A stretch of DNA of 64,000 nucleotides, taken from positions 7,781 through 71,780 of the IMG/VR virus record IMGVR_UViG_3300025530_000010, one strand, 5' to 3'. Below are positions 1-64,000 of this stretch, piece after piece (positions within the stretch are counted from its first letter, which is position 1; every line of letters begins with the position of its first letter). Made by a program: the position numbers and the translations under genes. Under the pieces are notes generated by a model. That model was given only the letters and a program-made list of their open reading frames with translations. It searched no databases and was not told the origin of the DNA. The stretch comes from a virus (lineage: Duplodnaviria > Caudoviricetes).

Positions 1-111
1 AAACTGGTGCCCGGCCGGATCCAGTCCTGGTAGCCGGTGGCGCTGGTGGTCACCGCCAGGGTGGCCCCGAAGTACAAGGTCAGTTCGGTCTTGAGAACCT
101 CGGCGGGCTGT

Positions 112-531
112 TCAGCCCCCGGCGGGCTGGCCGTGCTCATCGTCGCTCTCCCCCTCCTCGATCTGCAGATCCTTTGCGGCATCGGTCATCAGCTCGGCGA
201 CCTTGTGCACCAGCGTCTCCTGCACCAGGCGCAGCTCGACGGCCGTCAGCCCATCGACGAGGCGCTCGCCGAAGGCCCAGTGGGTGATCATCAACACCAG
301 CATCTGGGAGATGAAGGCCAGGCCCAGGCGGCCGAACCGCGACTCGACCACCGCCAGGGTGTCGCGCACGACGTCGGCGACCTCGCGGCGGTTCTCGGTG
401 TCGGCCTCCAGGATCTGCTCGGCCTCGTCGATCCAGGCGACCAGGATCTCGGCGAAGCGGCGGCCGGTGTCGCCGTCCTCGGCGAGCTCGGTCAACTGCT
501 GGCGCCACAGCGACTCGTCAACGGCCCGCAT
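112..531 (-). CDS. hypothetical protein (139 aa)
   Basis: GC3-rich codon usage; 1-nt start/stop overlap with the upstream ORF at 531. Confidence 0.8.
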   Translation of the reverse strand: MRAVDESLWRQQLTELAEDGDTGRRFAEILVAWIDEAEQILEADTENRREVADVVRDTLAVVESRFGRLGLAFISQMLVLMITHWAFGERLVDGLTAVELRLVQETLVHKVAELMTDAAKDLQIEEGESDDEHGQPAGG

Positions 532-953
532 CAGCGCCCCGCCCAGTAGGCGAACAACTCCTCGGCCAGCCGCCGGGGCGTGATCTCGCGCAGGTCCTGG
601 CTGGCGATGATCTCGGCCAGGTCGTCGACGACGTCGCGCCGGTAGTCGAAATCCGCCGCGCGCAACCGCTTCTCGGTCTCCTCGGAGCCGGGCGGCCCGG
701 ACTTCAGCGCCTCGGCGACACGCCTGTCCAGCTCCGCCAGGCGGTCATGGTGACTGCGGTTGATGACGGCGACCGAACCGGCGTAGCCGTCGAAAGTGCC
801 GCCGCGCCGGAACCATTCGTCGAGCTCGTCGCGCACCTCGGCCAGACGTTCGGCCTCGAAGTCCCCCAGGGGCTTGGAGTCCACGGCCGGGCCGATCAGG
901 GCAACCAGCTCGTGCCACAGCTTCGTGGCGCCGTCCTCGACGAAGCCGGTCAC
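531..953 (-). CDS. hypothetical protein (140 aa)
   Basis: GTG start overlapping the stop of 950..1204 (GTGA); phage-like codon bias. Confidence 0.8.
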   Translation of the reverse strand: MTGFVEDGATKLWHELVALIGPAVDSKPLGDFEAERLAEVRDELDEWFRRGGTFDGYAGSVAVINRSHHDRLAELDRRVAEALKSGPPGSEETEKRLRAADFDYRRDVVDDLAEIIASQDLREITPRRLAEELFAYWAGR

Positions 954-1204
954 CGCTGATCCCCGGTGATGATGCGCACGTACTCGTCGAAGTCGAACGG
1001 CCCGGACTCGACCGGCATCACGTTGGAGCGCACGGTCAGGTCGGGGCCGAAGACCTTCCAGAGGTCGTCGCTCTGCTGGCGTTCGACCGGCACCACCTGG
1101 ACCTCACCGGGCTGGTGGATTCCGGCGGCGTAGGAGACACCAGCGCCAACCAGCGCTCCGGCCGCCATCATGGCGGCGACAAGACGCAACATCGATTTGC
1201 TCAT
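950..1204 (-). CDS. small secreted/membrane-anchored protein
   Basis: N-terminal MSKSMLRLVAAMMAAGALVGAGVSYA is signal-peptide-like; SD-like GAAGGA upstream. Confidence 0.75.
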   Translation of the reverse strand: MSKSMLRLVAAMMAAGALVGAGVSYAAGIHQPGEVQVVPVERQQSDDLWKVFGPDLTVRSNVMPVESGPFDFDEYVRIITGDQR

Positions 1205-1263
1205 AGCTGTCCTTCATGTTTGCTGGATCCATGGGCCCTCTTGATTAGAGGACTCATTGGGAG

Positions 1264-1292
1264 AGTTTATAGAACAGCTGTAGGTCTTGCAA
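1264..1292 (-). promoter_or_regulatory. SigA-like leftward promoter
   Basis: TTGCAA (1292-1287), 17-bp spacer, TAAACT (1269-1264) on the minus strand, upstream of 950..1204. Confidence 0.6.
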
Positions 1293-1689
1293 GGGGGTGC
1301 TCTTCAACCCGCCAGCAGCAGCCTGAGTCAGAAGCAAAACCGCAGGTCAGAGCACATCGAACTTACGTTCAGCAGGCACATCCGGCACCAGGAAGAGGGG
1401 GGGAGCAGAGCTGTCCCTGTCGGGGGCAGGGACAGCCATCCGTTTACCGAGGCCAGGTGTCTTCGCCACAATGCAGGGATCGGACCTGACAAGGGGGACC
1501 TGGAGGGTAATCGCGTCGCCGTCCGGCTACGGGTATTACTCGCATGCCGCAGGGCCGGGATATTCCGCCAGCTCTCTGATGCGCGCCCGGGCCTGCCTTT
1601 ACCGCGCTGGCTGACGGATCGGGAGAATGTTGCCCCTCTAACGGGCGACGGCCGGGCTTGTCAGGCCCGCCCTCCGACTGGTAGACTCG

Positions 1690-1731
1690 AAGGCACGTCT
1701 TTAAAGGCACGCCTTTAAAGGCGCGTCTTTA
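1690..1731. repeat. 3 x 14-bp tandem quasi-palindromic repeat
   Basis: AAGGCACGTCTTTA / AAGGCACGCCTTTA / AAGGCGCGTCTTTA; 1702-1717 TAAAGGC-AC-GCCTTTA is a perfect inverted repeat. Confidence 0.95.
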
Positions 1732-1739
1732 GGTGATTT

Positions 1740-1779
1740 GGAAGCCCCCGGGGGTTCGCTCTCGGGGGCTTCCGCTTTT
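1740..1779 (+). terminator. intrinsic terminator-like hairpin
   Basis: GGAAGCCCCCG ... CGGGGGCTTCC stem followed by GCTTTT. Confidence 0.7.
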
Positions 1780-1824
1780 CATGTGTACACCCTTTCTTCT
1801 GATCGTGCAAGTCACTCTCATATA

Positions 1825-1853
1825 TGGAAGTTATAGAGCCGGAACAGTATGAT
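1825..1853 (+). promoter_or_regulatory. SigA-like promoter, likely leaderless transcript of the helicase
   Basis: TGGAAG-N17-TATGAT, with ATG at 1860 six nt after the -10. Confidence 0.55.
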
Positions 1854-1859
1854 GTAAGC

Positions 1860-3719
1860 ATGCACGTCATCCTCGATGACCTCGAAGAGGGCCTGCGACG
1901 ACTGTCCCCCGACGAGCTGTACCGCGTCGTCGTCGCCGAGGAGTCCCCCGACTACCCCGGCTGCCTGGTGTTCCAGCCGTTCGACGACGCCCAGATGTTC
2001 TACGCGCGCCATGACGACTGGCTCAGCCGCCACCTGGTGCTCAACGAGCTGTTCATGCTCGACCCGTTCGTCAAGGAGCTGCAGGACGAAGGCTTCACCG
2101 TGGTCTTCGGCCCCAGCGCCCGGCCCGTCCTGGAGGCCCACCGGCGCTGGAGCCAGCCACTGCGGATCCCCGGCTACAACCTGCACCCCTACCAGAACTT
2201 CAGCCTCAATCGCGCCCTGGAGCGGGCCCGCAACGGCGCCACCGCCACCGACCGGCTGTGGTTTTGGAACTGGTCGGCCGGGGCGGGCAAGACCTACGTC
2301 TCCGGCGCCGGGGCCCGGGCACTGTTCGATTCCGGCGACATTGACCTGGTCATCGGCTGCACGCTGAGCAAGCTCAAGATCGGCCTCTGCCGCACCTGGA
2401 CCAACGACGCCTGCCTGGCGGCCGTCATCAACGACCACCCCCGGCCCGCCGAGCGCCGTCGCCGTTACCACGACGCCTCGGTGCAGGCCTGGGTGATGAA
2501 CTACGAGAAGCTGCGCGTGGACTTCGACGACCTGGCGGCCATCACCGCCGACCGGCGCGTGCTGTTCGTCCTCGACGAGGCCCACAAGGTCATCACCGAC
2601 GGCAGCCCCAACCAGGCCCGCAAGGCCCTCGACCGGCTCGTCAACGGCTGCCACGCCATCGTGTGGCCGATGAGCGCCACCGTCGTCGGTGGCAACCCGC
2701 TGCGCTTCCGCGACGTCTTCTCCCTCGACGGCCGCCCCGCCACCAACCCGCTGGGCACCAAGAAGGACTTCGTCGCCACCTACGCCGACGAGGCCCGCGA
2801 GGTCAAGGTGCGCAGCCGCTCCGGCCGCAGCTTCGTCTTCACGGCCTACCGCTGGAACCTGCCCAAGCTGCAGAACATCCGCCACCGCATCGGCGACCGG
2901 GCGATGGCGGTGCGCAAGACCGACCCCGGCATCCGCGAGAGCTTCAGGGGCATCGAGTGCCTGCCGGTGCTGGTCGAGCCCACCCCCGAGCAGCGGCGGC
3001 TGTTCGGCATCATCACCGACCTGGCGGCCGAGGCCAAGGACCGCGAGGAGACCATCACCCAGCACTACCTGGCGCTGCGCATCGCCGCGATCAACCCCGG
3101 CGCCCTGGCCCACAGCGACAACGAGGTGGCCCAGCAAATCGTGCGCGACCACCCCGACCTCATCGACGCCCGCCACTCGGCCAAGATCGAGACGATCAAC
3201 GAGCTGCTGGAGAGCATCCGGGAGTCCCAGGACAAGGCCGTGCTGTTCTGCCACTGGACCGAACTGGGGCTGCTGCCACTGGCCAAGCACCTGACCGTGC
3301 CGCACGTGCTGCACTACGGCACCGGCCAGTCTGCGCGGGAGTCCCAGGCCGCCGTCGACCGTTTCAAGTCCGACCCGGACATCACCTGCTTTGCCAGCAG
3401 CGACGCGGGCACCTACGGGCTGAACCTGCAGTGCGCCCGCTACGTCATCAACGCCGACCCCACCTACAGCTATGACGACCTGGCGCAGCGCAACGCCCGC
3501 ATCGACCGCGCCGACTCGCACCTCGACGGCCTGACCGCCTACGTGCTGATCACCGAGGGCTCGGTCGAGGAGCGGGTGTGGGCGGTCTGCAACGAGCGCC
3601 GCGAACTCGCCGCCGCCGTGCAGGGCACCCAGGAGGCCCTCTCCTACGGCGCCGAGACCTCCGGGTCGCGCACCGAACTCGGCGACCTCGACTACCTGAT
3701 CTTCGGGGGCGGCCGATGA
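1860..3719 (+). CDS. SNF2/SF2-like DNA helicase
   Basis: Walker A-like AGAGKT, Walker B VLDEAH, motif V/VI SDAGTYGLNLQ and QRNARIDR; start chosen at ATG 1860 (track start 1824). Confidence 0.9.
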   Translation: MHVILDDLEEGLRRLSPDELYRVVVAEESPDYPGCLVFQPFDDAQMFYARHDDWLSRHLVLNELFMLDPFVKELQDEGFTVVFGPSARPVLEAHRRWSQPLRIPGYNLHPYQNFSLNRALERARNGATATDRLWFWNWSAGAGKTYVSGAGARALFDSGDIDLVIGCTLSKLKIGLCRTWTNDACLAAVINDHPRPAERRRRYHDASVQAWVMNYEKLRVDFDDLAAITADRRVLFVLDEAHKVITDGSPNQARKALDRLVNGCHAIVWPMSATVVGGNPLRFRDVFSLDGRPATNPLGTKKDFVATYADEAREVKVRSRSGRSFVFTAYRWNLPKLQNIRHRIGDRAMAVRKTDPGIRESFRGIECLPVLVEPTPEQRRLFGIITDLAAEAKDREETITQHYLALRIAAINPGALAHSDNEVAQQIVRDHPDLIDARHSAKIETINELLESIRESQDKAVLFCHWTELGLLPLAKHLTVPHVLHYGTGQSARESQAAVDRFKSDPDITCFASSDAGTYGLNLQCARYVINADPTYSYDDLAQRNARIDRADSHLDGLTAYVLITEGSVEERVWAVCNERRELAAAVQGTQEALSYGAETSGSRTELGDLDYLIFGGGR

Positions 3720-4060
3720 GGGTCCGGGCCACCGACCCGGCAACCAGCGCCGAGGCCGCAGGCGACAGCGCGGCCCGCCAGAGCATCCGCATGGCGCTGC
3801 TGGCCGTCTACGCCGAGGACGTGCTGTCGCACGGCGAGGGGCTGACCGACGAGGAGGCCATGCTGGCCGCCGGGTTCGACCTGGCCGACGACGGCCACCG
3901 CCGCCGCTGCTCGGATCTGCGGGACGCCGGGCTGATCGCGCCGGTGCGCCGCGACGGCCGGGACCTCACCCGGCACAGCCACCGCACCGGGCGGCGCCGG
4001 ATGGTCTGCACGATCACCGAGGCCGGGATCGAGGCGCTGCGGCGCCAGATGCCGGTCTAG
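3716..4060 (+). CDS. winged-helix DNA-binding protein
   Basis: N-terminal RATDPATS motif typical of small actinophage wHTH proteins, LTDEE...RRRCSDLRDAGLI helix pattern; ATGA overlap with the helicase stop. Confidence 0.7.
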   Translation: MRVRATDPATSAEAAGDSAARQSIRMALLAVYAEDVLSHGEGLTDEEAMLAAGFDLADDGHRRRCSDLRDAGLIAPVRRDGRDLTRHSHRTGRRRMVCTITEAGIEALRRQMPV

Positions 4061-4124
4061 CCCACGGGTTCAGGCCAGCCCGGCCCCTCCTCCGTTCGCT
4101 GACACCCCCATAGTTGGCGCCGGA

Positions 4125-7100
4125 TTACTTGAGGTAGCTGGGCATGATCGTGCACCCGTAGGCGTAGGCCTGCGGGCTGAGGATGGCCAGCTGCACCACG
4201 CACTCGTTGACCGGCGTCGTCGCGGTGATCTGGGCGCTGTCGGCGTAGCGCAGCTCGGTGACCTCGTGCAGCGGCTGGTCGGCCCCGCCCAGCCGCATGA
4301 AGTAGCGGATGTGGGCGACCTCGGTGTACAGGTCGGAGACGTACAGCTCGTCCTCGGCGTCCCCGGAGGTGGTCAGCTCGATCCAGTAGGCCTGCTCCCC
4401 CTCCGGCAGCTCGAAGAACTGCCCCTGGTGGGTGTGCCAGTAGCCGACCGGCGGACTGGGAATGATCTCCTCGTGGACGTAGACGCCGTCGCTCATTCGG
4501 CGCAGCCGCAGCAGGATCTCGTTGCTGTTGCGCAACGGCCGGTAGAACACCGCACACAGCCGCGCCACGGCGCCGGAGATCATGTTAGTGGTCTGCACGA
4601 TCCGCATGCCCGCCTCGCCAGCGCCCGGGGCGCGCCGGAACTTCAGGGCCCGCCGCCCGTCGAAAACGCGGTTGGGGTCGACGGTGATCGACACCTGCGA
4701 CCGGGGCGAGCCCCAGGTGACGCGCTGGTCGCCCCAGGTGCCCAGGGTGTCGCCCCAGGTGCCGCTGGGGGCGCCCTCGGGGATCGTCGAGACGTAGTAG
4801 GCCAGCTGCAGGTTGTCGATGCCGGTCGCCAGCGGATCGATCCGGGCCCACATCGCATCCGAGCGCACCAGCCCCGAGTCCCGGAAGTCGCAGCGCAGCT
4901 TGGCGAAGCTGCTGGTGGTGATGATCTCCTTGTAGGCGCTGGCCAGCACCTCGACGGCCGGTTCGGCCCGGAAGGTGTCAAACCACACCCGCCCGGCGCT
5001 GGCGTGGCCGGTGACCACCGGCCGGACACGGGCCCGGGTGGCGCCCTCGGGCACGACCCAGGTGCCGGTGAGCTTGATCCAGTCCTCGGCCGGTGGGTCG
5101 CCCTCCTCCTCCTCGTCGTCCGGGGGCGTGTGGCTGTAGGGCACCGCCGACCAGTCGGGGTAGGTGACGTCGGCGACGACATCGGTTGCCAGCTCGCCGG
5201 ACTCGCCGTAAGCGGTCACCGCCAAGGCGATGGCGGCCTCGCCGTCGGCGGCGACCAGGTCGCGCCAGCGCACCCAGCACGAGAACTCGATCTCGTCGCC
5301 CGGCTCGACGTCGAACGGCGCCGACAGCACGTAGTGCTCCTCGCCGTCGGGGGCGATGGTCAGCGAACCCCAGTGCCAGCGGCCCATCGCGCCGTCACGC
5401 TCCCAGGGGTGCCCCTCGGGGACGAACCAGTTGGCCAGGCTCAAATCGAAGCCGGGGTTGAGGATCTCGTAGACCCTACGAGTGGTGGTGATCGGCCCGG
5501 AGTCCAGTGCCCGGGTGTGCTGCAGCACCCAGTGGTCGGGGTTGTAGGTGCCGAAGTCGAACAGCGGCGGGTCCTGGTAGTCGATGTGGGCCGTCGACAG
5601 CGCCCGGACCTCGCGCACCCCGGCGAAATAGGCGATGGCCGCGTCGCGCACAACCGTCTTGCGCTCGTAGCGGTGCACCGAGGTCGTGGTGAAGCGCATG
5701 CGCACCTCGGTAGTGCGCTTGCGGCCGAGCACCACCTGGGTCAGCGCGGTCAGGCCGTTCATGATGGCGGCCGGGATGATCATGGTCGCGCCGGGGAAGA
5801 TCCACCAGTCCAGGCCCTGGATCGGCAGGGCCACCGGCTGCTGCACCCAGTTGATCAGCGGGACAAAGGAATCGCCGAGGGCCCCGAACGTCGAGGCGAG
5901 GCTGTGGCTGATCGTCGCACCCCAGTCGTGCAGCCAGTCCAGGATCGTGTATCCCGCCATCCTGGTGGGGTCCAGGGCGTCACGACGGTAGATGTAGGCG
6001 TTGGACTTCTCGGTGCGGACGGTGTCGACGATGTCGCTGCCGACCGACGCCGGGAGCTGCGAGTAGCTGATCGGCGCCCCGGTGGTGACGGTGATCGGCT
6101 CGATGGTGGTGCCGAAGATCCGGTCGATCGCCCGCGACACCGACGAGGGGTTGAGCCAGTTGACCCCGGTGAGGCCAAAGGCCCCGGCGACGGTCTCGGC
6201 GCCGAGCTGGATCGCCCCGCCGACGGTACCGAGAATGCCCGGGTGCACGGTACTGGCCATCTGCTGGATCTGCACCGGGAACACCTCGTAGGTGACCTGC
6301 ACCCCGCTGTCGTAGACGGGGTAGGGCTCCTCGGTCAGGTTGGTGAACTCCAGCTTGAGGTACTTTGCTGAGACCGGGCGCGGGAAGTACAGCTTGCCCC
6401 GGTAGGTCAGGTAGTCGCGCCAGATCGGCGTCCAGACCTTGTTGGCGTAGAGGGTCTCGTCAGGGCCGCCGCTGCCGTGGGTCTGCAGCGTCCAGTCGCA
6501 GGCGTAGACGGCGTTGTCCAGTGTGGTGCTTGGCAGCTCGCCGGTGGCGTCCGGCACCAGCAGCTCCGGCGAGACGTAGACCGAGGGATTGGCCTGGAAG
6601 GCCTCGTAGCCGTCGTAGCCCTCCAGCTTGACCACGTGGCTGGTGAGGGTGCCCCGGAAGTTCTGAAAGCCCATCTGGCCGTCGAGGCTGACGTACTCGG
6701 GCAGGTCCGGGCTGGTGTCCTCCAGGTGGGCCACCTCGGCGCCGGTGCGGTCGCGCACCGAGATCAGCACCCGCTTGGGGTCGTAGCGCCAGCCGACGAC
6801 GATGCGCAGCGGCTCGCCGGGCTTGAGGATCGGCGAGATCGCCGCCGAGAAGGTCTTGGTGCGGCCCTCGGTGTCGGCGAAGGTCAGCACGATCTCGCCG
6901 GAGCCGACGTCGTAGCGGATGCTCGGCCACCACTGCCCCTCGGCCGGGTCGGTCGGGGTCACTCCCAGCAGCACCGGGTTGTTCGGCGGGCCGTCGAGGG
7001 GGTCGAAGTCCGGGATCCACTCGATGCCGACCCAGACATCCTGGCGCACCAGCGGTCCCAGCCGGAAGGGGAAGGTGTAGGAGGAGGTCGCCGACGGGCC

Positions 7101-7967
7101 ACTGGAGGTGTCCCAGCGGCCGCGCCCGGCACGCCACTCGGTGTTGACGTCGACGTCCGGCGGAAGCGTGATCGGGCTGAGCTTGCGCGTGCCGACCGAA
7201 TCGTCGTTGGAGTAGTAGATGTTCAGCGTCTGGCCGTGGTAGACGGGGTCGATGTAGAGGTGGTCGATGGTCTGCGGCGCACCGTCGGACTGGCGGCGCA
7301 CGTCCAGGTGCAGTGCGACCACAGCCTGGTGGTCGGGCTGGGGTGCGCTGCGCCAGAACGTGTGCGGCCGGTCGTCGATGGCCCGGCAGGCGTCCCAGTC
7401 CTTGACATAGCTGGCGACGATGTTGCCGACCGGGTCGAGCTCCTCCTCGAACGGCAGGCGTCCGGCGTTGCGGTCGTAGACATTTCGGCGCAGCAGGGTG
7501 TTCCGGATGCCCACCACGTAGGACCGGTTGCCCAGGGTGGGGTCAGGCACCCGGGTCAGCCGCAGCTGCACCGCCTTGGCCACGATCGGGTACAGGATGG
7601 CCTTGTACTTGTACCAGCTGGCGGCCGAGGAGTTGGTCAGGGTCAGCGCCACCGGCATGCGGTTGTGGTCGAGGACCTGACGCCAGTTGTTGAGCCGGTC
7701 CTGGTACCACACCTCGATGCGCACCGGCACGCGCAACGCCTCGAACGCCAGCTCGCTGACCGAAAGCGGCAGTTTGAAATTGATCTGCACCACCTCGGTG
7801 GTGTCGTCGGTGCTGGGGCGGGGCTGTGACAGCCACTGCCGCTCCGACGGCGGCTGCACCACCGTCGTCGGCTCCCTGCGCTCGGCCGCCGCCTGGTCGA
7901 GCAGCTGCTTGAGCGAGAGCGGCCAGTGCGATTCCCAGTACAGGCCATCGATTTCTGAAGTCGCCAT
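4125..7967 (-). CDS. large baseplate/minor tail protein with beta-sandwich carbohydrate-binding-like domains (1280 aa)
   Basis: last gene of the baseplate block; Trp/Tyr-rich beta segments (EILNPGFD, WIKLTGTWVVP, VWFDTF) resembling CBM/galactose-binding folds. Confidence 0.7.
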   Translation of the reverse strand: MATSEIDGLYWESHWPLSLKQLLDQAAAERREPTTVVQPPSERQWLSQPRPSTDDTTEVVQINFKLPLSVSELAFEALRVPVRIEVWYQDRLNNWRQVLDHNRMPVALTLTNSSAASWYKYKAILYPIVAKAVQLRLTRVPDPTLGNRSYVVGIRNTLLRRNVYDRNAGRLPFEEELDPVGNIVASYVKDWDACRAIDDRPHTFWRSAPQPDHQAVVALHLDVRRQSDGAPQTIDHLYIDPVYHGQTLNIYYSNDDSVGTRKLSPITLPPDVDVNTEWRAGRGRWDTSSGPSATSSYTFPFRLGPLVRQDVWVGIEWIPDFDPLDGPPNNPVLLGVTPTDPAEGQWWPSIRYDVGSGEIVLTFADTEGRTKTFSAAISPILKPGEPLRIVVGWRYDPKRVLISVRDRTGAEVAHLEDTSPDLPEYVSLDGQMGFQNFRGTLTSHVVKLEGYDGYEAFQANPSVYVSPELLVPDATGELPSTTLDNAVYACDWTLQTHGSGGPDETLYANKVWTPIWRDYLTYRGKLYFPRPVSAKYLKLEFTNLTEEPYPVYDSGVQVTYEVFPVQIQQMASTVHPGILGTVGGAIQLGAETVAGAFGLTGVNWLNPSSVSRAIDRIFGTTIEPITVTTGAPISYSQLPASVGSDIVDTVRTEKSNAYIYRRDALDPTRMAGYTILDWLHDWGATISHSLASTFGALGDSFVPLINWVQQPVALPIQGLDWWIFPGATMIIPAAIMNGLTALTQVVLGRKRTTEVRMRFTTTSVHRYERKTVVRDAAIAYFAGVREVRALSTAHIDYQDPPLFDFGTYNPDHWVLQHTRALDSGPITTTRRVYEILNPGFDLSLANWFVPEGHPWERDGAMGRWHWGSLTIAPDGEEHYVLSAPFDVEPGDEIEFSCWVRWRDLVAADGEAAIALAVTAYGESGELATDVVADVTYPDWSAVPYSHTPPDDEEEEGDPPAEDWIKLTGTWVVPEGATRARVRPVVTGHASAGRVWFDTFRAEPAVEVLASAYKEIITTSSFAKLRCDFRDSGLVRSDAMWARIDPLATGIDNLQLAYYVSTIPEGAPSGTWGDTLGTWGDQRVTWGSPRSQVSITVDPNRVFDGRRALKFRRAPGAGEAGMRIVQTTNMISGAVARLCAVFYRPLRNSNEILLRLRRMSDGVYVHEEIIPSPPVGYWHTHQGQFFELPEGEQAYWIELTTSGDAEDELYVSDLYTEVAHIRYFMRLGGADQPLHEVTELRYADSAQITATTPVNECVVQLAILSPQAYAYGCTIMPSYLK

Positions 7968-7974
7968 TCAGCCC

Positions 7975-9315
7975 TCACTGCAGGATGACAGGGTTGCGGG
8001 CCTCCGGCAGCGACAGGATCGTGCGGCGGCCCGTCAGGGTCGAGGTGATGGTGGAGTCACGCGCCGGTGCCGAGTATGCCACCGCGTACTCCGGCAGCCA
8101 CTGGCGCCGGGTCTGCGACTGCGGCGTGATCGGCAGCCGGTAGCGGTTGCCCTCGATATGGCCGCCCAGCCGGTGGATCTCGGTGGCCTTGGACCGGATG
8201 TAGTCCTCCTGCGAGGCGAACGGGAAGATGTAGGGGGTCCCGTCGGGGTTGATCGCAGGCTCGTGGTCGGGGTGCACACCGTACTTGCCGCCGGGGTAGT
8301 TGTCGGGACTGTCGGCGAGCTCGAAGGCGATCCAGTCGGTGTACTGGCCGAAGGTCTCGTATGTTTCGAACGTCGCCTCCTGGCGGACGGTGCCGTCCTC
8401 CTGCAGGGTGCCGTAGGTGACCGAGTCGATGGGGCTGCGGGAGCCGCCGCTGACCAGGTAGTAGTAGCCGTACTCCTGGGTGATGTTGAAGGCCGCGTAC
8501 GGCGCCAGCTGGGGGTCGCGGCTGAACATCCACTGCTCGGTGTCCAGCAGGTCGATCGGAAGCATCTCCGGCGGCGGCAGGTCCTCGATGAGCGGAGTCG
8601 GCGTGATGACCTTCTGCACCTCGTAGTAGGTGCTCGTCGCGCTCGCCGAGGCGATCGGCACCGGCGTAGACACCGCCAAACCGCTTGTGCTGATGGTGAT
8701 TACGGTGTCGACGCTCATGATCTTGGTCAGCATGTCGCGCAGCAGCCGCAGCTCCTCCGGCGACAGCTCCTCCTTGTGCGGGCGCACGACCACCTCGTTG
8801 CGGGCAGGCTGCTCGGCGCGCCCCAGGTCGGCGGTGATGCCGAAATTGTCGATGTGGCGCCAGACTTCGTAGATGTCGGCGTCGACCCCGAGCGCCGCGT
8901 GCACGCAGGTGCGGATTCCCTCCACCGTCGAGCCCTTGGTGCAGGCCAGGAAGAACTCGCGCAGCCGCTGCCGGTACCAGGCGTCCTTGACCCGCACCTC
9001 GTCCCACTGCTCGCTGGTGAGCATGTCGGTGCTGGGGTTGTAGGGGTAGCTCTCGGCTGGGGACCGCGACAGGAAGTGGATCCTGCCGAAAATGAAGTCC
9101 AGCTCGTTGAAGTAGATCGTCTCCAGGGCACCGGACAAGCGGGCGAGCATGGCCTCGTTGACCAGCGCCCCGGCCCCGGCGGTGCCGCACAGCGCGTCGA
9201 CGAACTTGTACAGCAGCGTGGTGTTGTCGAGCCGGTAGACGCTCTCGTCGAAGTGGTCCAAACGCCGCTCAGTCGAGCGGGGCGCGATGATCGGAAACGG
9301 GTCGGAGGTGGCCAT
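7975..9315 (-). CDS. baseplate wedge protein (P2 gpI-like position)
   Basis: follows baseplate J; YRQRLREFFLACTKGSTVEGIRT segment typical of gpI-like wedges; TGATG coupling at 9315. Confidence 0.65.
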   Translation of the reverse strand: MATSDPFPIIAPRSTERRLDHFDESVYRLDNTTLLYKFVDALCGTAGAGALVNEAMLARLSGALETIYFNELDFIFGRIHFLSRSPAESYPYNPSTDMLTSEQWDEVRVKDAWYRQRLREFFLACTKGSTVEGIRTCVHAALGVDADIYEVWRHIDNFGITADLGRAEQPARNEVVVRPHKEELSPEELRLLRDMLTKIMSVDTVITISTSGLAVSTPVPIASASATSTYYEVQKVITPTPLIEDLPPPEMLPIDLLDTEQWMFSRDPQLAPYAAFNITQEYGYYYLVSGGSRSPIDSVTYGTLQEDGTVRQEATFETYETFGQYTDWIAFELADSPDNYPGGKYGVHPDHEPAINPDGTPYIFPFASQEDYIRSKATEIHRLGGHIEGNRYRLPITPQSQTRRQWLPEYAVAYSAPARDSTITSTLTGRRTILSLPEARNPVILQ

Positions 9316-11081
9316 CAGAAGGCCGCCTTCCGCAGGATCACGACGTCCATGAACACCGGCACCGACTCGTCGTCGAGTCGGAAGTCATTGGTGTATACCG
9401 CAGCCGGGGTCGGGTCGGTGGGGCCGTTGTAGACCTGGATGCCGTAGGCGTCCGGCGCCTCCGCCGAGGTGGTCAGCTTGACGTCGACCACGCCGAGCAC
9501 CTGCTGAACGGCCATGCACAGACTCGACACGCGGACGTGGTTGCCGAAGGTCATGGCCGTGAAGTGTGCCCGCAGCCGCTCGCCGATGGCGTTGTTGGTG
9601 GTCTGGATGGCGTAGGCCCGGTCGTACTGGACCGACAGGCAGGGACGGATGTAGCGGAACTTGGCCTGGTGCACCATCACGTCGCTGCCGATCTGCTTGG
9701 CGCTGCTCATCAGGTGGGCCAGCATCTCCGGCACGCGGTTGTAAATGTAGGTCACCGTCAGCTCGGTGCCGTTCGACGGGCCGGACGACTCCCACTCGAT
9801 ACCGGAGATCTCCAGGTGACTCCCCCCGACCAGGGTGGTGTCGCGCACCAGGTGGTAGTGCACCCCCTGGCTGTAGACGACGTTGCCGACGGTGATCGTC
9901 GAGGGGAAGCTCACGATCGGCACCGACCCCAGCCGCATGAACCGGTTGGTGGCCTCCGGCTGGCCCTCCGAGCCGACGCGCTCGAAGTTGCCGATGTAGA
10001 ACCGGTCAGCCGGATTTGCCGACAGCGCAGTGGACGTCATGATCGTCTTCTCCGTCACGCGGGCGGACTCCACACCGTCGACGAAGATGTCGATCTTGTT
10101 GGTGACCCCGTTGACCGGGTCGTTGCGGCTGCAGCGCGGCGTGTACTGGAACTCCAGGTCGACGACCTGGCCGGGCTCCAGGTCGCCGCTGCTGACGCGG
10201 GTGAAGGTCGGGGTGCTCCCGCTGCCCAGCGTGTAGTCGTACAGCGGCGAGTAGAAGACCTGGTCCTCCTGACCGAGATTGCTGTAGCAGGAGTGCATCT
10301 CGGGCCACACGTACCGGATGGTGCTCGACAGCCCCAGGTAGGAGAGCAGGTCCGGGATGGTGTTCTGGGGGACCTCGATCTGGGTGCGGCACAGCTCGAC
10401 CGGCCCGAACACCGCCACCCGGCTGACCCGTTCGTTCTGCAGGCACAGCGCCTTGTAGTAGTCGACGGTCCCGGCGATGTTGCGCAGCAGGGTGTCCTTG
10501 AAGCGCTGGCGCAGCTCGGCGTCGGTCTCGGTGTCGACCCCGCCGGTCATGGCGGTCAGGTTGGTCGCGCTCCCGGCGCCGATGCTGGTGCCGATGTAGG
10601 TCACGGTGTCCGGCGGGACGTTGCCGATGGTGCCGGGGACGGTGCACTGCACCGGCACGTCGACCGACTGGCTCCCGGCAGTGAGGACGACCGCCTCGGT
10701 CGAGGCGAAATACAGCGGCTGGCCACCGTTTTCGGTGCCGGTCACCCCGGCCTTGGTGTAGAACTGGGTGCCCAGCGGGATCTCGTAGTCCTGGGTGGCC
10801 GGGGTGTTGAGGGTCACCCGCACGATGCCCTGGGCGGGCCTGCCCTGCAGGCGGCCGTAGCCGAAGATGCCGACGAACTGCTCGAGCTCGATGCCGACCT
10901 TGCTGTCGATGTCGAACATCGAGCCCAGCAGGTACTGGTCGACGGCCGCCTCGCTGATCGCCTCGGCGCAGGCGTCGATGATCTTGCGCTCCGGGGTGCC
11001 ACGCTCCAGCGACAGGCCTGGCGCGGTGATGGCCAGCTGTGCCCGGATGCGGGCCGAGATCTCCGATGGCGTCCGACTCAT
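9315..11081 (-). CDS. baseplate J-like wedge protein
   Basis: GTPERKIIDACAE, VQCTVPGTIGNV and MTGGVDTETDAELRQR are hallmark baseplate J motifs. Confidence 0.9.
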   Translation of the reverse strand: MSRTPSEISARIRAQLAITAPGLSLERGTPERKIIDACAEAISEAAVDQYLLGSMFDIDSKVGIELEQFVGIFGYGRLQGRPAQGIVRVTLNTPATQDYEIPLGTQFYTKAGVTGTENGGQPLYFASTEAVVLTAGSQSVDVPVQCTVPGTIGNVPPDTVTYIGTSIGAGSATNLTAMTGGVDTETDAELRQRFKDTLLRNIAGTVDYYKALCLQNERVSRVAVFGPVELCRTQIEVPQNTIPDLLSYLGLSSTIRYVWPEMHSCYSNLGQEDQVFYSPLYDYTLGSGSTPTFTRVSSGDLEPGQVVDLEFQYTPRCSRNDPVNGVTNKIDIFVDGVESARVTEKTIMTSTALSANPADRFYIGNFERVGSEGQPEATNRFMRLGSVPIVSFPSTITVGNVVYSQGVHYHLVRDTTLVGGSHLEISGIEWESSGPSNGTELTVTYIYNRVPEMLAHLMSSAKQIGSDVMVHQAKFRYIRPCLSVQYDRAYAIQTTNNAIGERLRAHFTAMTFGNHVRVSSLCMAVQQVLGVVDVKLTTSAEAPDAYGIQVYNGPTDPTPAAVYTNDFRLDDESVPVFMDVVILRKAAF

Positions 11082-11497
11082 TACACCCTCTGCTCGTAGG
11101 TGATGTAGGCCTGCTCGTTGGCGGCGCTGCGCACCCGCACCGTGGCCTCGATGCGGTCGTAGTAGACCTTCACCGAGATGTCGTCAATGGAGTACAACAG
11201 CTCGGTAGTCGAGAATAGCTGCGGGTTCTCCTTGAGCGCCTTGAACTGCACCCGCTGGTAGTTGTCCAGCACGCGCTCGATCTCATTGGCGATCTCGACC
11301 TGGGTGGCGGGGGTGATGATGCCGCCGATCATGTCCTGCAGGATCGACCCCATGTCGGGGTGGAAGCGGTCGCCGCCGAAGCGCTCGAGCACCCACAGTT
11401 GCAGGTCCTGCTTGAGTTTGTCGATGCCATGGACGATCTGCAGCTGCGACCCCTGCTGAACCAGGTCGCCGTCGGCGATTGCCAGCGAGTACGTCAC
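11081..11497 (-). CDS. baseplate wedge / sheath initiator (gp25/W-like)
   Basis: DLVQQG...KLKQDLQLW...G.DRFHPDMGSIL pattern; GTG at 11497 preceded by GGAGGAGG. Confidence 0.8.
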   Translation of the reverse strand: MTYSLAIADGDLVQQGSQLQIVHGIDKLKQDLQLWVLERFGGDRFHPDMGSILQDMIGGIITPATQVEIANEIERVLDNYQRVQFKALKENPQLFSTTELLYSIDDISVKVYYDRIEATVRVRSAANEQAYITYEQRV

Positions 11498-11546
11498 CCC
11501 AGTGCCTCCTCCCCATTTCTGGGTCCGCACAGCGGCCCTGACAGCC

Positions 11547-12134
11547 TCACCAGCTGCTCAGGGCCACTCTGCGCCAGGTGTCCTGCGCGATGCAGACGTA
11601 CAGGTGGGTGCTGTCCCAGGCGATCTGCCCCGGCGTGCCGGGCGAGCTCGGGGTCTGCGGAGCGTCCGTGACTGCGGCGCCGGTGCCCGCCGGGGCCCAG
11701 GCGGTACCGTCGGAGTACACCGGTGTCATGCGGTCGGTGTCGTAGACCAGTTGCCCGGCGTGCCCGGCCGGGTCCGGCAGCTCGTCGGTGGCGTAGGTGG
11801 CCAGCCGGATCGGGGCGTTGGCGTTGACCTGCGAGCCGTTGAGCTCCAGCGGGCCGCTGGATCCGACGTGCACCTGGCCCTCGGCGGCCCGGGTGAGCTG
11901 CTCGGGCGGATTGAACGGGATCTTGGAGGCCAGCCGGTAGTACAGCGCGTTCTCGCGGGTGACGAACCACTGCTCCCCCACCGCCGGGATGACCGTGGTG
12001 CTGCCGACCGGGTAGCGCAGGTCGATCTGGACGATGCTGCGGCGCCGCGTCATCGCCTTGGCCACCCGGTTCTGCAGGTCCACCTCGGTGATCGCCACCG
12101 GCTGCGGCATACTCGATTCCATCGGCGAGGTCAT
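11547..12134 (-). CDS. putative baseplate spike / puncturing protein
   Basis: position between hub and gp25-like gene; IPAVGEQW OB-fold-like motif; C-terminal PGTPGQIAWDSTHLYVCIAQDTWRRVALSSW, a motif common in phage tail proteins. Confidence 0.6.
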   Translation of the reverse strand: MTSPMESSMPQPVAITEVDLQNRVAKAMTRRRSIVQIDLRYPVGSTTVIPAVGEQWFVTRENALYYRLASKIPFNPPEQLTRAAEGQVHVGSSGPLELNGSQVNANAPIRLATYATDELPDPAGHAGQLVYDTDRMTPVYSDGTAWAPAGTGAAVTDAPQTPSSPGTPGQIAWDSTHLYVCIAQDTWRRVALSSW

Positions 12135-13466
12135 CGAACTTTTGGCGCGGAGACCCCCGCCTTCAGGCGGGGGAGGAAGCGCCTCCCTCCCTTCCCTAAA
12201 TCGTTCTTAACTGATCTTTTGGCAGAATGTGAGGCATGGCGCAGATTGTGAAGCGGGCGTACAAGTACCGCTTCTACCCGACCCCCGAGCAGGCCGAAGA
12301 ACTGCTCCGGACGTTCGGCTGCGTGCGCCTTGTCTACAACAAGGCGCTGGAGGAGCGGACCCGCGCCTACACCCAAGAGGGCCGCCGGGTCTCCTACGTG
12401 GAGACCTCCACAGCGCTCACGCAGTGGAAGAAGACGCCCGAGCTGGCGTTCCTCAACGAGGTCTCCAGCGTGCCACTCCAGCAGGCGCTTAGGCATTTGC
12501 AGGCCGCGTTTGTCGCTTTTTGGGAGAAGCGGGCCAAGTACCCGAAGTTCAAGAGCAAGAAGAAGTCCCGCGCCTCCGCCGAGTACACCCGGTCCGCGTT
12601 CCGCTGGCGGGACGGCCGGTTGACGCTGGCGAAGATGGGCGACCCGCTGGACATCGTGTGGTCCCGCCCACTCCCCGCAGGGGCCGAGCCGTCCACGGTG
12701 ACCGTCTCCCGGGACGCGGCGGGCCGCTGGTTCGTGTCGATCCTGGTTGAGGAGAAGATCGCACCGCTTGCCCCGGTAGACCGATCCGTCGGCGTGGACG
12801 TCGGGATCACGGCGCTGGCGACGCTCTCCACCGGGGAGAAGATCGTCAACCCGAAGCATGAGCGTGCCGACCGGCGCAAGTTGGCCAAGGCCCAGCGGGC
12901 ACTCGCCCGCAAGGCCAAAGGCTCGAACAACCGGGCCAAGGCCCGCCTGAAGGTGGCCCGCGTCTACGCGCGGATCAACGACCGCAGAAGAGACCACCTG
13001 CACAAGGTCACGACACGGCTTGTTCGCGAGAACCAAGTGATCGCCGTGGAAGACCTGACCGTCCGCAACATGGTCAAGAACAGGCGGTTGGCCCGCGCCA
13101 TCTCCGATGCGAGCTGGCGTGAGCTGCGGGGCATGCTGGAGTACAAGACCGCCTGGTACGGGCGGGAACTGGTCACGGTCGACCGGTTCTTCCCCAGTTC
13201 CAAGCTGTGCTCTCAATGCGGGACCCTGCAAGAGTCGATGCCGCTCAACGTTCGGGAGTGGGTATGTGCCTGCGGCGCAACCCATGACCGGGACGTGAAC
13301 GCGGCGAAGAACATCCTCGCCGCCGGGCTGGCGGAGAGGTAAAACGCCTGTGGAGCTGGTGTAAGACCTCAACGAGAGTCCTCTCGGGCAGGCGACTGGC
13401 AGTGAAGCAGGAAACCCAACCGGCGACGGTTGGAATCCCTTCCCTTCAGGGAGGGGAGGAAGTCAA
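12135..13466 (+). mobile_element. IS200/IS605-family element, tnpB-only (IS1341-type, non-autonomous)
   Basis: left hairpin CCCCCGCC-TTCA-GGCGGGGG (12154-12173) preceded by GAGA; right hairpin preceded by GAAT and ending TCAA (13463-13466); TCAT immediately 5' of the left end; no tnpA and no TSD. Confidence 0.92.
12236..13342 (+). CDS. tnpB: RNA-guided endonuclease TnpB
   Basis: KRAYKYRFYPT N-terminus; RuvC I VGVDVG, RuvC II IAVEDL, Zn ribbon CSQCG/CACG, RuvC III HDRDVNAA; all three acidic catalytic residues present. Confidence 0.97.
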   Translation: MAQIVKRAYKYRFYPTPEQAEELLRTFGCVRLVYNKALEERTRAYTQEGRRVSYVETSTALTQWKKTPELAFLNEVSSVPLQQALRHLQAAFVAFWEKRAKYPKFKSKKKSRASAEYTRSAFRWRDGRLTLAKMGDPLDIVWSRPLPAGAEPSTVTVSRDAAGRWFVSILVEEKIAPLAPVDRSVGVDVGITALATLSTGEKIVNPKHERADRRKLAKAQRALARKAKGSNNRAKARLKVARVYARINDRRRDHLHKVTTRLVRENQVIAVEDLTVRNMVKNRRLARAISDASWRELRGMLEYKTAWYGRELVTVDRFFPSSKLCSQCGTLQESMPLNVREWVCACGATHDRDVNAAKNILAAGLAER

Positions 13467-13486
13467 CAGGGCAGGAACTCCTCAGG
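13300..13486 (+). ncRNA. predicted omegaRNA (right-end scaffold plus flanking guide CAGGGCAGGAACTCCT...)
   Basis: by established TnpB architecture the RNA derives from the right end and the guide is the DNA just beyond TCAA; the 5' boundary is a guess. Confidence 0.65.
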
Positions 13487-13498
13487 GCAGGAACTCCT
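13467..13498. repeat. perfect 16-bp tandem duplication flanking the IS right end
   Basis: CAGGGCAGGAACTCCT at 13467-13482 and 13483-13498. Confidence 0.97.
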
Positions 13499-16259
13499 TG
13501 ATGAGGTTGCCGGGACTCAGGTCCGGGCCGATGTCGGTATTGCCCAGCCGCTCCATCAGGGTCCCGGCCCTGGGGTTGGACGGAGCCATCACGGTTGCGC
13601 TGGTGCTGAAGCCGCGCTCGAAGTCGATGTCATGCATGACCTCGGACACATAGACCTGCAGGTTGTGGTCGCCGAGCTGGATGCGCATGCCCGGCAGCAG
13701 CTCGGGCATAAAGGTGAACGACACCTTGGTCTCGTACTGCTGGGCCCACTTCTCCATGAAGATCTGGCAGGCCAGCAGGAACTCCAGTTCGTGGCTGCCC
13801 GCCATCGGCGCGGTCATTTTGAACGGCCGAACACCGAAGTGGCGCATGAGGGTTTGCCCGTCGATGGCCTCGTGGTCGCCCAGGCCGATGTTGCGCAGCC
13901 GCTGGAACAGCCACTCCTGCTCGACGGTGGCCACGCCGGAGCTGTCGAGCCACTGCAGGATGCCGGGCTCGTAGCCCATCATCGTCACGTCACCGGCCAC
14001 GTACACGTGGGTGGTGAGGTTGTCGTCGCTGAAGTCGATCGAGCAGTTCTTCAGCTCGATGTCCTCCAGCCGCAGGACGGCCTTCTTGCCGTCGAGGCCG
14101 AAGAAGTCCGGGTAGTAGGCCATGAAGTCGCCGTTGGGGGCCGACTGGAACTTGCGCAGGCTGGCCGCGCAGATCGCCCTGATCATCTTGATCAGCGGCT
14201 GGGAGTCGATGAAGTCCTTCAATCCGCCGCTGGCGCCCCACAATTCGGCGACGGGGCTGACGAACATGCCCGGATCGAACATGTAGCTGAACAGGTTTCG
14301 GGCGATCGGCTCACTGTGGGAGCCGCCGGTGCCCGACCCGGAGATGCCGCCGGTCAGCGGGGACATGCCGGGGCCCATGGCCGGTGGGTATCCGCGCGGC
14401 GCGGTGGGGTCGGGGCCGCCGTTCTCGGCGAAGCGGCGGATGCCTGCGACGTTGTTGAGGTCGATGGGCATCGCCACCACACGCACCACGTCGCCGGACT
14501 GGGGCGAGTGCAGGAACACCCCGGGCTCCAGGTACATCATGACGTGGTCGGGGGTGGGGAACACCAGGTCGCCGCGCCGGATGCCCGCCGCTGGGACCGG
14601 GATGCCGTTGGCCAGTTGGTTGTAGGTCGTGCGGCCGATGTTGATCCCGATCGCGCGGAACGAGTAGTAGAACAGCCCCGAGCAGTCGAAGGCGTCCGGT
14701 CCGGCCGCGCCCCACAGGTAGGGTTTGCCCTGCTGCATCAGCGCGGTCTGCACCGCGCCCTCGGAGTCGGGGTTCGGCTTGCCGAAGCGCTCGCGGATGG
14801 CGTTGGGGTCCATGCCGCTCTGGGTGACGGTGGTGATGGCCTGGGCGGCGACGTTGCCGACATCGACACCGGCGGCACCGGCCACCGCGCTGACCGCCCC
14901 GCCCACGCCCGGGGCGCTGGTGATCGTGGTCGTAAGTCCCTGGTTGGCCTCGCGGTAGGCGCTGACCATCTTCTGGGCCTCGGGGATGAAACCGCTGTAG
15001 TACTGCGGCGATCCGCCGCGCTGGACCTTGTAGATCGCCAGTCCAGGGTCCATATTCCGCCAACCCTCGATCTGGGCGAGCTTGCTGAAGAACATGCGCG
15101 CGGCCTGGCGGGGGTTCATGCGCTGGGCGACGGTACCCCACTCGTCGAAGTTGCGCTGCTGGAACAGCCCCACCGAGTCATGGTCGGGGCCCAGGCCGTC
15201 GTTGGGGAAGTTCAGGCTGTCGGGAACAGCGAGGTTGGCCAGGTTGCGCAGGCCGGACTCGGCCATCGCGCAGGCGACCCCGAGCACCGCACCGTCGTTG
15301 TTCATGACGGTGGTGCGCATCTCGGCCGCCACCTCGTTCATCTTCTCCCAGGCCTCGCGATTCTGATTGAGCATGCCCTCCTGACCGGCGGCGGCGGCCT
15401 GGGCGATCTGCTGAGCGGTCGACAGGTCACGGGTGACCGGGCCGAGACCCAATTCGTCTGCTGCGGCGATGATTTCGGCGACGTAGAACTCCTGGCCGAG
15501 CCCGTACGCCCCGGGTGATCCGGCACCGGAGTTGTAGCTGGCGTACATCCCGGCGCCGCCGGAGATGTCGTCGCCGAGCAGCAGGCGCCGGAACCGGTGC
15601 ACGGCAGCCTGATTGGCACCCTGGTTGAGGTGCCAGTTGCTGATGAGGAAGTCGTAGAACCGCACCGGGAAGTTCTCGATGTGGATCTGGTCGCGCCGCC
15701 AGTTGCCGACCCGGATGAGGATCTGGCGCAGCATCGAGCCCATGCCGCCGTCGCGCACGAGGTTCTCGCCGTCTCCGGCGGTGGCCGCCATGATGCCCTG
15801 TTGGTTGAACAGGGCCAGCGAGTCCGGCAGGGCCGGGTTCCACCAGGTGTGCAGCAGGCGCTTGAGCGTGCAGGTTGCCTTGAGCGTCACCACGCCCGGG
15901 TAGATCTGGCGGAACGGCACGGTGTCGAGGTAGCCGGTGAAGACCGGGACCCACCGGACGCGCTTCATCTCGATGTAGATCCGGTCCATCGGCTTGATGT
16001 TGGCGCTGTTGTAGCGCCCCTTTTTGTTTGCCAGTGTGATGAAGGCCGTCGAGGCGGCGTCCTCGCGCCGGATCAGGGTCATGCGCACGATGTCGCTGGA
16101 GACGTCGTACTGGCGCATGCCGTGGCCGATGAGGATGCGGACGTCGGGGCTGTAGACCAGCGTCCGCATCTCCGGGATGGCGAACGGGTCGATGTTGATG
16201 TGCAGCCCGGGATCCTGGTTGGCCTCGCCGCGCTGCTGCTGCTGCTCGGGGCTGGTCAT
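13482..16259 (-). CDS. baseplate hub protein with lysozyme-like and NlpC/P60 peptidoglycan hydrolase domains
   Basis: AMAESGLRNL...DSVGLFQQR lysozyme-like motif; KPYLWGAAGPDAFDCSGL...HVMMY NlpC/P60 Cys-His; hub-like flanking regions; position in the tail block. Confidence 0.85.
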   Translation of the reverse strand: MTSPEQQQQRGEANQDPGLHINIDPFAIPEMRTLVYSPDVRILIGHGMRQYDVSSDIVRMTLIRREDAASTAFITLANKKGRYNSANIKPMDRIYIEMKRVRWVPVFTGYLDTVPFRQIYPGVVTLKATCTLKRLLHTWWNPALPDSLALFNQQGIMAATAGDGENLVRDGGMGSMLRQILIRVGNWRRDQIHIENFPVRFYDFLISNWHLNQGANQAAVHRFRRLLLGDDISGGAGMYASYNSGAGSPGAYGLGQEFYVAEIIAAADELGLGPVTRDLSTAQQIAQAAAAGQEGMLNQNREAWEKMNEVAAEMRTTVMNNDGAVLGVACAMAESGLRNLANLAVPDSLNFPNDGLGPDHDSVGLFQQRNFDEWGTVAQRMNPRQAARMFFSKLAQIEGWRNMDPGLAIYKVQRGGSPQYYSGFIPEAQKMVSAYREANQGLTTTITSAPGVGGAVSAVAGAAGVDVGNVAAQAITTVTQSGMDPNAIRERFGKPNPDSEGAVQTALMQQGKPYLWGAAGPDAFDCSGLFYYSFRAIGINIGRTTYNQLANGIPVPAAGIRRGDLVFPTPDHVMMYLEPGVFLHSPQSGDVVRVVAMPIDLNNVAGIRRFAENGGPDPTAPRGYPPAMGPGMSPLTGGISGSGTGGSHSEPIARNLFSYMFDPGMFVSPVAELWGASGGLKDFIDSQPLIKMIRAICAASLRKFQSAPNGDFMAYYPDFFGLDGKKAVLRLEDIELKNCSIDFSDDNLTTHVYVAGDVTMMGYEPGILQWLDSSGVATVEQEWLFQRLRNIGLGDHEAIDGQTLMRHFGVRPFKMTAPMAGSHELEFLLACQIFMEKWAQQYETKVSFTFMPELLPGMRIQLGDHNLQVYVSEVMHDIDFERGFSTSATVMAPSNPRAGTLMERLGNTDIGPDLSPGNLIKEFLP

Positions 16260-16816
16260 CGCGGCCCCCCGAACACCGAGGTGGGCCCCCCGAAGGTGGT
16301 GCCGATCCCCATGGCCTCGAAGGCCATCTCGACCGCCAGCGACGGCAGCCGCAGTATCCCGGACGGGGAGCCGTATCCGGCGACGGTCCAGAAGGTGGCG
16401 GCGATGCTGGCCAGCTCGGTGCGCTTGGAGTAGACCGAGTCGACCAGTTCGACCTCCAGTCGTGCCCGGGGCGCGGGGTTGAAGCGCTTGCCCCCGGCGT
16501 CGATGTGCTTGATGATGCCGGTCCAGTTGGTAATGTCACGCTCGGGCCACCACAGCACCACCTCGGGCTGCGGCCAGCTGCGCAGCGCGGCCAGCTGGTG
16601 GGCCCGCACGAACCGCTGGAAGGCCTCGTACTCGGGTTCGTTGCGGAATACCAAGTCGAAGGTCACCGACGGGTGCTGGGCCTTGACTGGGAAGTGCTGG
16701 GCCATGCGCTTGGTCTGCACGGTGATGACGTCGGAGTACAGCATCGTCTGGAACGACGTGCAGTTGAGCTTGAGGTTGACCCCCAGGGTCGGGGATCGCA
16801 TGTACAGGAACGACAT
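16256..16816 (-). CDS. tail/baseplate protein
   Basis: coupled (ATGA) to the hub gene; downstream of the tape measure. Confidence 0.7.
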   Translation of the reverse strand: MSFLYMRSPTLGVNLKLNCTSFQTMLYSDVITVQTKRMAQHFPVKAQHPSVTFDLVFRNEPEYEAFQRFVRAHQLAALRSWPQPEVVLWWPERDITNWTGIIKHIDAGGKRFNPAPRARLEVELVDSVYSKRTELASIAATFWTVAGYGSPSGILRLPSLAVEMAFEAMGIGTTFGGPTSVFGGPR

Positions 16817-16822
16817 CCCGTG

Positions 16823-17005
16823 CTACCTGGCCATCGGCGGGGTGCGCATCGGCACCGGCTCCTCCTCGGGCTCGAAGATGAGTCCGTGCTGGTAGCTGAA
16901 CTTGAAGCCGCCGAAGTCGACGTCGGCCCGGATACCGGGCAGCCTGATCGGCCAGCTGATCGGGCAGTTGCTCGCGAACTCGGCCATCGTGGTATCTCCC
17001 TCCAC
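16823..17005 (-). CDS. small hypothetical tail-region protein (60 aa)
   Basis: GGAGGGAG SD; fills the gap in the operon; start may be the ATG 18 nt downstream. Confidence 0.6.
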   Translation of the reverse strand: MEGDTTMAEFASNCPISWPIRLPGIRADVDFGGFKFSYQHGLIFEPEEEPVPMRTPPMAR

Positions 17006-17008
17006 CCT

Positions 17009-17665
17009 TTAGGGTGTGGGGACGCCGATTTGGCCGAGGGTGTCGGTGACGAGGTTGCCCACGCCGCTGTTGAGCAGGTTGCCCGGAATCGACAACGGCG
17101 AGAACCAGTTTGGGGTCTGCTGCTGGTTGAGCCAGCCGCCCATACTGCTGTTGTACTGGCTCTTGCGGAATCCTATGCCGTCCTGCAGGCGCTGCAGCTC
17201 GTAGCTGAGCGCCATCGAGGTCTGGATGCCGCTGACGTCCTCCTGGACTTTGAAGCGCAGCTCGATCGGCCGTGTGGTGGCGGTGACGGTGTCCATGAAC
17301 GGCACCGAATGGGCGAACACCTTCAGCCGCCAGTTTCGGGTGGAGTACCAGAACGTGCCGGGGTCGCTGGAGCGCTGATCGTTGATCCAGTCGCGCATGA
17401 ACGACACGATCTGGCGCAGGTAGGGCCATCCGCCCCGGCCGCACTCGACGATGACGCTGAGGTCCTCGATCTTGGCGCCGAGGATCTGAATCACCCGGCC
17501 CCCGTAGGTGTTCTCCACGGCGGTGTGCAGCCGGTAGGACCACCGGACCTCGTTGGGGTTGGTGCGGAAGCGCACCACCCTGCCCTTGTACTCGAGCGTG
17601 CAGATGCCCCGGTAGGGGTTGTTGCCGCCGGTGGCGGCGGGGATCGTCGACAGTGGGTAGGTCAC
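17009..17665 (-). CDS. tail tube initiator / baseplate protein
   Basis: GTGA overlap with the tape measure stop and GGAGGAG SD; FRTNPNEVRWSY pattern; start set at GTG 17665 rather than track 18106. Confidence 0.7.
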   Translation of the reverse strand: MTYPLSTIPAATGGNNPYRGICTLEYKGRVVRFRTNPNEVRWSYRLHTAVENTYGGRVIQILGAKIEDLSVIVECGRGGWPYLRQIVSFMRDWINDQRSSDPGTFWYSTRNWRLKVFAHSVPFMDTVTATTRPIELRFKVQEDVSGIQTSMALSYELQRLQDGIGFRKSQYNSSMGGWLNQQQTPNWFSPLSIPGNLLNSGVGNLVTDTLGQIGVPTP

Positions 17666-19995
17666 CAGCCACTCCTCCCACGGGTGATCGGCGACTCGCC
17701 GGGCGGGGCGTTGTTGGGTGTGGCGTCCCCCCACCCGGCGTTGGCCTTGTACTCGTGCGGGGTGAGCCGGACGGTGTTGCCGCCCTGGACCTGGATGAGC
17801 TTGCGGGCGTCCGGCGACAGGTCGATCGTCACGTTGCCCTGCACCTGCGTGACGCGGTCCCGGACATTGCCGCCACCGCCGCCGGACATCTGCTCGAGTG
17901 TCATGCCAGCGCCAGTGCTGCCCTTGGGGCGGATCTTGACATCGCCCTTGCTGATTCGCTCCATGAACTCCCGGTTGTTCGGGTCGAACTTGACGGACTT
18001 GCCGCTGGGGTCGAGGAACTCCAGGCCGCCGGGGCCGTACTCCTCCAGAACCGGATCGAGCGCCCGGATATGGTAGTCGCCGCTCTTTGGGCTCTGTCCG
18101 AACCACCGGTCCCAGCTGCGCTGGTTGGCTTCCTGTGTCCTGCCTGGGATTTCATTCCACTTGCCCGTCACCAACGAGCCGATGTTGGCCGCGCCGGTGC
18201 GCACGCTGTCGGCGATCTGGCTGCCGAGGGCCCCCCAACTCTCGGAGACGTTGCGTCCGATCTTCTCCCAGAAGCCGCGCTTTTGCACCTGCATGCTCTC
18301 GGCGGTCTCCTGCTCGACCCGTTGTTCGGCCTCACCGGCGATGTCGCGGCCGCTGACCAGGTCGGCGAACAGCTGCTTGGCCTTGTTGGGCTCGAGTTGC
18401 ACGCCCATCGCCATCAGTCGTTGGTGGAACAGCGATGCGGCGTTGTTGAAGGCCGCGCTGCCGGGAGCGGGGCGGCCGAAGGACTCGTAAAACTGCATGG
18501 CCCAACGGCGCAACCCCTCCTGGGCGGCCCTGGGCAGCTCTTCGCTCATCGACATCGGCAGGGCGGTGTTGAGCAGCTCGGGCGGGGCCTTGATGATCCC
18601 GGCCGCCCGCATCATCGCCAGGTTCTCCGGGGACGACATGGCGCCGACGATGGTCTCGCCGACCCCCTTCATCGAGGTGTCGTTGCTGTACATCTGCCCG
18701 GCGACCATGGCCGCCTTCTCGGCCACCGGCGCCGCCATGCCGCGCGAGATCAGCATTGAGCTGGTGTCCTTGAAACTACCCATCAGCTCCGGCAGGCTGC
18801 GGGCACCCTCCTTGGACAGCCCCTTGATCAATTCGAGGTTGATGGCCAGGCCCTCGATGCTCTGGCCGCCCTCGTAGATGTTCTTGCGCAGCAGCTCGAC
18901 CGAGTCGGCGACCTGCAGGTTCATCTCCTTGAGGTTGTGGGCCATGAAAGCGGTGACGGTTTCGAAGGTCTTGCCGGTGTAGCCCTCGGTCAGTGCCGAC
19001 TGGATGATCTGGCGGCTCTGCTCGGTGGTCAGGAACGGGCTCATGGCCATCGCGCGGATGGAGTATTCGTAGCCGAGGCCCTCGGCGGCGCCGCCGCCAC
19101 GCACCATGCCGAAGTTCTTCAGTCCCTGGTAGGTCTCGCCGACGTTCTGCACCAGCCCGTAGGCGCCGAGCCCGGCGCTGATGCCCAGACCGGCGATCCC
19201 CAGCCCCTTGGCGATGTTGGCCAGGGCGCCGCCCTGCAGGCCACCGGCGGCCGCTGCGCTCATGGCCAACCCGGCGCCGTGGGCGAGCATGCCGGTGAGT
19301 GAGCCGCCGACCCCGGTCTCGTTGACGACCTGGTTGGCCAGCCCGAGGCCGCCGCTGATGCGCTGCTGCCAGTCCATCAGCGGATCGCCGGTGCGCGGAG
19401 TGGGCAGTGCCGGTGGGTTCTGCTGGTGGTACTGGAGGTTCTGCTGTTCGCGCTGGTGGACCCGGCTGGCCGTCTCCTGCAGCTGCTGATCGGTGGGGCT
19501 TTCGGCCGGGATGTCGCCGGTGCGCAGGTTGCCCCGGGCCGCCTGCATGTTCAGGTAGGTGCGCGGATCGCTGTCGCGCAGCTGGTCGAGCTGGGCCTGC
19601 ACCTCCTGGACCGTGGGCGCACCCGCTGCCGCCTCCCGGCCCATCCCGGCCTGGGCACCGCTGAACGGGTCGGTGTAGCCGTGGGGCACCGTGACGTTGA
19701 GCGGCGCGGGCATGGCTCCCCCGCCGCCCTGCATGCCCAGCAACTGCTGCATGCGCTGCAGCAGGGCGTCCTGGGCCTCGGCGGCGCGCTGGGCGATCTC
19801 GGCGGTCTGGTTGAGGTACTGGACGAAGTCGTCCTGGGCACGGGCGGCCGCCTCGGCGCCGACCCGGAAGCGCTCGATCTCCTGGGTCAGCTCGCGCAGG
19901 CTGGCCACGCCTTCGGTGGGGACGTCGATGACCAGGCGGGCCACGACGAAGTCGTCGCCCTGTTGGAAGTTGAAGGTTGGCTGGGTCACTGCCAC
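17662..19995 (-). CDS. tape measure protein
   Basis: Ala/Gly-rich helical 777 aa directly after the frameshifting chaperone pair. Confidence 0.85.
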   Translation of the reverse strand: MAVTQPTFNFQQGDDFVVARLVIDVPTEGVASLRELTQEIERFRVGAEAAARAQDDFVQYLNQTAEIAQRAAEAQDALLQRMQQLLGMQGGGGAMPAPLNVTVPHGYTDPFSGAQAGMGREAAAGAPTVQEVQAQLDQLRDSDPRTYLNMQAARGNLRTGDIPAESPTDQQLQETASRVHQREQQNLQYHQQNPPALPTPRTGDPLMDWQQRISGGLGLANQVVNETGVGGSLTGMLAHGAGLAMSAAAAGGLQGGALANIAKGLGIAGLGISAGLGAYGLVQNVGETYQGLKNFGMVRGGGAAEGLGYEYSIRAMAMSPFLTTEQSRQIIQSALTEGYTGKTFETVTAFMAHNLKEMNLQVADSVELLRKNIYEGGQSIEGLAINLELIKGLSKEGARSLPELMGSFKDTSSMLISRGMAAPVAEKAAMVAGQMYSNDTSMKGVGETIVGAMSSPENLAMMRAAGIIKAPPELLNTALPMSMSEELPRAAQEGLRRWAMQFYESFGRPAPGSAAFNNAASLFHQRLMAMGVQLEPNKAKQLFADLVSGRDIAGEAEQRVEQETAESMQVQKRGFWEKIGRNVSESWGALGSQIADSVRTGAANIGSLVTGKWNEIPGRTQEANQRSWDRWFGQSPKSGDYHIRALDPVLEEYGPGGLEFLDPSGKSVKFDPNNREFMERISKGDVKIRPKGSTGAGMTLEQMSGGGGGNVRDRVTQVQGNVTIDLSPDARKLIQVQGGNTVRLTPHEYKANAGWGDATPNNAPPGESPITRGRSGW

Positions 19996-20384
19996 TCACC
20001 CCACTGTGGTTCTGGCACACCGTAATTGGGGTCCGGCACGGAGCCGCCGTGCATGACGCGCTGGCGCTCCAGGTTGCGGTAGTAGGCGTCGAGCTCCTCG
20101 ATGTCGGTGATCGGGATCTCCTCCTCCTCCTCCTCGAGGGGCCTGGAGATCTGGCTGTGGGGCTGGCCCATGTACACCTCCTGCCAGCGCTCCGGCGAGA
20201 GGTTGAAGCACAGCAGCTCGATGCCCGCCAGCATCGACTTGTCGGTCAGCATCCGGTCCAGCCACAGGGCGTACTTGAGCGCGAAGTGCTGGAAGCGGTT
20301 GATGCCGGGCCGCGACAGCAGGCCCTGTGCGTAGGCCAGACGGATCTCCGCTTCCGTCCGCTCGTCTAGCCTTTGACTTTTCCC
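19986..20384 (-). CDS. tail assembly chaperone, -1 frameshift extension (GT-like)
   Basis: open -1 frame GKSQRLDERTEAE...QWGEWQ with no own start, reached through the slippery site. Confidence 0.8.
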   Translation of the reverse strand, partial: GKSQRLDERTEAEIRLAYAQGLLSRPGINRFQHFALKYALWLDRMLTDKSMLAGIELLCFNLSPERWQEVYMGQPHSQISRPLEEEEEEIPITDIEELDAYYRNLERQRVMHGGSVPDPNYGVPEPQWGEWQ

Positions 20385-20932
20385 AGTTTGATTGCCAGTT
20401 CGACGAATTCGGTGTCGAGGTCCATGATGGCCCGGTAGATCTGGCTGATCACCACCGGGTAGTAGTCGCGCAGGATCTCGACCTTCTTGCTGAAGATCTC
20501 CTCGTCGGTCGCCGGGGCCAGGGGCTGGTAGAGCGGCTGGCCGTCGATCGCGCGGATCCCGGCCGCGCACACCCCCAGCTGGAAGGCCCGGGCTGCGGCC
20601 TTGGTGTCGTCGTAGGGCTTGGTGTGGAGCCCGATGAGCATCTCGTCGCAGACCCGCAGGTTCTGGATGGTCACCGAGTGCCCCATGACGTCGATGGTCT
20701 TGGAGCGCTGGCCGACGGTCATCAGCTGCCGGAACAGCCCGAGCTCCTCGTCGGTCAGCTCGGTGACCTGCTCCTCCTCCGGCGGCTGGGGCGGCTCCTG
20801 CTCCTCGGCGCCGGGCTGGGGAACCGGCGGCGGCACGGGGTCGGCGATGCCGCCGATGGGCTTGGGGGGCTGCAGATCCCCGCTGCTCAAGTTCGGCGGC
20901 GGCAGGTCGGGCTCGGGGACGTAGGCGGTCAC
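20366..20932 (-). CDS. tail assembly chaperone (G-like)
   Basis: between tube and tape measure; ends ...LGKVKG* across the slippery heptamer. Confidence 0.85.
   Translation of the reverse strand: MTAYVPEPDLPPPNLSSGDLQPPKPIGGIADPVPPPVPQPGAEEQEPPQPPEEEQVTELTDEELGLFRQLMTVGQRSKTIDVMGHSVTIQNLRVCDEMLIGLHTKPYDDTKAAARAFQLGVCAAGIRAIDGQPLYQPLAPATDEEIFSKKVEILRDYYPVVISQIYRAIMDLDTEFVELAIKLGKVKG
20378..20384 (-). other. -1 programmed ribosomal frameshift site G GGA AAA
   Basis: canonical X XXY YYZ heptamer in the correct phase (CTG GGA AAA). Confidence 0.88.
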
Positions 20933-21087
20933 CGATCGCCCTCCGTACCGGCGACGGTGTTGTTGAGTCCGGCATGGATGCGCGGTCCCCGGCAGATGTC
21001 GTCGACCCAGTCGGGGTCGACGGCGGCCGTCCGGCCGGTGTCGGGGGTCGGCAGCAGGTACTGCTCAGCCTGGGTGGTGATCTTCAT
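20929..21087 (-). CDS. small hypothetical protein (52 aa)
   Basis: AAGGAG SD before ATG 21087; GTGA coupling to the chaperone. Confidence 0.65.
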   Translation of the reverse strand: MKITTQAEQYLLPTPDTGRTAAVDPDWVDDICRGPRIHAGLNNTVAGTEGDR

Positions 21088-21249
21088 GCGGTGTCTCCTT
21101 CCCTCACCCATTCAGGCGTCGGGGCGGGGCGATTCAACAGGTGCCCGCATTTGACAGGGCACCGGCCCCATGTGGAGCCGGTGCCCCGGTCAGCTGCACG
21201 AGACAGGAAGGAGCACCCCGAGGGGGTGCAACGAAGACTATACCAGCTC

Positions 21250-21287
21250 AAAAAGACCGGGCGCCAGTTCTTTGACTGACGCCCGGC
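21250..21287 (-). terminator. intrinsic terminator after the tail tube gene
   Basis: GCCGGGCGTCAGT / ACTGGCGCCCGGT stem followed by CTTTTT on the minus strand. Confidence 0.75.
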
Positions 21288-21332
21288 CCGCTGTCGGAAA
21301 GGGAAAGCGCCCCTATGGTAGCACAGCAGTGA

Positions 21333-21803
21333 CTACACCGGCGTGGTGTAGCAGTACTGGGCGGTGATCGTCTTCGGCAGGGTCATGGTGCCGATGTTGA
21401 TGTTCTCGCCCTCGTCGATGTCGGTGATGACCACGCCGTGGTAGACCCGGGCCCGGTACATCCCGCTGGGACTGCGGACGATCTTCTGCATGACGATGTT
21501 GCCCAGCGTCAGCTGGCGCTTGAGCACGTCCAGCAGGTTGTTGGTGCCCTCCAGGCCGGGCAGTGTCGCCCACACCGGGGTGATCCACTGCTCGTAGAAC
21601 GTCATGCGCAGCGTGCCGACGCCGACGGCTGCGGCGGTGACGATCTCCAGCGGCACCGGCTCGTCGATCGGCTGGACCGCCTGGGCGGTCGCCACCGGGG
21701 TCGGCGGCGTGTCCTGGATGACCTGCAGGTAGGCCAGTCGCTGGCCCTGGTACAGCAGGGTGGTGTACCCACTACCGCCAACGCGGGTGTTCGGGATGGC
21801 CAC
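21333..21803 (-). CDS. tail tube protein
   Basis: directly after the sheath; 156 aa; RARVYHGVVITDIDEGENI T4 gp19-like pattern. Confidence 0.8.
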   Translation of the reverse strand: MAIPNTRVGGSGYTTLLYQGQRLAYLQVIQDTPPTPVATAQAVQPIDEPVPLEIVTAAAVGVGTLRMTFYEQWITPVWATLPGLEGTNNLLDVLKRQLTLGNIVMQKIVRSPSGMYRARVYHGVVITDIDEGENINIGTMTLPKTITAQYCYTTPV

Positions 21804-21834
21804 TGTGAAACCTCCGGGCTCAGTTCATGATTCG

Positions 21835-23373
21835 TCAGATGGCCTGCAGGGTGTTGGACGAACCGCCGAAGGCGCCGGTCGCCATCATCGCCGGGGTGCC
21901 GATACCACCGGCCGAGCTGAAGTCGGCCATATTGGCGGTGTCGCCGAGCGAGATCTCGCCGCTGGTCAGGCTGATGCCGAACCGGACGACGATGTAGTTC
22001 AACGGGAAGGCGGGCTGCCAGCTGAACGTCACCTCGATGACGTCCGGGTTCGTCTTGAGCTGGCGGACCTTCAGGCTCGCGTAGTCGACCAGCAGGCCGT
22101 CGCGCAGCAGGCTCTGCAGGGCCGCCTCGACCGAGGCCTTGACGTTGACCAGCGTGTAGTCGTAGATCGGCTGGCCGATCAGCTTGGCCGACTCCAGGTA
22201 GTCGCGGATCCGGTAGGTCAGCGCGTCCTGCTGGCCGGTGACCGACCACTCGCGGCTGATCAAGTCAGTCGGGTCGGTCGTCACCCCGTGGCGGACCCGC
22301 ACGATCTGGCGGCGGGTCTTCTCGACCACCATCAGGCCGTTCTGGCTCTCCAGGCTCTTTTCGCCCTCGCGCAGCATCTCGCCGATGTCGGACCAGCCAG
22401 TGATGCGCTTGTGAGTCAGCGGCTGGGCGAAGCTCATCGACACCGTCATACCCGCCAGCGATGCGGCCATGAACTGCCCGCCGAGCACGATCTCGTTGTT
22501 CAGCTCCGGGGCGTAGTACTTGAAGCTCGCCGGGCTGACCAGGGCGACGCGGTTGCTCGAGAGGTTCTGGGCGTTGAGGATCCGCTGCGCCGACGGTACC
22601 GGCGTGACGGTACCGTCCATGCCGACGATGGCCCGGCGCTCGAAGCGGTTCTCCGACTGCGAGATGACATGCTGGTAGACCAGCTGGTGGATCGGCTGCT
22701 GGCCGGTGCAGGGCACGACGATGGCCACGCGCGGCTGGTCCCGCAGCTTGTTGAGCGCGTCCTCGTAGTCGCTCATGCCCGCTGTGCTGCCCGGCCCGGT
22801 GGGCTTGACGGCCACGCACACCAGTTCGCTGGCGCCGTTCATCATGGCGAAGCGGGCGCCGAGGGTCAGCTCGGACTGGATCTCGCCGGTCGTGGTATTG
22901 AACGGCGCGCCGTAGTAGGCCTGGACGTCCTCGTAGTCGTAGAGCATCTGCGGGTCGAAGTAGCTCGGGTCGGTGTACTGGTAGGACACCTGCACGATCT
23001 GACCCGGCTGAATGTGACCGCCGTTGATGACCCGCGAGATGGTGTAGGTGGCGTTGTTGGTGCCGATGGTGCCGTCGAGGTGCACGATGGTGTAGTCGGT
23101 ACCCTGGACGTAGACCTCGCCGGTGTTGGGGTTGCGCACCTGCAGGGTCGCGGTGTTGATACCCTGCTGACCGAGGGTGCGGTTGACCGCTGGGGTCTCC
23201 TCGTCGGTGTCGGGGTTGATCATCAGCGACTCGACCGCCGTGCGGTAGCCGATGGCGACACCAAACAGCGCCACGGCTGTGGGCATTGAGGGGTTGACTG
23301 CCAGCTGTGGCCCCTGGATCGTCTCGGTGTAGACGCCGGGAGGCAGGTAGCGGCTAAGGTCCACTGCGGCCAT
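21835..23373 (-). CDS. contractile tail sheath protein
   Basis: YLPPGVYTETI N-terminus; ERRAIVG, LTHKRITG, IEVTFSWQPAFPLNYIVVRF C-terminus typical of sheath proteins. Confidence 0.95.
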   Translation of the reverse strand: MAAVDLSRYLPPGVYTETIQGPQLAVNPSMPTAVALFGVAIGYRTAVESLMINPDTDEETPAVNRTLGQQGINTATLQVRNPNTGEVYVQGTDYTIVHLDGTIGTNNATYTISRVINGGHIQPGQIVQVSYQYTDPSYFDPQMLYDYEDVQAYYGAPFNTTTGEIQSELTLGARFAMMNGASELVCVAVKPTGPGSTAGMSDYEDALNKLRDQPRVAIVVPCTGQQPIHQLVYQHVISQSENRFERRAIVGMDGTVTPVPSAQRILNAQNLSSNRVALVSPASFKYYAPELNNEIVLGGQFMAASLAGMTVSMSFAQPLTHKRITGWSDIGEMLREGEKSLESQNGLMVVEKTRRQIVRVRHGVTTDPTDLISREWSVTGQQDALTYRIRDYLESAKLIGQPIYDYTLVNVKASVEAALQSLLRDGLLVDYASLKVRQLKTNPDVIEVTFSWQPAFPLNYIVVRFGISLTSGEISLGDTANMADFSSAGGIGTPAMMATGAFGGSSNTLQAI

Positions 23374-23407
23374 CAGCGATACCCTTCACACTCGGAAGCT
23401 CTCTCCC

Positions 23408-23439
23408 TGGTTCCGGTATCGGGGCGTGCTTTTCACAGG
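23408..23439 (-). promoter_or_regulatory. putative late promoter (sheath)
   Basis: CCTGTG-N18-CGGAACCA, matching the recurring bipartite motif. Confidence 0.55.
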
Positions 23440-23480
23440 CTGCGCTCAAGGAATCCCCGTCCGTAAGGGTGGGGAGGAGC

Positions 23481-24269
23481 TCAAAGGCTCACCGGCGGCG
23501 TCGGCGCCGGGTACACGGCCTGGCTGGCCACGTCGACCCGGGTCAGGGTGTAGGTGCCGTCGTGGCGGTGCAGGATGTTGTAGTGGCCGATCATGTCGAC
23601 GGCGTAGCCGTCCTCGTAGGCCAGCTGCTCGCCGTCCCAGGGTGTTCCGATGTTGGTGTTCTGGCCGATCGGGTAGATCGAGTCGGTGACCAGCGACATG
23701 GCGATGTGTGGGTTGTCGGCCAGGGCGGCGTGCAGGCTGCGCAGCTGCTTGGCGTCGCGCTGGGGGTCGGTGAGCACGGCCTGGGGGTGCCGGGAGAACG
23801 ACAGCATGGCGATGATGTGGTCGGACACCCGGTCGCGGTCGCGGTTGGTCAGGGCCACCACCGCGAAGGTCAGGCGGCCGCGCACCTCGAACTCCTGCAC
23901 GGTGCACCACTGCCCGTCGTGCTTGACGATCTGTTCGTGGCTGACGCCGGAGCGGTTGAGGCCGGTCAGGGAGAACTGGACCCACACCCCGGGGTAGTGC
24001 AGCTGCTCGACCGGGTACTCCAGGTCGATGTAGACGTGGTTGTCGGGCAGCTCGTTGTGCCGGTCGTCGACGCGGTCACGGTGGGTCAGCACGTGCATGC
24101 CGACGCCGGTGAAGCCCTCGCGCACGGCGGTGACGACGGCCCGCTTGATGACCTCGATCACCCCGCCCTCGGCGCCGCGCGGCAGCGGTCGGTTGACCGG
24201 CACGTACGGCTTCGGCCAGTCGTAGTCGGACATGAAAATGCTTGGCGCGTAGCGATCTTCGTCACTCAA
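23481..24269 (-). CDS. tail terminator / tail completion protein
   Basis: position before the sheath; IDLEYPVEQLHYPGVWV pattern. Confidence 0.65.
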   Translation of the reverse strand: MSDEDRYAPSIFMSDYDWPKPYVPVNRPLPRGAEGGVIEVIKRAVVTAVREGFTGVGMHVLTHRDRVDDRHNELPDNHVYIDLEYPVEQLHYPGVWVQFSLTGLNRSGVSHEQIVKHDGQWCTVQEFEVRGRLTFAVVALTNRDRDRVSDHIIAMLSFSRHPQAVLTDPQRDAKQLRSLHAALADNPHIAMSLVTDSIYPIGQNTNIGTPWDGEQLAYEDGYAVDMIGHYNILHRHDGTYTLTRVDVASQAVYPAPTPPVSL

Positions 24270-24720
24270 CGCGGCCTCCTGTGAGCACTCGCATCAGCGT
24301 GGTCTTCAGCTGGGGCCCCGACTCGGTGATGGCCCGCTGCAGCGCGTTCTCCATGAAGTTCTTGGGCTTGAGCCCCGGGTGGCGCCAGCGCTGGTCGCGC
24401 CACTTGCGGATCCCACCGGGCAGGGTGACCCAGCCGGGGGTGCCCACCCCCTTGGCGCGCACGAAGTGCACGCCGTCGGCGTCGCGGATGGGCACGACGC
24501 GCCCCTCGGCCCACCACATGACGAACGGCCGGATGCCCCGGTTCTGGTGCATCAGGTACTTGGCGGTGGTGCGCAGGCCGACCTGGCCGTCGTTGGCGAT
24601 CGGGGTCATGGCCTGTATCGAGCGCTCCGACCAGTTGCGCGACTTGATGTCCTCGCGCACGAATTGCAGTGCGCGCTGGCTGATCTGGATGCAGGTCTCC
24701 TTCGGCACGAGCACACGCAC
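24262..24720 (-). CDS. neck / tail completion protein
   Basis: HPGLKPKNFMENAL C-terminus resembles HK97 gp10-like completion proteins; synteny. Confidence 0.6.
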   Translation of the reverse strand: MRVLVPKETCIQISQRALQFVREDIKSRNWSERSIQAMTPIANDGQVGLRTTAKYLMHQNRGIRPFVMWWAEGRVVPIRDADGVHFVRAKGVGTPGWVTLPGGIRKWRDQRWRHPGLKPKNFMENALQRAITESGPQLKTTLMRVLTGGRVE

Positions 24721-24726
24721 GGCCCA

Positions 24727-25347
24727 TCACCCGCCGATCGGTGGGGTGGCGTACGGCGGGACGGGGTCGCGGCTCGGTCGCGGGAAGCGGCGGCCCACCA
24801 GGCTGAATCGCCTTGCGATGGGCAGATTCTCGGGGACCCGGTTGCAGCGGGTGACCTGCCCGACGACGTCCCATGCGTCCTGGCCGTGGCGGGCGCCGGT
24901 GCGCAGTGAGATCTGGCTGACCTGGTCGACCTGGTAGAAGCCGTCGACCTCGGCGACCCGTCCGTCGGGGGCCCAGCGGCGCACACGAACGACAAAGTCG
25001 CCCTTGCGAAGTCGCGGAAAGGCCTCGATGTGCACGTCGGTGGCGCCGGGCTCCCACATACCCTGCTTGTGCATGTTCTGGGTCTTGAGCTGGTCGCCGA
25101 AGGTGGCCCAGACCCTCGCGGCGTGCTTGATCGGCTCGGCGAAGCCGGTGCCGTAGCACTGCGAGCACTCGCGCTCGCCGCCGCCGTAGATGTCGTCGTG
25201 GCACTCCGGGCAGCGCTCGTCGCGCCGGTCGCTGACCTCGTGGCGCAGCGCCAGCACCACGCACTGCTCGCCTGCGGTCTGCAGCGAGTCCAGGACGTCG
25301 CGGCGGGCCTGGCCGACGGCGAAGTCCTCGACGAGCTTGATGGTCAC
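24727..25347 (-). CDS. head-to-tail stopper-like protein with CxxC...CxxC Zn finger
   Basis: RCPECHD...CSQCYGTGF; PRLRKGDFVV; GTGA overlap with the upstream ORF. Confidence 0.65.
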   Translation of the reverse strand: MTIKLVEDFAVGQARRDVLDSLQTAGEQCVVLALRHEVSDRRDERCPECHDDIYGGGERECSQCYGTGFAEPIKHAARVWATFGDQLKTQNMHKQGMWEPGATDVHIEAFPRLRKGDFVVRVRRWAPDGRVAEVDGFYQVDQVSQISLRTGARHGQDAWDVVGQVTRCNRVPENLPIARRFSLVGRRFPRPSRDPVPPYATPPIGG

Positions 25348-25739
25348 CGGGGGCCTCCCTCCTGGGGCCGTGTGCGCCTCCTGCGGTTCTGCTCCTCGAG
25401 CTGCGCCAGCCACTCCTGGCGCCGACGGGCCTCCTCGCGCTGGCGCTGCTCGAACTCCCGCCTGCGGCGCTCAACCAGATGGGGCTGGTCGTAGTTGAAC
25501 CGGGGCGGGGGCATCGGCGGGATGGTCGGGTTGTCGGGGTGCCGCTTCTGCACCCACTTGCCCTTGGCCCAGTCCCACTCGAGCGCGTTTATGCCGCCAG
25601 CCTCCTCGATGTACTGCTTGCGCAGTTCCTCGCCCCAGTCCCCGGCCAGGCGGATCCCGACGTGGCCGGGCGGCATGTTGGCGGCCTGGGCGGCGACGCG
25701 CCAGGGCCACTGGTCGGACTGCCGGATGACGGGGCGCAT
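25344..25739 (-). CDS. hypothetical protein (131 aa), not called from its own start in the ORF track
   Basis: TGATG coupling at 25739; MRPVIRQSDQWPW...; charged C-terminal helix. Confidence 0.7.
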   Translation of the reverse strand: MRPVIRQSDQWPWRVAAQAANMPPGHVGIRLAGDWGEELRKQYIEEAGGINALEWDWAKGKWVQKRHPDNPTIPPMPPPRFNYDQPHLVERRRREFEQRQREEARRRQEWLAQLEEQNRRRRTRPQEGGPR

Positions 25740-26734
25740 CAGACCATCCCTGCCCAACCGGCCACGGCGGGCGCGGCCGGGTAGAAGCGGAACGCCCGGG
25801 CGGCACCGGCCCACTGGCCGGACTGGAACACGCCCCGGCTGCCGCCACCGCCGCCGTAGAGGCCACCGGCGACCAGCAGTGCACCCCGGCTCAGGCCGAG
25901 CATTGTGCGCTTGGCGGCCTTGACCATTCGCTGCCACTCGGGGAACTCCTGGTTGAGGATGCTCTGCCAGCGCTGCATGTAGTCGCGCCGGTCCAGGTAG
26001 GTCACGGCCATGTTGACGCGGGCCGGGATCTCGACGTAGGAGCGCGTGAGGTGCCGGATGACCTCCAGGTAGGTGCCCATGATCAGCAGGTCCCGGAAGT
26101 CTGCGGGCACCCGCCTGGGGACCGGCCCGAAGCCCCACTGGGTGATCGGGTAGCCGGTGGTGTTCATGCGGGTCACCGCCATCTGCGACAGCTGGGCGAT
26201 GCGCTCGTAGTCGAAGTGGGTCTGGTAGGGCTCGATCAGGTATGGGCCGCCCTCGGTGGAGTCGAACAGGTCGCCGAACATCCAGGTGACCGCCTCGACG
26301 ACCGACTTGTCCTCGTCGGAAAGGCTGTCGTAAAGCGGCATTTGGCCGAGGATCTGGATGTGGTCGGTGTAGGCGAAGTCCTTGCCGTCGACCTGATATC
26401 CCCACTCGACAACCAGCACGCCGCGCTGGCCGGTCAGGCCGGGCCCGATCTCGAAGTCGTACTTGCCGGTGTCGGCGCGGTGCAGCTCGTCGGCGCCGAC
26501 CTCCAGCACCAGTTCACCGCGCACGTCCTCGGGCCCGGGGGCCTCGTCGGAGGGTGCGTCGCGGCGCCACACCCGCAGCGTGAGGGTGCCGGGGTCGGGG
26601 TCGACCGGCCCACCGGCGCCGGTGATGCCGACCGCGACGTAGCCCCGGCCGCCCTGGGAGACGAACCGCCGGACCAGGGACTGGTCGCGGATCTTGGGCG
26701 AGATGATGCTGATGCCCGACGGGTAGGTGGTCAT
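25739..26734 (-). CDS. head-to-tail adaptor (N-terminal Ig-like domain plus adaptor domain)
   Basis: synteny before the stopper; ADTGKYDFEI...LVVEWGYQVDG beta domain followed by a helical domain. Confidence 0.65.
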   Translation of the reverse strand: MTTYPSGISIISPKIRDQSLVRRFVSQGGRGYVAVGITGAGGPVDPDPGTLTLRVWRRDAPSDEAPGPEDVRGELVLEVGADELHRADTGKYDFEIGPGLTGQRGVLVVEWGYQVDGKDFAYTDHIQILGQMPLYDSLSDEDKSVVEAVTWMFGDLFDSTEGGPYLIEPYQTHFDYERIAQLSQMAVTRMNTTGYPITQWGFGPVPRRVPADFRDLLIMGTYLEVIRHLTRSYVEIPARVNMAVTYLDRRDYMQRWQSILNQEFPEWQRMVKAAKRTMLGLSRGALLVAGGLYGGGGGSRGVFQSGQWAGAARAFRFYPAAPAVAGWAGMV

Positions 26735-28333
26735 CTAGGGGCTCCGGTAGACGAGCTCGAGGCGGGAGCTGACCCGGGAGGCCGGGTCGAAGGCGCTGAA
26801 GATCTGGTTGATGATGTCCGGCGGCGACTTGAACTTCGCCTTGAGCTGCACAATGTCATTGACGGCCAGCCGCATGCAGCCGGTGAGGCACAGGGTCTGC
26901 GAGAAGCCTGGCTCAATTCCACTGCCGCGCAAGTACTTCGAGTCGCGGATGTAGGTGTCCTGGCCGTTGAGCATAATCACGGCGTGCGCCTCGTCGGGCA
27001 CCAGCTGGGTGTCCCACTGGATGGTGGCGTAGATGTCGTAGAGCCCCGGCTCCTTGATCACCACGTCGGTCTGCGAGGCGTTCTTGTTGAAGAAACCGAA
27101 GGTGTCCTCGATCTCCTCGGTGAACTCCAGGATGGAGCCAAATGCACTGAGCCGCTGGGCCTTTCCCTGCTGCAGACGCACGATCGGGATGTTGCCGATG
27201 GGCAGGATCGACCAACGGGTGGTCGACTCGTAGTAGGCCAGGTCCTGGATGCGGACCCACTCGATCTCCGAGGGGGTGGTCTGGCCGAGGTAGCGGGTCC
27301 CGGCCTGCATGCCCAGGCCCCACCCCCGGAATTCCGGCCCCTTGCTGCTGAGGAGCCTGGTGTCGACGATCATGGCGATGGCCTCGCCCTGCCGGTAGAT
27401 GGTCATGGTGTTGCCGACCAGGGTGGCCATCCAAATCGAATTCGGCACTTGGGTATTGATGCCCTCGATGAGGCCCAGGCGGACCTCCTCGTCTCGCCCG
27501 GCGGTGGTGTAGTAGAGGGCGAGCCAGCCGGTGCCGATACGCAGCCGCAGGTAGCTCTGCCGGTCGTCGGAGACGCGGAAGTAGAAGTCGTTGGTGGCCG
27601 CGTCGGTGAAGATCAGGACGTTCTCGACGACGACCTCGCCGACCTTCCAGGTGATGATTTGGTCGTCGGTCAGGGTCTTGGCGTCGGCGGGGTCCGTGCG
27701 GTAGGCCCAGCCCCACTTGGTCCAGTTGCCCTGGTCGATCCAGCGCAGCATGCCACCCGGGGTGGCCATGAAACCGGTGTTGGGTTCGTTTGTGTTGTAA
27801 GCGATTTCCCAGCCGCCACCACCGATGGTGGTGCTGTTCGGCGGGAAGGTGATGTGGGAGTTGATGCCGTGGACCAGCAGGGCGTCCTGGTGCATCGACC
27901 ACTGCCGGAAGATCCTGGTGTCGGTCTCGTAGATGATCATACCCTCGTCCGGCAGCGCGGGCCGGGTCGAGGAGGTGCAGATCTTCAGCGGCAGGTGCAG
28001 CAGGTTGTTGTAGTCGTGGTTGTGGTCGCCCGGGGCGGCCTGGGTCGGCCCCGGGCCCAGGGTGTGGTGGATGGCCTGGGGCGAAGTGTCGGTGTCGACG
28101 TCCTCGTGGGTGTGCTCCTGCTTGAGCTTCGGCCCGCCGGTCGGGCTGTCGGTGCCGTCGTGGTTGTGGGTCTTCTGGGCGGCGTGGACCTGCAGGGCCT
28201 CGATGGCATCGCCGAGGTCGCGGTGGTGCTCGACGTGGTTGCGGGTGGCGCTGCCCGCCGAGGACAGTGGGGTCTCCTCGGGCAGTGACGGCTCGGTGAA
28301 GGTGTCTACACCGCTCGGGTAGGAGGTCGACAT
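26735..28333 (-). CDS. virion fibre/lectin-like structural protein with C1q/TNF-like C-terminus
   Basis: His motifs THNHDG, EHTHED, IHHTLG, DHNHDY; central beta-sandwich; C-terminal IKEPGLYDIYATIQW...MRLAVNDIVQL. Confidence 0.6.
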   Translation of the reverse strand: MSTSYPSGVDTFTEPSLPEETPLSSAGSATRNHVEHHRDLGDAIEALQVHAAQKTHNHDGTDSPTGGPKLKQEHTHEDVDTDTSPQAIHHTLGPGPTQAAPGDHNHDYNNLLHLPLKICTSSTRPALPDEGMIIYETDTRIFRQWSMHQDALLVHGINSHITFPPNSTTIGGGGWEIAYNTNEPNTGFMATPGGMLRWIDQGNWTKWGWAYRTDPADAKTLTDDQIITWKVGEVVVENVLIFTDAATNDFYFRVSDDRQSYLRLRIGTGWLALYYTTAGRDEEVRLGLIEGINTQVPNSIWMATLVGNTMTIYRQGEAIAMIVDTRLLSSKGPEFRGWGLGMQAGTRYLGQTTPSEIEWVRIQDLAYYESTTRWSILPIGNIPIVRLQQGKAQRLSAFGSILEFTEEIEDTFGFFNKNASQTDVVIKEPGLYDIYATIQWDTQLVPDEAHAVIMLNGQDTYIRDSKYLRGSGIEPGFSQTLCLTGCMRLAVNDIVQLKAKFKSPPDIINQIFSAFDPASRVSSRLELVYRSP

Positions 28334-28408
28334 ACCCTGCTCCTGCTGGGTGGGCAATCAGGGGAATGCCAAGGCCCCGGCCGGGTTTCGGCCGGGGCTG
28401 GCGCTCGG

Positions 28409-28705
28409 TCAGTTGTTGGCCGGTCGCAGGATGCTGGCCGAGTCGTAGAAGTCGCGCATCCAGTCGCGGTGTGCGTGGGTGCGCAGCAGAGCCGCCTCGT
28501 CCGGGCGGGCCTGCAGCCTGTCGCCCTTGCTGCCGTCGGGCAGCTCGACGTGCTTGGCCCGCTCGGCAGCGGCCGCCTCGGCGGCCACCCCGGAGGCGGG
28601 CGGGCTGTAGAGCGCATCGAACACCGACTCGCCCCCGACGGGCAGCCCGGCGTTGAAGTGCTTGGTCTGGTAGGTGGCCTTGAACGCGGCCGGGACGGTC
28701 GTCAT
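28409..28705 (-). CDS. hypothetical head-region protein (98 aa)
   Basis: GAGGAG SD; TGATG coupling at 28705. Confidence 0.75.
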   Translation of the reverse strand: MTTVPAAFKATYQTKHFNAGLPVGGESVFDALYSPPASGVAAEAAAAERAKHVELPDGSKGDRLQARPDEAALLRTHAHRDWMRDFYDSASILRPANN

Positions 28706-28875
28706 CAGTTGGTCTCCTCGTCGCTCGGATCGGGAACAACCCAGGCAGGGTTGGGCTCGGGCACCCGGGCCATCGCGTGATGCACGCTGCTGATGTCCGG
28801 GCGGCCGGGTTCGAGCCGGGGTTGCCGGATGAGGCATCCGGCCTTGTACCAGTCGATCTCAGCAGCGGTGAACAT
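28705..28875 (-). CDS. small hypothetical protein (56 aa), below the ORF-track threshold
   Basis: hand translation MFTAAEIDWYKAGCLIRQPRLEPG...DEETN*; GAGGAG SD; stop overlaps the next start. Confidence 0.65.
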   Translation of the reverse strand: MFTAAEIDWYKAGCLIRQPRLEPGRPDISSVHHAMARVPEPNPAWVVPDPSDEETN

Positions 28876-28881
28876 CAGCGG

Positions 28882-29040
28882 CTACTCCTCTGCCCCCTCG
28901 GCGGTGGGCAACTCGGGCGGAAAGGCCAGGGCCGAGAAGACGTTGTCGTCGACGCCGCCCGGAAGTCCGGCAGTGAACTGCCGCTTCTGGTAGGCACCCG
29001 TGAACGGGTTGTGACCGGCCCAGACCGGCGCGTCGGCCAT
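28882..29040 (-). CDS. small protein (52 aa), paralog of the 28409..28705 N-terminus; below the ORF-track threshold
   Basis: hand translation MADAPVWAGHNPFTGAYQKRQFTAGLPGGVDDNVFSALAFPPELPTAEGAEE*; GGGGAG SD. Confidence 0.75.
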   Translation of the reverse strand: MADAPVWAGHNPFTGAYQKRQFTAGLPGGVDDNVFSALAFPPELPTAEGAEE

Positions 29041-29055
29041 GATGTGCTCCCCTCG

Positions 29056-29688
29056 TCAGTGGGTGGTGTCGGTCTCTCGCACGGGCGTGGTGATGGTCGC
29101 CCGGTCGAACTCCCAGCGCTGCTCCTTGGTCTCGGGGTCGATGACCGACCTCGGCGCGAACTGGAAGCTCAGGTGGCGGTGGTCGTCGCACAGCGGCGGC
29201 ACGCCCTCCCGCACCTCCTTGGGCGTCTGGTGCACGCGACCGCGCTCGATGACGCCGTTCTCGTCGGTCTTGCCGCAGACCAGGCAGGCCTTGACGGTGA
29301 TCGAAACGCTCTCGGCCGGGGTGCTCACCTCGGCGGTGGCGCCGTCGCCGCTGAAGGCCATGATCTCGGCGATCTTCTGCTCGGTGCTGGGCGACGACTG
29401 AACCAGCAGGGTGATCTGGTCCACCATCTCCGGGTCGGTGCCGATGATCAGGTCACCGCGCAGGATGAGCTTCTGCAGCCCCCGGACGGACAGGGCGGCC
29501 TTGGGCAACTCCATCACCGATTCGGGATGCCCCTTGGGTTCCAGCTCGAAATCGATCGATTCGTTGCCGACCCGCTCGTGGCAGTGCACGGGGTTGAGGG
29601 TGTTGTTGGCGATGAACAGCGGACCGTCGTGGGTGCGCAACTCGTGCAGGGTACGCTGCGTGACCATCGGGGTTGTTGCGGTGGTCAT
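29056..29688 (-). CDS. head-associated protein with C-terminal CxxC...C..H Zn motif
   Basis: GGAGGAG SD; ACLVCGK...PLCDDH; post-capsid position. Confidence 0.7.
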   Translation of the reverse strand: MTTATTPMVTQRTLHELRTHDGPLFIANNTLNPVHCHERVGNESIDFELEPKGHPESVMELPKAALSVRGLQKLILRGDLIIGTDPEMVDQITLLVQSSPSTEQKIAEIMAFSGDGATAEVSTPAESVSITVKACLVCGKTDENGVIERGRVHQTPKEVREGVPPLCDDHRHLSFQFAPRSVIDPETKEQRWEFDRATITTPVRETDTTH

Positions 29689-29720
29689 GAAAGCTCCTCC
29701 AGGTCGGTGTCTCCTTGCAC

Positions 29721-29753
29721 CTATTCCTGGGGAGAGGGAGGGCCATCCACAGG
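29721..29753 (-). promoter_or_regulatory. putative late promoter
   Basis: CCTGTG-N19-AGGAATAG. Confidence 0.55.
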
Positions 29754-29771
29754 GATGTCCCTCCGGGCAGA

Positions 29772-29975
29772 TCAAAGCCGGACAAGCTTGACGGGAACGT
29801 GTGCCGCCGCATGCGGGTCGATGTTGATCACGACCGGGTAGGCGATGGGGATGCGCCCCTCGGCGGCGAGCCGGTCGACGAACTCCTGCATGCCGTGCTC
29901 GCAATCGCTCTGGACGACGATACGGCACTGCTGGCCGGTGAGCCGGTCGAGCATGGTCACCAGGTAGCTGGTCAT
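29772..29975 (-). CDS. small hypothetical protein (67 aa)
   Basis: GGGGAGGGG SD region; typical codon bias. Confidence 0.6.
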   Translation of the reverse strand: MTSYLVTMLDRLTGQQCRIVVQSDCEHGMQEFVDRLAAEGRIPIAYPVVINIDPHAAAHVPVKLVRL

Positions 29976-30067
29976 GTCCGGCCTCACCCCTCCCCCACGT
30001 TTTCACTTCCGGTTGTTATCACCGTAAGTGAAAACGCCGTGGTCGGCAAGGGTTACCGGGCCCAGGC

Positions 30068-30328
30068 CTAGCGCTTGACCGCCGCCTGGGCCAGCACCTT
30101 CACGTGCTCGTCATCCAGGCCGACCCGGTCCTTGAGCAGGGTGAACCACAGCACCGAGTTGGGCGGGTACGGGTCGTCGGCGAGCTCGTAGACCTCGGCG
30201 ATGGTGGTGGGGCGGCGCACCGGGTCCGGCGGGGGCAGGTGCCGCACGATGTCCACCAGCTGCTCGAAGTCGACCTCGCCGCGCACGAAGGCCCGGCAGG
30301 CGTCGCGGTAGTTCTCCGGCTTCCGCAT
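30068..30328 (-). CDS. small helical protein; candidate antitoxin/immunity for the zeta-like domain
   Basis: directly downstream of the zeta domain; own extended -10 (TG-C-TATTAT, 30354-30362) and GAGGGGAG SD. Confidence 0.7.
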   Translation of the reverse strand: MRKPENYRDACRAFVRGEVDFEQLVDIVRHLPPPDPVRRPTTIAEVYELADDPYPPNSVLWFTLLKDRVGLDDEHVKVLAQAAVKR

Positions 30329-30375
30329 CTCATCTCCCCTCTATCACACTTCTATAATAGCACTGGGGCATTTGC

Positions 30376-33300
30376 TCAGCGCAGGCCGGGGGCGCCCGTC
30401 TGGGGCAGGTAGGCCGGGTGCTGGGAGGGGTCCAGCAGGTCGTAGGGGCCGTCGATGAGGAACGGCCGGTAGCTCTCGTCCATGCCGTAGGTCCAGGCGT
30501 TGGCGAAGGCCCCCTTGCCCTGCTCGAAGTTGAGCCGGTTGACCGAGTGGTACTGCGGGTCCGGGCTGACGCTGTTGGCGATGAACTCCGGCGGCACCAG
30601 GCGCCCGCCGTAGGGGTTCTCGCCCCGGGCGTGGCGTTCGAGCTGGTCGACGTAGCGGTTGCGGGCACTGGCCAGCGACCGCTCGACGGGGATGTCGAGG
30701 AAGATCCCGTAGGGGGCCTCGTACCCGGCATCCCGCAGCTCCTGAATGCGGCTGGGGAGATGGTTGGGGTTGCGCAGCGTGCCGTCGAAGATGATGTTGG
30801 TGCCGTGCCTCATGGCCCGCTGCGCCAAGCGACGGGCCAGGTGCGACGATTCTTGATGAAACAGCGGCGCCAGTTCCATCGGGGTGTAGCCCTCGATCTG
30901 CGGCACCATCCCCCGGTCGATGAGCGCCTCCTTGATCTCATCGGGGTCGATGCGCAGGAAGTCGTCGGGCGAGCCCAGCCCCGGGATGTGCTGCAGCTTC
31001 CGTAGCAGCGTGCTCTTGCCGGAGCCCGGCAGCCCGCCGAGGATCAGTGCCCGCCGGTCGCGCGGGACGTGCTTGCCGCGCCGCTCCCAGATCTCGTCGA
31101 GGATCTCGTCGTGCAGCGCCGCACGCTCGGGCGTGTAGGTGCCGTCCGGCCCGGTGTAGACCAGGCTGGTGTTGAGGTGGGCGTTCTGCTCGAGGTCGCG
31201 GGCCAGCCTGGCGATGTGCTGGTCGAGCGCCTCCCCGGACAGGAAGGCCCCCCGGCGCCGCCGCGACGCCAGGCGCTCGTCGCCGTGGCCGCGCTGCCAG
31301 ACCGGCGACCACTTCTCCGACCCGTAGGGCTTGATCGCCACGTCGGTGATGCGCATGGGGGCGCCCGGCACCATGGTGACCTCGTACTCCCTGTCGTACT
31401 GGCCGCCGGTGTTGGAGCGCAGGGGATCCTCGCCACGGCCACCCCAGTCGGCCTGCATCCTCACCGGCAGGAAACGGGGGTGCTTGTGGGTCGGCACGGC
31501 GAAGCTGTGGGCCACGTAGGGGTCGATCGACCAGTGCCTGCCCACCCCCCGGGAGGTCTCGTGCGGCGCCAGCGGGATCTGGCCACGGTGGTTGTCGAGG
31601 TAGTCCAGGATGAGCTTGCCGATCTCGGGGTCGTCGACCCTCGGGTTGCCGAAAGCCTCGGCGTAGTAGGGATCCTCGGGGTCGAAGTCATGGACCGAGG
31701 GGATGTTGCGGTGCGCGGGGTTGAGCTCCGAGCGCGTCATGCCGGGCAGCACCTCCTGGGCGACCGCCTCACTGACCGCGCCCCTGAAGGCGTCCCCGTA
31801 CTCGGTCATGGCCACGTCACCGAGCAGGTCCTTGTGGTGCTGGTCGCCCCCGTCCTCAAGAGCGTCGCCGTACAGGCGCTTCCGGAGCTCCTCGGCCCCG
31901 GGGTGGAGCAGGTCGATGACGGTGCCCCGGTACAGCGCCGCCGGGGACATCGCGATCGGCATGCCCTCCAGCATATCGTCTGGGTCGATGGGCTCGGGAC
32001 TGGTGATGATGGAGGGCCTCGAGATGTCTTGGGCCCGTGGGTTCCAGTCGTTGGGCGAGTAGTAGTAGCGCCCTTGGCTTTCGACGTACGGGCGCTGCTG
32101 CTCCTTGAACATCATGGACTTTCCCGGCCGCCCAGCCGGATCCGATGGCGAGTGGCCCGGCCTCGGCGGCACCCACTCATCGGGGAAGTACTCGAAATCC
32201 TCGTAGTTCTCCACGGCGGCGTCGGGGTTGGCGTACCACTCCTCGAGCACCGCGTCCGGGATCTGCTCCTTCCAGGCCTGGACGTCGGGGTCGCTCCAGG
32301 GATCCGAAGCGCCGAGCTCGTTTTCGACCATGTGGCTGAAGATGTAGTCCCACAGCTCTTCCCGGTCGGCAAGAGGAGTGGTGGCGGTGCGGCGGGTCGA
32401 CGCCAGGCGCTTGTCGGTCTTCCCGCGCTGCCAGACCGACGACCAGTCGTCGTTGCCGTACGGCCTGATCGACACGTCGGTGATGCGCATGGGGGCGCCT
32501 GGCACCATGGTGATTTCGCGTTCGTCGGCATAATTGCCGCCGGTGTTGGAGCGCAGCGGATCCTCGCCACGGCCACCCCACTCGGCCTCCAGCAACACCG
32601 GCAGGAAGCGGGGGTGCTTGATTTCGACCTCGGAGAAGTCCTGTGCCCGACTGGGACTCGTCGACCAGTGCCTTCCCATTCCCCGGGAGGTCTCGTGCGC
32701 CTTGGCCGGGGTCTGCCTGCGGTAGGCGTCGAGGTAGTCGAGGATCAGCGGCCCAAGTTCCGGGTCGGAGACGGGGAGGTCGTACTCGATCTCATCGGAG
32801 TGGGGCTTGAGGTCACGGCGCCCCATCCCGGGCAGGGGCCGGTGTGCGTCCTCAAGCTCGAGGGCCTCGTACAGCTGCTCCTCGTAACCCCACGGCTCCG
32901 GAGGGCGCTTCCTGAACTTCTCGACCATCCCCTCGGCCATGTCCTCCAGGGCGTCACCGAAGATCCGCTGGCGGATCTCCTTGGCGGCCGGGTGCACCAG
33001 GTCGATGAAGGTGCCCCGGTACAGCGGCACCGACAGCTCCTCGGTGGGCATGCCCGGCAGGATGTCCTCCGGGTCGTACGCCTCGGGGTCAGCCTCGGTC
33101 TTCGGACGTGCCTTGCTGGGGGCCTTGGGGTTCCAGTCGTTAGGCGCGTAATACGGTTTCCCCGAAGGAGTTTCGGGGCGAGAGGCGGCGTCGAAAAGCG
33201 GTGTGTCGAGGCCTAGTTCGCCCTCCTCGTCCGACCCGTACCACTCCCCCTCCGGTGGGGTGTAGCCGTGGTGGTCGTCCATGAAGTCCTGCCAGTTCTC

Positions 33301-35622
33301 CAGGGCCAGCTCGGGATCCTCGCGCCACTCCTCGAGCACCGAGTCGGGGACCTGCTTCAGCCAGCTCCAGGCGTCCGATTCGGTGAAGCTCCACCCCGGA
33401 ATGGCGTCGTTGTCCCTCAGGTACTGGATCAGGTACTCCTCTTCCCAGTCCCGCGAGTAGGCGGTCTTGCGGACCCGAGCCTCCTTCGCCTTGGGGGCAC
33501 GGTGCGGGAAGTTCTTGGCGATCCAGGACTGCAGGTAGTCCATCCACGACATCGTCGTCGAGGAGATGCGGCGCAGCCAGCTCGGAGTCTCGCGCAGCCG
33601 GAGCTCCGGGCGCCGGGGGTCCACGATCCAGTCCGGGCTGCGCTCGCGCTGGTACTGCGGGATGGGCGGATAGGGGCTGTCGGCCGACAGCGGATTCTTC
33701 TCCATCCAGGCCTGCAGCTTCTCCGGGTCGTCGAAACCCGGGAAGTCCCTTGGCATCTGGCCGGTTTCAGGTTGCGGGCGCGAGTTGCCGTAGTCGAGAA
33801 GGTCCTGCTTGAACTTCGTCCACGCGATGGCCTGCGCCTGCTTGGGGATCAGGAACTGCAGGGGGTCCTCGCGCATCAGGTTGATGCGCCGGGTGGCCTC
33901 GGCGGCCGCACGGGCGTGCAGGTCGTAGGCTGGTTGGAAGTTCTCCCCGTTGATCTTCACCTTTGCGTCGAAGTACTTGGGGGTCTGGTACTTCAAGCTC
34001 TTCAGGTCGACGCCGTGCGGGGTGCCCGACATGCGCACGTGGTGGGTGTCGACGGTGACGTCCTGGTCGGGGATCAGGCGCCAGTCCGGCTCGCCGGTGT
34101 AGGGGTTGATCGGGATCTCGTAGTACCCCTCGTCGTCGTCGAATCCCTCCCTGGGTTCGCGCAGTCGGGTGCCGTCGAGGATGTTGTTGTAGAAGGCCCG
34201 GGTCTTGTTGCCGATCATCATCTCGGCGAAATCGGTTCCGGACGGGGCGTGGTAGATGTCGATGGCCTGCTGGATCTGCTTGCTCGGCGCCTTCGGGAAA
34301 CCGAAGTTCGGGTCGGTGCCGTCGTAGTGGGTCAGGAAGTGGGCGGCCTGCTCGACGTTGTCGTCCCAGGCCTTTACCGGCGAGAGGGCCGACATGACCG
34401 CCACCGCGCGAGGCAGGTCGCCCCAGGTCTTGTCGGACAGCTCCTTGGCGAAATCCCTTGCCGCCGAATACCATACGCGACCCGCGAACTGCTGTTCGGG
34501 CGTGGCGTTGAGGATGTGGTCCATGTGGTTGCGCACCAGGTCCTCGAAGGTGATCCCGGTGCCGTTGAGTATCCCGTAGGGGTCGTTGATCGGGTCCTCG
34601 CTGGCCTCAGCCCGCTTGCGGGATTGCGGCGACAGCTTCGCCTTGAGCGGGTGCGGGAGGTCCGACGACATCGGCGGGCGGCTGCTGGACTGGAAGGCGC
34701 CGTAGTCGTCGGCGGTGCGCCAGTCGACCTTCAGCCACGGCCGGTCGTCGGGGACGAGGTCGTCGTCGGCGACGGCCGTGCGGTGGCCGATGCGGTACAT
34801 GCTGGGCTTGAGCAGGGCGACCTTCTGCGGGGCGAAGGCGCCGTTGAGGATCAGCGACGAGTTCTGCCCGAGGGTCTCGGTGGCCAGGGCGGGCAGCGCC
34901 TGGGGGCTGAACATCCTGGAGTGCGCCAGGAAGGAGGCGTGCTCGCCGTGGCGGTCGAACGACCGGCCGGTCGCGGCGTGGCCGAACAGGTCGTGGACAA
35001 AGCGGAAGCGGTTGTTCGTCTCGTCGTCGAAGTACGGGTGCCCGCCGGTGACGTCGGTGCCCAGCACGCGCAGGCGCCGGTTGGCGTTGAGGTCGTCGAG
35101 CAGCTCGTGGACGTCGGCGTAGGGGTCGTAGTCGACCCACTCGGGCCTGACCCCCATCTGGTTGACCGCGAAGTCGAACTGCCGGTCGACGTCGCGGGCC
35201 ATCGCCTCAAAGTGCGGCACGGCCCGGTCGTCCCACTCGGGCAACTGGTCGTAGTAGCGGCCGACGGTGCGGACGCGCTCGGGCGTCTGGCGGATGTCGG
35301 CGTAGCTCGTGGCGTGCGGGTCGGCGAGGCTGTTCAGCCGTGCATACCCCCGGGCGCCCTCGACGGCGTGCCGCCAGGGGTCGAAGGCGACGTGGCGCTC
35401 CCAGCCGGTCGGGTCGGCCAGGCGGGCCTCCTGCTCCTCCAGGCTGAGGGCCGCGACCCTCGGCAGCAGCAGGCGCCGTCCGCCGGTGGTGTGCACGCAC
35501 CCGGAGAGCCCGGCCAGCAGGGCCAGGTCCGGGTGCGGTTCGTGGACGGAGGCGAACCGGTGCGGATACATCGCCGCCAGCGCGGCGACCTGCTCTCGAT
35601 GCGTGACGATTCTGCGGGCCAC
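30376..35622 (-). CDS. 1748-aa polyvalent protein: His-motif domain, HhH-glycosylase-like domain, two ADP-ribosyltransferase-like repeats, zeta-toxin-like kinase
   Basis: FRFVHDLFGH; GRVWY...ALSP...KTRAFYNNI...VTVDTHH; LYRG/HWST/EREI and LYRG/HWSI/EYEV; LILGGLPGSGKS-IDPDEIK-NIIFDGT. Confidence 0.85.
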   Translation of the reverse strand: MARRIVTHREQVAALAAMYPHRFASVHEPHPDLALLAGLSGCVHTTGGRRLLLPRVAALSLEEQEARLADPTGWERHVAFDPWRHAVEGARGYARLNSLADPHATSYADIRQTPERVRTVGRYYDQLPEWDDRAVPHFEAMARDVDRQFDFAVNQMGVRPEWVDYDPYADVHELLDDLNANRRLRVLGTDVTGGHPYFDDETNNRFRFVHDLFGHAATGRSFDRHGEHASFLAHSRMFSPQALPALATETLGQNSSLILNGAFAPQKVALLKPSMYRIGHRTAVADDDLVPDDRPWLKVDWRTADDYGAFQSSSRPPMSSDLPHPLKAKLSPQSRKRAEASEDPINDPYGILNGTGITFEDLVRNHMDHILNATPEQQFAGRVWYSAARDFAKELSDKTWGDLPRAVAVMSALSPVKAWDDNVEQAAHFLTHYDGTDPNFGFPKAPSKQIQQAIDIYHAPSGTDFAEMMIGNKTRAFYNNILDGTRLREPREGFDDDEGYYEIPINPYTGEPDWRLIPDQDVTVDTHHVRMSGTPHGVDLKSLKYQTPKYFDAKVKINGENFQPAYDLHARAAAEATRRINLMREDPLQFLIPKQAQAIAWTKFKQDLLDYGNSRPQPETGQMPRDFPGFDDPEKLQAWMEKNPLSADSPYPPIPQYQRERSPDWIVDPRRPELRLRETPSWLRRISSTTMSWMDYLQSWIAKNFPHRAPKAKEARVRKTAYSRDWEEEYLIQYLRDNDAIPGWSFTESDAWSWLKQVPDSVLEEWREDPELALENWQDFMDDHHGYTPPEGEWYGSDEEGELGLDTPLFDAASRPETPSGKPYYAPNDWNPKAPSKARPKTEADPEAYDPEDILPGMPTEELSVPLYRGTFIDLVHPAAKEIRQRIFGDALEDMAEGMVEKFRKRPPEPWGYEEQLYEALELEDAHRPLPGMGRRDLKPHSDEIEYDLPVSDPELGPLILDYLDAYRRQTPAKAHETSRGMGRHWSTSPSRAQDFSEVEIKHPRFLPVLLEAEWGGRGEDPLRSNTGGNYADEREITMVPGAPMRITDVSIRPYGNDDWSSVWQRGKTDKRLASTRRTATTPLADREELWDYIFSHMVENELGASDPWSDPDVQAWKEQIPDAVLEEWYANPDAAVENYEDFEYFPDEWVPPRPGHSPSDPAGRPGKSMMFKEQQRPYVESQGRYYYSPNDWNPRAQDISRPSIITSPEPIDPDDMLEGMPIAMSPAALYRGTVIDLLHPGAEELRKRLYGDALEDGGDQHHKDLLGDVAMTEYGDAFRGAVSEAVAQEVLPGMTRSELNPAHRNIPSVHDFDPEDPYYAEAFGNPRVDDPEIGKLILDYLDNHRGQIPLAPHETSRGVGRHWSIDPYVAHSFAVPTHKHPRFLPVRMQADWGGRGEDPLRSNTGGQYDREYEVTMVPGAPMRITDVAIKPYGSEKWSPVWQRGHGDERLASRRRRGAFLSGEALDQHIARLARDLEQNAHLNTSLVYTGPDGTYTPERAALHDEILDEIWERRGKHVPRDRRALILGGLPGSGKSTLLRKLQHIPGLGSPDDFLRIDPDEIKEALIDRGMVPQIEGYTPMELAPLFHQESSHLARRLAQRAMRHGTNIIFDGTLRNPNHLPSRIQELRDAGYEAPYGIFLDIPVERSLASARNRYVDQLERHARGENPYGGRLVPPEFIANSVSPDPQYHSVNRLNFEQGKGAFANAWTYGMDESYRPFLIDGPYDLLDPSQHPAYLPQTGAPGLR

Positions 35623-35637
35623 CCCTAACCTCCTCGC

Positions 35638-35669
35638 CTATTCCTCATTGGGAGGGGCGGGCATACAGG
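35638..35669 (-). promoter_or_regulatory. putative late promoter (polyvalent protein)
   Basis: CCTGTA-N18-AGGAATAG then GAGGAGG SD. Confidence 0.7.
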
Positions 35670-35690
35670 CTCCCGTCTCTATAGGCCAAT

Positions 35691-35719
35691 TTGCATGTAT
35701 CTATAAAAACTGCTATGAT
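35691..35719 (+). promoter_or_regulatory. strong SigA-like promoter, leaderless
   Basis: TTGCAT-N17-TATGAT with extended TG; ATG 6 nt after the -10. Confidence 0.85.
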
Positions 35720-35725
35720 AAAGAC

Positions 35726-36967
35726 ATGAACGCCACCGAGATCCGCAAGACCCAGGTTCACGAATGGACCCTCCCGGCCTACAACCTGCGCCGGTTCGAG
35801 GCCAAGGTCGAGCAGGCCAACCGCAGGCTCGCCCGCGCCGGGCTCAACGCCAGCTTCGACGTCGCCTACGAGCGCTACAACGTCACCCGCAAGGGCAACA
35901 ACGGCGAGACCATCACCGAGCCGTGGGTGCGGGCGACCCTGAACGGCCCGCTGCGCATCGCCGCCGGGCACTACACCTTCGTCGCCAACCTGGTGCCGGA
36001 GGAGGCGGGCATCACCGTCCACACCGCCCCCGGCCAGGAGCTGGGCGGCTACGAGCCGCGCGGCGACTTCGAGTGCGAGCACTGCAAGATCGCCCGCGCC
36101 CGCACCCGGCTGTACCTGGTGCGTGACAACCGGGACGGCCGGATCATCCAGCTGGGCCACAACTGCATCGAGCTCTACACCGGCGTGGCTCCCAAGGGGC
36201 TGTGGGCCCTGACCTACGACGAGGAGCTGACGGCGGTGGCCGACGAGGACGGCGAGTGGTCGGCCAGCCCGTGGGCCCGCACCGCCGACGTCGACTGGGT
36301 GCTGGCCTACGCCTGGGCCCACAGCGACGAGGGCCGGGCCTACGTCCCCTCGGAGGCCTACGAGATCTCGACCGCGACCCGGGTGCGCACCTCGCTGTTC
36401 CTGTCGATCGCCCACCTGTCCAAGCCGGAGCAGACCTACTACGCCGAGATCGCCAAGAAGGCCCTGGGCTTCTTCAACGACAAGGAGCTGCTGGCGGCCA
36501 TCAAGGCCGGTGTCGAGGCCACCAGCCCGAACACCGACTACGGCCGCAACCTGCGGGTGCTCCTGGCGGGCGAGCGGGTCTCGGAACGCAACGTCGGCCT
36601 GCTGGCCAGCCTGGTCAAGGTCTTCGCCAAGGAGCAGGAGCGCCGCGCCGAGCAGGCCGCCAGCCCGGCCGCCGAGGGCTTTATCGGCGAGGTCGGCCAG
36701 CGGCTGCGGAACCTGGCGATCCAGCTGACCGCCGTGCGGAAGTTCGAGGGCGCCTACGGCCCCACCACCCTGTTCGTCGGCCGGACCGCCGACGGGCACG
36801 TGATCAAGTGGTTCGCCAGCGGCAACTACCGCCACCAGCCCGGCAACACCCTGTACCTGCAGGCGGCCACGGTCAAGGCCCACGAGCACTACCAGGGCGA
36901 GGACCAGACGGTGATCACCCGGGGCAAGATCGACCCCGAGCTGACCCGCCAGGAGCTGAATCGGTAA
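35726..36967 (+). CDS. conserved phage protein with Zn finger and C-terminal OB-fold-like domain (413 aa)
   Basis: CEHCKIARAR...LGHNC; GPTTLFVGRTADGHVIKWFAS...ATVKAHEHYQGEDQTVITR OB-like tail; start set at the leaderless ATG 35726. Confidence 0.8.
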   Translation: MNATEIRKTQVHEWTLPAYNLRRFEAKVEQANRRLARAGLNASFDVAYERYNVTRKGNNGETITEPWVRATLNGPLRIAAGHYTFVANLVPEEAGITVHTAPGQELGGYEPRGDFECEHCKIARARTRLYLVRDNRDGRIIQLGHNCIELYTGVAPKGLWALTYDEELTAVADEDGEWSASPWARTADVDWVLAYAWAHSDEGRAYVPSEAYEISTATRVRTSLFLSIAHLSKPEQTYYAEIAKKALGFFNDKELLAAIKAGVEATSPNTDYGRNLRVLLAGERVSERNVGLLASLVKVFAKEQERRAEQAASPAAEGFIGEVGQRLRNLAIQLTAVRKFEGAYGPTTLFVGRTADGHVIKWFASGNYRHQPGNTLYLQAATVKAHEHYQGEDQTVITRGKIDPELTRQELNR

Positions 36968-36969
36968 CC

Positions 36970-36996
36970 GGGAGGGGGCGGGCGACCGCCCCTCCC
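36970..36996 (+). terminator. GC hairpin after 35726..36967
   Basis: GGGAGGGGGCGG / CCGCCCCTCCC stem; no T-tract. Confidence 0.5.
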
Positions 36997-37017
36997 ACAA
37001 CCCACCAGGAGCAGCAG

Positions 37018-37152
37018 ATGGACGTGGCTTACCTGTTCGACCCCGAGGCCTGGGTGGAGCGCCTCAGGGCCGCCGGGGCCTACCGGCCGGTGGAGGCCAG
37101 CCCGCCCCGGGCAGCCGACCACGACGAGCTCCGGGCCCGCCATGCCGCCTGA
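37018..37152 (+). CDS. possible small protein (44 aa)
   Basis: AGGAG SD then ATG: MDVAYLFDPEAWVERLRAAGAY... Confidence 0.45.
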   Translation: MDVAYLFDPEAWVERLRAAGAYRPVEASPPRAADHDELRARHAA

Positions 37153-37164
37153 ACAAGGCGCCCG

Positions 37165-37428
37165 TCACCGCCCCCGGACAACGCGCCGGGGGCGGCCCTT
37201 TTCGTACCGTGACGAAATAACCAGCGGCCCTCCGGCCGGGGCTGGCGAGCCAGGGGCATCCGGTTCGATCCCGGCCGCGCGATTGGCCAATTCTCGCAGC
37301 CCGCGCTCCCGCTCCTGGCGCTCATGCAACTGCTCGCGCAACTGCTGCGCCGACGGCACGGCCAGGTGGCCGTACTTGTGCCGCAGGTACTCGAGGGCCT
37401 TCTCGCGGCCCGGGGATCTCACCGTCAT
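37165..37428 (-). CDS. hypothetical protein (87 aa)
   Basis: GGGAGG SD; helical charged N-half. Confidence 0.6.
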   Translation of the reverse strand: MTVRSPGREKALEYLRHKYGHLAVPSAQQLREQLHERQERERGLRELANRAAGIEPDAPGSPAPAGGPLVISSRYEKGRPRRVVRGR

Positions 37429-37437
37429 GCTGCCTCC

Positions 37438-38001
37438 CTATCCGATACGGCTACCGCCCTTGGCGATCTGGTCGTGGACGAACTTCGGGGTGTCGACGTA
37501 CTCGCCGCCCTCGCCCCAGGGGTCCTCGTAGGTGTAGACGCCGATCTGGTCGCCCGACAGGGCCGCCAGCGCCGCCTCCCACGGGTCGTCGTAGTTGCGC
37601 GAGACGTCGAGGTACCACTTCGGCTTCTTGTCCTCCTCGTCGGCGTCCTCGGGCACCGGATCGGTCGCCCTCGGGTGCTCCCAGCCGCCGAGGTAGTTCT
37701 CCGAGTCCGACAGCTCCTCGCGGTACCGATCGACGAAGTCGCGCAGCGCCTGCGCCGACGGCAGGGTCGGCGCCTTGACCTCCGAGCCCGGCAGCGACAC
37801 CATCGTGCCGCTCCTGGGGGCGTCCTCGGTGGTGAGCCCGACCGTCACCCCCGGGTCTCCCTTGATGGCGTTCTGGTAGATCGCCCGCAGCACATCGGCG
37901 TACCACTGGGCGTCCGGGTCGTCGGGGATGGCGGCCTGGCGCCGGACGTAGGCGACGCGGCCCGGGTACTGGGCGGCCTGGGACTGGATCGACTGTGGCA
38001 T
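37438..38001 (-). CDS. putative SAM-lyase-like protein
   Basis: GxT...G.MVS, YLGGW...WYLDVS...EAALAA...DQIGVY pattern; the CDS is clear but the function is inferred. Confidence 0.75.
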   Translation of the reverse strand: MPQSIQSQAAQYPGRVAYVRRQAAIPDDPDAQWYADVLRAIYQNAIKGDPGVTVGLTTEDAPRSGTMVSLPGSEVKAPTLPSAQALRDFVDRYREELSDSENYLGGWEHPRATDPVPEDADEEDKKPKWYLDVSRNYDDPWEAALAALSGDQIGVYTYEDPWGEGGEYVDTPKFVHDQIAKGGSRIG

Positions 38002-38130
38002 AACCAACCTCCTCTCCTATTCCCCGGCGGCCTGGGCGCGACGACAACGATTTTCCTCAATTCTATACCCACGCTAGGAATTTCGCCAGACCCGAATCGC
38101 CAGGGCAGAGCACGTCTGTAGGTGTCCCGG

Positions 38131-38167
38131 AAACGACGAGACCCCCTCCCGGAGGAGGGGGCCTCGC
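38131..38167 (-). terminator. intrinsic terminator after the major capsid gene
   Basis: CGAGGCCCCCTCC / GGAGGGGGTCTCG stem followed by TCGTTT. Confidence 0.75.
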
Positions 38168-38182
38168 CTACATCACCGCAGG

Positions 38183-39181
38183 TCAGGCGGTCTTGCGGAT
38201 GATGACGATGCCACGCGGGTTGATGACGGCCATGCCAACCAGCTCATCCATCACCCACCCCTTGTGGAACTGTTCGACCCGGTTGTTCTCCTCGACGTCG
38301 AGCGAGTACATCACCGGGAAGACACCCAGGAACTCGGGATCCGGGGTCAGGTAGAAGGTGCCCTTCGGGATGATCACCGACTTGCCGATCTGGAACTCGC
38401 CGAACTGGACGATCCGCTCGCCCGCGACCACCGAGTCCTTGAACGCCCAACCGGTGGCATTCAGGTCCCAGCGGTAGAAGTCGCGGTAGTCCAGCGGGCC
38501 GCACAGCAGTCGGGTCGACTCCAGCAGCCGGGCGTCGGTGTAGCTGACGGCCTTGTACAGGTCGGCGGGCTGGATGATCGAGCTGGCAACGGTGATCTCG
38601 TTCGGCAGCGAGCCGGTGCCCGGGTTGGCGGTCGCGTCGACCAGCCGGTACTGGGCGGCGGCGACCTCCAGCAGGGTGATCAGGCGCGAGTCCTCCTGGC
38701 GCATGATCGCCTGCTTGGACTGGTCCTGCACGTACTCAACGACGTTGGTACGCAGCCAGTACAGGTCTTCCTTCTTGATCTGCGGGAAGGTCGCGATGCG
38801 GAACAGCTCGACCCGCAGACGCTTGCCCTCGAACGGCGTGATCTTGACCTCGCCCTCGTTGCCATGCAGGTAGTAGGCCTGGCCGAGGTCGTCGAGCACG
38901 TCGTACTCGACCGGCACACCCGGGGTGAGGGTGTCCTCCAGCAGCACGTTGCGCAGGATGCCCTGGTAGCGCAGCTGCAGCTGGATCGGGCCGATCATCG
39001 ACTGGCCCAGGCGCAGGAAGCCGTTCTGCCGGTCGTTGAGGATGTTGGCCAGCTTGCACTGCTTCTCGGCCGGGGTCAGCTTGCGGCCCAGCCGCTGCAT
39101 GGTGTTCTGGATCTCGGACACGTACTCCGAGGAGTGCTTGGCGAATCGCCCGTAACCGAGGGCGGTGACAGGTGCGGTCAT
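38183..39181 (-). CDS. major capsid protein (HK97 fold)
   Basis: LGQSMIGPIQLQLRYQGILRNVL, VELFRIATFPQI...EDL, ELVGMAVINPRGI; AGGAG SD before ATG 39181; followed by a terminator. Confidence 0.92.
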   Translation of the reverse strand: MTAPVTALGYGRFAKHSSEYVSEIQNTMQRLGRKLTPAEKQCKLANILNDRQNGFLRLGQSMIGPIQLQLRYQGILRNVLLEDTLTPGVPVEYDVLDDLGQAYYLHGNEGEVKITPFEGKRLRVELFRIATFPQIKKEDLYWLRTNVVEYVQDQSKQAIMRQEDSRLITLLEVAAAQYRLVDATANPGTGSLPNEITVASSIIQPADLYKAVSYTDARLLESTRLLCGPLDYRDFYRWDLNATGWAFKDSVVAGERIVQFGEFQIGKSVIIPKGTFYLTPDPEFLGVFPVMYSLDVEENNRVEQFHKGWVMDELVGMAVINPRGIVIIRKTA

Positions 39182-39215
39182 GGTCGTAACTCCTTGAGTC
39201 TCTTGGGTCCTCGGC

Positions 39216-39752
39216 TTAGCTGTCACCCGCAACGGCCACGGACGAGGCCAGGTTGAAGCGGTTCAGGCGAACGACGATCTTGTCGGTCGACACCACATCA
39301 ACCAGCTCGGCGATGGCGTTCTCGTGGTTGGCGCCGGTCGGGGTCAGCAGCCCCTTGTTGTTGGCGGTCAGCAGCTGCACACGGCCGTCAGTCGGGTTGG
39401 CCGAGGCCCAGTCGGCCTCCTGGTCGAAGCCCGGGGCGAGGACCTCGAACACCGCCTGCTCACCACCGACCCACACGGTGAAGTGGTTGGCGCCGGTCGA
39501 GGTCACCTCGTCGATGCCCAGGCTCGGGGCGACGAACAGGGCCGACAGGCCGAACGGCTTCTGGCCCGGCGCACCGGTGTACGGGCCGAACACCTCGCCG
39601 TACAGCCGGGTCATCACCGTGCCCGGGACGATGTCGAAGCTGCGGTCCCACTCCGGGTCGAGGAACCCGGCGTACGGGGTCGCCTGGTAGTTGGCGTACA
39701 GCGGCCGGATCGAGCGCTTCTGCGCGGGATTGGCCTGAGTTACGCGAAACAT
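39216..39752 (-). CDS. capsid decoration/stabilising protein
   Basis: between scaffold and MCP (lambda D-like position); beta-rich. Confidence 0.7.
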   Translation of the reverse strand: MFRVTQANPAQKRSIRPLYANYQATPYAGFLDPEWDRSFDIVPGTVMTRLYGEVFGPYTGAPGQKPFGLSALFVAPSLGIDEVTSTGANHFTVWVGGEQAVFEVLAPGFDQEADWASANPTDGRVQLLTANNKGLLTPTGANHENAIAELVDVVSTDKIVVRLNRFNLASSVAVAGDS

Positions 39753-39770
39753 CTTGTCTCTCCTTGATGT

Positions 39771-41081
39771 TCAGAGGAACAGGGCGGCGCCGTCGTCGGT
39801 CGGCGAGGCCGTGGCGGCCTGGCGGATCGTGGCGGCCGGACGCTGCGCGGTCAGGCCACGCGGGATCGACTGCATGCGCTGCTGGGCCGCAGCGGTCTTG
39901 GTCTTGGCGCCCTTGGCGTTAACGGCCTCCAGCAGCTTGATCCGGTCCACGACCACCGACTCGCGCATGTTCTCGGCCTGGCGGACCAGCTTCCACTGAT
40001 CCTTCTCCGGCGCCAGCCCGGCCTCGATGTAGGCCTTGGCGTAGCGCATCGCGGTGATGGCATCCGCCTTGCGAGCGGTCTTGTCGCCCTCGCCAGGGGC
40101 CCAGATCTGGGAGTCGGAGCTCAGCTCCGGATCGGCGATGTCGTCCCCGGCGTTGTTGCCGAAGTCGTGCAAGTCGTACTGCGAGGCCTGGGCGTCGGCG
40201 TCGGTGACGTTCTTGACGGGGGCCTCGACATCGACCCGCGCGTCCGGCGCCGCGACCTCCAGGGACTCATCCTGCGCAAAGCGCTTCACCTTCGCCTCCT
40301 TGAGGGCCCGTTCCAGCCCCCGCCCCAGAGTCTGAATGTCAACGTTGTTGGCCCGGGCCCAACGCACGGCCTGGCGACGCACCCACCGGGTGTTGGTGTG
40401 TTGTGCGACCCTGCGACCAGTAGCGCGCTTCATCCACTCGTCAAAGGTGGCGAAGACCTTCTTGCTGGCATCCTTGGGCTGGGTCTCGACGTCATCGAGC
40501 GAGACGTCATCGAAGTTGTCGCCCTTGAGATCCTGCTCGTCGGTACCGCTCAGCGGCGGATCGACCTTCTCGGCCTGCTCGACGGCATCGGCGACACGAC
40601 GCGAGGCCTGGCGGCCCCGGTAGAACTCGGCGGCCAGGCGCGGATCCAGGCCCACGGCCTGGTAGAAGCGCGCCGGGCTGAATCGCGGATTCTCGGCCTT
40701 GAACGCGGCGCAGAAGTGCCGGGCCATCGCCAGCCGCTGCCGGGGCGGCATGGTGCCGACGAACCTGGCCGTCTCGACGTACGGGCGGGCGCTGGCCGTG
40801 GTGATGATCGGCTTGCGAGATGCCTTGCCCGCCAAGCGCTGATAGGCGTTCAGGTCACGCTGCAGATCGGCGGCCTTGGCACGGATACGGGCCACCAGGG
40901 TGTTGACGGTGTTTTCGATCTTCGGCTCATCACCGGTCGGCGCCTCGACCTCCTCGGCGGCGGGCGTCTGGGAGATGTAGAGCTCCTCCTGCTCACCCTG
41001 GTCGTTGCGCCCGTACGGGCTGCCGTCGGTGTGGCCGCTGGTATCGGCCAGGCGGCGACGGCGCGCCTTGGTAGCGCTCAT
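39771..41081 (-). CDS. probable nested in-frame scaffold protein (internal start)
   Basis: GAAAGGA-N6-ATG at 41081 inside the protease ORF (MSATKARRRRLAD...). Confidence 0.55.
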   Translation of the reverse strand: MSATKARRRRLADTSGHTDGSPYGRNDQGEQEELYISQTPAAEEVEAPTGDEPKIENTVNTLVARIRAKAADLQRDLNAYQRLAGKASRKPIITTASARPYVETARFVGTMPPRQRLAMARHFCAAFKAENPRFSPARFYQAVGLDPRLAAEFYRGRQASRRVADAVEQAEKVDPPLSGTDEQDLKGDNFDDVSLDDVETQPKDASKKVFATFDEWMKRATGRRVAQHTNTRWVRRQAVRWARANNVDIQTLGRGLERALKEAKVKRFAQDESLEVAAPDARVDVEAPVKNVTDADAQASQYDLHDFGNNAGDDIADPELSSDSQIWAPGEGDKTARKADAITAMRYAKAYIEAGLAPEKDQWKLVRQAENMRESVVVDRIKLLEAVNAKGAKTKTAAAQQRMQSIPRGLTAQRPAATIRQAATASPTDDGAALFL

Positions 41082-43235
41082 GGCAGATCCTTTCCGCGTC
41101 TGTCCCCTGTTCATGGCGCGGCGTCCCTTCTTTGCAGGGGGCTTTCCTGTGCCGAAGAAGAAGTCCCACGGAAGGGTTTCTCGATAACGCTCAATGTTCC
41201 TGACCAGCGTTCGGTCATCACCTTCACCGGCTGCGACATAAAGGGCTTCAAGCTCATCGCGATTCAGGTCGCGGATGTCCTTGATACCGTCCGGAGTCCA
41301 GTAGGTGTAACCATCCTCACCGGAACCGGGGGTACTGGCGCGGCGGGCCGACTTTGCAGAGCGGGTGCGGCGGCGCGCCTCCCGGTACTCCTCTTCGTCC
41401 TCGTCGGAGTCCTCGTCCTCGTCGGAGTCCTCGTCCTCGTCAGAGTCCTCGTCCTCGTCGGAGTCCTCGTCCTCGTCGGAGTCATCCGGCCCATCGGGGT
41501 CCTCCCCCAGAACGGCCTCCTGGTGTCCGTCCGGCTCGTCGAGCTCGGCGTCGCCGTCGAGGTCCATACCGAGCACCTCCTCGAGCAGCTCCAGCTGGGC
41601 CTGCTCCTCGGGGGACAGGGACGGCAGACCGCCCAGCTCCTCGACCGGCGGAACCGGAATCGGCGGGACACCAACCGCCGTGCGCGTCGTGCGGCGACGG
41701 CGGCGCTTGGCCTTGGCCATTGTCATCCTCCTCATCAGGACTTCATCGGGATCGGGGTCGCCGTCGACGACGCCCTTGCCTTCGACCTCCTCGACAAGCC
41801 GTTCCTCGTCGAGGCCTGCGGCCTCCTGCCGCTCGTCAAACTCCTTGACCCTGTCGAAGTTTGGTCCACTGAGCTCCGGCGGCGATTTGAGGTAGTGCTT
41901 GAACGGCGACTCCTCGACCGGCGCGATCTGGTCGACGAAGTCGTAGTCGTCGAGGGTGTCGTTCTCGTCGTTGCGCAGCGTGTCGATGTCCTCGGGAACC
42001 TCGATCTCGCCGTAGGCAATTCGTCGCCGCGAACTGGTGCGCATGGGGATCGGGGCGGTGTGCACGTGGTCCATGTGGTTCTGGGTGGGGCTGCCCCGGT
42101 CCGACATGCCGACGACCGAACCGTCGGCGTTCCACTGCTTTTGCTGCCACAGCACGTACGGGGCGCCGTGCTCGAAGGCCTTCTGCATGACCGAGCGGGC
42201 CACGGCCGGATCGGTGGTCATGACGTCCAGGGCACCCCGGTCGTGCTCGTGGTAGTTGTCGACCCGGTAGCCGCCGATCTCCAGGTCCGGGAATTCGGCC
42301 CTGATCGCGTCGTAGAGCGGGCGGGCATTAGGCAGAATGCCGCTGGCGTCCGGGGTGCCGCCGCCACCGGCCGGGACGCCCTGGCCGCCGGAGAAGCCAG
42401 CGCCGGAGACACCGCTGCCGTAGGAGGAGTCCCACTTGCCGAAGTCGCCCTGGACGGGGGTCGCGTAGGCGCTGTAGTCGGTGGTGTCCTCGCCACCCAT
42501 CTGCTCGCCGTCGACCTCGATGTCGTAGATGTTGTCCTCGTCGTCGTCTGCGGCGGTGCGCTTGTTGGCGACCATCACCCGGCTGACGACGGCGGTCTCG
42601 TCGGCGGGGTCGAAAACGTAACTGAGCTCGAAGAATCCGAGCTTGTAGCAGTCCTCGTAGACGAGCTTCTCCTCGGTCTTGCCCGTCTTGGGGTTCTTGA
42701 CCTTGACGTACTTGCCCTTGTGATTTCGGACGTGGTCGCAGAAGTCGGACTCGTCGACGGCCTTGTTGCCGCAGGCCGAGCAGATGGTGAAGCCCGCCTC
42801 GACGCCCATCGAGACGCTGTCGAGGCCGCCCTCGCGAATCTCCTTGGCCAGCTTGGGGAATCGCTGGGCGTCGATCTCCATGATGGTCTCGATGTACTTG
42901 TCGTCACCGTTTTCGACGTAGCGGGCAGCGATGACCTTGCCCCGGGCCCGGCTGGGGTCGAAGTTCTGGTGGTTGACGAAGACCGGCTTGCCGATGAACG
43001 TGCGGTAGGCCTTCTTCAACTCCTCGCTCGGCCAGGCGTCGAAGTTTTGGTTGATGCGGGCCGAGATGGCCCGCACCTGGGTGTAGAGGAAGCCCGGCTT
43101 GGGCTCCCAGCCCTTGGCCACCGCGCTGTTGTCGTCGGCCTTGTAGGCCAGAATGACCTGGCGCAGACCGGCATCGGAGAGCTCGCGGCTCTGTGATGCG
43201 GTCACGACACGGCGCTGGCGGGTTGTGGTGCTCAC
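39771..43235 (-). CDS. prohead protease - wall peptidase - scaffold polyprotein (1154 aa)
   Basis: KPVFVNHQN, DSVSMG...CSACG...CDH, FELSYVFDPAD protease motifs; GGYR..HEH...ALDVM...NHMDHVH Zn-peptidase; acidic/coiled C-terminus ending GAALFL. Confidence 0.85.
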   Translation of the reverse strand: MSTTTRQRRVVTASQSRELSDAGLRQVILAYKADDNSAVAKGWEPKPGFLYTQVRAISARINQNFDAWPSEELKKAYRTFIGKPVFVNHQNFDPSRARGKVIAARYVENGDDKYIETIMEIDAQRFPKLAKEIREGGLDSVSMGVEAGFTICSACGNKAVDESDFCDHVRNHKGKYVKVKNPKTGKTEEKLVYEDCYKLGFFELSYVFDPADETAVVSRVMVANKRTAADDDEDNIYDIEVDGEQMGGEDTTDYSAYATPVQGDFGKWDSSYGSGVSGAGFSGGQGVPAGGGGTPDASGILPNARPLYDAIRAEFPDLEIGGYRVDNYHEHDRGALDVMTTDPAVARSVMQKAFEHGAPYVLWQQKQWNADGSVVGMSDRGSPTQNHMDHVHTAPIPMRTSSRRRIAYGEIEVPEDIDTLRNDENDTLDDYDFVDQIAPVEESPFKHYLKSPPELSGPNFDRVKEFDERQEAAGLDEERLVEEVEGKGVVDGDPDPDEVLMRRMTMAKAKRRRRRTTRTAVGVPPIPVPPVEELGGLPSLSPEEQAQLELLEEVLGMDLDGDAELDEPDGHQEAVLGEDPDGPDDSDEDEDSDEDEDSDEDEDSDEDEDSDEDEEEYREARRRTRSAKSARRASTPGSGEDGYTYWTPDGIKDIRDLNRDELEALYVAAGEGDDRTLVRNIERYRETLPWDFFFGTGKPPAKKGRRAMNRGQTRKGSAMSATKARRRRLADTSGHTDGSPYGRNDQGEQEELYISQTPAAEEVEAPTGDEPKIENTVNTLVARIRAKAADLQRDLNAYQRLAGKASRKPIITTASARPYVETARFVGTMPPRQRLAMARHFCAAFKAENPRFSPARFYQAVGLDPRLAAEFYRGRQASRRVADAVEQAEKVDPPLSGTDEQDLKGDNFDDVSLDDVETQPKDASKKVFATFDEWMKRATGRRVAQHTNTRWVRRQAVRWARANNVDIQTLGRGLERALKEAKVKRFAQDESLEVAAPDARVDVEAPVKNVTDADAQASQYDLHDFGNNAGDDIADPELSSDSQIWAPGEGDKTARKADAITAMRYAKAYIEAGLAPEKDQWKLVRQAENMRESVVVDRIKLLEAVNAKGAKTKTAAAQQRMQSIPRGLTAQRPAATIRQAATASPTDDGAALFL
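41395..41484. repeat. 5 x 18-bp coding tandem repeat (DSDEDE)
   Basis: TCGTCCTCGTCGGAGTCC x5 with single variants. Confidence 0.95.
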
Positions 43236-43251
43236 CCAACTACCTCCTCGG

Positions 43252-43283
43252 CTATTCCTGTGCCGACACGCGGGTGATACAGG
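43252..43283 (-). promoter_or_regulatory. putative late promoter (protease/scaffold)
   Basis: CCTGTA-N18-AGGAATAG then GAGGAGG SD. Confidence 0.7.
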
Positions 43284-46200
43284 TCAGGACACGTAGTGGG
43301 TCCCGGCCAGGTCCTCCTCGGTGGGCAGATTGCGGGCGCCGAGGGGGTGGAACTCCTCCTCCAGCTCCCGCTGCTCCTGCAGCGAGTAGTGCCGTCCGGC
43401 GGTGCGCAGCATCGAGGCGGCCCGGCGGGCGATGGCCTCGTCGCTGTAGGGGCCACCGCCGCTGCCGCCGTCGTCGTTGAGCAGGGCCCGGGCGGCATGG
43501 CTGGACTGGAACCGGCGGACCACGTCGTCGCCGTCCTCGGCGTACTTGATCATCGGCCCCTCGCCGAGGTCGGTGACGTCGACGTGGCGCGGCCGCTCGT
43601 GCTCCTCGACGTAGTCGGCCGAGGTGCCCCAGTGCCTGCGCGGCGCCGGGCCGGAGCCGTGGAACGGGCCCGGGTGGTCGCCGATCGGGATGGACTGCTT
43701 GGTGACGGCGGCCACGATCTGGTTGGCGTCCAGGCCGCGCTCGTGCAGCTCGTCGACGACCTCGCGGATGGCCCTGTTGCGTTCGGCCATGTGCCCGAAG
43801 GATTCCGACGCCGGGGTGGCCGACAGGTCGCGCAGCCGCTGCAGCAGGTCGGCGGTGCGCACGCTGGCCAGGCGGTTGCCGCCCAGGGCGTTGGAGATCG
43901 CGTTGCTCAGGCCGGTGCCGATGCCCTGGGCGATGGGCATGGCCAGGGTGCTGAGACCCGACATGACCGGCCCGGCGATCTCGCCGATGATGGCCGGGTC
44001 GAAGGTGAAGCCCGGCATGGCGTCGTTGGTGCCAGCGCTGGTGGCGGCCGGGTTGGGGGTCTCGTTGATGTCGGTGTCGAGGGTCTTCTGGCCCCCGCCG
44101 TTGACCAGGGCGTCGGCGGCCGGGCTGCCGGTGGTGCCGCTGCTGCTGTCGCTGGTGGTGGCCTCGTTGGTTCCGGCCGCCGAGTGGTCGTGGTCGTGTT
44201 CCTCGAAGTCCTCGGCGAACAAGAAGCGCCGCGCGGTCTTGTCGGCGGTATCGGCCGGTGCCGGGGTGGCCGTCGGCGCCGGGGTGGCCGTCGGCGCCGA
44301 GGTGGCCGCCGGGTCGATCAGCCCCGGGTTGGTCAAGTCGACCCCGCCAACGCTGGTCGGCGCGGTCTCGGGGACCGTCGTGGGGGCCGTCGTGGGGGCC
44401 GTGGTGTCGATGCCGACGTCGGCGGGCGAGCCGGTGGTTGTCTCGGTGGTTGTCGCGGCGCCCGCCGAGGTGTCGGCCGTGTTGGTGCCAGCGCTGTCGG
44501 TATCAGCGCCGCTGTCGGCGTTGTCGGCACCCGGGATCTTGATGGTGTCCCCGGCGTAGATGAGGTCGGGGTTCTCGATGCCGTTGGCCTCGGCCAGCGA
44601 CATGTAGTCGTCGCCCAACCCGGCCCGCTCGGCGATGCTCGACAGGGTGTCGCCCCACTGGATCGTGTACTCGCCCGGGCCGATCGGGTCGGCGTTGCCG
44701 TTGGGCTGCCACCCCCCGCCGCCGGAGGCACCCGATGCGGCTCCACCGCCGTCACCGGAACCGCCCGGGGACGACCCACTGCCGCCGGAGCCGGTCTGGT
44801 TGACCAACTGGACGTTGCCCGGCTGCGCCGAGTCGCCGCCGCCCGTGCCGCCGCCCAGGCCCGGGTTGTCCTGGAGGAACTGGCGGAAGTCGCCCAGGCT
44901 GTTGTCGGCCTGGCCGTTGTAGTCGAAGCGCTGGCCGGTGCCGTACTCGCCCTGGCCGGTGTACTGCACGCCACGGATGTCGCCGTCCTGCACGGCGAAA
45001 CCGCTGTTGCCGCCGCCGCCGGTGTAGCGGTACAGGTCGCGGCCGCCCTCGTTGGAGTAGTTGTAGGACCCGCCGTCCATGATCTCGTAGCGGTTGCCTT
45101 CCGGCCCCTGGCTGCCGCGACCAGTGAACTCGACCGGGGTGTAGGAGTTGTTCTCGTAGATGTAGCCCCGGTTGCTCGGGCCCCGATAGACCGTGCGGCC
45201 ACCGTCTTGGAAGGTGGTCCAGTCCTCGGGTGCGGCGGTCCGGGCGAGGCCGGAGAAATGCATGATCTGGCCCGGGCCGGTGGTCTCGCGCTCGTCCTCG
45301 GTGACATCGACGGTCTTGACGCCGTCGGCGTCCTCGACCAGGACGAAGTCAGGGCTGAGGTGGCCGGGCTCGGTGCACAGGGTGTGGTCGTCCCAGTCGC
45401 CGAGCGGGTCGGTGTAGTCGCGCTCGTCGCGCACCGAGGCGTGCTCGTCGGCGTACTCGTAGAGCTCCAGGATCTCGTCCTCGGACAGCCCCGGGGTCAT
45501 GTCGACGTAGTCGCTGACGACGTCCTGGTCGATGCTGCGGTGGTGCTCCTCGGCCCAGGCCGCGAAATCGCCGATCACCGAGGCCACGCGCTTGCGGAAG
45601 TGGTCGGGGTTTGCCCGCAGGTAGCGCGACTGCATCTCGTGGTAGGCGGCCAGGGCGTGGCTGCACATGCGGCCGACGAACTTGTACTGCCGCTTGAACG
45701 CCCACTTGCCCCACTGGCAGCTGCAGCGCCAGTCAGTGACCGACTGCCCGGATCCCCAGCCGCCGTACTCACCGCCCTTTTTGATCATCACCTCGTAAGT
45801 GCCGTTATCGCCCTTGACGGAGGCGTAGATGCGGTTGTCGTCGGCGTCGTGAACCTCGACGCGGCCCTCGGAGCGCAGCCGCTTGGCCTTGTCGCGCACA
45901 TCGGCCCAGGCGGCCTCCCGGACTTCCCGGTCGGCCTCGACGATGTGGCCGTAGTGCTCGGTCTCCGCATCCGGCGGACCGTCGACGGCGGCCAGGCGCA
46001 TGATCTCGCCGGACGGGTCGTCGCGGAAGCGCTGGACCGGGTCGCCGAAGTGGTCGACGGCGCGGGCGTGCAGGATCCAGGTGGCGTACTTGGGCCCCAG
46101 GTCGGGGATGGCGTCGCGGCTGCCCAGGATGCCCAGGGGGCTCTCGTCGATGGCCTTCTGGACCAGGCTGTTGGTGCCCTGCTGCTGCTCGTCCTCGTCG

Positions 46201-46655
46201 TCGCCCAGCTGCGACTCCAGCACCGTATCGGCCAGCATCAGGGCCGGGCCGATCAGGGCGGCCGGGTTGGCCTGGCGCAGCGAGGCGTCCTTGGCGAACA
46301 GGTGCGGGGCCGGTCCGGGCTCGTCACCGCCATCGCGCCCGTCGAAGGTCAGCGAGTCGGCCGGGTGCAGCCGCTCGTCGGCGTCGATCTCGTAATCGCC
46401 CGGCTGCAGCGTGCTCTCGGCGCCGAACATATCGGCCGGGAACTGCGGCTCGGGGTTGTACGGCAGCGTGGTGCTGTTGTCCTCGTCGACGCGGCTGGGC
46501 GCCTCGTCGTTCTCGTACTCGGCCTGGATGATGCGCACGTCGGTCGCGTCGCACCAGGCCTGGAAGCCCCGACCGGCCACTAGGTAGCGGGTGCGGCCTC
46601 GCACCGTGCTCTGATCGATGACCTCACCCGGGCCGTAGGCAGTATGGACCTGCAT
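43284..46655 (-). CDS. 1123-aa multidomain head-region protein with SWIM Zn finger and LysM
   Basis: WRCSCQW...MCSHALA (SWIM); YTIQWGDTLSSIA...NGIENPDLIYAGDTIKIP (LysM); Gly/Ser and Thr/Pro linkers. Confidence 0.85.
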   Translation of the reverse strand: MQVHTAYGPGEVIDQSTVRGRTRYLVAGRGFQAWCDATDVRIIQAEYENDEAPSRVDEDNSTTLPYNPEPQFPADMFGAESTLQPGDYEIDADERLHPADSLTFDGRDGGDEPGPAPHLFAKDASLRQANPAALIGPALMLADTVLESQLGDDEDEQQQGTNSLVQKAIDESPLGILGSRDAIPDLGPKYATWILHARAVDHFGDPVQRFRDDPSGEIMRLAAVDGPPDAETEHYGHIVEADREVREAAWADVRDKAKRLRSEGRVEVHDADDNRIYASVKGDNGTYEVMIKKGGEYGGWGSGQSVTDWRCSCQWGKWAFKRQYKFVGRMCSHALAAYHEMQSRYLRANPDHFRKRVASVIGDFAAWAEEHHRSIDQDVVSDYVDMTPGLSEDEILELYEYADEHASVRDERDYTDPLGDWDDHTLCTEPGHLSPDFVLVEDADGVKTVDVTEDERETTGPGQIMHFSGLARTAAPEDWTTFQDGGRTVYRGPSNRGYIYENNSYTPVEFTGRGSQGPEGNRYEIMDGGSYNYSNEGGRDLYRYTGGGGNSGFAVQDGDIRGVQYTGQGEYGTGQRFDYNGQADNSLGDFRQFLQDNPGLGGGTGGGDSAQPGNVQLVNQTGSGGSGSSPGGSGDGGGAASGASGGGGWQPNGNADPIGPGEYTIQWGDTLSSIAERAGLGDDYMSLAEANGIENPDLIYAGDTIKIPGADNADSGADTDSAGTNTADTSAGAATTTETTTGSPADVGIDTTAPTTAPTTVPETAPTSVGGVDLTNPGLIDPAATSAPTATPAPTATPAPADTADKTARRFLFAEDFEEHDHDHSAAGTNEATTSDSSSGTTGSPAADALVNGGGQKTLDTDINETPNPAATSAGTNDAMPGFTFDPAIIGEIAGPVMSGLSTLAMPIAQGIGTGLSNAISNALGGNRLASVRTADLLQRLRDLSATPASESFGHMAERNRAIREVVDELHERGLDANQIVAAVTKQSIPIGDHPGPFHGSGPAPRRHWGTSADYVEEHERPRHVDVTDLGEGPMIKYAEDGDDVVRRFQSSHAARALLNDDGGSGGGPYSDEAIARRAASMLRTAGRHYSLQEQRELEEEFHPLGARNLPTEEDLAGTHYVS

Positions 46656-46670
46656 GCCGCCTCCTCTCCC

Positions 46671-46702
46671 CGATTCCTGGATCGGGATGCGGCACTTACA
46701 GG
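46671..46702 (-). promoter_or_regulatory. putative late promoter (SWIM-LysM gene)
   Basis: CCTGTA-N18-AGGAATCG then GAGGAGG SD. Confidence 0.7.
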
Positions 46703-46757
46703 GGCTCTACAGCCAGCACAGGGCGGCGGAGCTGATCGCGATGTGGACGGTTGAGGC

Positions 46758-47339
46758 TCAAGCCTCCACCAGGGGGAAGCACCAGGACTGCCCGGCCCAC
46801 TCCAGCACGAGGCGGTCGAAGACGAGCCGACCGGCGAAGTCCAGCCGCTGCACCGCGTAGCTGGCGGTCACATGCGGGACGAAGGGGCTGTGCTGGCGGT
46901 GCAAGGCCTCACCCATGACCTGCTGGCAGACTCCGACCACCTCGTCGCGCAGCGGCGCCAGCAGCGGGCTGTCACCGACCAGGTAGACCGCGCACGGGTC
47001 GGACTCGCCATCCGGGCCGCCGTCGGGGTTGAGGATGGCATGACCGAACACCCGGGCCTCGACGGCCGTCAGCGAGTCGGCGATCCGGCCGATCTCGGCG
47101 GCTATGGCCTCGCCGAACGGCAGGTCGGTGACGTCGGGGCCGAGATAGGCCAGGGTCAGGTGCAGCTCCTCGACCGGCTCGCCACCCTGGACGGCCATGG
47201 CCTCGGCGAAGTCGGGGCGCGGCAGCAGCGCGACCATGCCACCGGTGTCCCTGGGGGGATCGGCCTCGGCGATCAGCCGCCGGGCCGTGACGGCCTCGGC
47301 GAGCGGGGCGGCCCACATCGCGGCGCTGGCGGTGTTCAC
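46758..47339 (-). CDS. 2H phosphoesterase (2'-5' RNA ligase / Acb1-like fold)
   Basis: two HxT motifs: LHLTLAYLG and FVPHVTASY. Confidence 0.85.
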   Translation of the reverse strand: MNTASAAMWAAPLAEAVTARRLIAEADPPRDTGGMVALLPRPDFAEAMAVQGGEPVEELHLTLAYLGPDVTDLPFGEAIAAEIGRIADSLTAVEARVFGHAILNPDGGPDGESDPCAVYLVGDSPLLAPLRDEVVGVCQQVMGEALHRQHSPFVPHVTASYAVQRLDFAGRLVFDRLVLEWAGQSWCFPLVEA

Positions 47340-47644
47340 TGGGACTCCTCTCCGCCTCCGCAGCAGGGGCTGTCCTTGCAGAGGATCTGCAGGCCGAAGA
47401 TTTCGGCATCACAGTGCTCCCAATACAAGGGCCAGGTGTGTCGCAGCCTGTAGATGGTGTCGATGTGGGCCTGGCTGGATACCGGGGTGGTGACCTCATT
47501 GGACTCGGCGAACGACTCGAAGCCGTGCTTGGTCAGGTAGGCGGCCAGGCTGGTGGCCTGGTCGACGGAATCGACACAAAAGACCAGGTAGGTCCCCGGA
47601 TCGGCGAGGACCGGAACCTCGGCGTCGGTGCTGGCGGGATTCAT
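47336..47644 (-). CDS. hypothetical protein (102 aa)
   Basis: GAAAGG SD; GTGA coupling. Confidence 0.65.
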   Translation of the reverse strand: MNPASTDAEVPVLADPGTYLVFCVDSVDQATSLAAYLTKHGFESFAESNEVTTPVSSQAHIDTIYRLRHTWPLYWEHCDAEIFGLQILCKDSPCCGGGEESQ

Positions 47645-47714
47645 CGGCCGGACCTTTCATGCAGATGACGAAATGGACAGCGGTGCGGCACCACTGTCCG
47701 GCCCGGCCCGGGCG

Positions 47715-47966
47715 TCAGCGAATCTTCTTGCGCACCTCGTATCCCGCGCGGTCGAGCAGGCGTAGGGTCTCGTTCCGCGCGATGCGCATCTTTTCGATCT
47801 TGGCCTGCCGGGGCAGTTTGCTCCACGGCGGGATCTGCTGCTCGAACTGCTCATCAGTGACCGAGTCACCGAGCTGTTCGCGCACCTCCTCACGCAGTGC
47901 CTCCCAGATGTCCTGGGCGAACTGCTCGAGCGTGATCCTCTGCTGCTGCGCCTTGGTCGTCACCAT
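47715..47966 (-). CDS. small helical hypothetical protein
   Basis: GGAGG SD; codon bias; exact start uncertain. Confidence 0.6.
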   Translation of the reverse strand: MVTTKAQQQRITLEQFAQDIWEALREEVREQLGDSVTDEQFEQQIPPWSKLPRQAKIEKMRIARNETLRLLDRAGYEVRKKIR

Positions 47967-48273
47967 CCTCCAGGACACCAATCGTCTCGGTCACCTCGCC
48001 GTCGACCGGGGCGACCGGGCTGGTCGCGCAGTAGTCGTAGGCGATCGTGACATCTTCGTTTCGGGTGGCCCATCTATAGTGCCCCAGAAATTCGTTTTTG
48101 GGAAAATGCAAGCGGTCGGCGAGCGCGGCCAGCAGCGCCACAACCTTGGCGCGGCCGGTGTCGGTGGACAGGTCCAAACCCGCGTACTGGTCCCAGACGA
48201 TGGTGCCGTCGGGCAGCTGCAGCCCGTACCGAACCCTGGTGTAGCGGTCGGTGCCCGCCTCGATCAGTCCCAT
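47890..48273 (-). CDS. hypothetical protein (127 aa)
   Basis: GGGAG SD overlapping the portal 3' end; 3' end overlaps the next ORF. Confidence 0.55.
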   Translation of the reverse strand: MGLIEAGTDRYTRVRYGLQLPDGTIVWDQYAGLDLSTDTGRAKVVALLAALADRLHFPKNEFLGHYRWATRNEDVTIAYDYCATSPVAPVDGEVTETIGVLEDGDDQGAAAEDHARAVRPGHLGGTA

Positions 48274-50699
48274 ACCGGCGTGTCTCCCGTGATCTCCTCG
48301 TACTGGCGAAGCATCTCCTCGAGCAGCTGGGCGGATTCCGGCGCCCCACCGGCGGCGATCTCGGCGAAGTCGGCGCGGATCTGGCTCTCCAGGTGGCCGA
48401 GGTTGAGCATCTGGTAAAAGGCCGGGTCCTCGACCAGCTCACGCACGCGCGGCACCGGATGCCGGGCAGTCAGCTCGCGGCGGCGCACGGCCCGCTCGAC
48501 GTGGGCACGGTCGACGGTGGCCGAGTGGCCGTAGCTGGACGGGCCGCGCTGCAGCCAGGTGGCGCCCGGGTCGGCCTCGCCGATGGCCACCCGCAGCCCG
48601 GTGCGGCTCTTGGAGGCCATGCGCGGGGCCCCGGCCCGCATCTCGTCGGAGATCTCCGGGCGGGCCCGGTTCACCGGCTGCTCGGGCGGCAGCGGCTCCT
48701 GCGGCGGCCCGGGCTGCCCGGCCGGGGCGGGCCCGGGCGCGGGGGCACCGCCGGGCGGCGGCGTTGGCGGCAGCAGCCCGAGCTGTCCGGCCGGGGTCAT
48801 CTGCTGCTGCTGCTGCTCGAGCATGTCGGCCTGCGCCTCGGCCATCTCGGTCCCGGCCAGCTGCTGGCGCAGCATCAGCGTCTGCTGCAGGTAGGCGATG
48901 AGGTCCGGCGGGTACGGCATCTGCTGCTCGTACGGCCGGGTGGCGTTCATCGAGTCGATGATCTGCTTGGCCTTGCTCATCGCCTGGGCCTGGGCGACCA
49001 GCTTGTTGACGGTCTCCTCGGACTGGCGCTGCAGCTCCAGGTCGAAGTCGATCTGCTGATTGATCGCCAGGGTCTTGTCCGAGATCGGCACGCCGGAGGC
49101 CTTCAGGTCGGCGATGAAGGCCCGCTCGGTCTGCTCGTCGCGCAGGTTGAGGCTGCGGAACCGGATCTGCGGGATCAGCAGCTGCGGCACCTCGACGACC
49201 TCGGACTCGCCGGTCTCGGGGTCGATCCGCTGGATCTTGCGCATGATGGGCACCCGCAGGTTGCCCTTGCGCTCGTAGGCATAGAACTCCTGGGCCTCGG
49301 CGACGACCTCCATGCGCTTTTTGATGTGCCTGACCACCTTGCGTTGGAAGTCCTTCATGTTCAGCTCGCACACCTCGCGGTTGAGCGCCGAGGAGGCGTA
49401 GGTCCCGGCCGCTGCGGTGCCGCCCATGATGAGGGCCTGGCCGATGCCCCAGGCCTGCATCAACTTCATGTCGATGCGGTCGTAGTCCTGGTCGAAGCGC
49501 GGAACCGACTCGCGGCCGAAGACGCTCTCGATCTTCAGGCCCAGGTGGTGGACCATGAGTTTGAAATCCGCCATGAGGGCGGCCTGCATGTCGTCTCGGA
49601 CGGCGGCCAGCTCGTCGGGGGTGGGGATCCATGGCTCGCCGTCGCCCATGTCCGGAATGCCAAGGGTGGCAAGGACAAACGGGCTGTAGAGCCGGTCGGC
49701 CACCGCGTCCTGGGCGGCGTTGAGGCTCTCCTCCATCAGCAGGGTGCGGAAGCTGCGCATCAGCGGCGGCACGCCGCGCAGGTCCCACGGGCTGATCTTG
49801 TTGACGATGCGGCTCCACAGGGCCTCGGAGATGTCCAGGCCGTCGTCCTGGTTGGCCGCCTCGATGATCTCCGGGTGATGACTGAGCAGCTGCTGGTATT
49901 CCCAGTTGCGCTGCATCTGTTCGGATTTGGTCTCCCTGCCGCTGCCCGGCGGGGTGCGCAGGTTCTCCACCAGCTGCTTGACCATCAGCTGCACGCGCTC
50001 CTGGGAGACGAACGCGCTCTTGCTGACCCGGATGTAGTCGGGATTGAGCACCTCCTCGTCGGCCCAGGTGCCCAAGGACTCATCGAAGTGCCCCAGGGTG
50101 GTCACCTCGCCGGAGATGAAGTACTCGCGGCCGAGCTCGTTGGGCAGGAAGTTCTCGTAGTCCAGGTCGTCAAGGAACATCTTGGAGAAGAAGTCCTCGA
50201 CCTTCTTGTCGTCGCAGACGAATTCGAGGCCGGTGACCGGGAACCGGGCGTAGATGTCGATCAGCAGCGGCACCAGGTCGTGGGTGGCGTAGTAGGCCCG
50301 CGCCCAGCGCCGGGCCTCCGACAGCACCTCGGGGTCCTCGATCTGAATCGGGATGCCCTTGTCCTTGAGCGTGCCGAGGGGCTCGCGGGCCTTGGGCATG
50401 GCCAGCAGCACGTCCGAGGCGGTGTGCTGGGTGGAGGCCAGGCGGCGCATGTTGTCCGCGCGCACTCGGCGCATGTGGGCCTCGACGTTGCGGACGGTGT
50501 CCTCCAGCGACCCGGTCCTGACGGTCTCGGCGACCTTCTTGGCCTCAACCCGGGCCTGCACAGGCGAATTCGGCAACGCATAGCCAGCCTGGCGCAGCCG
50601 GTTCATCTCGGCGGTCAGGTTGGACACCTGCAGGCCCGATCGGGTGCGGCCCCGCCGGTCGATGACCGGGAAGCTTGGGGTGGATTCCTCGGAGCTCAT
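48264..50699 (-). CDS. portal protein with C-terminal extension
   Basis: YYATHDLVPLLIDIYARFP, REYFISGEV, RGVPPLMRSFRTL, IPQIRFRSLNLRDE; position before the head genes. Confidence 0.88.
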   Translation of the reverse strand: MSSEESTPSFPVIDRRGRTRSGLQVSNLTAEMNRLRQAGYALPNSPVQARVEAKKVAETVRTGSLEDTVRNVEAHMRRVRADNMRRLASTQHTASDVLLAMPKAREPLGTLKDKGIPIQIEDPEVLSEARRWARAYYATHDLVPLLIDIYARFPVTGLEFVCDDKKVEDFFSKMFLDDLDYENFLPNELGREYFISGEVTTLGHFDESLGTWADEEVLNPDYIRVSKSAFVSQERVQLMVKQLVENLRTPPGSGRETKSEQMQRNWEYQQLLSHHPEIIEAANQDDGLDISEALWSRIVNKISPWDLRGVPPLMRSFRTLLMEESLNAAQDAVADRLYSPFVLATLGIPDMGDGEPWIPTPDELAAVRDDMQAALMADFKLMVHHLGLKIESVFGRESVPRFDQDYDRIDMKLMQAWGIGQALIMGGTAAAGTYASSALNREVCELNMKDFQRKVVRHIKKRMEVVAEAQEFYAYERKGNLRVPIMRKIQRIDPETGESEVVEVPQLLIPQIRFRSLNLRDEQTERAFIADLKASGVPISDKTLAINQQIDFDLELQRQSEETVNKLVAQAQAMSKAKQIIDSMNATRPYEQQMPYPPDLIAYLQQTLMLRQQLAGTEMAEAQADMLEQQQQQMTPAGQLGLLPPTPPPGGAPAPGPAPAGQPGPPQEPLPPEQPVNRARPEISDEMRAGAPRMASKSRTGLRVAIGEADPGATWLQRGPSSYGHSATVDRAHVERAVRRRELTARHPVPRVRELVEDPAFYQMLNLGHLESQIRADFAEIAAGGAPESAQLLEEMLRQYEEITGDTPVWD

Positions 50700-51073
50700 C
50701 GGCTATCGACCTCCAGATCGGCCGGGACGCGGCGCAGGCATCGCTCGGGATACCAGCCCTGCTCGGGTGCGTTCTCGTCGGCTGGCTCGTCGATCACCAC
50801 CCGGAACATCGGGATCACCGGCGTGCCACCGTGTTTGAGGTCGAAGGAGACATCCTGGACAGTGCCGACCCCATCGTAGATCTCACCGGCGGTGTAGGCC
50901 TGCACCCGGTCCCCCGCCTTGAACGGGATGGTGGCGGACAGGAATTGCATGGCCCACACCGCCGTTGCGATCGGCAGGGACTGCACGCACGTCGCGCAGT
51001 AGCCCCGCTCAACCGAGTCGACGTAGATGATGTCCCTCAGATCCTTGCACCCGAAGCACAGGCGCTTGGTCAC
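50696..51073 (-). CDS. Zn-finger plus SH3-like hypothetical protein
   Basis: CFGC...CATC; FKAGDRVQA...GVGTV; GTGA/ATGA couplings. Confidence 0.7.
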   Translation of the reverse strand: MTKRLCFGCKDLRDIIYVDSVERGYCATCVQSLPIATAVWAMQFLSATIPFKAGDRVQAYTAGEIYDGVGTVQDVSFDLKHGGTPVIPMFRVVIDEPADENAPEQGWYPERCLRRVPADLEVDSR

Positions 51074-53382
51074 TCATCCTCCTCGCCGGAGTCCTCGCGA
51101 TCATCCTCGTCGTCGTCCGAGTTGTCTTCGGCGACTTTGCGATTGGCGGTCCAGCGCCCGGCCGGATCGCGCTTGGCCCAGTCCTTGGGGGCCTTCTTCA
51201 TCGTGGGGGTGCCGGGATCCTGGCCGTCCTCGGGTTCGGTGCCGCCCGGCTGGGTGATGTCGTGCAGGGCGGCCTCGCGGGCGGTGTAGGCCTCGGCGAC
51301 GAATCTGGCGAAGTCATCGCCAGTACCGGTCCTGCCGGAACCGGGGGCTGCCTTGGACGCGACGATCACGTTCTCGCGCACCGGGATCTCCCGCACCAGG
51401 TAGCGCGATGCGCTTGCCTCGTGACGGTCGCCGCCGGTACCGATGACGTAGCTGTTCCACTGCTTGCCGCAGGCGCAGCGGTGGAAGCCGCTCGGGGCAC
51501 TGAATTCATGACCGCAGGAGCAGGCGAATTTCTTTGGGGCACTAGCGACATGCGCCATCAGGTAGTCGTCCCACTCCCAGCCGTCGACGGTGTGGCCGGA
51601 GTTGTCGACAGCGGCGGTCCTGATGGCCGCCTCGTGCTCCTGGGTGGTGGTCGGGTTGAGGTGCTTCTTGAGCTTCTGCAGGGCCCGGGGGCCGACCTTG
51701 ACCTCCTCGACGAACTGGTCGATGTCGGCCTCGGTGCCGGTGGGCAGGCTGCCGCGCTGCGGCTGCTTGCGCTGCCACTGGTCGAACTTGGTCAACACAT
51801 CGCCCTTGCGTTGTTTCTTGCCCTTACCGGCGGCCGTGCGGGTCGGGGGGACGGGATCCGGCAGGGTCTCGGCGTAGGCGATCGCGTCGGTGTAGTTCTC
51901 GAACGGGCCGTAACGAATATCGCTGGGGAACTTGCCGGGCCGAAGAATGTAGCCCCCATTTACGGCGCTGGTGACGTCCCAGGTGCCGTTGGTGATGAGG
52001 TGGTAGTCGAGATCCAGGTTCTGCCGCCAGCCCGGGGCAACCTCATCCCAGGGGTCGTGGCGGCGCCGACCAGGACCGTACTCCCAGATGTCGTCGTACC
52101 CGTAGGGGTCTTCGTGGGGAGTCATGAACCGCATGCCGTCAGCGGTCTTGTGGCGGCTGGCCATCATCATCTGCGGCGGCACCCCACCCATCGCGGCCGG
52201 ATCCATCGGCGGCATCCCGCCACCCATCGCGGCCGGATCCATCGGCAGCCCACCGGCCGGGGCGCCGCCCTGGGCGCCGGTGCCCTCCGGCATGACGTTG
52301 ATCTGGCCGCCCGGCATGACACTGAAGGGGGCGTTGGCCTGCTGCTCGGCGAGGGCCTGCTGAACGATCACCAGGGCCTGCTGCAGCGGCGCGATGCTTT
52401 CCTGAAACTCCTCGGCCTTCTGATTGAGCAGACCAGTCAGGGCGTCGTTGGCCTTCTGCAGGTAGTCCGGCGCGGCGGTGATCAGCCGCCGGTCGAACGC
52501 ACCGGCCTTGGCCAGGCGCTGCATGGTCCCGGCGACCTTGAAGTAGGTGTCGGTCGGCAACTTGGCCGCGAAGCGGTCGAGGGCGTCGAGGGTCGGCGCG
52601 ACCCGGGCCTTGCGGCACCAGGCCAAGAACTGGCGGGTCACCGCCGAGGCCTTGAGGTTTCGCTGCACAAGCCCCCAGAAGGCTTCCGGCGAAACCGCTT
52701 GATCGAGGTACTGGGCAGCACGGTCGGGACCGGGGTAGTCACCGAGGGGGTAGGGTCCGACGTGCTCACCGAGCGCCTTGACGATGCCGTCGATATCGAA
52801 ATCGGAGGCCTGATCCCCAAGTGCCTCAAGGACATAGCGCTGCAGGTCACGGTCGGTGATGATGCCGTTGGCTCGCTTGGTCCGACCACCCTTCTTGGCG
52901 AAGTCGGTGTCGTCCGGGTCCTTGGTGTGCTCGGTGCCCTCGCCGGTGAACAGGTGGTCGACCTTACTCTCGGCGTCCTGGTCGACGCGGTCGAGGTAGC
53001 CCTTGAAGTCGCCCTCTGGCTTCAGCGGCCCGTCACTCGAGACGAAGGTCGACTCGACCTCGACGATCTCGACCTTCTTGTCGCCGTTCTCGGCGATCTT
53101 GGTGGTAGCCCGCCAGTCACGCTCGAGTTGGGCGCAGATGCGCCGCATGATGCCCTTGCGCGGCGGGACGCCGTTGCGGACGACGATGTCGCGGATGTCC
53201 CGCTTGGCCAGTGCCACACGGTTGCGAAACTCGGAGACCGACTTGGCCCCCCGCAGGAAGGGGCCGACCTGCTGGTCGACGTCGTAGATCGCTGCGGCCA
53301 GTTTATCGGCGGCGATCCGCTGCTGGCGCTGCCGTTCGGTCTCACCCGCCGCCGCCACCTCGAAAATGCCGATGTCGCTCAC
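51070..53382 (-). CDS. 770-aa modular head-region protein with Zn ribbon
   Basis: GAGGAG SD; modules separated by KIA/KRA/KTA/RTAA; CSCG...CACG ribbon. Confidence 0.8.
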   Translation of the reverse strand: MSDIGIFEVAAAGETERQRQQRIAADKLAAAIYDVDQQVGPFLRGAKSVSEFRNRVALAKRDIRDIVVRNGVPPRKGIMRRICAQLERDWRATTKIAENGDKKVEIVEVESTFVSSDGPLKPEGDFKGYLDRVDQDAESKVDHLFTGEGTEHTKDPDDTDFAKKGGRTKRANGIITDRDLQRYVLEALGDQASDFDIDGIVKALGEHVGPYPLGDYPGPDRAAQYLDQAVSPEAFWGLVQRNLKASAVTRQFLAWCRKARVAPTLDALDRFAAKLPTDTYFKVAGTMQRLAKAGAFDRRLITAAPDYLQKANDALTGLLNQKAEEFQESIAPLQQALVIVQQALAEQQANAPFSVMPGGQINVMPEGTGAQGGAPAGGLPMDPAAMGGGMPPMDPAAMGGVPPQMMMASRHKTADGMRFMTPHEDPYGYDDIWEYGPGRRRHDPWDEVAPGWRQNLDLDYHLITNGTWDVTSAVNGGYILRPGKFPSDIRYGPFENYTDAIAYAETLPDPVPPTRTAAGKGKKQRKGDVLTKFDQWQRKQPQRGSLPTGTEADIDQFVEEVKVGPRALQKLKKHLNPTTTQEHEAAIRTAAVDNSGHTVDGWEWDDYLMAHVASAPKKFACSCGHEFSAPSGFHRCACGKQWNSYVIGTGGDRHEASASRYLVREIPVRENVIVASKAAPGSGRTGTGDDFARFVAEAYTAREAALHDITQPGGTEPEDGQDPGTPTMKKAPKDWAKRDPAGRWTANRKVAEDNSDDDEDDREDSGEEDE

Positions 53383-53545
53383 CAGGCGCTCCTCGTGTAG
53401 GTCGTTCCTCTACGATTTCTCGGCCCAAAGCGGCGGGATGACAGACCCGGCCTGGGCCGGGGAGTCCCCATCTGGCAGCAGGGACACTCGCGGATCGCCA
53501 GAGTCGGGCAGCGGTAGTAGGCGCCGCAACGGTCGCAAAACAGAC

Positions 53546-53848
53546 TCAGGATGCTGCCCGGCGCATTCGGCGCCGGGTCGTCGGGGTTGCTCCGGTACAC
53601 AGGGACCTCACCAGTTCTTCGGGATCAGGGGCGGGAGTCGCCGGACGTTCCGGGCGGGCCTGCACCTGCAGTGCCCGGATGGCCTCGTCGAGCTGTTCGG
53701 CCGTGACCCGGAAGGTCCGCCCGACCTTGATGGCCGGAATGGTGCCGTCCTGAATGCGGCGCAGAACCCAGCGCTCGGGCGCCCGAAGGCTGTCGCCGCA
53801 GAGAATGGCCGCGACCTCGGAGATGCTGTAGGTCCGACGGCCGGTCAC
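53546..53848 (-). CDS. excisionase-like HTH protein
   Basis: TYSISEVAAIL...IQDGTIPAIKVGRTFRVTAEQL (MerR/HTH_17 type); GTGA overlap with the cro-like gene. Confidence 0.8.
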   Translation of the reverse strand: MTGRRTYSISEVAAILCGDSLRAPERWVLRRIQDGTIPAIKVGRTFRVTAEQLDEAIRALQVQARPERPATPAPDPEELVRSLCTGATPTTRRRMRRAAS

Positions 53849-54126
53849 GACACGGCCGCCGGATCGTTCTTCAGGTCGTCGCGCGGATCGGCGACGAGCT
53901 GCGCCACCAGCTGGGAGACGGGGACGTCGAAAACGCGCGACAGGGCGGCCAGCATGCGGATGGAGACGAGGCCGCCCCAGTCGCCGTCGAAGGCGCGGTA
54001 GACGGTGGTCTCTCCAATGCCCGGGAGGCGCCTGGCAAGCGAGGCCCGGTCGCGGATGCCGTGGGCGGACATGAACTTGGCCGTCGCCTCCTGCTTCCAC
54101 CGAAGCACCTGAACAAGATCACTCAC
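53845..54126 (-). CDS. Cro-like XRE HTH protein
   Basis: RASLARRLPGIGETTVYR HTH; divergent from the repressor. Confidence 0.75.
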   Translation of the reverse strand: MSDLVQVLRWKQEATAKFMSAHGIRDRASLARRLPGIGETTVYRAFDGDWGGLVSIRMLAALSRVFDVPVSQLVAQLVADPRDDLKNDPAAVS

Positions 54127-54256
54127 ATCATCAGAGGATAGCGGCTGGCTTCCATTTTTGGCACTCAGACACCCGAATCGGAACGCCGGTTTCAGTTATG
54201 GCACCCGCCCCTGGAAGTCTTTTGCGTTTTCAATATTGACATTTATGCAGGTCATC

Positions 54257-54302
54257 GGTTGCATCTCATTGGTTGCATCATTTTCAAAACTGGCAGTACA
54301 TT
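54257..54302 (+). promoter_or_regulatory. repressor promoter with direct-repeat operator candidates
   Basis: GGTTGCATC at 54257 and 54271; TTGCAT(54273)-N18-TACATT(54297); ATG 6 nt after the -10. Confidence 0.65.
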
Positions 54303-54308
54303 GGTGCC

Positions 54309-54674
54309 ATGCCCAGACAGACCAGACAGGGGCGAAGCCTCAAGCGAGTGTTGGAGTGGGTCCTCAACCGAGACGTGCTCGACATCGAGATCGCCGCTGC
54401 ACTCGGCAAGCCTGCGGCCACCTTCTCAAGACGGCACCGGGCCCCGGACTTCCCGACCTGGGAGGAGCTCGAGCAGATCGGCGAGCACTTCGCCATCAAT
54501 CCGCGCTGGTTGCAGGTCGAATTCGGCTTCCTGGAGGTCGCCGAGGTGGACGAGCATGGGCGTCTGCGCATGCAGCCCCCCATCACCCCCGTCAAGAAAG
54601 AGATTGGTCAGGCAGGGATCGCGGGCCTCCCTGTTCGCGATGATCGCCCGCCATTGGCTGCACCGCCCTGCTAA
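54309..54674 (+). CDS. immunity repressor-like HTH protein
   Basis: DIEIAAALGKPAATFSRR HTH plus DFPTWEELEQIGEHF...LQVEFG, resembling mycobacterial prophage repressors; leaderless start. Confidence 0.75.
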   Translation: MPRQTRQGRSLKRVLEWVLNRDVLDIEIAAALGKPAATFSRRHRAPDFPTWEELEQIGEHFAINPRWLQVEFGFLEVAEVDEHGRLRMQPPITPVKKEIGQAGIAGLPVRDDRPPLAAPPC

Positions 54675-55395
54675 GCAGCGACATGAATCCCGGCAGGTGC
54701 ACCAGGCATAGCAGTGATGTCGTGGCCAGTTTCATACCAAAAATCACGCTCTGGTGCACCGACACCGGCACCAGCCCCGGCACCAGCACTGTCACGCACT
54801 GCAGGGCCGAGGCCACCACACATACGACGCTGCAGATGAGGTAGGCGGCCGCGCTCACCCGGTTCCGCCCGTCCCGAATCAGAACCCGCAGTCCCTGCAT
54901 CGTGATCGTCGATAGGTGAATGAGCAGCAGCGCGAACAGCAGCCAGTAGGTCTGCAGCCACCTGTCCGGATCGACACCGACGAGGTTTGGGGCCTGGGGC
55001 CGGGCGGCCTCACTGATCAGGAAGACCCCCACCATCGTGGGGACCACCAGGGTCATCGGCACCACGCAGTAGCGGTGCATGTTGCGCCGGAAGGCCTCGT
55101 TGTTACCGAGGCGGCCCAGGACCGCGTACATGATCCCGGACTCGCCCGCCAGACAGCACAGGTGAGCGAGCAGATCCTCGAGGTTGCCCCGCCCGAACAG
55201 GGCCGCCACGGGCTCACCGATCACTGTCGAGGCCACCGGCGCTCCGAGCAGCAGCGCCATCGACTGCATGATGATGGCGAACGCTGTCACGCCATACCAG
55301 CGTGACAGCCGCATGGCTCGCCACAGGGCACGCAGCGACATGCTCGCCAGAGCAAGTTGGCAGGCAATGGCTAACCCCATCCCCGTCCCCATCAC
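54592..55395 (-). CDS. polytopic membrane protein (about 7 TM)
   Basis: successive hydrophobic segments; between repressor and integrase. Confidence 0.8.
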   Translation of the reverse strand: MMGTGMGLAIACQLALASMSLRALWRAMRLSRWYGVTAFAIIMQSMALLLGAPVASTVIGEPVAALFGRGNLEDLLAHLCCLAGESGIMYAVLGRLGNNEAFRRNMHRYCVVPMTLVVPTMVGVFLISEAARPQAPNLVGVDPDRWLQTYWLLFALLLIHLSTITMQGLRVLIRDGRNRVSAAAYLICSVVCVVASALQCVTVLVPGLVPVSVHQSVIFGMKLATTSLLCLVHLPGFMSLLSRAVQPMAGDHREQGGPRSLPDQSLS

Positions 55396-55493
55396 CCCTC
55401 ATACATCCCCGTTTTCCGGGGGCAAACCTTCTCCCCCGGATGTAAGTGCGATTACCCTACAACACCCCTTTCATACTTGCCAGAATTGCATCA

Positions 55494-56624
55494 TCAGAGC
55501 GTGGGCAGCATCTTGCCCAGGGCATCAGCGGCGTCTTCGAACGACGAGCGGTCAAGATGGCCGTAGACATCCATCGTCGTCTTGATGCTCTGATGCCCGA
55601 GGTGCTCCTGGACCACCTTCAGCGGCTTATTTGCTGCAATCAGCCATGAGGCGCACGTGTGGCGAAGATCGTGAATGCGCGGCGGGGGCTGCAGCCCGGA
55701 GCGGACCACCGCCGGGCGCCACACCCGGGAGTGGAAGCCGTGGATGCGCACCGGCCCCCCGGCCTGATTGACGAACAGCCACTCGTGGCTGTAGTCGAGC
55801 CGGTCGAGAAGCGACTTCGCGACGTTGATCGTCCGCAAACTCCTGCCCTTGGGCTTGACCAGCCGGTAGCCGTCGGCCGGGTTGTAGGTCCAGGCCCGGC
55901 GGATGCGCACCTGGCCGGTCGCGCGGTCGATGTCGCCGGGCCGCAGCGCGGCGGCCTCGCCCCACCGGCAGCCGGAGAGGACCAGGAACTCCACCAGCGG
56001 CCGCCAGTACTCAGGGACGGCCTTCAGCAAAATCTCGACGTCCTGTGGGGTCAGGAAGATCATCTCGTCGCCAGCCTCCAGGGGGTCGCCCTGGGGGAGC
56101 TTGGAGACGGCCGCCGGGTTGGCATCGATGTAGCGCGGCACGGCCTGGTTCAGTGCCCCGCTGAGAAAGCCGTGCTTGTTGCGGATTGTCTTGGCGCTGG
56201 CCGGTCGGCGCTTGCCGGTGTGCCGGTCGAGGGCTCCGTGCTTGCGCAGCCACAGCACCCAGTTGGCGATGTCCTCCGGCCGCAGCTGCCGCAGCGGGAT
56301 GGAGCCGATGACCGGGTCGATGTCGTTGCGCACGTACCCCATGTACTTCTCGGCCGTTCCGGGGTCGGCGACCAGGTGGTCGATGTAGTGGGTCAGATAC
56401 TCGGTCAGCGTCCAGTCGCTGGCGGCCGACGACGAGCGGCCCCGGTGCACACCGAGCATCTCCAGGGCCTTGTCGCCGCCGACGGCCTCGACGAGCTTCC
56501 GGACGTCCTCGGCCGACTTGCGGTCCTCGGTCGAATACGAGGTCTGGGTGCCGTCGGCGAGAGAGAAGACGGTCGAGAAATACACCGATCCGTCTTTGCG
56601 GGAGCGCTGTCGGATGAAGGCCAT
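55494..56624 (-). CDS. int: tyrosine integrase
   Basis: GCRWGEAAALR, IHDLRHTCAS, LGHQSIKTTMDVYGH (R-H-R-H-Y). Confidence 0.96.
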   Translation of the reverse strand: MAFIRQRSRKDGSVYFSTVFSLADGTQTSYSTEDRKSAEDVRKLVEAVGGDKALEMLGVHRGRSSSAASDWTLTEYLTHYIDHLVADPGTAEKYMGYVRNDIDPVIGSIPLRQLRPEDIANWVLWLRKHGALDRHTGKRRPASAKTIRNKHGFLSGALNQAVPRYIDANPAAVSKLPQGDPLEAGDEMIFLTPQDVEILLKAVPEYWRPLVEFLVLSGCRWGEAAALRPGDIDRATGQVRIRRAWTYNPADGYRLVKPKGRSLRTINVAKSLLDRLDYSHEWLFVNQAGGPVRIHGFHSRVWRPAVVRSGLQPPPRIHDLRHTCASWLIAANKPLKVVQEHLGHQSIKTTMDVYGHLDRSSFEDAADALGKMLPTL

Positions 56625-56648
56625 GCCCGGAGCCTAGCAGCGGATCTC

Positions 56649-56850
56649 ACTGACGGGAGACTGACCGCTGCGGTCCGGGCCGGTCCTTATGCCCTCTGAC
56701 CTGGGCTTTTGTCGTGGAGCTAAGGGGAATCGAACCCCTGATTTTCAGTCTCGAAACCGCCTCTGACCTGCGAATATAGGTTTCCTATGATCCTGACCGT
56801 GACTGACGGCGACGGACGCGACCTGGGAAAACCAGACGGCTCACTGACGG
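56649..56850. repeat. integrase arm-type repeats flanking the att core
   Basis: ACTGAC(G/C)G at 56649, 56660, 56802, 56843; CTCTGACCTG at 56694 and 56761. Confidence 0.65.
56715..56741 (-). other. attP core matching a tRNA-Ala 3' end
   Basis: minus strand TCAGGGGTTCGATTCCCCTTAGCTCCA = T-arm plus acceptor strand of a GGGGCTA-type tRNA-Ala; no 5' half present. Confidence 0.85.
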
Positions 56851-56909
56851 CGTCAGTCAGGAATCAGCGGAATTGGCCTAAAAAACAGATGTTTGCTGGA
56901 GGGGTGGGG

Positions 56910-57383
56910 CTAATGCCTCGGCTTCTTGACCAGATCGGCGAACTGGTCGGCCAGGGCGTTGTGGCGCTCCTGGGCGGTCAGCAGGCCCCGCTGAATGATC
57001 GACACCGACTCGTGCAGGGACTCGATGGCGGTGCCGTGGGAGCGCACCAGGTTGGTCAGGCCGTCGACTTTGGTGCCGATGTTGCTCAGGCTGCTGATGA
57101 CGCGGTCGAGGTCCTCGCGCAGTGAGGTGGGGGCGTTGCCGTGGCCGTTGATCACCTGGCCGGAGACGAGCTCGACGGCTTCACGCACGGTGCCGATCTC
57201 GCGCCGCATCGCCTGGTGCTGGTCGCGCATTCGGCGCTCCTGCTCGGCCCGCTTGCGGTCCTCGCGCTTGGTGCGGATCTGGTCGGCGGCGATCCAGCCG
57301 ACGATGACGATGATCAGCGCCAGCAACTCGTAGCCGGTGTCGATGCCGTTGGCGTTCAGCGGCGGCTCGGCCAGGGTCGTCAC
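56910..57383 (-). CDS. lysis-cassette membrane protein (DUF2746-like)
   Basis: single TM followed by coiled coil and VINGHG..SLREDLD motif; after lysin B. Confidence 0.65.
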   Translation of the reverse strand: MTTLAEPPLNANGIDTGYELLALIIVIVGWIAADQIRTKREDRKRAEQERRMRDQHQAMRREIGTVREAVELVSGQVINGHGNAPTSLREDLDRVISSLSNIGTKVDGLTNLVRSHGTAIESLHESVSIIQRGLLTAQERHNALADQFADLVKKPRH

Positions 57384-58486
57384 AGCAACTGCCCTCCTCG
57401 GTGGTTGAGCCAGTCGACGGCCCACTGCACAGCGGTCTTGCCGCCGTACACCGCGCGGTGGGGCGCGGCGTAGTTCATGTGGTCGTTGGAGCGGGCGAAG
57501 GCGATCAGCTTTGCGACGGTGCGGATCATCTTGGCCCAGCCCTGCGGGGTGCCGCCGGTGCCCGAGCCGGGCCGGTCGGGCAGCAGACCACCGGCCAGCG
57601 GCGCCAGTGACCGGGCCAGCGGCACCAGGCTCGCCAGGGTCGCCGAGGGGTCGCTCAGCAACGCCCCGAGCAGCCCGCCGCGCACCGGCGATCGGTTTGC
57701 CAGCAGGCGGTCCGAGCTCAGGCCGGTCAGCTCGTGGACGACGGTGCGCAGGCCGGTGAAGTCCGGCGGCAGCAGCTCGACGAGTGCGTCGACGAACTCG
57801 TCGCGCCGGATGAGCTCGAGCATGGCGGTCGCCAGCGCCATCGGGTCATGTAGCTGCAGGCCCGAGCCGGGGCGGTCGTAGTCCCCGGCCAGGGCGGCGT
57901 AGCCGATCCACAGGTAGTCCTGCTCGGGGTCGGCCGTGCAGTACATGTCGTCGTCGAGAGCAAACGTGATGTAGCGGCTGGCAAGGTGCGCTGGCAAAGG
58001 TGGCCTGCGGGCGATGCCGCCGCCGGGCGGGTGGTGGCCGACGTCGACGGTGCCGGAGAATCGACAGGGGTCACCGAAGGTGATGACGGCCAGCAGGTCG
58101 CGCTCCCGGTGGGCCAGCCGCCCGCCGGGCAGGAACTCCCGGGTCAGCTCGTAGGCGACCTGGGCGCCCTTGGAGAACCCGGCGATGACGAACTGGGCGT
58201 CGAGATCGGACAGGGCCTGCACGCCGGATGCGACGCCCTCGTGGACGGTCTCGATATAGCTGGGGGCACCCAGGGGGCCCTTGACCGGGCCGAACCACTG
58301 GCCGTAGTGGTTGTCGATGCCGGAGAAGGCGTGGGGGTTGAGGCCGCGCACCAGGTCTGCCTGAAAACCGGTGTCGGGGTCGGCCCAGGTGCCCGGGCAC
58401 TTGAGGACGGCGATGCGAAACAGCGGCAGGCCGTCGAGCTTGCGACAGAAGTCCTGCATCGTCGGCGCCCAGTGCAGTGGCCTCAT
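57380..58486 (-). CDS. lysin B-like alpha/beta hydrolase (cutinase/PE-PPE type)
   Basis: CPGTW, AGFSKGA nucleophile elbow, TFGDPCR, DDMY, DHMNY. Confidence 0.8.
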   Translation of the reverse strand: MRPLHWAPTMQDFCRKLDGLPLFRIAVLKCPGTWADPDTGFQADLVRGLNPHAFSGIDNHYGQWFGPVKGPLGAPSYIETVHEGVASGVQALSDLDAQFVIAGFSKGAQVAYELTREFLPGGRLAHRERDLLAVITFGDPCRFSGTVDVGHHPPGGGIARRPPLPAHLASRYITFALDDDMYCTADPEQDYLWIGYAALAGDYDRPGSGLQLHDPMALATAMLELIRRDEFVDALVELLPPDFTGLRTVVHELTGLSSDRLLANRSPVRGGLLGALLSDPSATLASLVPLARSLAPLAGGLLPDRPGSGTGGTPQGWAKMIRTVAKLIAFARSNDHMNYAAPHRAVYGGKTAVQWAVDWLNHRGGQLL

Positions 58487-58893
58487 GGCAGCAGCACCTC
58501 CTGCTCCTCGGGCAGTGTGCTGTGCCGGGCCGGGTGGAGCCAGGCGTGGCCGCAGGCGCAGAGCCGCTCGAACGGCCAGGGGTTGTCCAGGGCGGTGATG
58601 CGCACGTCGTGGGCGCCGTGGCGGCCGCAGGCCGGGCAATCGGCCTGGGCGGCGACGACGAAGCGGCGCCAGTGCCGGTGGGAGTCGGGGGCGAACATGC
58701 GCCGGTGGCTGCCGACGACGCGCAGCAGGACGTTCTCGACCCGCTCCGGCAGCTGCAGGACGTCACCGACGTACAGGTCGTCGATGGGCTGGGCGATGTG
58801 TCTGGTGCCCGCCCAGTACATCGGCCAGCGCACACCGTTGCGGCGCAGTCCACCCGTCCGGGTCAGCGGCCCGGTCGCAACCCCGGCGATCAT
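58483..58893 (-). CDS. Zn-finger hypothetical protein
   Basis: CPACG...CACGH; ATGA couplings at both ends. Confidence 0.65.
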   Translation of the reverse strand: MIAGVATGPLTRTGGLRRNGVRWPMYWAGTRHIAQPIDDLYVGDVLQLPERVENVLLRVVGSHRRMFAPDSHRHWRRFVVAAQADCPACGRHGAHDVRITALDNPWPFERLCACGHAWLHPARHSTLPEEQEVLLP

Positions 58894-59189
58894 CTCGGCC
58901 CGCGCACCGCCTTGAAGATCTCGATGATCATGTCGGCCAGGCTCCACTCGACGCCGTCGGGGTCGACGTAGACAATCGACTGGTCCTCGGCCAGGCAGGT
59001 GACCTGGTCGAGGGTCGAGGGGGTCAGCCAGGGCTTGCCGGGTCGCGGCCCGCCGGTGCGGGCCACCGGCCGCTGGCGGCTGTCGGTGACGCGACGGTAG
59101 AGCTCGACTGGCCGGTGCGGCTCGGGCTGGCCGGTGTCGGCGTTGCGGCCGTCGAGCTTACCCAGCGCCCACTGCTCCGGGGTGGCCAT
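58890..59189 (-). CDS. hypothetical protein (99 aa)
   Basis: adjacent to the upstream stop; coupled to the downstream gene. Confidence 0.65.
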   Translation of the reverse strand: MATPEQWALGKLDGRNADTGQPEPHRPVELYRRVTDSRQRPVARTGGPRPGKPWLTPSTLDQVTCLAEDQSIVYVDPDGVEWSLADMIIEIFKAVRGPR

Positions 59190-59387
59190 CTAGTGTCCTT
59201 TCTGGTCGAGGTCGGCGACGACCTCGCCCACGGCCTGGTGGGCGTAGGCCAGGATCGTGCCGATGCGGCAGAGGTAGCGGTAGGTGCCTGCCCGGCGGGC
59301 GATCTCACGTCGGAAGGTCTCCAGTCCCTCGACCAGGTCCTCGTCGTCGAGGCCGCCCATCCAGTCCCGGTTGATCAGGCCCGCCAC
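59190..59387 (-). CDS. hypothetical protein (65 aa)
   Basis: GAGAGGAGG SD. Confidence 0.65.
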   Translation of the reverse strand: MAGLINRDWMGGLDDEDLVEGLETFRREIARRAGTYRYLCRIGTILAYAHQAVGEVVADLDQKGH

Positions 59388-59407
59388 GGGGCACCTCCTC
59401 TCCTACC

Positions 59408-60016
59408 TCATGGCAAGAACAGCAGCTCGGCCGAGAAGTCGGTCCGGGGCGCGGCGACAGCGGCCACCCGTGGCCGGGCGGTGGCCCGGCCGCGCTCGAT
59501 GACCCGGTCGACGAAGGCTGCCGTGACGACCCGGGCACGCTCGGGGGCGAGCTTGCCCAGGTGGGCGTCGGCGTGGCGGCGGGCCCGCTCGCCGAGCTCC
59601 TCATGGTCGTGTGCGACGTCGGCGTTGTCGCGGGCGAACCGGGCGGCCTCGAGCTCGACCCAGCGCCGCTCACCGTCGGTGAGCGGCAGACGTTTGGAAG
59701 CGGTCCGGCCGGGAGCAGAGCGGGAGACACCGGCCTCCCGGCCGAGACCGCCTGACAGCAGGTCCTGCCGCAGTTCCCGCACCGCCTGCATGTCCGCTGT
59801 CAGCTCGCGGTAGGCCGCCAGATACCGCGCATTGCCGGGATCGCGCGCAAGCTGGCCCCGCACCGTGGCGAGCAGGTTGGCGCAGCGTCGCAAGCGCTGG
59901 TCGGCGGAGTGGATGCTGCCGTCGAACCAGTTGTCTGCGCTGTCGTGCCACTGCCTGAGCGCGGTTGCGATGCGATCGGCCGTACGCTGCGGCCCCTTGG
60001 CTGCAAAATGAAACAT
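59408..60016 (-). CDS. hypothetical helical protein with R-x-A motifs (possible head protein)
   Basis: AGGAGG SD; RTAD, RTAS, RVAA. Confidence 0.75.
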   Translation of the reverse strand: MFHFAAKGPQRTADRIATALRQWHDSADNWFDGSIHSADQRLRRCANLLATVRGQLARDPGNARYLAAYRELTADMQAVRELRQDLLSGGLGREAGVSRSAPGRTASKRLPLTDGERRWVELEAARFARDNADVAHDHEELGERARRHADAHLGKLAPERARVVTAAFVDRVIERGRATARPRVAAVAAPRTDFSAELLFLP

Positions 60017-60073
60017 CGGCGACCTCCTACTCTTTAGGGGTCGCCGATGCCCCCGGCAGACAGTGCGGCCGGA

Positions 60074-60394
60074 TCAGGGGGCCTCGCGCTCGATCTCGGC
60101 GCGCAGCCCCTCCTCGATTCGCCTGATGGACTCGGCGAGACTGTCGATGCACCGCCGGGCGGCCTTGATCTTCTGGGCGATCGCCTGGCTGCGATCCTTG
60201 GCGCTCTTCAGCGCCTCGGCGACCTCCTCGACCGCCCACAGCGGGATGTACACGCGCTGGGCAGCTCTGCCCTTGGACCGCTGGGGGTGGTAGTCGAGCC
60301 GCAGGGAGTGGGTGTCGGCGTCGAAGCCGATCTCGAGCACGGTGTCGCTGTAGAGCTCGATAGTCGACAGCGCGGCGTAGTCGGGCAGGGTCAT
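60074..60394 (-). CDS. hypothetical coiled-coil protein
   Basis: ATGA overlap with the HIT gene. Confidence 0.7.
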   Translation of the reverse strand: MTLPDYAALSTIELYSDTVLEIGFDADTHSLRLDYHPQRSKGRAAQRVYIPLWAVEEVAEALKSAKDRSQAIAQKIKAARRCIDSLAESIRRIEEGLRAEIEREAP

Positions 60395-60762
60395 TGGGCT
60401 TTCCTGCGCCCCCGCCTCTTCGGGGCGCTCCAGGGCAGCGCCAGGCCGTCGCTCTCGCGTCGGGGCACGATATGCAGGTGGGTGTGCCGCACGGTCTGGG
60501 TGGCGGCCGGGCCGACCGAGGTGATGATGTTGGCCTCGATGCCCCGGTGGCGCACGTAGGAGGCGGCCACCTGCACCAGGGCTGCGGCCTGCACCGGGTC
60601 GTCGGCGGCGCTTTCGGTGTGGGTGGCGCCGATGACGAGCACGTGCCCCTCGGTGACGGGGTCGAGCGGGTTGATGATGGCGATGTCGCGGCCGTCGACG
60701 GCGGTCTGCAGGACGATGTCGAGGCCGGACCAGTTGTCGCGGCAGAAGGGGCAGTCGTGCAC
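60391..60762 (-). CDS. HIT-family nucleotide hydrolase
   Basis: CPFC...GHVLVI...QTVRHTHLHIVPR histidine triad. Confidence 0.92.
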   Translation of the reverse strand: MHDCPFCRDNWSGLDIVLQTAVDGRDIAIINPLDPVTEGHVLVIGATHTESAADDPVQAAALVQVAASYVRHRGIEANIITSVGPAATQTVRHTHLHIVPRRESDGLALPWSAPKRRGRRKAQ

Positions 60763-60806
60763 AGCTCCTCCGGGTGGTGGGGCGGGCAGGTGGTCGGTTT
60801 AGGCCG

Positions 60807-61217
60807 TCAAAGGACTCTCGCCGTCCCCTCGGGCAGCCAGCCCGGTTCCTGCGGCGGGACGGTGTCATCGGTCAGCCGGTATTCCACGATGGAGTGGGTG
60901 ACGGTGGGCCGCCAGTAGCCGCCGGTCGTGGTGCAGCTGTAGGAGCCGCAGGTGGTGATGATCGGCACGTACCCGCCCGGGGTCCAGATCTCGCGGACCC
61001 GCAGCCAGGAGCCGTCGGAGTCGCGGGGGCCGTCGCAGATGGTGCGCTTGCGGGCCCAGTTGAACAGGTCCGGCCACGGCGCGGTCTCGCAGCCGGGCAT
61101 GTAGGCCTTGGCCTGCGGCGGCGGGGCGGCGATCAGCCCGACTCCGGCCAGGGTCAGCGCCGCCGCTGCGGCGACGATCTTTCGTGCGGTCCTCTTGTGC
61201 AGTGTCCTCATCGTCAT
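60807..61217 (-). CDS. secreted CDGP-motif protein
   Basis: signal peptide then GCE...RTICDGPRDSDGSWLRVR, a family common in mycobacteria and their phages. Confidence 0.75.
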   Translation of the reverse strand: MTMRTLHKRTARKIVAAAAALTLAGVGLIAAPPPQAKAYMPGCETAPWPDLFNWARKRTICDGPRDSDGSWLRVREIWTPGGYVPIITTCGSYSCTTTGGYWRPTVTHSIVEYRLTDDTVPPQEPGWLPEGTARVL

Positions 61218-61286
61218 GCCTTTGTGGTCGGAGGGGAGGGGCGAAGCCGCCCCCCGACGACTCCACCCCTCCCCTGGCTTGCGAAT

Positions 61287-62342
61287 TCAGTTGGCAGTCA
61301 ACAGCTTCCAGGCCCGGTGCTTGAGTCCCGTCTCGGTGGTGGCGTGCAGCAGGGTCCGGGTCGCCCGGGCGATGTCGGCCATGCCGCCGCCGCCACGGAC
61401 GGGGGCGTAGTGATCGACGTACTCGGTGACCGCGCTGTAGGCGCCGAACCGGGTCCCGGCGATCGGGGTGCCGGAGATGGTCGGGCTGGAGACGAACAGG
61501 TCGCGGATGGCGGCGGCCTCGTTGCGGCGCCGCGCCAGCGCCGTGCTGGAGGCGCCGACCTCCTCGGTGGCCAGCAGCTCCTCGAGGAACTCGTCGAGGT
61601 CGGCGGTGCCGAACGGCTGCTCGTAGAGCGCCCGGGCCTGCTCCTCGAAGGCCTGCTCGTAGTCCCAGGCGATCCTGAGCTGCTCGCGGGCGACCTGCAC
61701 CGAGCTGCGCCAGCCGCTGGTGTGCGGGATGGCAAACCGGCTCTTGGCGCCCTGGATCGCGGCGGCGGCGGTGTTGGCGCAGACCACCCGCACCGAGGTG
61801 ATCACCCCGAACAGCGCCGAGCTGCCGTCATGGCTGTTGAACAGGGCCAGGTACCACTCGCTGATGTCCTCGGTGCCGTCGAGGCCGACGAACTTCAGCT
61901 CGCGCGGGAGCTTCATCGTCAGAAAGACCTTGCGGTAGCCGTAGAGGCTCCCAGCGGTCTCGTAGTGGGCACCGGACTCGTCGACCAGGGCGTCGGCGAA
62001 CTCGACCAGGGCCTCGTTCTGAATCGGGGTGTAGCGCTTGCCGACCACGCCGATCGGGGTGAGCCTGCCGGTGACCGGGTTGTTGAAGACGGTCACGTAC
62101 TGGTCGGGCACCTCGACGTACTTGTCGACGCCCTCACCCTGGTCGTCGACGCCGAGGTTGGCGTAGACCGGGCGCTTGCGGACGTTCCAGTTCGCCAGCA
62201 GGGCCGCCTCCAGGGCTTCCTTGGCGGTCATGGCGTGGCCGACCGGCTGGCCGAGCTGGTGCCAGGCGTCGGTCTTGCCGTTGCGGGTCCGCGAGTCGGC
62301 GTAGCTGTAGATGCCGTTGGTCTGACTGATCTGGTGTCCCAT
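61287..62342 (-). CDS. DUF932-family phage/plasmid protein
   Basis: DAWHQLG, YTPIQNE, YETAGSL, NSHDGS, VRVVCANT, GTRFGAYSAVTEYVDH. Confidence 0.9.
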   Translation of the reverse strand: MGHQISQTNGIYSYADSRTRNGKTDAWHQLGQPVGHAMTAKEALEAALLANWNVRKRPVYANLGVDDQGEGVDKYVEVPDQYVTVFNNPVTGRLTPIGVVGKRYTPIQNEALVEFADALVDESGAHYETAGSLYGYRKVFLTMKLPRELKFVGLDGTEDISEWYLALFNSHDGSSALFGVITSVRVVCANTAAAAIQGAKSRFAIPHTSGWRSSVQVAREQLRIAWDYEQAFEEQARALYEQPFGTADLDEFLEELLATEEVGASSTALARRRNEAAAIRDLFVSSPTISGTPIAGTRFGAYSAVTEYVDHYAPVRGGGGMADIARATRTLLHATTETGLKHRAWKLLTAN

Positions 62343-62382
62343 CGCTGACTTCCCCTCTCCGTTCCGTATCAGAACTACATAC

Positions 62383-62410
62383 AGTCTATATGGTTCTCTC
62401 GATCTGTCAA
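62383..62410 (-). promoter_or_regulatory. SigA-like promoter for the DUF932 gene
   Basis: TTGACA-N16-TAGACT. Confidence 0.6.
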
Positions 62411-62414
62411 TCCT

Positions 62415-62666
62415 CTATAGCAAGTCCGTCGCGGTGGAGCGTGCGGCGACCCTCTCGGCAGCGGCCTGAGCCTCTACGCGGCTGCGGTACAGACCCAGGT
62501 AGAAGCGGCCGCGCCCGGCGACGAATCGGTGGGCCTGCCAGCTGCCCCGGGGGTGTCCGGGCGCGGTGCTGTGGACGACCTCGTAGGACTCGGCGTCACT
62601 GACGTGCGCGCGGAACCGGATCAACGCCGGGCCGACCCGCCGCCACTCCAGCCTCCTGGTTGCCAT
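62415..62666 (-). CDS. hypothetical protein (83 aa)
   Basis: LGLYRSRVEAQAAAE pattern; codon bias. Confidence 0.6.
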   Translation of the reverse strand: MATRRLEWRRVGPALIRFRAHVSDAESYEVVHSTAPGHPRGSWQAHRFVAGRGRFYLGLYRSRVEAQAAAERVAARSTATDLL

Positions 62667-62681
62667 GTCGGGACACCATCA

Positions 62682-62930
62682 TCAATCGCTGCAGATCTCC
62701 TCCAGGTACTCCTCAGCAGCGGCCTGGGCCTCGGTGATCCACTCGTACCAGCCGATGAGCTGGGAGCTGGCGTCGCGCAGGTCGTCGATGGTCAGCACGA
62801 CCGAGTCGAGCGGCACGTCGCAGCCCCGGAACAGGTGGCCGGGGCGGATCTCGAACAGCCGGTCGGCGTCGATCCACGCCGTCAGCGACTCCCCGTTGAT
62901 CTCCCAGGAGCGATCAGTCAGCGAATACAC
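62682..62930 (-). CDS. hypothetical protein (82 aa)
   Basis: GAGGAGGAG SD before GTG 62930. Confidence 0.65.
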   Translation of the reverse strand: MYSLTDRSWEINGESLTAWIDADRLFEIRPGHLFRGCDVPLDSVVLTIDDLRDASSQLIGWYEWITEAQAAAEEYLEEICSD

Positions 62931-62990
62931 AGTTCTCCTCCTCCTCGTCGACACCAATTTAATGAATGCCTGCCGGGTTCCTCAAATCGC

Positions 62991-63020
62991 TTGCAAATCT
63001 ATCTCCAAGTATGTTATAGT
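62991..63020 (+). promoter_or_regulatory. SigA-like promoter
   Basis: TTGCAA-N18-TATAGT with extended TG. Confidence 0.75.
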
Positions 63021-63059
63021 ATAGGTGCAGAGAGGGAGAGAGGAAGGAGAGAGCAAGAG

Positions 63060-63344
63060 ATGAACGCGGTGATCGAGTTCCCGGCCCTGATCGACGAGGC
63101 CCTGGTGGTGGCCGACGACCCGCAGGTGGTCTTCGAGGCCGACATCGACGAGGCGGCCGAACTGCGGGAGTTCCTGAACTGGCTCGACGCCGAGGCCGAG
63201 TACGAGCTCGAGGCCCTGCAGGAGGTCGCCGAGTGCTGCGGCGGGCGGGCCCGGGATTGCGCCCACTACGGGATCGACCCGGCCTACGAGCTGCAGAAGC
63301 TGGCCGAGCGGTTCCCCAACATCCTGCCCGCCAAGGAGTTCTGA
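63060..63344 (+). CDS. acidic hypothetical protein (94 aa)
   Basis: AAGGAGA SD downstream of the promoter; followed by a GC hairpin. Confidence 0.75.
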   Translation: MNAVIEFPALIDEALVVADDPQVVFEADIDEAAELREFLNWLDAEAEYELEALQEVAECCGGRARDCAHYGIDPAYELQKLAERFPNILPAKEF

Positions 63345-63464
63345 CCGGCCGGGGGGCCTCCCCCCGGGACCGGTGGGTGATGGCAGGGCACCGGGCAGGC
63401 CCGGTGTCTTGCAATGACTCACCGAGTCAGCAGCACGACCAGACCAGCCAGGAAGGAGAACGAC

Positions 63465-63701
63465 ATGGCCGTCGTGACCACCCCCAACGACTACATCATC
63501 ACCGTCGGCGACCGGGTGCAGCTCGCTCCCCACACCGACGCCTGGATGCAGGGCGACCGCTTCGGCACCGTCACCTCGATCGGCACCAAGCGGGTCACCG
63601 TGCGGACCGACTCCGGCCGCACCCGCCGGTTCCCCATCCGCAAGGTCGAGCTGAACATCCCGTTCACCGACTTCCTGCTGGGCTTCACGCCGGGCTACTG
63701 A
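63465..63701 (+). CDS. small SH3-like protein
   Basis: AAGGAG SD; VGDRVQL...GTVTSIGTKRVTVRTDSG. Confidence 0.75.
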   Translation: MAVVTTPNDYIITVGDRVQLAPHTDAWMQGDRFGTVTSIGTKRVTVRTDSGRTRRFPIRKVELNIPFTDFLLGFTPGY

Positions 63702-63746
63702 TCGGCGCCGATCCAGGGGCGGTCCCCGACCGGGGGCCGCCCTCTG

Positions 63747-63938
63747 CTATTCGAGCAGCAGGTCGGCCTTGTCGAGCTCCTGCAGCTCCGCTGCGATGGC
63801 CCCACGTTGACGCTCGATCTCGCGCTGCTGGCGGGCCAGCTCCACATCGCGCCTGGTCAGTTCTCTGCGCCGCTCGTCGATCATCCGGCGCAACTCCGCC
63901 CTGGTGTAACGCTGGCCTGCCACGATGCAACTTATCAT
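63747..63938 (-). CDS. small coiled-coil protein
   Basis: heptad-like charged helix; start uncertain near the window edge. Confidence 0.5.
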   Translation of the reverse strand: MISCIVAGQRYTRAELRRMIDERRRELTRRDVELARQQREIERQRGAIAAELQELDKADLLLE

Positions 63939-63966
63939 GCACTCCAGCCGCCAGCGCCATCACCAC

Positions 63967-64000
<34 letters not shown>

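Follow-up and report, generated by a model that had tools for sequence, protein, structure and literature searches.

The window, that is, the whole 64,000-nucleotide stretch of DNA analysed here, includes the head module of an actinomyovirus that is temperate and Phrappuccino-like (Phrappuccino/Bxz1-like mycobacteriophage). The following translated genes and the protease domain were located in it.

30376-35622, minus strand: gp1748 gene
37438-38007, minus strand: gp189 gene ("SAM-lyase-like" in the original prediction)
38183-39232, minus strand: major capsid protein (MCP) gene
39771-43235, minus strand: protease fusion gene (1154 aa)
42561..43235, minus strand: prohead protease domain, residues 1-225 of the 1154-aa fusion (phrog_18299 "head maturation protease", E 4e-22)
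43284-46655, minus strand: SWIM/LysM gene
48264-50699, minus strand: portal gene
51070-53382, minus strand: gp770 gene

The gene order portal - SWIM/LysM - protease - cement - MCP was the same in the window, Phrappuccino and Nappy, the protease gene lying between the portal and MCP genes in all three. The head module stops at about 53382, short of the span of 30376-60016 that the original prediction had assigned to the head region. The protease fusion matched 674 phage records, including 407 from Mycobacterium and 161 from Gordonia, and for metagenomic homologues the neighbouring genes came from IMG/VR loci. The literature (Myrna, Bxz1, Phrappuccino, E3) gave no virion cleavage, proteomic or N-terminal data for any actinomyovirus; no packaging or ejection measurements for any actinomyovirus and no description of head maturation or cargo in Bxz1-like and related myoviruses were found.

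PHROG 18299 was the only sequence-family match of the protease domain: Pfam (Peptidase_S77 / S78 / U35) gave no match above threshold for the domain and 51 homologues, with one weak S78_2 match at E 0.036, and a PDB sequence search with the domain gave no match. The full-length AF2 model of the fusion was rejected for fold assignment; since the protease domain was poorly modelled there, a domain-only model (pLDDT 87.6) was used. The top Foldseek matches of this model were all T4 gp21 and herpesvirus proteases, with a VIA Z of 10.7 for T4 gp21 (5jbl; rmsd 2.7 over 129 residues) and of 7-9.4 for the herpesvirus proteases. As modelled, the prohead protease has the T4 gp21/herpesvirus assemblin beta-barrel fold (MEROPS clan SH). 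H89 and S142 were invariant in 28 and in 51 diverse homologues and on this basis form the putative catalytic pair, and a Cys3-His zinc ribbon (C152, C155, C166, H168) is inserted in the domain. Elsewhere in the head module, no further protease domain was detected.

All motif strings listed in the original prediction, which had described a recurring (R/K)xA junction in the head proteins, were present in the translated minus-strand genes. Against shuffles inside 20-residue windows, [RK][TLIVF]A occurred 54 times versus about 20 expected in nine head proteins (z 7.9), a value to be read for a motif that is short and was picked post hoc, after viewing the sequence. [RK]TA occurred 16 times versus 4.5 expected in the head proteins, and the loose form [RK].A 110 times versus 77 (z 4.3), an enrichment of only about 1.4-fold. 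Reversed motifs showed no excess (17 observed, 20 expected). Tail and other window genes contained 28 motifs versus 23 expected, the control set having been verified as tail module (sheath, tape measure, baseplate). When all 400 a.b residue pairs were scanned without bias, R.A was joint first and K.A fourth in the head proteins, and neither ranked in the tail proteins. The enrichment recurred in head orthologues of Phrappuccino and Nappy and was absent from their tail and other genes. The z-scores across homologues are inflated by relatedness; in non-redundant families, observed/expected ratios were 2.5 for protease fusions, 2.2 for SWIM/LysM, 3.3 for gp770 and 2.7 for MCP, and the portal and gp1748 families were not enriched overall (ratio about 1.06) and had specific sites only.

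The conserved form of the motif was [RK(H)]-x-[A/G], and this one short motif was conserved across MCP, the protease/scaffold fusion, portal, SWIM/LysM and gp770. At conserved sites P3 was R in 69%, K in 22% and H in 9%, P1 was Ala in 79% and Gly in 21%, and P1' was mixed (A/D/S/G/Q). P4 was Arg in only 22% of them, and the proposal of an Arg run as a packaging signal is not supported. Conservation was counted in query-anchored BLAST alignments with a tolerance of +/-4 residues, plus controls. The forward motif was conserved above the reversed control in 5/5 families tested (0.63 vs 0.51 in the protease family), with a random-position background of 0.06-0.31; at a conservation of >=0.8, the protease family retained 14/39 forward sites versus 4/31 reversed ones. 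Under strict column matching R-x-A was barely ahead of A-x-R (0.42 vs 0.37), and a strict "island" criterion found few sites; the strict-column test is less informative than the tolerant one because linker indels shift the motif. Numerous R-x-A copies sit in helices of folded domains, and the copies cannot all be sites.

Within the fusion, the sites and associated features were as follows.

42552..42560, minus strand: R226-T-A228, junction directly after the protease domain; [RKH]x[AG] in 71/86 non-redundant homologues
42039..42362, minus strand: cell-wall-hydrolase-like inserted module, residues 292-399, H..D..HxH; bracketed by sites 226 and 405
42015..42023, minus strand: R405-I-A407, before the conserved YGEIEAPEDIDTLR segment; motif in 76/89 homologues, P1' Y/W/F
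41676..41684, minus strand: R518-T-A520, weaker site after an Arg run, in the disordered segment 479-546; motif in 35/68 homologues
41046..41081, minus strand: invariant M719 with AAAGGA upstream, then R728-L-A730; motif in 69/83 homologues, P1' D/E
40590..40598, minus strand: R880-V-A882, before DAVE; motif in 49/78 homologues, HSP starts at 864-888
40404..40412, minus strand: R942-V-A944, loop in the helical scaffold-like region; motif in 74/86 homologues, P2 Thr in 66
40275..40283, minus strand: R985-F-A987, before (D/N)ESLEVAA; motif in 78/90 homologues
40065..40073, minus strand: R1055-K-A1057, border of a disordered stretch and a helical block; motif in 84/93 homologues
39816..39842, minus strand: double site R1132-P-A1134 and R1138-Q-A1140, C-terminal tail; motif in 63/92 and 71/88 homologues

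The motif thus recurs at about ten conserved positions of the fusion, in or beside predicted disordered linkers, and the six protease sites named at the outset (KRTAAD, RRIAYG, TRTAVG, RRLADT, RRVADA, KRFAQD) are all located within low-pLDDT linkers or at their edges. Standalone proteases of about 220 aa terminate at the position of R226-T-A228, the predicted self-release site of the protease. Sequence past this junction diverges completely among homologues, whose domains include SLT, transglycosylase-like, isochorismatase, inteins and PF26571. The hydrolase-like module is a folded block (pLDDT 76-96) with PHROG/tblastn matches to tape-measure and endolysin proteins, and PF26571 was precomputed for most of the homologues listed; in homologues without it, such as P0028, both flanks are joined directly. 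BLAST HSP starts cluster at 391-407 around R405-I-A407, which stands at the start of a low-pLDDT segment; R880-V-A882 likewise lies where a helix ends and such a segment begins, and R985-F-A987 opens the low-pLDDT segment 986-1012. Among 28 diverse homologues M719 is invariant and A730 at least 90% conserved, and the AAAGGA ahead of M719 is Shine-Dalgarno-like; by its sequence context, M719 is probably a nested scaffold start. The C-terminal double site has the family consensus RTAST.RTAANDP.

Two sites were found in the MCP.

39005..39013, minus strand: R74-L-G76; R[LI]GQ in 73/75 orthologous loci, KLAQ in the other 2
39140..39148, minus strand: R29-F-A31, inside the predicted propeptide; kept in 16/17 non-redundant orthologues

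Bacillus phage G (gp19/gp27; PMC5646251; PDB 6wkk) has a protease and an MCP homologous to those of the window: gp19 matched the fusion protease by tblastn at 33% identity (E 3e-25), and the two MCPs share 29% identity (E 4e-36). The phage G MCP is shortened from 282 to 255 residues, as determined by N-terminal sequencing (Hua et al. 2017, PMC5646251, Table 1), which places its cut at GRVALA↓QAM (arrow, scissile bond), and the masses reproduce this. MCP G76↓Q77, in R-L-G↓Q-S-M, coincides, residue for residue in the alignment, with A27↓Q28, the cut sequenced in phage G, and we predict that the window MCP matures by a cut at R-L-G76↓Q77. Both MCPs have a small residue before the bond; however, the phage G site is A-L-A↓Q, with Arg at P5, where the window has R-L-G↓Q. 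The phage G cut thus has Ala at P3, so the basic-P3 rule is a prediction drawn from sequence. The phage G protease is 301 aa long and lacks the hydrolase and scaffold fusion found in the window. The string behind the claim that the MCP ends in RKTA is present but not conserved, and RKTA was ruled out as a product-like C-terminus, since most orthologues end in RKS.

Sites in the remaining head proteins were the following.

43398..43406, minus strand: SWIM/LysM R1084-T-A1086 (RTAGR); kept in 31/31 homologues
45234..45998, minus strand: SWIM/LysM R220-L-A222, R356-V-A358 and R472-T-A474; motif in 22/30, 18/28 and 11/16 homologues
50418..50444, minus strand: portal R86-L-A88 and H92-T-A94, N-terminal; motif in 15/23 and 19/25 homologues
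48615..48623, minus strand: portal R693-M-A695 (P-[RK]-x-A), before a variable C-terminal extension; motif in 20/30 homologues
51613..51621, minus strand: gp770 R588-T-A590, the best-conserved gp770 site; motif in 10/13 homologues
37933..37959, minus strand: gp189 R17-V-A19 and R23-Q-A25, N-terminal; present in the sequence, single orthologue recovered
35551..35622, minus strand: gp1748 N-terminal leader RRIVTHREQ..., ending in R22-F-A24; leader pattern match
31246..34782, minus strand: gp1748 internal sites RTA 281, RTA 302, KTA 719, RLA 1072/RTA 1078 and RLA 1450/RGA 1457; boundaries fit PHROG domain limits

SWIM/LysM sites 220, 356 and 472 each precede a conserved module. A Tat-signal-like TARRFLFA at SWIM/LysM residue 806 was dropped as internal and poorly conserved. 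The N-terminal portal sites have the family consensus R-T-[AG]-[SA]-[DN], and some orthologous portals stop a few residues past the position of R693-M-A695. In gp770, sites 95, 412, 515 and 749 are weaker than 588. The domains of gp1748 comprise phrog_3170, phrog_2878/DUF7178, a ParB-C-like region and a zeta-toxin kinase, and its internal sites match breakpoints at which the modules are separate genes (gp108, gp109) in cluster C phages, with RTA↓V and W-R-T-A-D-D-Y-G conserved at these breakpoints. Several unrelated domains per polypeptide were thus seen in gp1748, the protease fusion (hydrolase module) and SWIM/LysM. Gene position and one weak PHROG match to a "minor head protein" suggest that such multi-domain head proteins may be taken up into the virion and passed on to the host.

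The leader RRIVT(A/H)REQ...PW-R-T-A heads many unrelated proteins encoded after the MCP gene, with 17 distinct copies by strict pattern and more by HMM (iE 3e-11 to 1e-3), and 12/16 leaders examined end in [RKH]x[AG]. By analogy with T4, it is probably a capsid-targeting propeptide ending in the motif, and its form RRIVTAREQ...PWRTA appears a better candidate for targeting than the Arg run.

We read the motif as a protease site because it stands at the end of the protease domain, where standalone proteases stop; because it flanks inserted modules and occupies predicted linkers; because conserved copies occur in MCP, scaffold, portal and cargo; and because its near-invariant MCP copy aligns with the phage G cut. 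Most likely, then, [RK(H)]-x-[A/G] tells the capsid protease where to cut in head proteins, a reading that is well supported but indirect. The original proposal of (R/K)xA processing by the prohead protease holds to the extent that the motif behaves as a recognition site in its junctions, linkers, conservation and phage G MCP alignment, again indirectly. We infer the identity of the cutter, the scissile bond, packaging and ejection.

In the proposed mechanism, the prohead protease would read P3-x-P1 with Arg or Lys (rarely His) at P3 and Ala or Gly at P1, and would cut after the small residue. It would be synthesised as one polypeptide with the cell-wall-hydrolase module and the scaffold, and a nested scaffold would probably also start at M719. 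The fusion would free itself at R-T-A228, the hydrolase module would be released via the flanking sites 226 and 405, and cuts at about eight conserved sites of the scaffold region would let its fragments exit the shell. The MCP would lose a propeptide of about 60 residues at R-L-G76↓Q77, the portal would be trimmed by the protease, and the modules of SWIM/LysM, gp770 and gp1748 (with its zeta-kinase domain) would be separated; the leader of the post-MCP proteins would probably act as a capsid-targeting propeptide, as in T4 internal proteins. Taken as a whole, the explanation that a gp21/assemblin-fold protease reads basic-x-small sites in head proteins, together with these consequences, seems to us fairly probable.

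The motif might be a real cleavage signal that is read by another host or phage protease, or cut only after ejection into the host. The link between the prohead protease and the motif is indirect, and Iyer et al. 2017 consider whether polyvalent proteins are processed before they are packaged or once they have been injected; however, the head module has no second detected protease domain, the motif marks precisely where the protease domain ends and is present on MCP and scaffold, the canonical prohead-protease substrates, and phage G virions contain MCP cut at the aligned bond, which makes this alternative very unlikely. Equally improbable is a binding or targeting element, such as a basic patch docking cargo to scaffold, portal or DNA, in proteins that stay intact in the virion. 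Basic residues do often precede the sites (P4 Arg 22%), and leader and motif are N-terminal, where T4 targeting signals sit, but a small residue is needed two positions past the base and orientation matters, a pattern that fits protease subsites better than a charge patch; moreover, the motif is repeated many times in the scaffold, and in phage G the bond at the homologous MCP position has been proven to be cut.

We also consider it unlikely that the R-x-A excess has no function and arises from Arg/Ala-rich amphipathic helices, low-complexity linkers, the 68% G+C genome and shared ancestry. The reversed motif is unenriched at identical composition, tail proteins of the same genome have no excess, the motif is kept at junctions with unalignable flanks and lies in predicted disordered linkers rather than helices, and R-L-G↓Q is near-invariant (R[LI]GQ at 73/75 loci) where phage G is cut. 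This has to be set against an Arg- and Ala-rich proteome, the inflation of homologue z-scores by relatedness, the small strict conservation difference (0.42 vs 0.37) and the z of 3.4 in the unbiased pair scan, roughly the highest value that 400 patterns would be expected to give.

The predicted cleavage by the prohead protease can be compared with known systems. Proteases of the gp21/assemblin fold read P3-x-P1: the site is (L/I)-x-E↓ for T4 gp21, (S/A/G)-x-E↓ for the phiKZ and SPN3US proteases and, with Ala at P1, (V/L)-x-A↓S for herpes assemblins. The T4 gp21 system resembles the window in its protease fold (Z 10.7), in a short P3-x-P1 motif common to MCP, scaffold and packaged proteins, and in the N-terminal leader of IPI-III/Alt, which ends in the cleavage motif. 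However, T4 cuts after Glu, (L/I)-x-E, whereas the predicted window site is [RK]-x-[AG]; its protease is not fused to cargo or scaffold, whereas that of the window is; and the two enzymes lack sequence-level similarity. The herpesvirus assemblin and scaffold (UL26/UL26.5) share the fold with the window protease (Z 7-9.4) and form a protease-scaffold fusion with a nested in-frame scaffold start, for which invariant M719 would be the counterpart; P1 Ala and self-release just past the enzyme's own domain are predicted alike for the window. The herpes sites have a hydrophobic P3 (V/L) and Ser at P1', whereas the window sites, with P3 R/K/H and mixed P1' (A/D/S/G/Q), fail the specificity (V/L)-x-A↓S, and the window fusion has extra enzyme cargo inserted, unlike the herpes one.

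In phiKZ (gp175) and SPN3US (gp245), one protease with a short motif processes many head and ejection proteins, mostly by removing N-terminal propeptides (PMC10052503, PMC5694885); cleavage at their (S/A/G)-x-E motif is proven by mass spectrometry, whereas cleavage in the window is predicted, and the window modules are strung into multi-domain fusions, unlike those of phiKZ/SPN3US. Iyer et al. 2017 (PMC5512222) describe polyvalent proteins of phages and conjugative elements: very large polypeptides with several enzyme domains, whose genes lie among the late structural ones and for which packaging and delivery are predicted. The window head proteins are likewise multi-domain products of late genes. 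Assemblin-like peptidase domains in some polyvalent proteins are predicted there to process them, but the paper places these only at the C-termini, whereas the window protease is N-terminal. The passages searched contained no cleavage motif or leader, and both are defined for the window.

Several hundred sequenced myoviruses, Bxz1-like (cluster C) and related ones of Gordonia, Rhodococcus and Mycobacterium, have this head module in common. From the cutting rule, the mature ends of their capsid, portal and scaffold proteins can be predicted, an aid to cryo-EM model building and annotation, and the very large "hypothetical" head proteins can be divided into enzymes open to testing; the rule also suggests a tag with which chosen proteins could be loaded into mycobacteriophage capsids. 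The prediction is directly testable, as M. smegmatis mc2 155, Phrappuccino and Bxz1 can all be cultivated. More tentatively, and as a possibility we would not yet favour, Bxz1/Phrappuccino-type actinomyoviruses may use a two-part portable loading code, in which a leader of about 20 residues (RRIVTAREQ..LxPW) directs proteins into the prohead and [RK]-x-[AG] then allows release by a gp21-fold protease with herpes-like P1 specificity, effectors being plugged in and injected with the DNA. With such a code, in-frame fusion would suffice to add effectors such as zeta-type kinase, ART-like modules and cell-wall hydrolases. If the cutting rule is true, it would define a third specificity class of the gp21/assemblin fold, with basic P3 and small P1, between the Glu-specific phage enzymes and the Ala-specific herpesvirus enzymes.

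A motif with a basic residue at P3 and Ala or Gly at P1 ([RK(H)]-x-[A/G]) recurs at module boundaries of the head proteins, and we infer that the prohead protease cuts these proteins after the small residue; both the enzyme and the scissile bond (↓ below) are predicted. The window (68% G+C), part of a 71.8-kb contig, carries almost all of its genes on the minus strand, and is syntenic with Mycobacterium phage Phrappuccino, a temperate myovirus of cluster AA; Bxz1-like phages of cluster C are more distant syntenic relatives. From gp770, the head module continues through the portal, a 2H-ligase-like protein, SWIM/LysM, the 1154-aa protease fusion, the cement protein, the major capsid protein (MCP), gp189 and gp1748, with tail genes (sheath, tape measure, baseplate) on its left and integrase and lysin genes on its right. 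The features are as follows.

51070-53382, gp770, first gene of the head module
39771-43235, minus strand, protease fusion
41079-41081, minus strand, Met719 of the protease fusion
30376-35622, gp1748, 1748-aa multi-domain protein, last of the head module
35551-35622, minus strand, leader of gp1748

The head region in the original prediction extended to 60016, which is too long, as the module ends near 53382 with integrase and lysin beyond. That span closes on the right with a 202-aa protein (59408-60016, minus strand); lying past these two genes and outside the head module, it also contains QRTAD and GRTAS and had no informative family match. On the plus strand, a transposase gene inside the tail module (12236-13342; phrog_506, E 3e-139) is likely an IS insertion. 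Another plus-strand gene (35309-36967; phrog_2319, unknown function, high GC3) breaks the minus-strand head operon between gp1748 and gp189, and its start is uncertain because its long ORF overlaps the gp1748 start.

All motif strings originally quoted were found in window proteins. Because the motif was defined after inspection, its enrichment over shuffles preserving local composition is supportive rather than proof: in nine head proteins, the loose form [RK].A was modestly enriched (110 observed versus 77 expected), and [RK]TA (16 versus 4.5) and [RK][TLIVF]A (54 versus 20, z 7.9; a strong enrichment) were also in excess, whereas reversed motifs showed no excess over the shuffled expectation. 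Tail and other window genes were at expectation (28 versus 23); the same contrast with head proteins was seen in Phrappuccino and Nappy. An unbiased scan of all one-gap residue pairs placed R.A tied first and K.A fourth in head proteins, and neither was ranked in tail proteins. Observed/expected ratios in non-redundant homologue sets were 2.5 for protease fusions, 2.2 for SWIM/LysM, 3.3 for gp770 and 2.7 for MCP, with no overall excess in the portal and gp1748-like sets (~1.06). In a strict alignment, motif conservation only moderately exceeded controls.

The 439 homologues of the protease fusion found by database search have the N-terminal ~225 and C-terminal ~290 residues in common, and their middles vary (PF26571, SLT, transglycosylase-like, isochorismatase, inteins). 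In nearly all of them a basic-x-Ala motif (KRTA, RRQA, KKTA, NKTA and similar) stands right behind the protease domain's conserved end, with complete divergence beyond; this motif was present in 71 of 86 non-redundant sequences, and standalone ~220-aa proteases, which are distant relatives, terminate at its position. Residues 229-404 of the window fusion, a folded cell-wall-hydrolase-like module, are an insertion: homologues of the P0028 type connect the protease end straight to the AYGEIEAPEDIDTLR segment, which in the window fusion is preceded by a second motif copy, RRRIA↓YGE. Further conserved copies (residues 728, 880, 942, 985, 1055 and 1132/1138) occur in between 49 of 78 and 84 of 93 homologues; randomly chosen positions gave a background of 0.16. 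In an AF2 model of the complete fusion, the folded blocks are 292-399, 647-683, 777-805, 817-877, 920-985 and 1054-1115, and the six fusion sites originally proposed all lie inside or border the low-confidence linkers of this model. Met719, twelve residues ahead of R-L-A730, is invariant in 28 diverse homologues, has AAAGGA upstream, and is probably a nested in-frame start for a separate 436-aa scaffold-like protein; such a start would fit the arrangement of lambda C/Nu3 and herpes UL26.5. The protease domain ends at residue ~536-646 rather than ~200 in the homologues P0003, P0009, P0015, P0020, P0022 and P0038 and in the related locus L044, some with intein/Hint domains (PF05203, PF14890), a pattern that points to inteins in this gene or to sizeable additions at its N-terminal side.

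The fusion's N-terminal domain matches PHROG 18299 (head maturation protease), with no sequence match in Pfam or PDB. Its AF2 model (pLDDT 87.6) best matched T4 gp21 (Z 10.7), followed by herpesvirus proteases (Z 7-9.4), and H89 and S142 are invariant among homologues. Enzymes of the gp21/assemblin fold recognise P3-x-P1 patterns, cutting at (L/I)-x-E↓ in T4, (S/A/G)-x-E↓ in phiKZ and SPN3US, and (V/L)-x-A↓S in herpesviruses; the predicted basic-x-Ala/Gly↓ rule shares this format. An invariant zinc ribbon, Cys-x2-Cys...Cys-x-His (C152, C155, C166, H168; 42729-42782, minus strand), is inserted in the domain, and PDB sequence matches to this stretch were zinc-finger chains only.

In Bacillus phage G, the protease gp19 and the MCP gp27 (29% identity, E 4e-36) are homologous to those of the window. 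N-terminal sequencing showed that phage G MCP is shortened from 282 to 255 residues on maturation (Hua et al. 2017; PMC5646251, Table 1), which corresponds to cleavage at GRVALA↓QAM; the masses calculated for the two forms (31.19 and 28.17 kDa) agree with the published 31.2 and 28.2 (PMC5646251). In pairwise alignment, A27↓Q28 of phage G lies opposite G76↓Q77 of the window MCP, in F-L-R-L-G↓Q-S-M, and R-[LI]-G-Q is found in 73 of 75 orthologous MCP loci, with K-L-A-Q in the remaining 2. Together these data support a predicted cut of window-type MCP after the small residue, before Q77, and a putative propeptide of about 60 residues, which contains a conserved G-R-F-A↓K. The phage G cut leaves basic P3 unsupported, since Ala occupies P3 there and Arg P5. 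The C-terminal tail of gp19 (L083, the phage G locus, 8841-9743) carries K-V-A↓S right behind the domain, then K-I-A↓S at a later position, basic-x-Ala as in the window, with a herpes-like Ser at P1'. The RKTA originally noted at the MCP C-terminus is not conserved and was discarded as a site.

In SWIM/LysM, RTAGR is present in 31 of 31 homologues, and R-x-[AG] stands ahead of conserved modules at 220, 356 and 472. The portal has a conserved N-terminal R-T-[AG]-[SA]-[DN] (HTA↓SD in the window) and P-[RK]-x-A at 693, beyond which some orthologues end within a few residues and others have variable extensions. Sites 281, 302 and 719 of gp1748 are PHROG domain limits and also the points where cluster C phages split the modules into separate genes; the gp1748 fusion and those genes have RTA↓V and W-R-T-A-D-D-Y-G in common. 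The first module of gp1748 (34786-35622, minus strand) corresponds to the N-terminal part of phrog_3170 (positions 5-275), and gp189 (37438-38007, minus strand) matches its C-terminal part only (positions 292-393); in cluster C phages a single 438-aa protein contains both parts, joined by RTA↓V, which makes it look as if the family was broken up and rearranged at the motif.

The gp1748 N-terminus, MARRIVTHREQ..., runs to R-F-A24 and belongs to a leader with the consensus (R)RI[VIT]T[AH]REQ-x3-L-x-PW-[RH]-[TIE]-A, which opens otherwise unrelated proteins (86-1748 aa) whose genes lie just past MCP in related loci. A strict pattern gave 17 distinct copies, and HMM further ones; the loci with the leader are the window, L001, L002, L004, L006, L008-L010, L020, L021, L024-L026, L039, L043, L044, L046 and L053. 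The leader ends in the motif in 12 of 16 examined copies, often as PW-R-T-A↓A; copies inside L010 (residue 258) and Phrappuccino gp57 (residue 803) suggest gene fusions that retained leaders. The packaging signal had originally been sought in an Arg run, but P4 is Arg in just 22% of conserved sites; the leader is a better candidate, and it is similar to the capsid-targeting sequence of T4, which carries a gp21 site.

Many T4 head proteins are processed at a short motif. Such processing is also established in phiKZ and SPN3US (PMC10052503, PMC5694885), and Iyer et al. 2017 (PMC5512222) describe multi-enzyme 'polyvalent' phage proteins, some with assemblin-like peptidases. What appears new is the predicted specificity with basic P3 and small P1, the protease-hydrolase-scaffold fusion, and the leader on proteins encoded after MCP, all three found in a large, cultivable phage group.

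Follow-up and report, generated by a model that had tools for sequence, protein, structure and literature searches.

An integrase-repressor-cro-excisionase cassette in front of the portal genes of an uncultured actinobacterial myovirus related to Phrappuccino

Temperate myoviruses that carry a block of integrase, repressor, cro and excisionase genes before their portal genes are already known from culture; namely, Phrappuccino and Settecandela (Cluster AA, genus Phrappuccinovirus). Both are reported to be temperate and to form very turbid plaques (PMC8263002), which contradicts the premise of the original prediction for the locus described here, that every cultured myoviral mycobacteriophage is lytic. 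The annotated genes of Phrappuccino include sheath and baseplate genes, and its sheath protein has been placed among the closest relatives of the sheath of the myovirus phage G (PMC8570332). The DNA that we analysed (the window, 64 kb in length) is a fragment, with attP unintegrated, of a large actinobacterial myovirus that has not been cultured; the record is about 47% complete. The GenBank annotation of Phrappuccino shows an identical cassette arrangement with the same junction, and the integrase and repressor genes of Settecandela are found at coordinates identical to those of Phrappuccino.

To place the window phage, we compared its proteins, nucleotides and portal gene with those of its relatives. 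The window is collinear with Phrappuccino from about gene 10 to gene 99, with 44 of 62 window open reading frames (ORFs) matched in the same order (tblastn) and a length-weighted amino acid identity of 57.8%. Phage genera are delimited under ICTV rules at about 70% nucleotide identity over the genome; megablast of a 10-kb query against Phrappuccino covered about 5% at 77% identity and thus did not reach the genus level, and we therefore regard the window phage as a related lineage outside Phrappuccinovirus. In the portal tree, rooted with an outgroup that has a very long branch, the window and Phrappuccino form a clade (support 100/100) that is nested with an integrase-less IMG/VR relative, L008 (100/99). 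We consider it very probable that the window phage shares its lineage with the temperate Phrappuccino and Settecandela (Cluster AA), and that this lineage gained its Cluster K/M. abscessus-type module as a block.

The sheath, baseplate, repressor, cro-like, xis and integrase genes and attP were all recovered at or near the places where the original prediction had put them. All features below are on the minus strand unless stated otherwise. The tail sheath gene (21835–23373; phrog_2839, E = 2 × 10−209; Pfam Phage_sheath_1 just below the cut-off) encodes a protein with 70% identity to Phrappuccino gp73, annotated as tail sheath. It is directly followed by a gene for a virion structural protein (21333–21803; phrog_2756) with 84% identity to Phrappuccino gp74, the position of which suggests that it is the tube protein. 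A Baseplate_J-like wedge protein (9315–11081; PF04865, 88 bits) and a second baseplate protein (11081–11530) form a pair with profile matches to phrog_6 and phrog_2669. The tail block of the window also contains a TnpB insertion.

Read along the minus strand, the genes at the cassette are ordered lysin B, membrane protein, attP, tyrosine integrase, polytopic membrane protein, divergent repressor, Cro, excisionase, zinc-ribbon protein, virion protein, DUF7245 protein and portal; within the cassette, only the repressor gene is on the plus strand. Lysin B, a cutinase-like esterase and the last enzyme encoded before attP (57380–58639), shares 62.5% amino acid identity with Phrappuccino gp34 lysin B and matches the endolysin family phrog_102 (E = 1.8 × 10−38), with Pfam Cutinase below threshold. 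The next gene (56910–57425) encodes a 171-amino-acid protein with one transmembrane segment and a coiled-coil tail in the hydropathy scan. Its position, which is that of Phrappuccino gp35–37 (membrane proteins, judging from their translated sequences), suggests a holin-like function. The position of attP between lysis and structural genes was predicted correctly; the lysis genes, however, amount to lysin B and one membrane protein, and no lysin A is found in the 64-kb window.

The tyrosine integrase (376 amino acids; 55494–56624) matches PF00589 Phage_integrase (81.6 bits; cut-off, 27.1), PF14659 and phrog_1, and shares 60% identity with the integrases of Phrappuccino and Settecandela and 49% with those of Cluster K and M. 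abscessus prophages. Residues R220, K259, H318, R321, H344 and Y354, which we take from their motifs to be the catalytic residues, are invariant across 14 homologues. The attP region (56625–56909; GC content, 58.6%) contains a 28-nt core (56714–56741) that exactly matches the 3′ end of tRNA-Ala(CGC/GGC) genes in six of the ten IMG/VR loci with the exact string, which bears out, at the sequence level, the tRNA-Ala target that had been proposed. Three exact 10–11-nt pairs of arm-type repeats (56646–56656 and 56840–56850; 56693–56703 and 56760–56770; 56802–56811 and 56843–56852) sit on both sides of the core. The attP region of Phrappuccino has conserved core and arm motifs, and its core string is likewise the 3′ end of tRNA-Ala genes. 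Recombination by the integrase would take place between the 28-nt window core and the 3′ end of a tRNA-Ala gene of the host and would rebuild the tRNA. At one locus (L111), a tRNA-Ala gene is followed by an integrase gene whose product is 44% identical to that of the window, an integrated relative. We found no lysogen or integrated prophage of the window phage or its lineage, and the search of genome contigs returned one 2.2-kb fragment of a metagenome-assembled genome.

Between the integrase and repressor genes lies a gene for a polytopic membrane protein of 267 amino acids (54592–55395; phrog_950, unknown function) with 5–7 hydrophobic segments and a weak, sub-threshold match to the MAB_1171c family. 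It converges with the repressor gene, and the 3′ ends overlap by 83 nt. The protein is 28% identical to Phrappuccino gp39 and 29% identical to gp5 of the Mycobacterium abscessus prophage prophiGD03-1, and the same convergent overlap occurs in both. The candidate immunity repressor (121 amino acids; 54309–54674, plus strand) has a start codon, ATG, that is likely to be leaderless. Its assignment is based on position and on 32–36% identity to annotated repressors (36% to prophiGD03-1 gp6, ‘immunity repressor’; 32% to Aegeus and Baudelaire gp43, ‘immunity protein’). It is also 60–65% identical to Phrappuccino gp40, with the UniRef name ‘Immunity rep...’. Searches of Pfam and PHROG gave no match and no helix–turn–helix (HTH) family, and its AF2 model was of unusably low confidence. 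The 182-bp control region between the repressor and cro genes (54127–54308; GC content, 47.8%) contains three copies of a 12-nt repeat (54253–54264, 54267–54278 and 54299–54310; repeat family D1), and two exact 14-mers of these repeats occur nowhere else in the window. The repeats, which cluster at the repressor end of the region, are candidate operators; their distance upstream of the predicted cro promoter (90–150 bp) and their lack of conservation in Phrappuccino make this role uncertain. The putative cro promoter would have its −35 element at 54158–54163 and its −10 element at 54135–54140, 8 nt before the GTG start of cro. Phrappuccino shares a 15-nt block (54147–54161) that overlaps this −35 element and has its TANNNT box in a conserved position.

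The Cro-like HTH protein (93 amino acids; 53845–54126; phrog_1702, E = 1.8 × 10−21) is 49% identical to Phrappuccino gp41. Its 368 phage matches are all from mycobacteriophages, including Cluster K, and many are annotated as ‘Cro protein’ followed by ‘excise’. The excisionase (100 amino acids; 53546–53848; TIGR01764, 32.7 bits, cut-off 28.8; phrog_1840) is 52% identical to Phrappuccino gp42, and its start overlaps the cro stop codon (GTGA). A 73-amino-acid ORF with a zinc-ribbon-like CxxC...CxxC pattern follows (53379–53600); it has no family match in PHROG, Pfam or other profile searches, its GC3 signal supports coding, and Phrappuccino gp43 in the same position shares a CDRCG...C..C motif. 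The next gene encodes a mosaic protein of 770 amino acids (51070–53382; phrog_2922, unknown function) with homologous segments in Phrappuccino gp44, Bxz1 gp87, Stormageddon gp8/9, L008 and E3 gp70, the last of which is annotated as ‘structural protein’; it is probably a virion component. It has no match to the Finch terminase gene and is not recognizable as a terminase. A DUF7245 protein (50696–51073; PF23897, 155 bits), the conserved partner upstream of the portal, precedes the portal gene in all related loci whose sequence extends upstream of that gene. The portal protein itself (48264–50699; phrog_2833, E = 4 × 10−297) is 70–72% identical to that of Phrappuccino and 57% identical to those of Bxz1-type phages.

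From position 54126 to 48264, cro, xis, the zinc-ribbon ORF and the 770-amino-acid, DUF7245 and portal genes form one co-directional run, in which four junctions overlap by 4 bp (GTGA or ATGA) and one by 55 nt. No terminator-like site, hairpin with U-tract or unusual RNA fold (z = −0.49) was detected in this run. The original prediction that cro and xis point directly into the first head gene is confirmed, with the correction that this gene, which encodes the 770-amino-acid protein, has no assigned function. These features suggest how the switch may operate, through predicted promoters, putative operators, a presumed repressor and possible read-through. In a lysogen, the 121-amino-acid repressor would be made from a leaderless plus-strand transcript and would bind the 12-nt sites, the conserved element over the cro promoter or both, turning that promoter off. 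Upon induction or infection, a leaderless cro transcript may begin about 8 nt after the TANNNT box, carry cro, xis and the zinc-ribbon gene and then physically continue into the virion and portal genes, aided by the absence of a terminator and by translationally coupled gene ends. Such read-through would be expected to provide basal early expression only, with the bulk of virion expression coming from further late promoters or factors.

Alternatively, adjacency may not imply regulatory wiring: the cro transcript could be ended by a termination factor such as Rho or processed by an RNase before the 770-amino-acid gene, and separate late promoters alone could serve the head genes. We give this somewhat less than an even chance. 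Scans for intrinsic terminators are weak evidence in high-GC actinobacteria, the putative sigma factor gp130 of Phrappuccino could drive late genes and high early expression of a portal gene seems wasteful; against this, the 4-bp overlaps from cro to portal leave no intergenic space, no hairpin with U-tract or unusual fold intervenes, and the arrangement has been kept at about 58% protein identity between the window and Phrappuccino. The strongest version of read-through, in which the virion operon of AA-like myoviruses would be entered mainly or solely from the leaderless, repressor-controlled cro promoter, appears doubtful to us. If it were true, a single repressor–operator contact would shut down both excision and head morphogenesis, and late genes would be induced without an intervening early cascade. 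We know of no large temperate myovirus in which such wiring has been demonstrated by experiment.

Our analyses support the original proposal that a lytic myovirus lineage acquired the lysogeny cassette as a block, although this gain predates the split of the window phage from Phrappuccino. The support comes from piecewise homology, integrase-less relatives, the portal tree and an apparent empty site. In comparisons with prophiGD03-1, identities are 49% for the integrase, 29% for gp5, 36% for the repressor, 36% for cro and 31% for xis; the corresponding values for Validus are 49% (integrase), 42% (cro) and 34% (xis). Of the related myovirus records compared, Phrappuccino alone has a PF00589 integrase, and nine others have none (Bxz1, Finch, Stormageddon, E3, four near-complete IMG/VR genomes and one 37-kb fragment); L009–L011 are fragments from which integrase-less status cannot be read. 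In the portal tree, the two phages with the cassette branch within lineages that have no integrase. In L008, the nearest integrase-less relative, a lysB-like gene and genes for transmembrane proteins are followed by a 60-bp gap and the homologue of the 770-amino-acid protein. The common ancestor of the window phage and Phrappuccino probably gained a block of about 3.5 kb in one step, inserted exactly between the lysin B and membrane-protein genes and the virion-protein, DUF7245 and portal block. In order, the block would have comprised attP, tyrosine integrase, membrane protein, divergent repressor, Cro, Xis and zinc-ribbon genes, as in the Cluster K/M. abscessus prophage type. Composition lends a foreign origin no independent support because the GC content of cassette coding sequence barely differs from that of the rest (67.3% for the integrase gene compared with 67.7% for the window).

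The possibility that the locus is instead an assembly chimera, in which the cassette of a siphoviral prophage became fused to a contig of a myovirus, is suggested by the metagenomic origin of the fragment and by the resemblance of the cassette to siphoviral ones. Misassembly, which had been named as a possible flaw, is ruled out because both cassette junctions (lysin B side to attP, and xis through zinc ribbon to the 770-amino-acid gene) recur in Phrappuccino, an independently sequenced cultured isolate, with alignable attP flanks and overlapping gene ends; the probability that we leave to it is vanishingly small. The further proposal of an undescribed temperate myovirus group with novel wiring of the switch to the head genes could draw on the distance of the window phage from all cultured phages, on the limited megablast match, on a mean protein identity to Phrappuccino of about 58% and on our not finding the cro–xis-to-virion-gene arrangement discussed in the literature searched. 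We consider it very improbable, and its claim to novelty fails because temperate myovirus relatives with the same layout have already been described: Phrappuccino, with its sheath gene, and Settecandela are published as temperate and carry the same cassette at the same junction. It is very unlikely that the cassette is a decaying remnant in a phage that is lytic in practice. An integrated copy was not found and the site is an odd one for a switch, but all seven ORFs are open, the presumed catalytic residues are conserved, the attP core matches tRNA-Ala at 28 of 28 positions with paired arm repeats, and the closest cultured relatives lysogenize at high frequency.

The cassette can be compared with several known systems. 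As in the CI/Cro switch of lambda, a divergent repressor gene and a Cro-like gene flank an AT-rich region with repeated sites. In the window, however, cro leads into xis, the zinc-ribbon ORF and the virion-protein, DUF7245 and portal genes rather than replication genes, with int on the same strand upstream of cro; tripartite shared operators are only putative, and homology of the window proteins to the lambda CI or Cro families was not detectable with PHROG or Pfam. The prophage prophiGD03-1 and the Cluster K phages Validus and ZoeJ have homologous int, repressor, cro and xis genes in the same order and orientation and an AGGTCA(G/A)AG-type motif beside the att core, and prophiGD03-1 also has the membrane-protein gene, again in convergent overlap with the repressor gene. 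Unlike the window phage, prophiGD03-1 (54.8 kb) and Validus (62.5 kb) are siphovirus-sized. Their att cores end in ...CAGCTCCAC, which by eye we take to resemble a tmRNA 3′ end, whereas the window core matches the tRNA-Ala 3′ end. Their cro–xis pairs lead not into virion genes but into small early ORFs and a RecE-like gene (prophiGD03-1) or small ORFs and a WhiB-family gene (Validus).

The large lytic actinobacterial myoviruses (Bxz1 and Cluster C, Rhodococcus phages Finch and E3, Gordonia phage Stormageddon) and L008 share the 770-amino-acid homologue and the DUF7245, portal, sheath and baseplate genes, with portal proteins that are 53–65% identical to that of the window. They differ in that their genomes have no tyrosine integrase, and in L008 the lysB and transmembrane-protein genes abut the 770-amino-acid homologue. 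The closest likeness is to Phrappuccino and Settecandela, in the collinear genome, the contractile-tail genes and the full cassette order from lysin B to portal; the arm motifs of attP are conserved in Phrappuccino and the core is of the tRNA-Ala type. The Phrappuccino core nevertheless differs at several positions, the membrane protein is only 28% identical, and the window has a longer control region with 12-nt repeats as well as the TnpB insertion in its tail block. Lysogeny has been reported for Phrappuccino and Settecandela (PMC8263002); the window phage adds another, uncultured member to the Phrappuccino-like temperate myoviruses.

The integration cassette lies between the lysis genes and the virion genes. 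The minus strand carries nearly all genes of the window (GC3-based ORF filter), which has a GC content of 67.7%. Lysin B (58639–57380, minus strand; phrog_102), which is 62.5% identical to that of Mycobacterium phage Phrappuccino (NC_054727), is followed by a 171-aa protein with one transmembrane segment and a coiled coil (57425–56910, minus), a 285-bp non-coding stretch that holds attP (56909–56625), a tyrosine integrase (56624–55494, minus; PF00589, 81.6 bits) and a 267-aa polytopic membrane protein (55395–54592, minus; phrog_950). The candidate repressor, a 121-aa protein, is encoded on the plus strand (54309–54674). A control region of 182 bp (47.8% GC) separates it from a Cro homologue (54126–53845, minus; phrog_1702), after which come an excisionase (53848–53546, minus; TIGR01764 over the cut-off), a 73-aa CxxC...CxxC Zn-ribbon ORF (53600–53379, minus), a 770-aa protein (53382–51070, minus), a DUF7245 protein (51073–50696, minus) and the portal (50699–48264, minus; phrog_2833, E 4e-297). 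All ORFs from lysin B to the portal are open, and sheath, baseplate J, baseplate and major head genes are found further along the window. The 3′ ends of the membrane-protein and repressor genes overlap convergently, by 83 nt in the window (54592–54674), 62 nt in Phrappuccino (L001, 22583–22644) and 29 nt in the Mycobacterium abscessus prophage prophiGD03-1 (L028, 4249–4277), which hints at transcriptional interference or antisense control. Searches of PADLOC, NCBIfam and PDB sequences with the membrane protein and the small ORFs gave nothing over threshold. Upstream of the lysin B region are genes for a HIT-domain protein (60391–60762, minus) and a DUF932 protein (61287–62342, minus), neither with a tblastn match in the first 100 kb of Phrappuccino.

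The observation that the cassette runs into virion genes, made in the original prediction, is borne out by gene content, overlapping gene ends, the lack of a terminator-like site and the contractile-tail genes. Start–stop overlaps of 4 bp join cro to xis, the Zn-ribbon ORF to the 770-aa gene, the latter to the DUF7245 gene and that gene to the portal gene; xis and the Zn-ribbon ORF overlap by 55 nt. There is no terminator-like site on the minus strand from cro to the end of the portal gene, and the folding of the xis-to-770-aa junction is no more stable than that of shuffled controls (z = −0.49). With no barrier between xis and the virion genes, a cro transcript should run on into them. The same gene order would also arise from adjacency only, with cro and xis next to the virion genes and no regulatory wiring between them, a reading to which we give somewhat less than an even chance. 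No promoter emerged from a sigma-70 consensus scan of the switch; the proposed promoters were read by eye. The unusual placement of cro and xis directly upstream of virion genes is conserved in Phrappuccino.

The control-region element best conserved with Phrappuccino is a 15-nt block (54147–54161). In both phages a TANNNT hexamer (54135–54140 in the window) comes after it at an equal distance, with the first codon of the Cro homologue 7–8 nt later; this conserved spacing is consistent with leaderless transcription of cro. Phrappuccino gp41 (L001, 23047–23388) probably begins about 16 codons downstream of its annotated start, because the extension covers a conserved non-coding element whose frame is closed in the window. 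An ATG at about 23096, 7 nt after the TANNNT box, matches the putative leaderless start of the window. The Phrappuccino block forms a 6+6 inverted repeat that overlaps the −35 position and is a candidate operator. In the window, three copies of a 12-nt repeat lie at the repressor end of the control region; one overlaps the repressor ATG and two lie within exact 14-mers that are unique in the window. Phrappuccino lacks these repeats. A TANNNT box also lies 6 nt before the repressor ATG in the window.

The attP core is a 28-nt sequence (56714–56741, minus) that resembles the T-arm and acceptor 3′ strand of a tRNA. Its first 27 nt match exactly at ten loci in IMG/VR: in six, a complete tRNA-Ala gene (anticodon CGC or GGC) has the string as its 3′ end, and in the remaining four the string is isolated and att-site-like. 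The window and the tRNA genes part ways upstream of the core, which places the common core at about 28 bp. Three exact repeat pairs of 10–11 nt occur on both sides of the core, an arrangement typical of arm-type integrase sites. The core and most of the arm motifs align with the Phrappuccino region between gp37 and the integrase, and the core in its Phrappuccino form is likewise the terminus of a tRNA-Ala gene at every locus where it belongs to a full tRNA. In locus L111, 90 bp separate a tRNA-Ala gene from a downstream integrase gene whose product shares 44% identity with that of the window; this is an integrated relative at a tRNA-Ala-type site. The only Rfam match in the attP region is an 18-nt, T-arm-level tmRNA hit. 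In a further record (L133, IMGVR_UViG_2865597299_000001), the Phrappuccino-type tRNA-Ala core occurs twice in direct orientation, 10.3 kb apart (1152–1172 and 11441–11461), the first time within a complete tRNA-Ala(CGC); the two copies look like attL and attR of a small integrated element.

The source is a linear IMG/VR virus record of 71,780 bp, with a CheckV completeness of about 47%; the window covers bases 7781–71780 of it. The contiguous arrangement of lysis genes, attP and int shows that the DNA was assembled in unintegrated form. ARAGORN found no complete tRNA in the window, as expected because the window holds only a partial tRNA copy. Two features suggest that the host is Mycobacterium-like (mycolic-acid): the presence of lysin B and the affinities of the cassette proteins, which are all mycobacterial.

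Outside Cluster AA (Phrappuccino and Settecandela), the nearest phage relatives of the integrase are from Cluster K siphoviruses and M. abscessus prophages (about 49% identity). The Cro homologue matched 368 phage records, all of mycobacteriophages, many with ‘Cro protein’ followed by ‘excise’. Matches to the 121-aa protein were limited to gp40 of Cluster AA and to proteins of prophiGD03-1 (‘immunity repressor’) and two M. chelonae phages (‘immunity protein’); the UniRef label of the Phrappuccino homologue begins ‘Immunity rep...’. An AlphaFold2 model of the repressor from seven sequences (pLDDT 55) was too uncertain for a fold search. In prophiGD03-1, int is accompanied by gene 5 (29% identical to the 267-aa membrane protein), which overlaps convergently with the repressor gene 6 (36%). 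Two HTH genes (36% to cro and 31% to xis) come next, and after them early genes, including a RecE-like gene. In the Cluster K phage Validus, the layout of int, repressor, Cro and excise matches that of the window. An AGGTCA(G/A)AG-type motif flanks the att core in all three. The cores of Validus and prophiGD03-1 end in ...CAGCTCCAC, which we take to be tmRNA-like, and the att site may thus have been retargeted, from a tmRNA-like core in relatives of the cassette versus a tRNA-Ala-type core here. A viral-contig scan with the integrase alignment returned only siphovirus-sized contigs, at no more than 51% identity; metagenomic integrases 55–67% identical to that of the window are encoded on contigs of 55–145 kb, and those at 61–67% (P0002 and P0009) come from contigs of 111–145 kb. 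Metagenome-contig scans with the repressor alignment and with integrase P0009 gave no match, and a viral-contig scan with P0009 gave only an unrelated 28% match.

The block comprising the 770-aa, DUF7245 and portal genes is common to lytic large actinobacterial myoviruses (Bxz1, the Rhodococcus phages Finch and E3, and the Gordonia phage Stormageddon) and to IMG/VR relatives. A PF00589 search found no tyrosine integrase in nine related myovirus records (four cultured genomes, four IMG/VR genomes that are 97–100% complete and one 37-kb fragment) and detected the integrase in Phrappuccino and in 14 of 14 control genomes. In a maximum-likelihood portal tree, the window and Phrappuccino group together (100/100) within a clade (100/99) that includes an integrase-less 180-kb genome (L008), and the E3, Finch/Stormageddon and Bxz1 groups fall outside it. 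In L008, 60 bp lie between the homologue of the 770-aa protein and an upstream group of a lysB-like gene and two TM-protein genes; the N termini of this homologue and the 770-aa protein align, and the junction is the empty site. The most economical account is that a common ancestor of Phrappuccino and the window phage gained a block of about 3.5 kb in a single event. The proposal that the cassette was acquired as a block is thus upheld by the integrase-less relatives, the portal tree and the empty site. Composition was rejected as evidence of foreign origin, as the GC dip stems from intergenic regions and not from genes: the cassette genes are near average, which indicates that the gain is not recent, and the raised AT content is confined to the two control regions. 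A portal scan of genome contigs found no integrated prophage of this lineage and returned only a 2.2-kb contig assigned to a Roseovarius MAG (L006, JBASXE010000434.1), with DUF7245 and a portal 57% identical to that of the window. Its portal groups with Bxz1-type actinophages in the tree, and it is probably a mis-binned phage fragment.

The 770-aa protein had been called the first head gene. Assignment as a terminase was rejected: there is no Pfam match, only phrog_2922 (unknown function), and the region of the annotated terminase gene of Finch gives no match. The protein is mosaic relative to its homologues and its E3 counterpart is annotated ‘structural protein’; on these grounds, and given the lack of a Finch terminase match, the head-gene label is plausible but not established.

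Across the window, 44 of 62 ORFs have tblastn matches in Phrappuccino, in conserved order from gene 10 to gene 99, with a length-weighted identity of 57.8%. A complete TnpB/IS605 OrfB gene (12236–13342, plus; PF01385, PF07282 and PF12323; phrog_506, E 3e-139) lies on the opposite strand within the tail/baseplate block and separates homologues of gp82 and gp83, which are adjacent in Phrappuccino; the gp83 homologue has 195 aa, versus 412 aa in Phrappuccino. A 552-aa ORF (35309–36967, plus), whose GC3 of 0.94 is coding-like, overlaps a 1748-aa minus-strand gene at the 5′ end of that gene. It has no Pfam match and no Phrappuccino homologue and is possibly a shadow ORF of the high-GC strand.

In GenBank, Phrappuccino is annotated with lysin B (34), three small genes, the integrase (38), gp39, the opposite-strand gp40, gp41 (‘transcriptional repressor’) and gp42 (‘excisionase’), then gp43, gp44 (779 aa), gp45 and the portal (46), with the tail sheath and baseplate wedge later; in Settecandela, the integrase and the homologue of gp40 occupy identical coordinates. 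Both Cluster AA phages are reported to be temperate and to form very turbid plaques (PMC8263002). The Phrappuccino sheath protein has been placed among the closest relatives of that of myovirus phage G (PMC8570332). Close temperate myovirus relatives were therefore already described, and neither the idea of an undescribed temperate myovirus group nor the premise that myoviral mycobacteriophages are all lytic holds. In a megablast search, only about 5% of a 10-kb query from the window was covered by Cluster AA phages, at 77% identity, and we consider the window to represent a separate lineage of the same kind. The Cluster AA-type lineage, with the same cassette at the same junction, thus extends into uncultured diversity. 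It offers a clean case of modular evolution, in which a siphovirus-type lysogeny block sits where the lysis module of a large lytic-type myovirus meets its portal module; a sister genome has an identifiable empty site, and the att site appears to have been retargeted.
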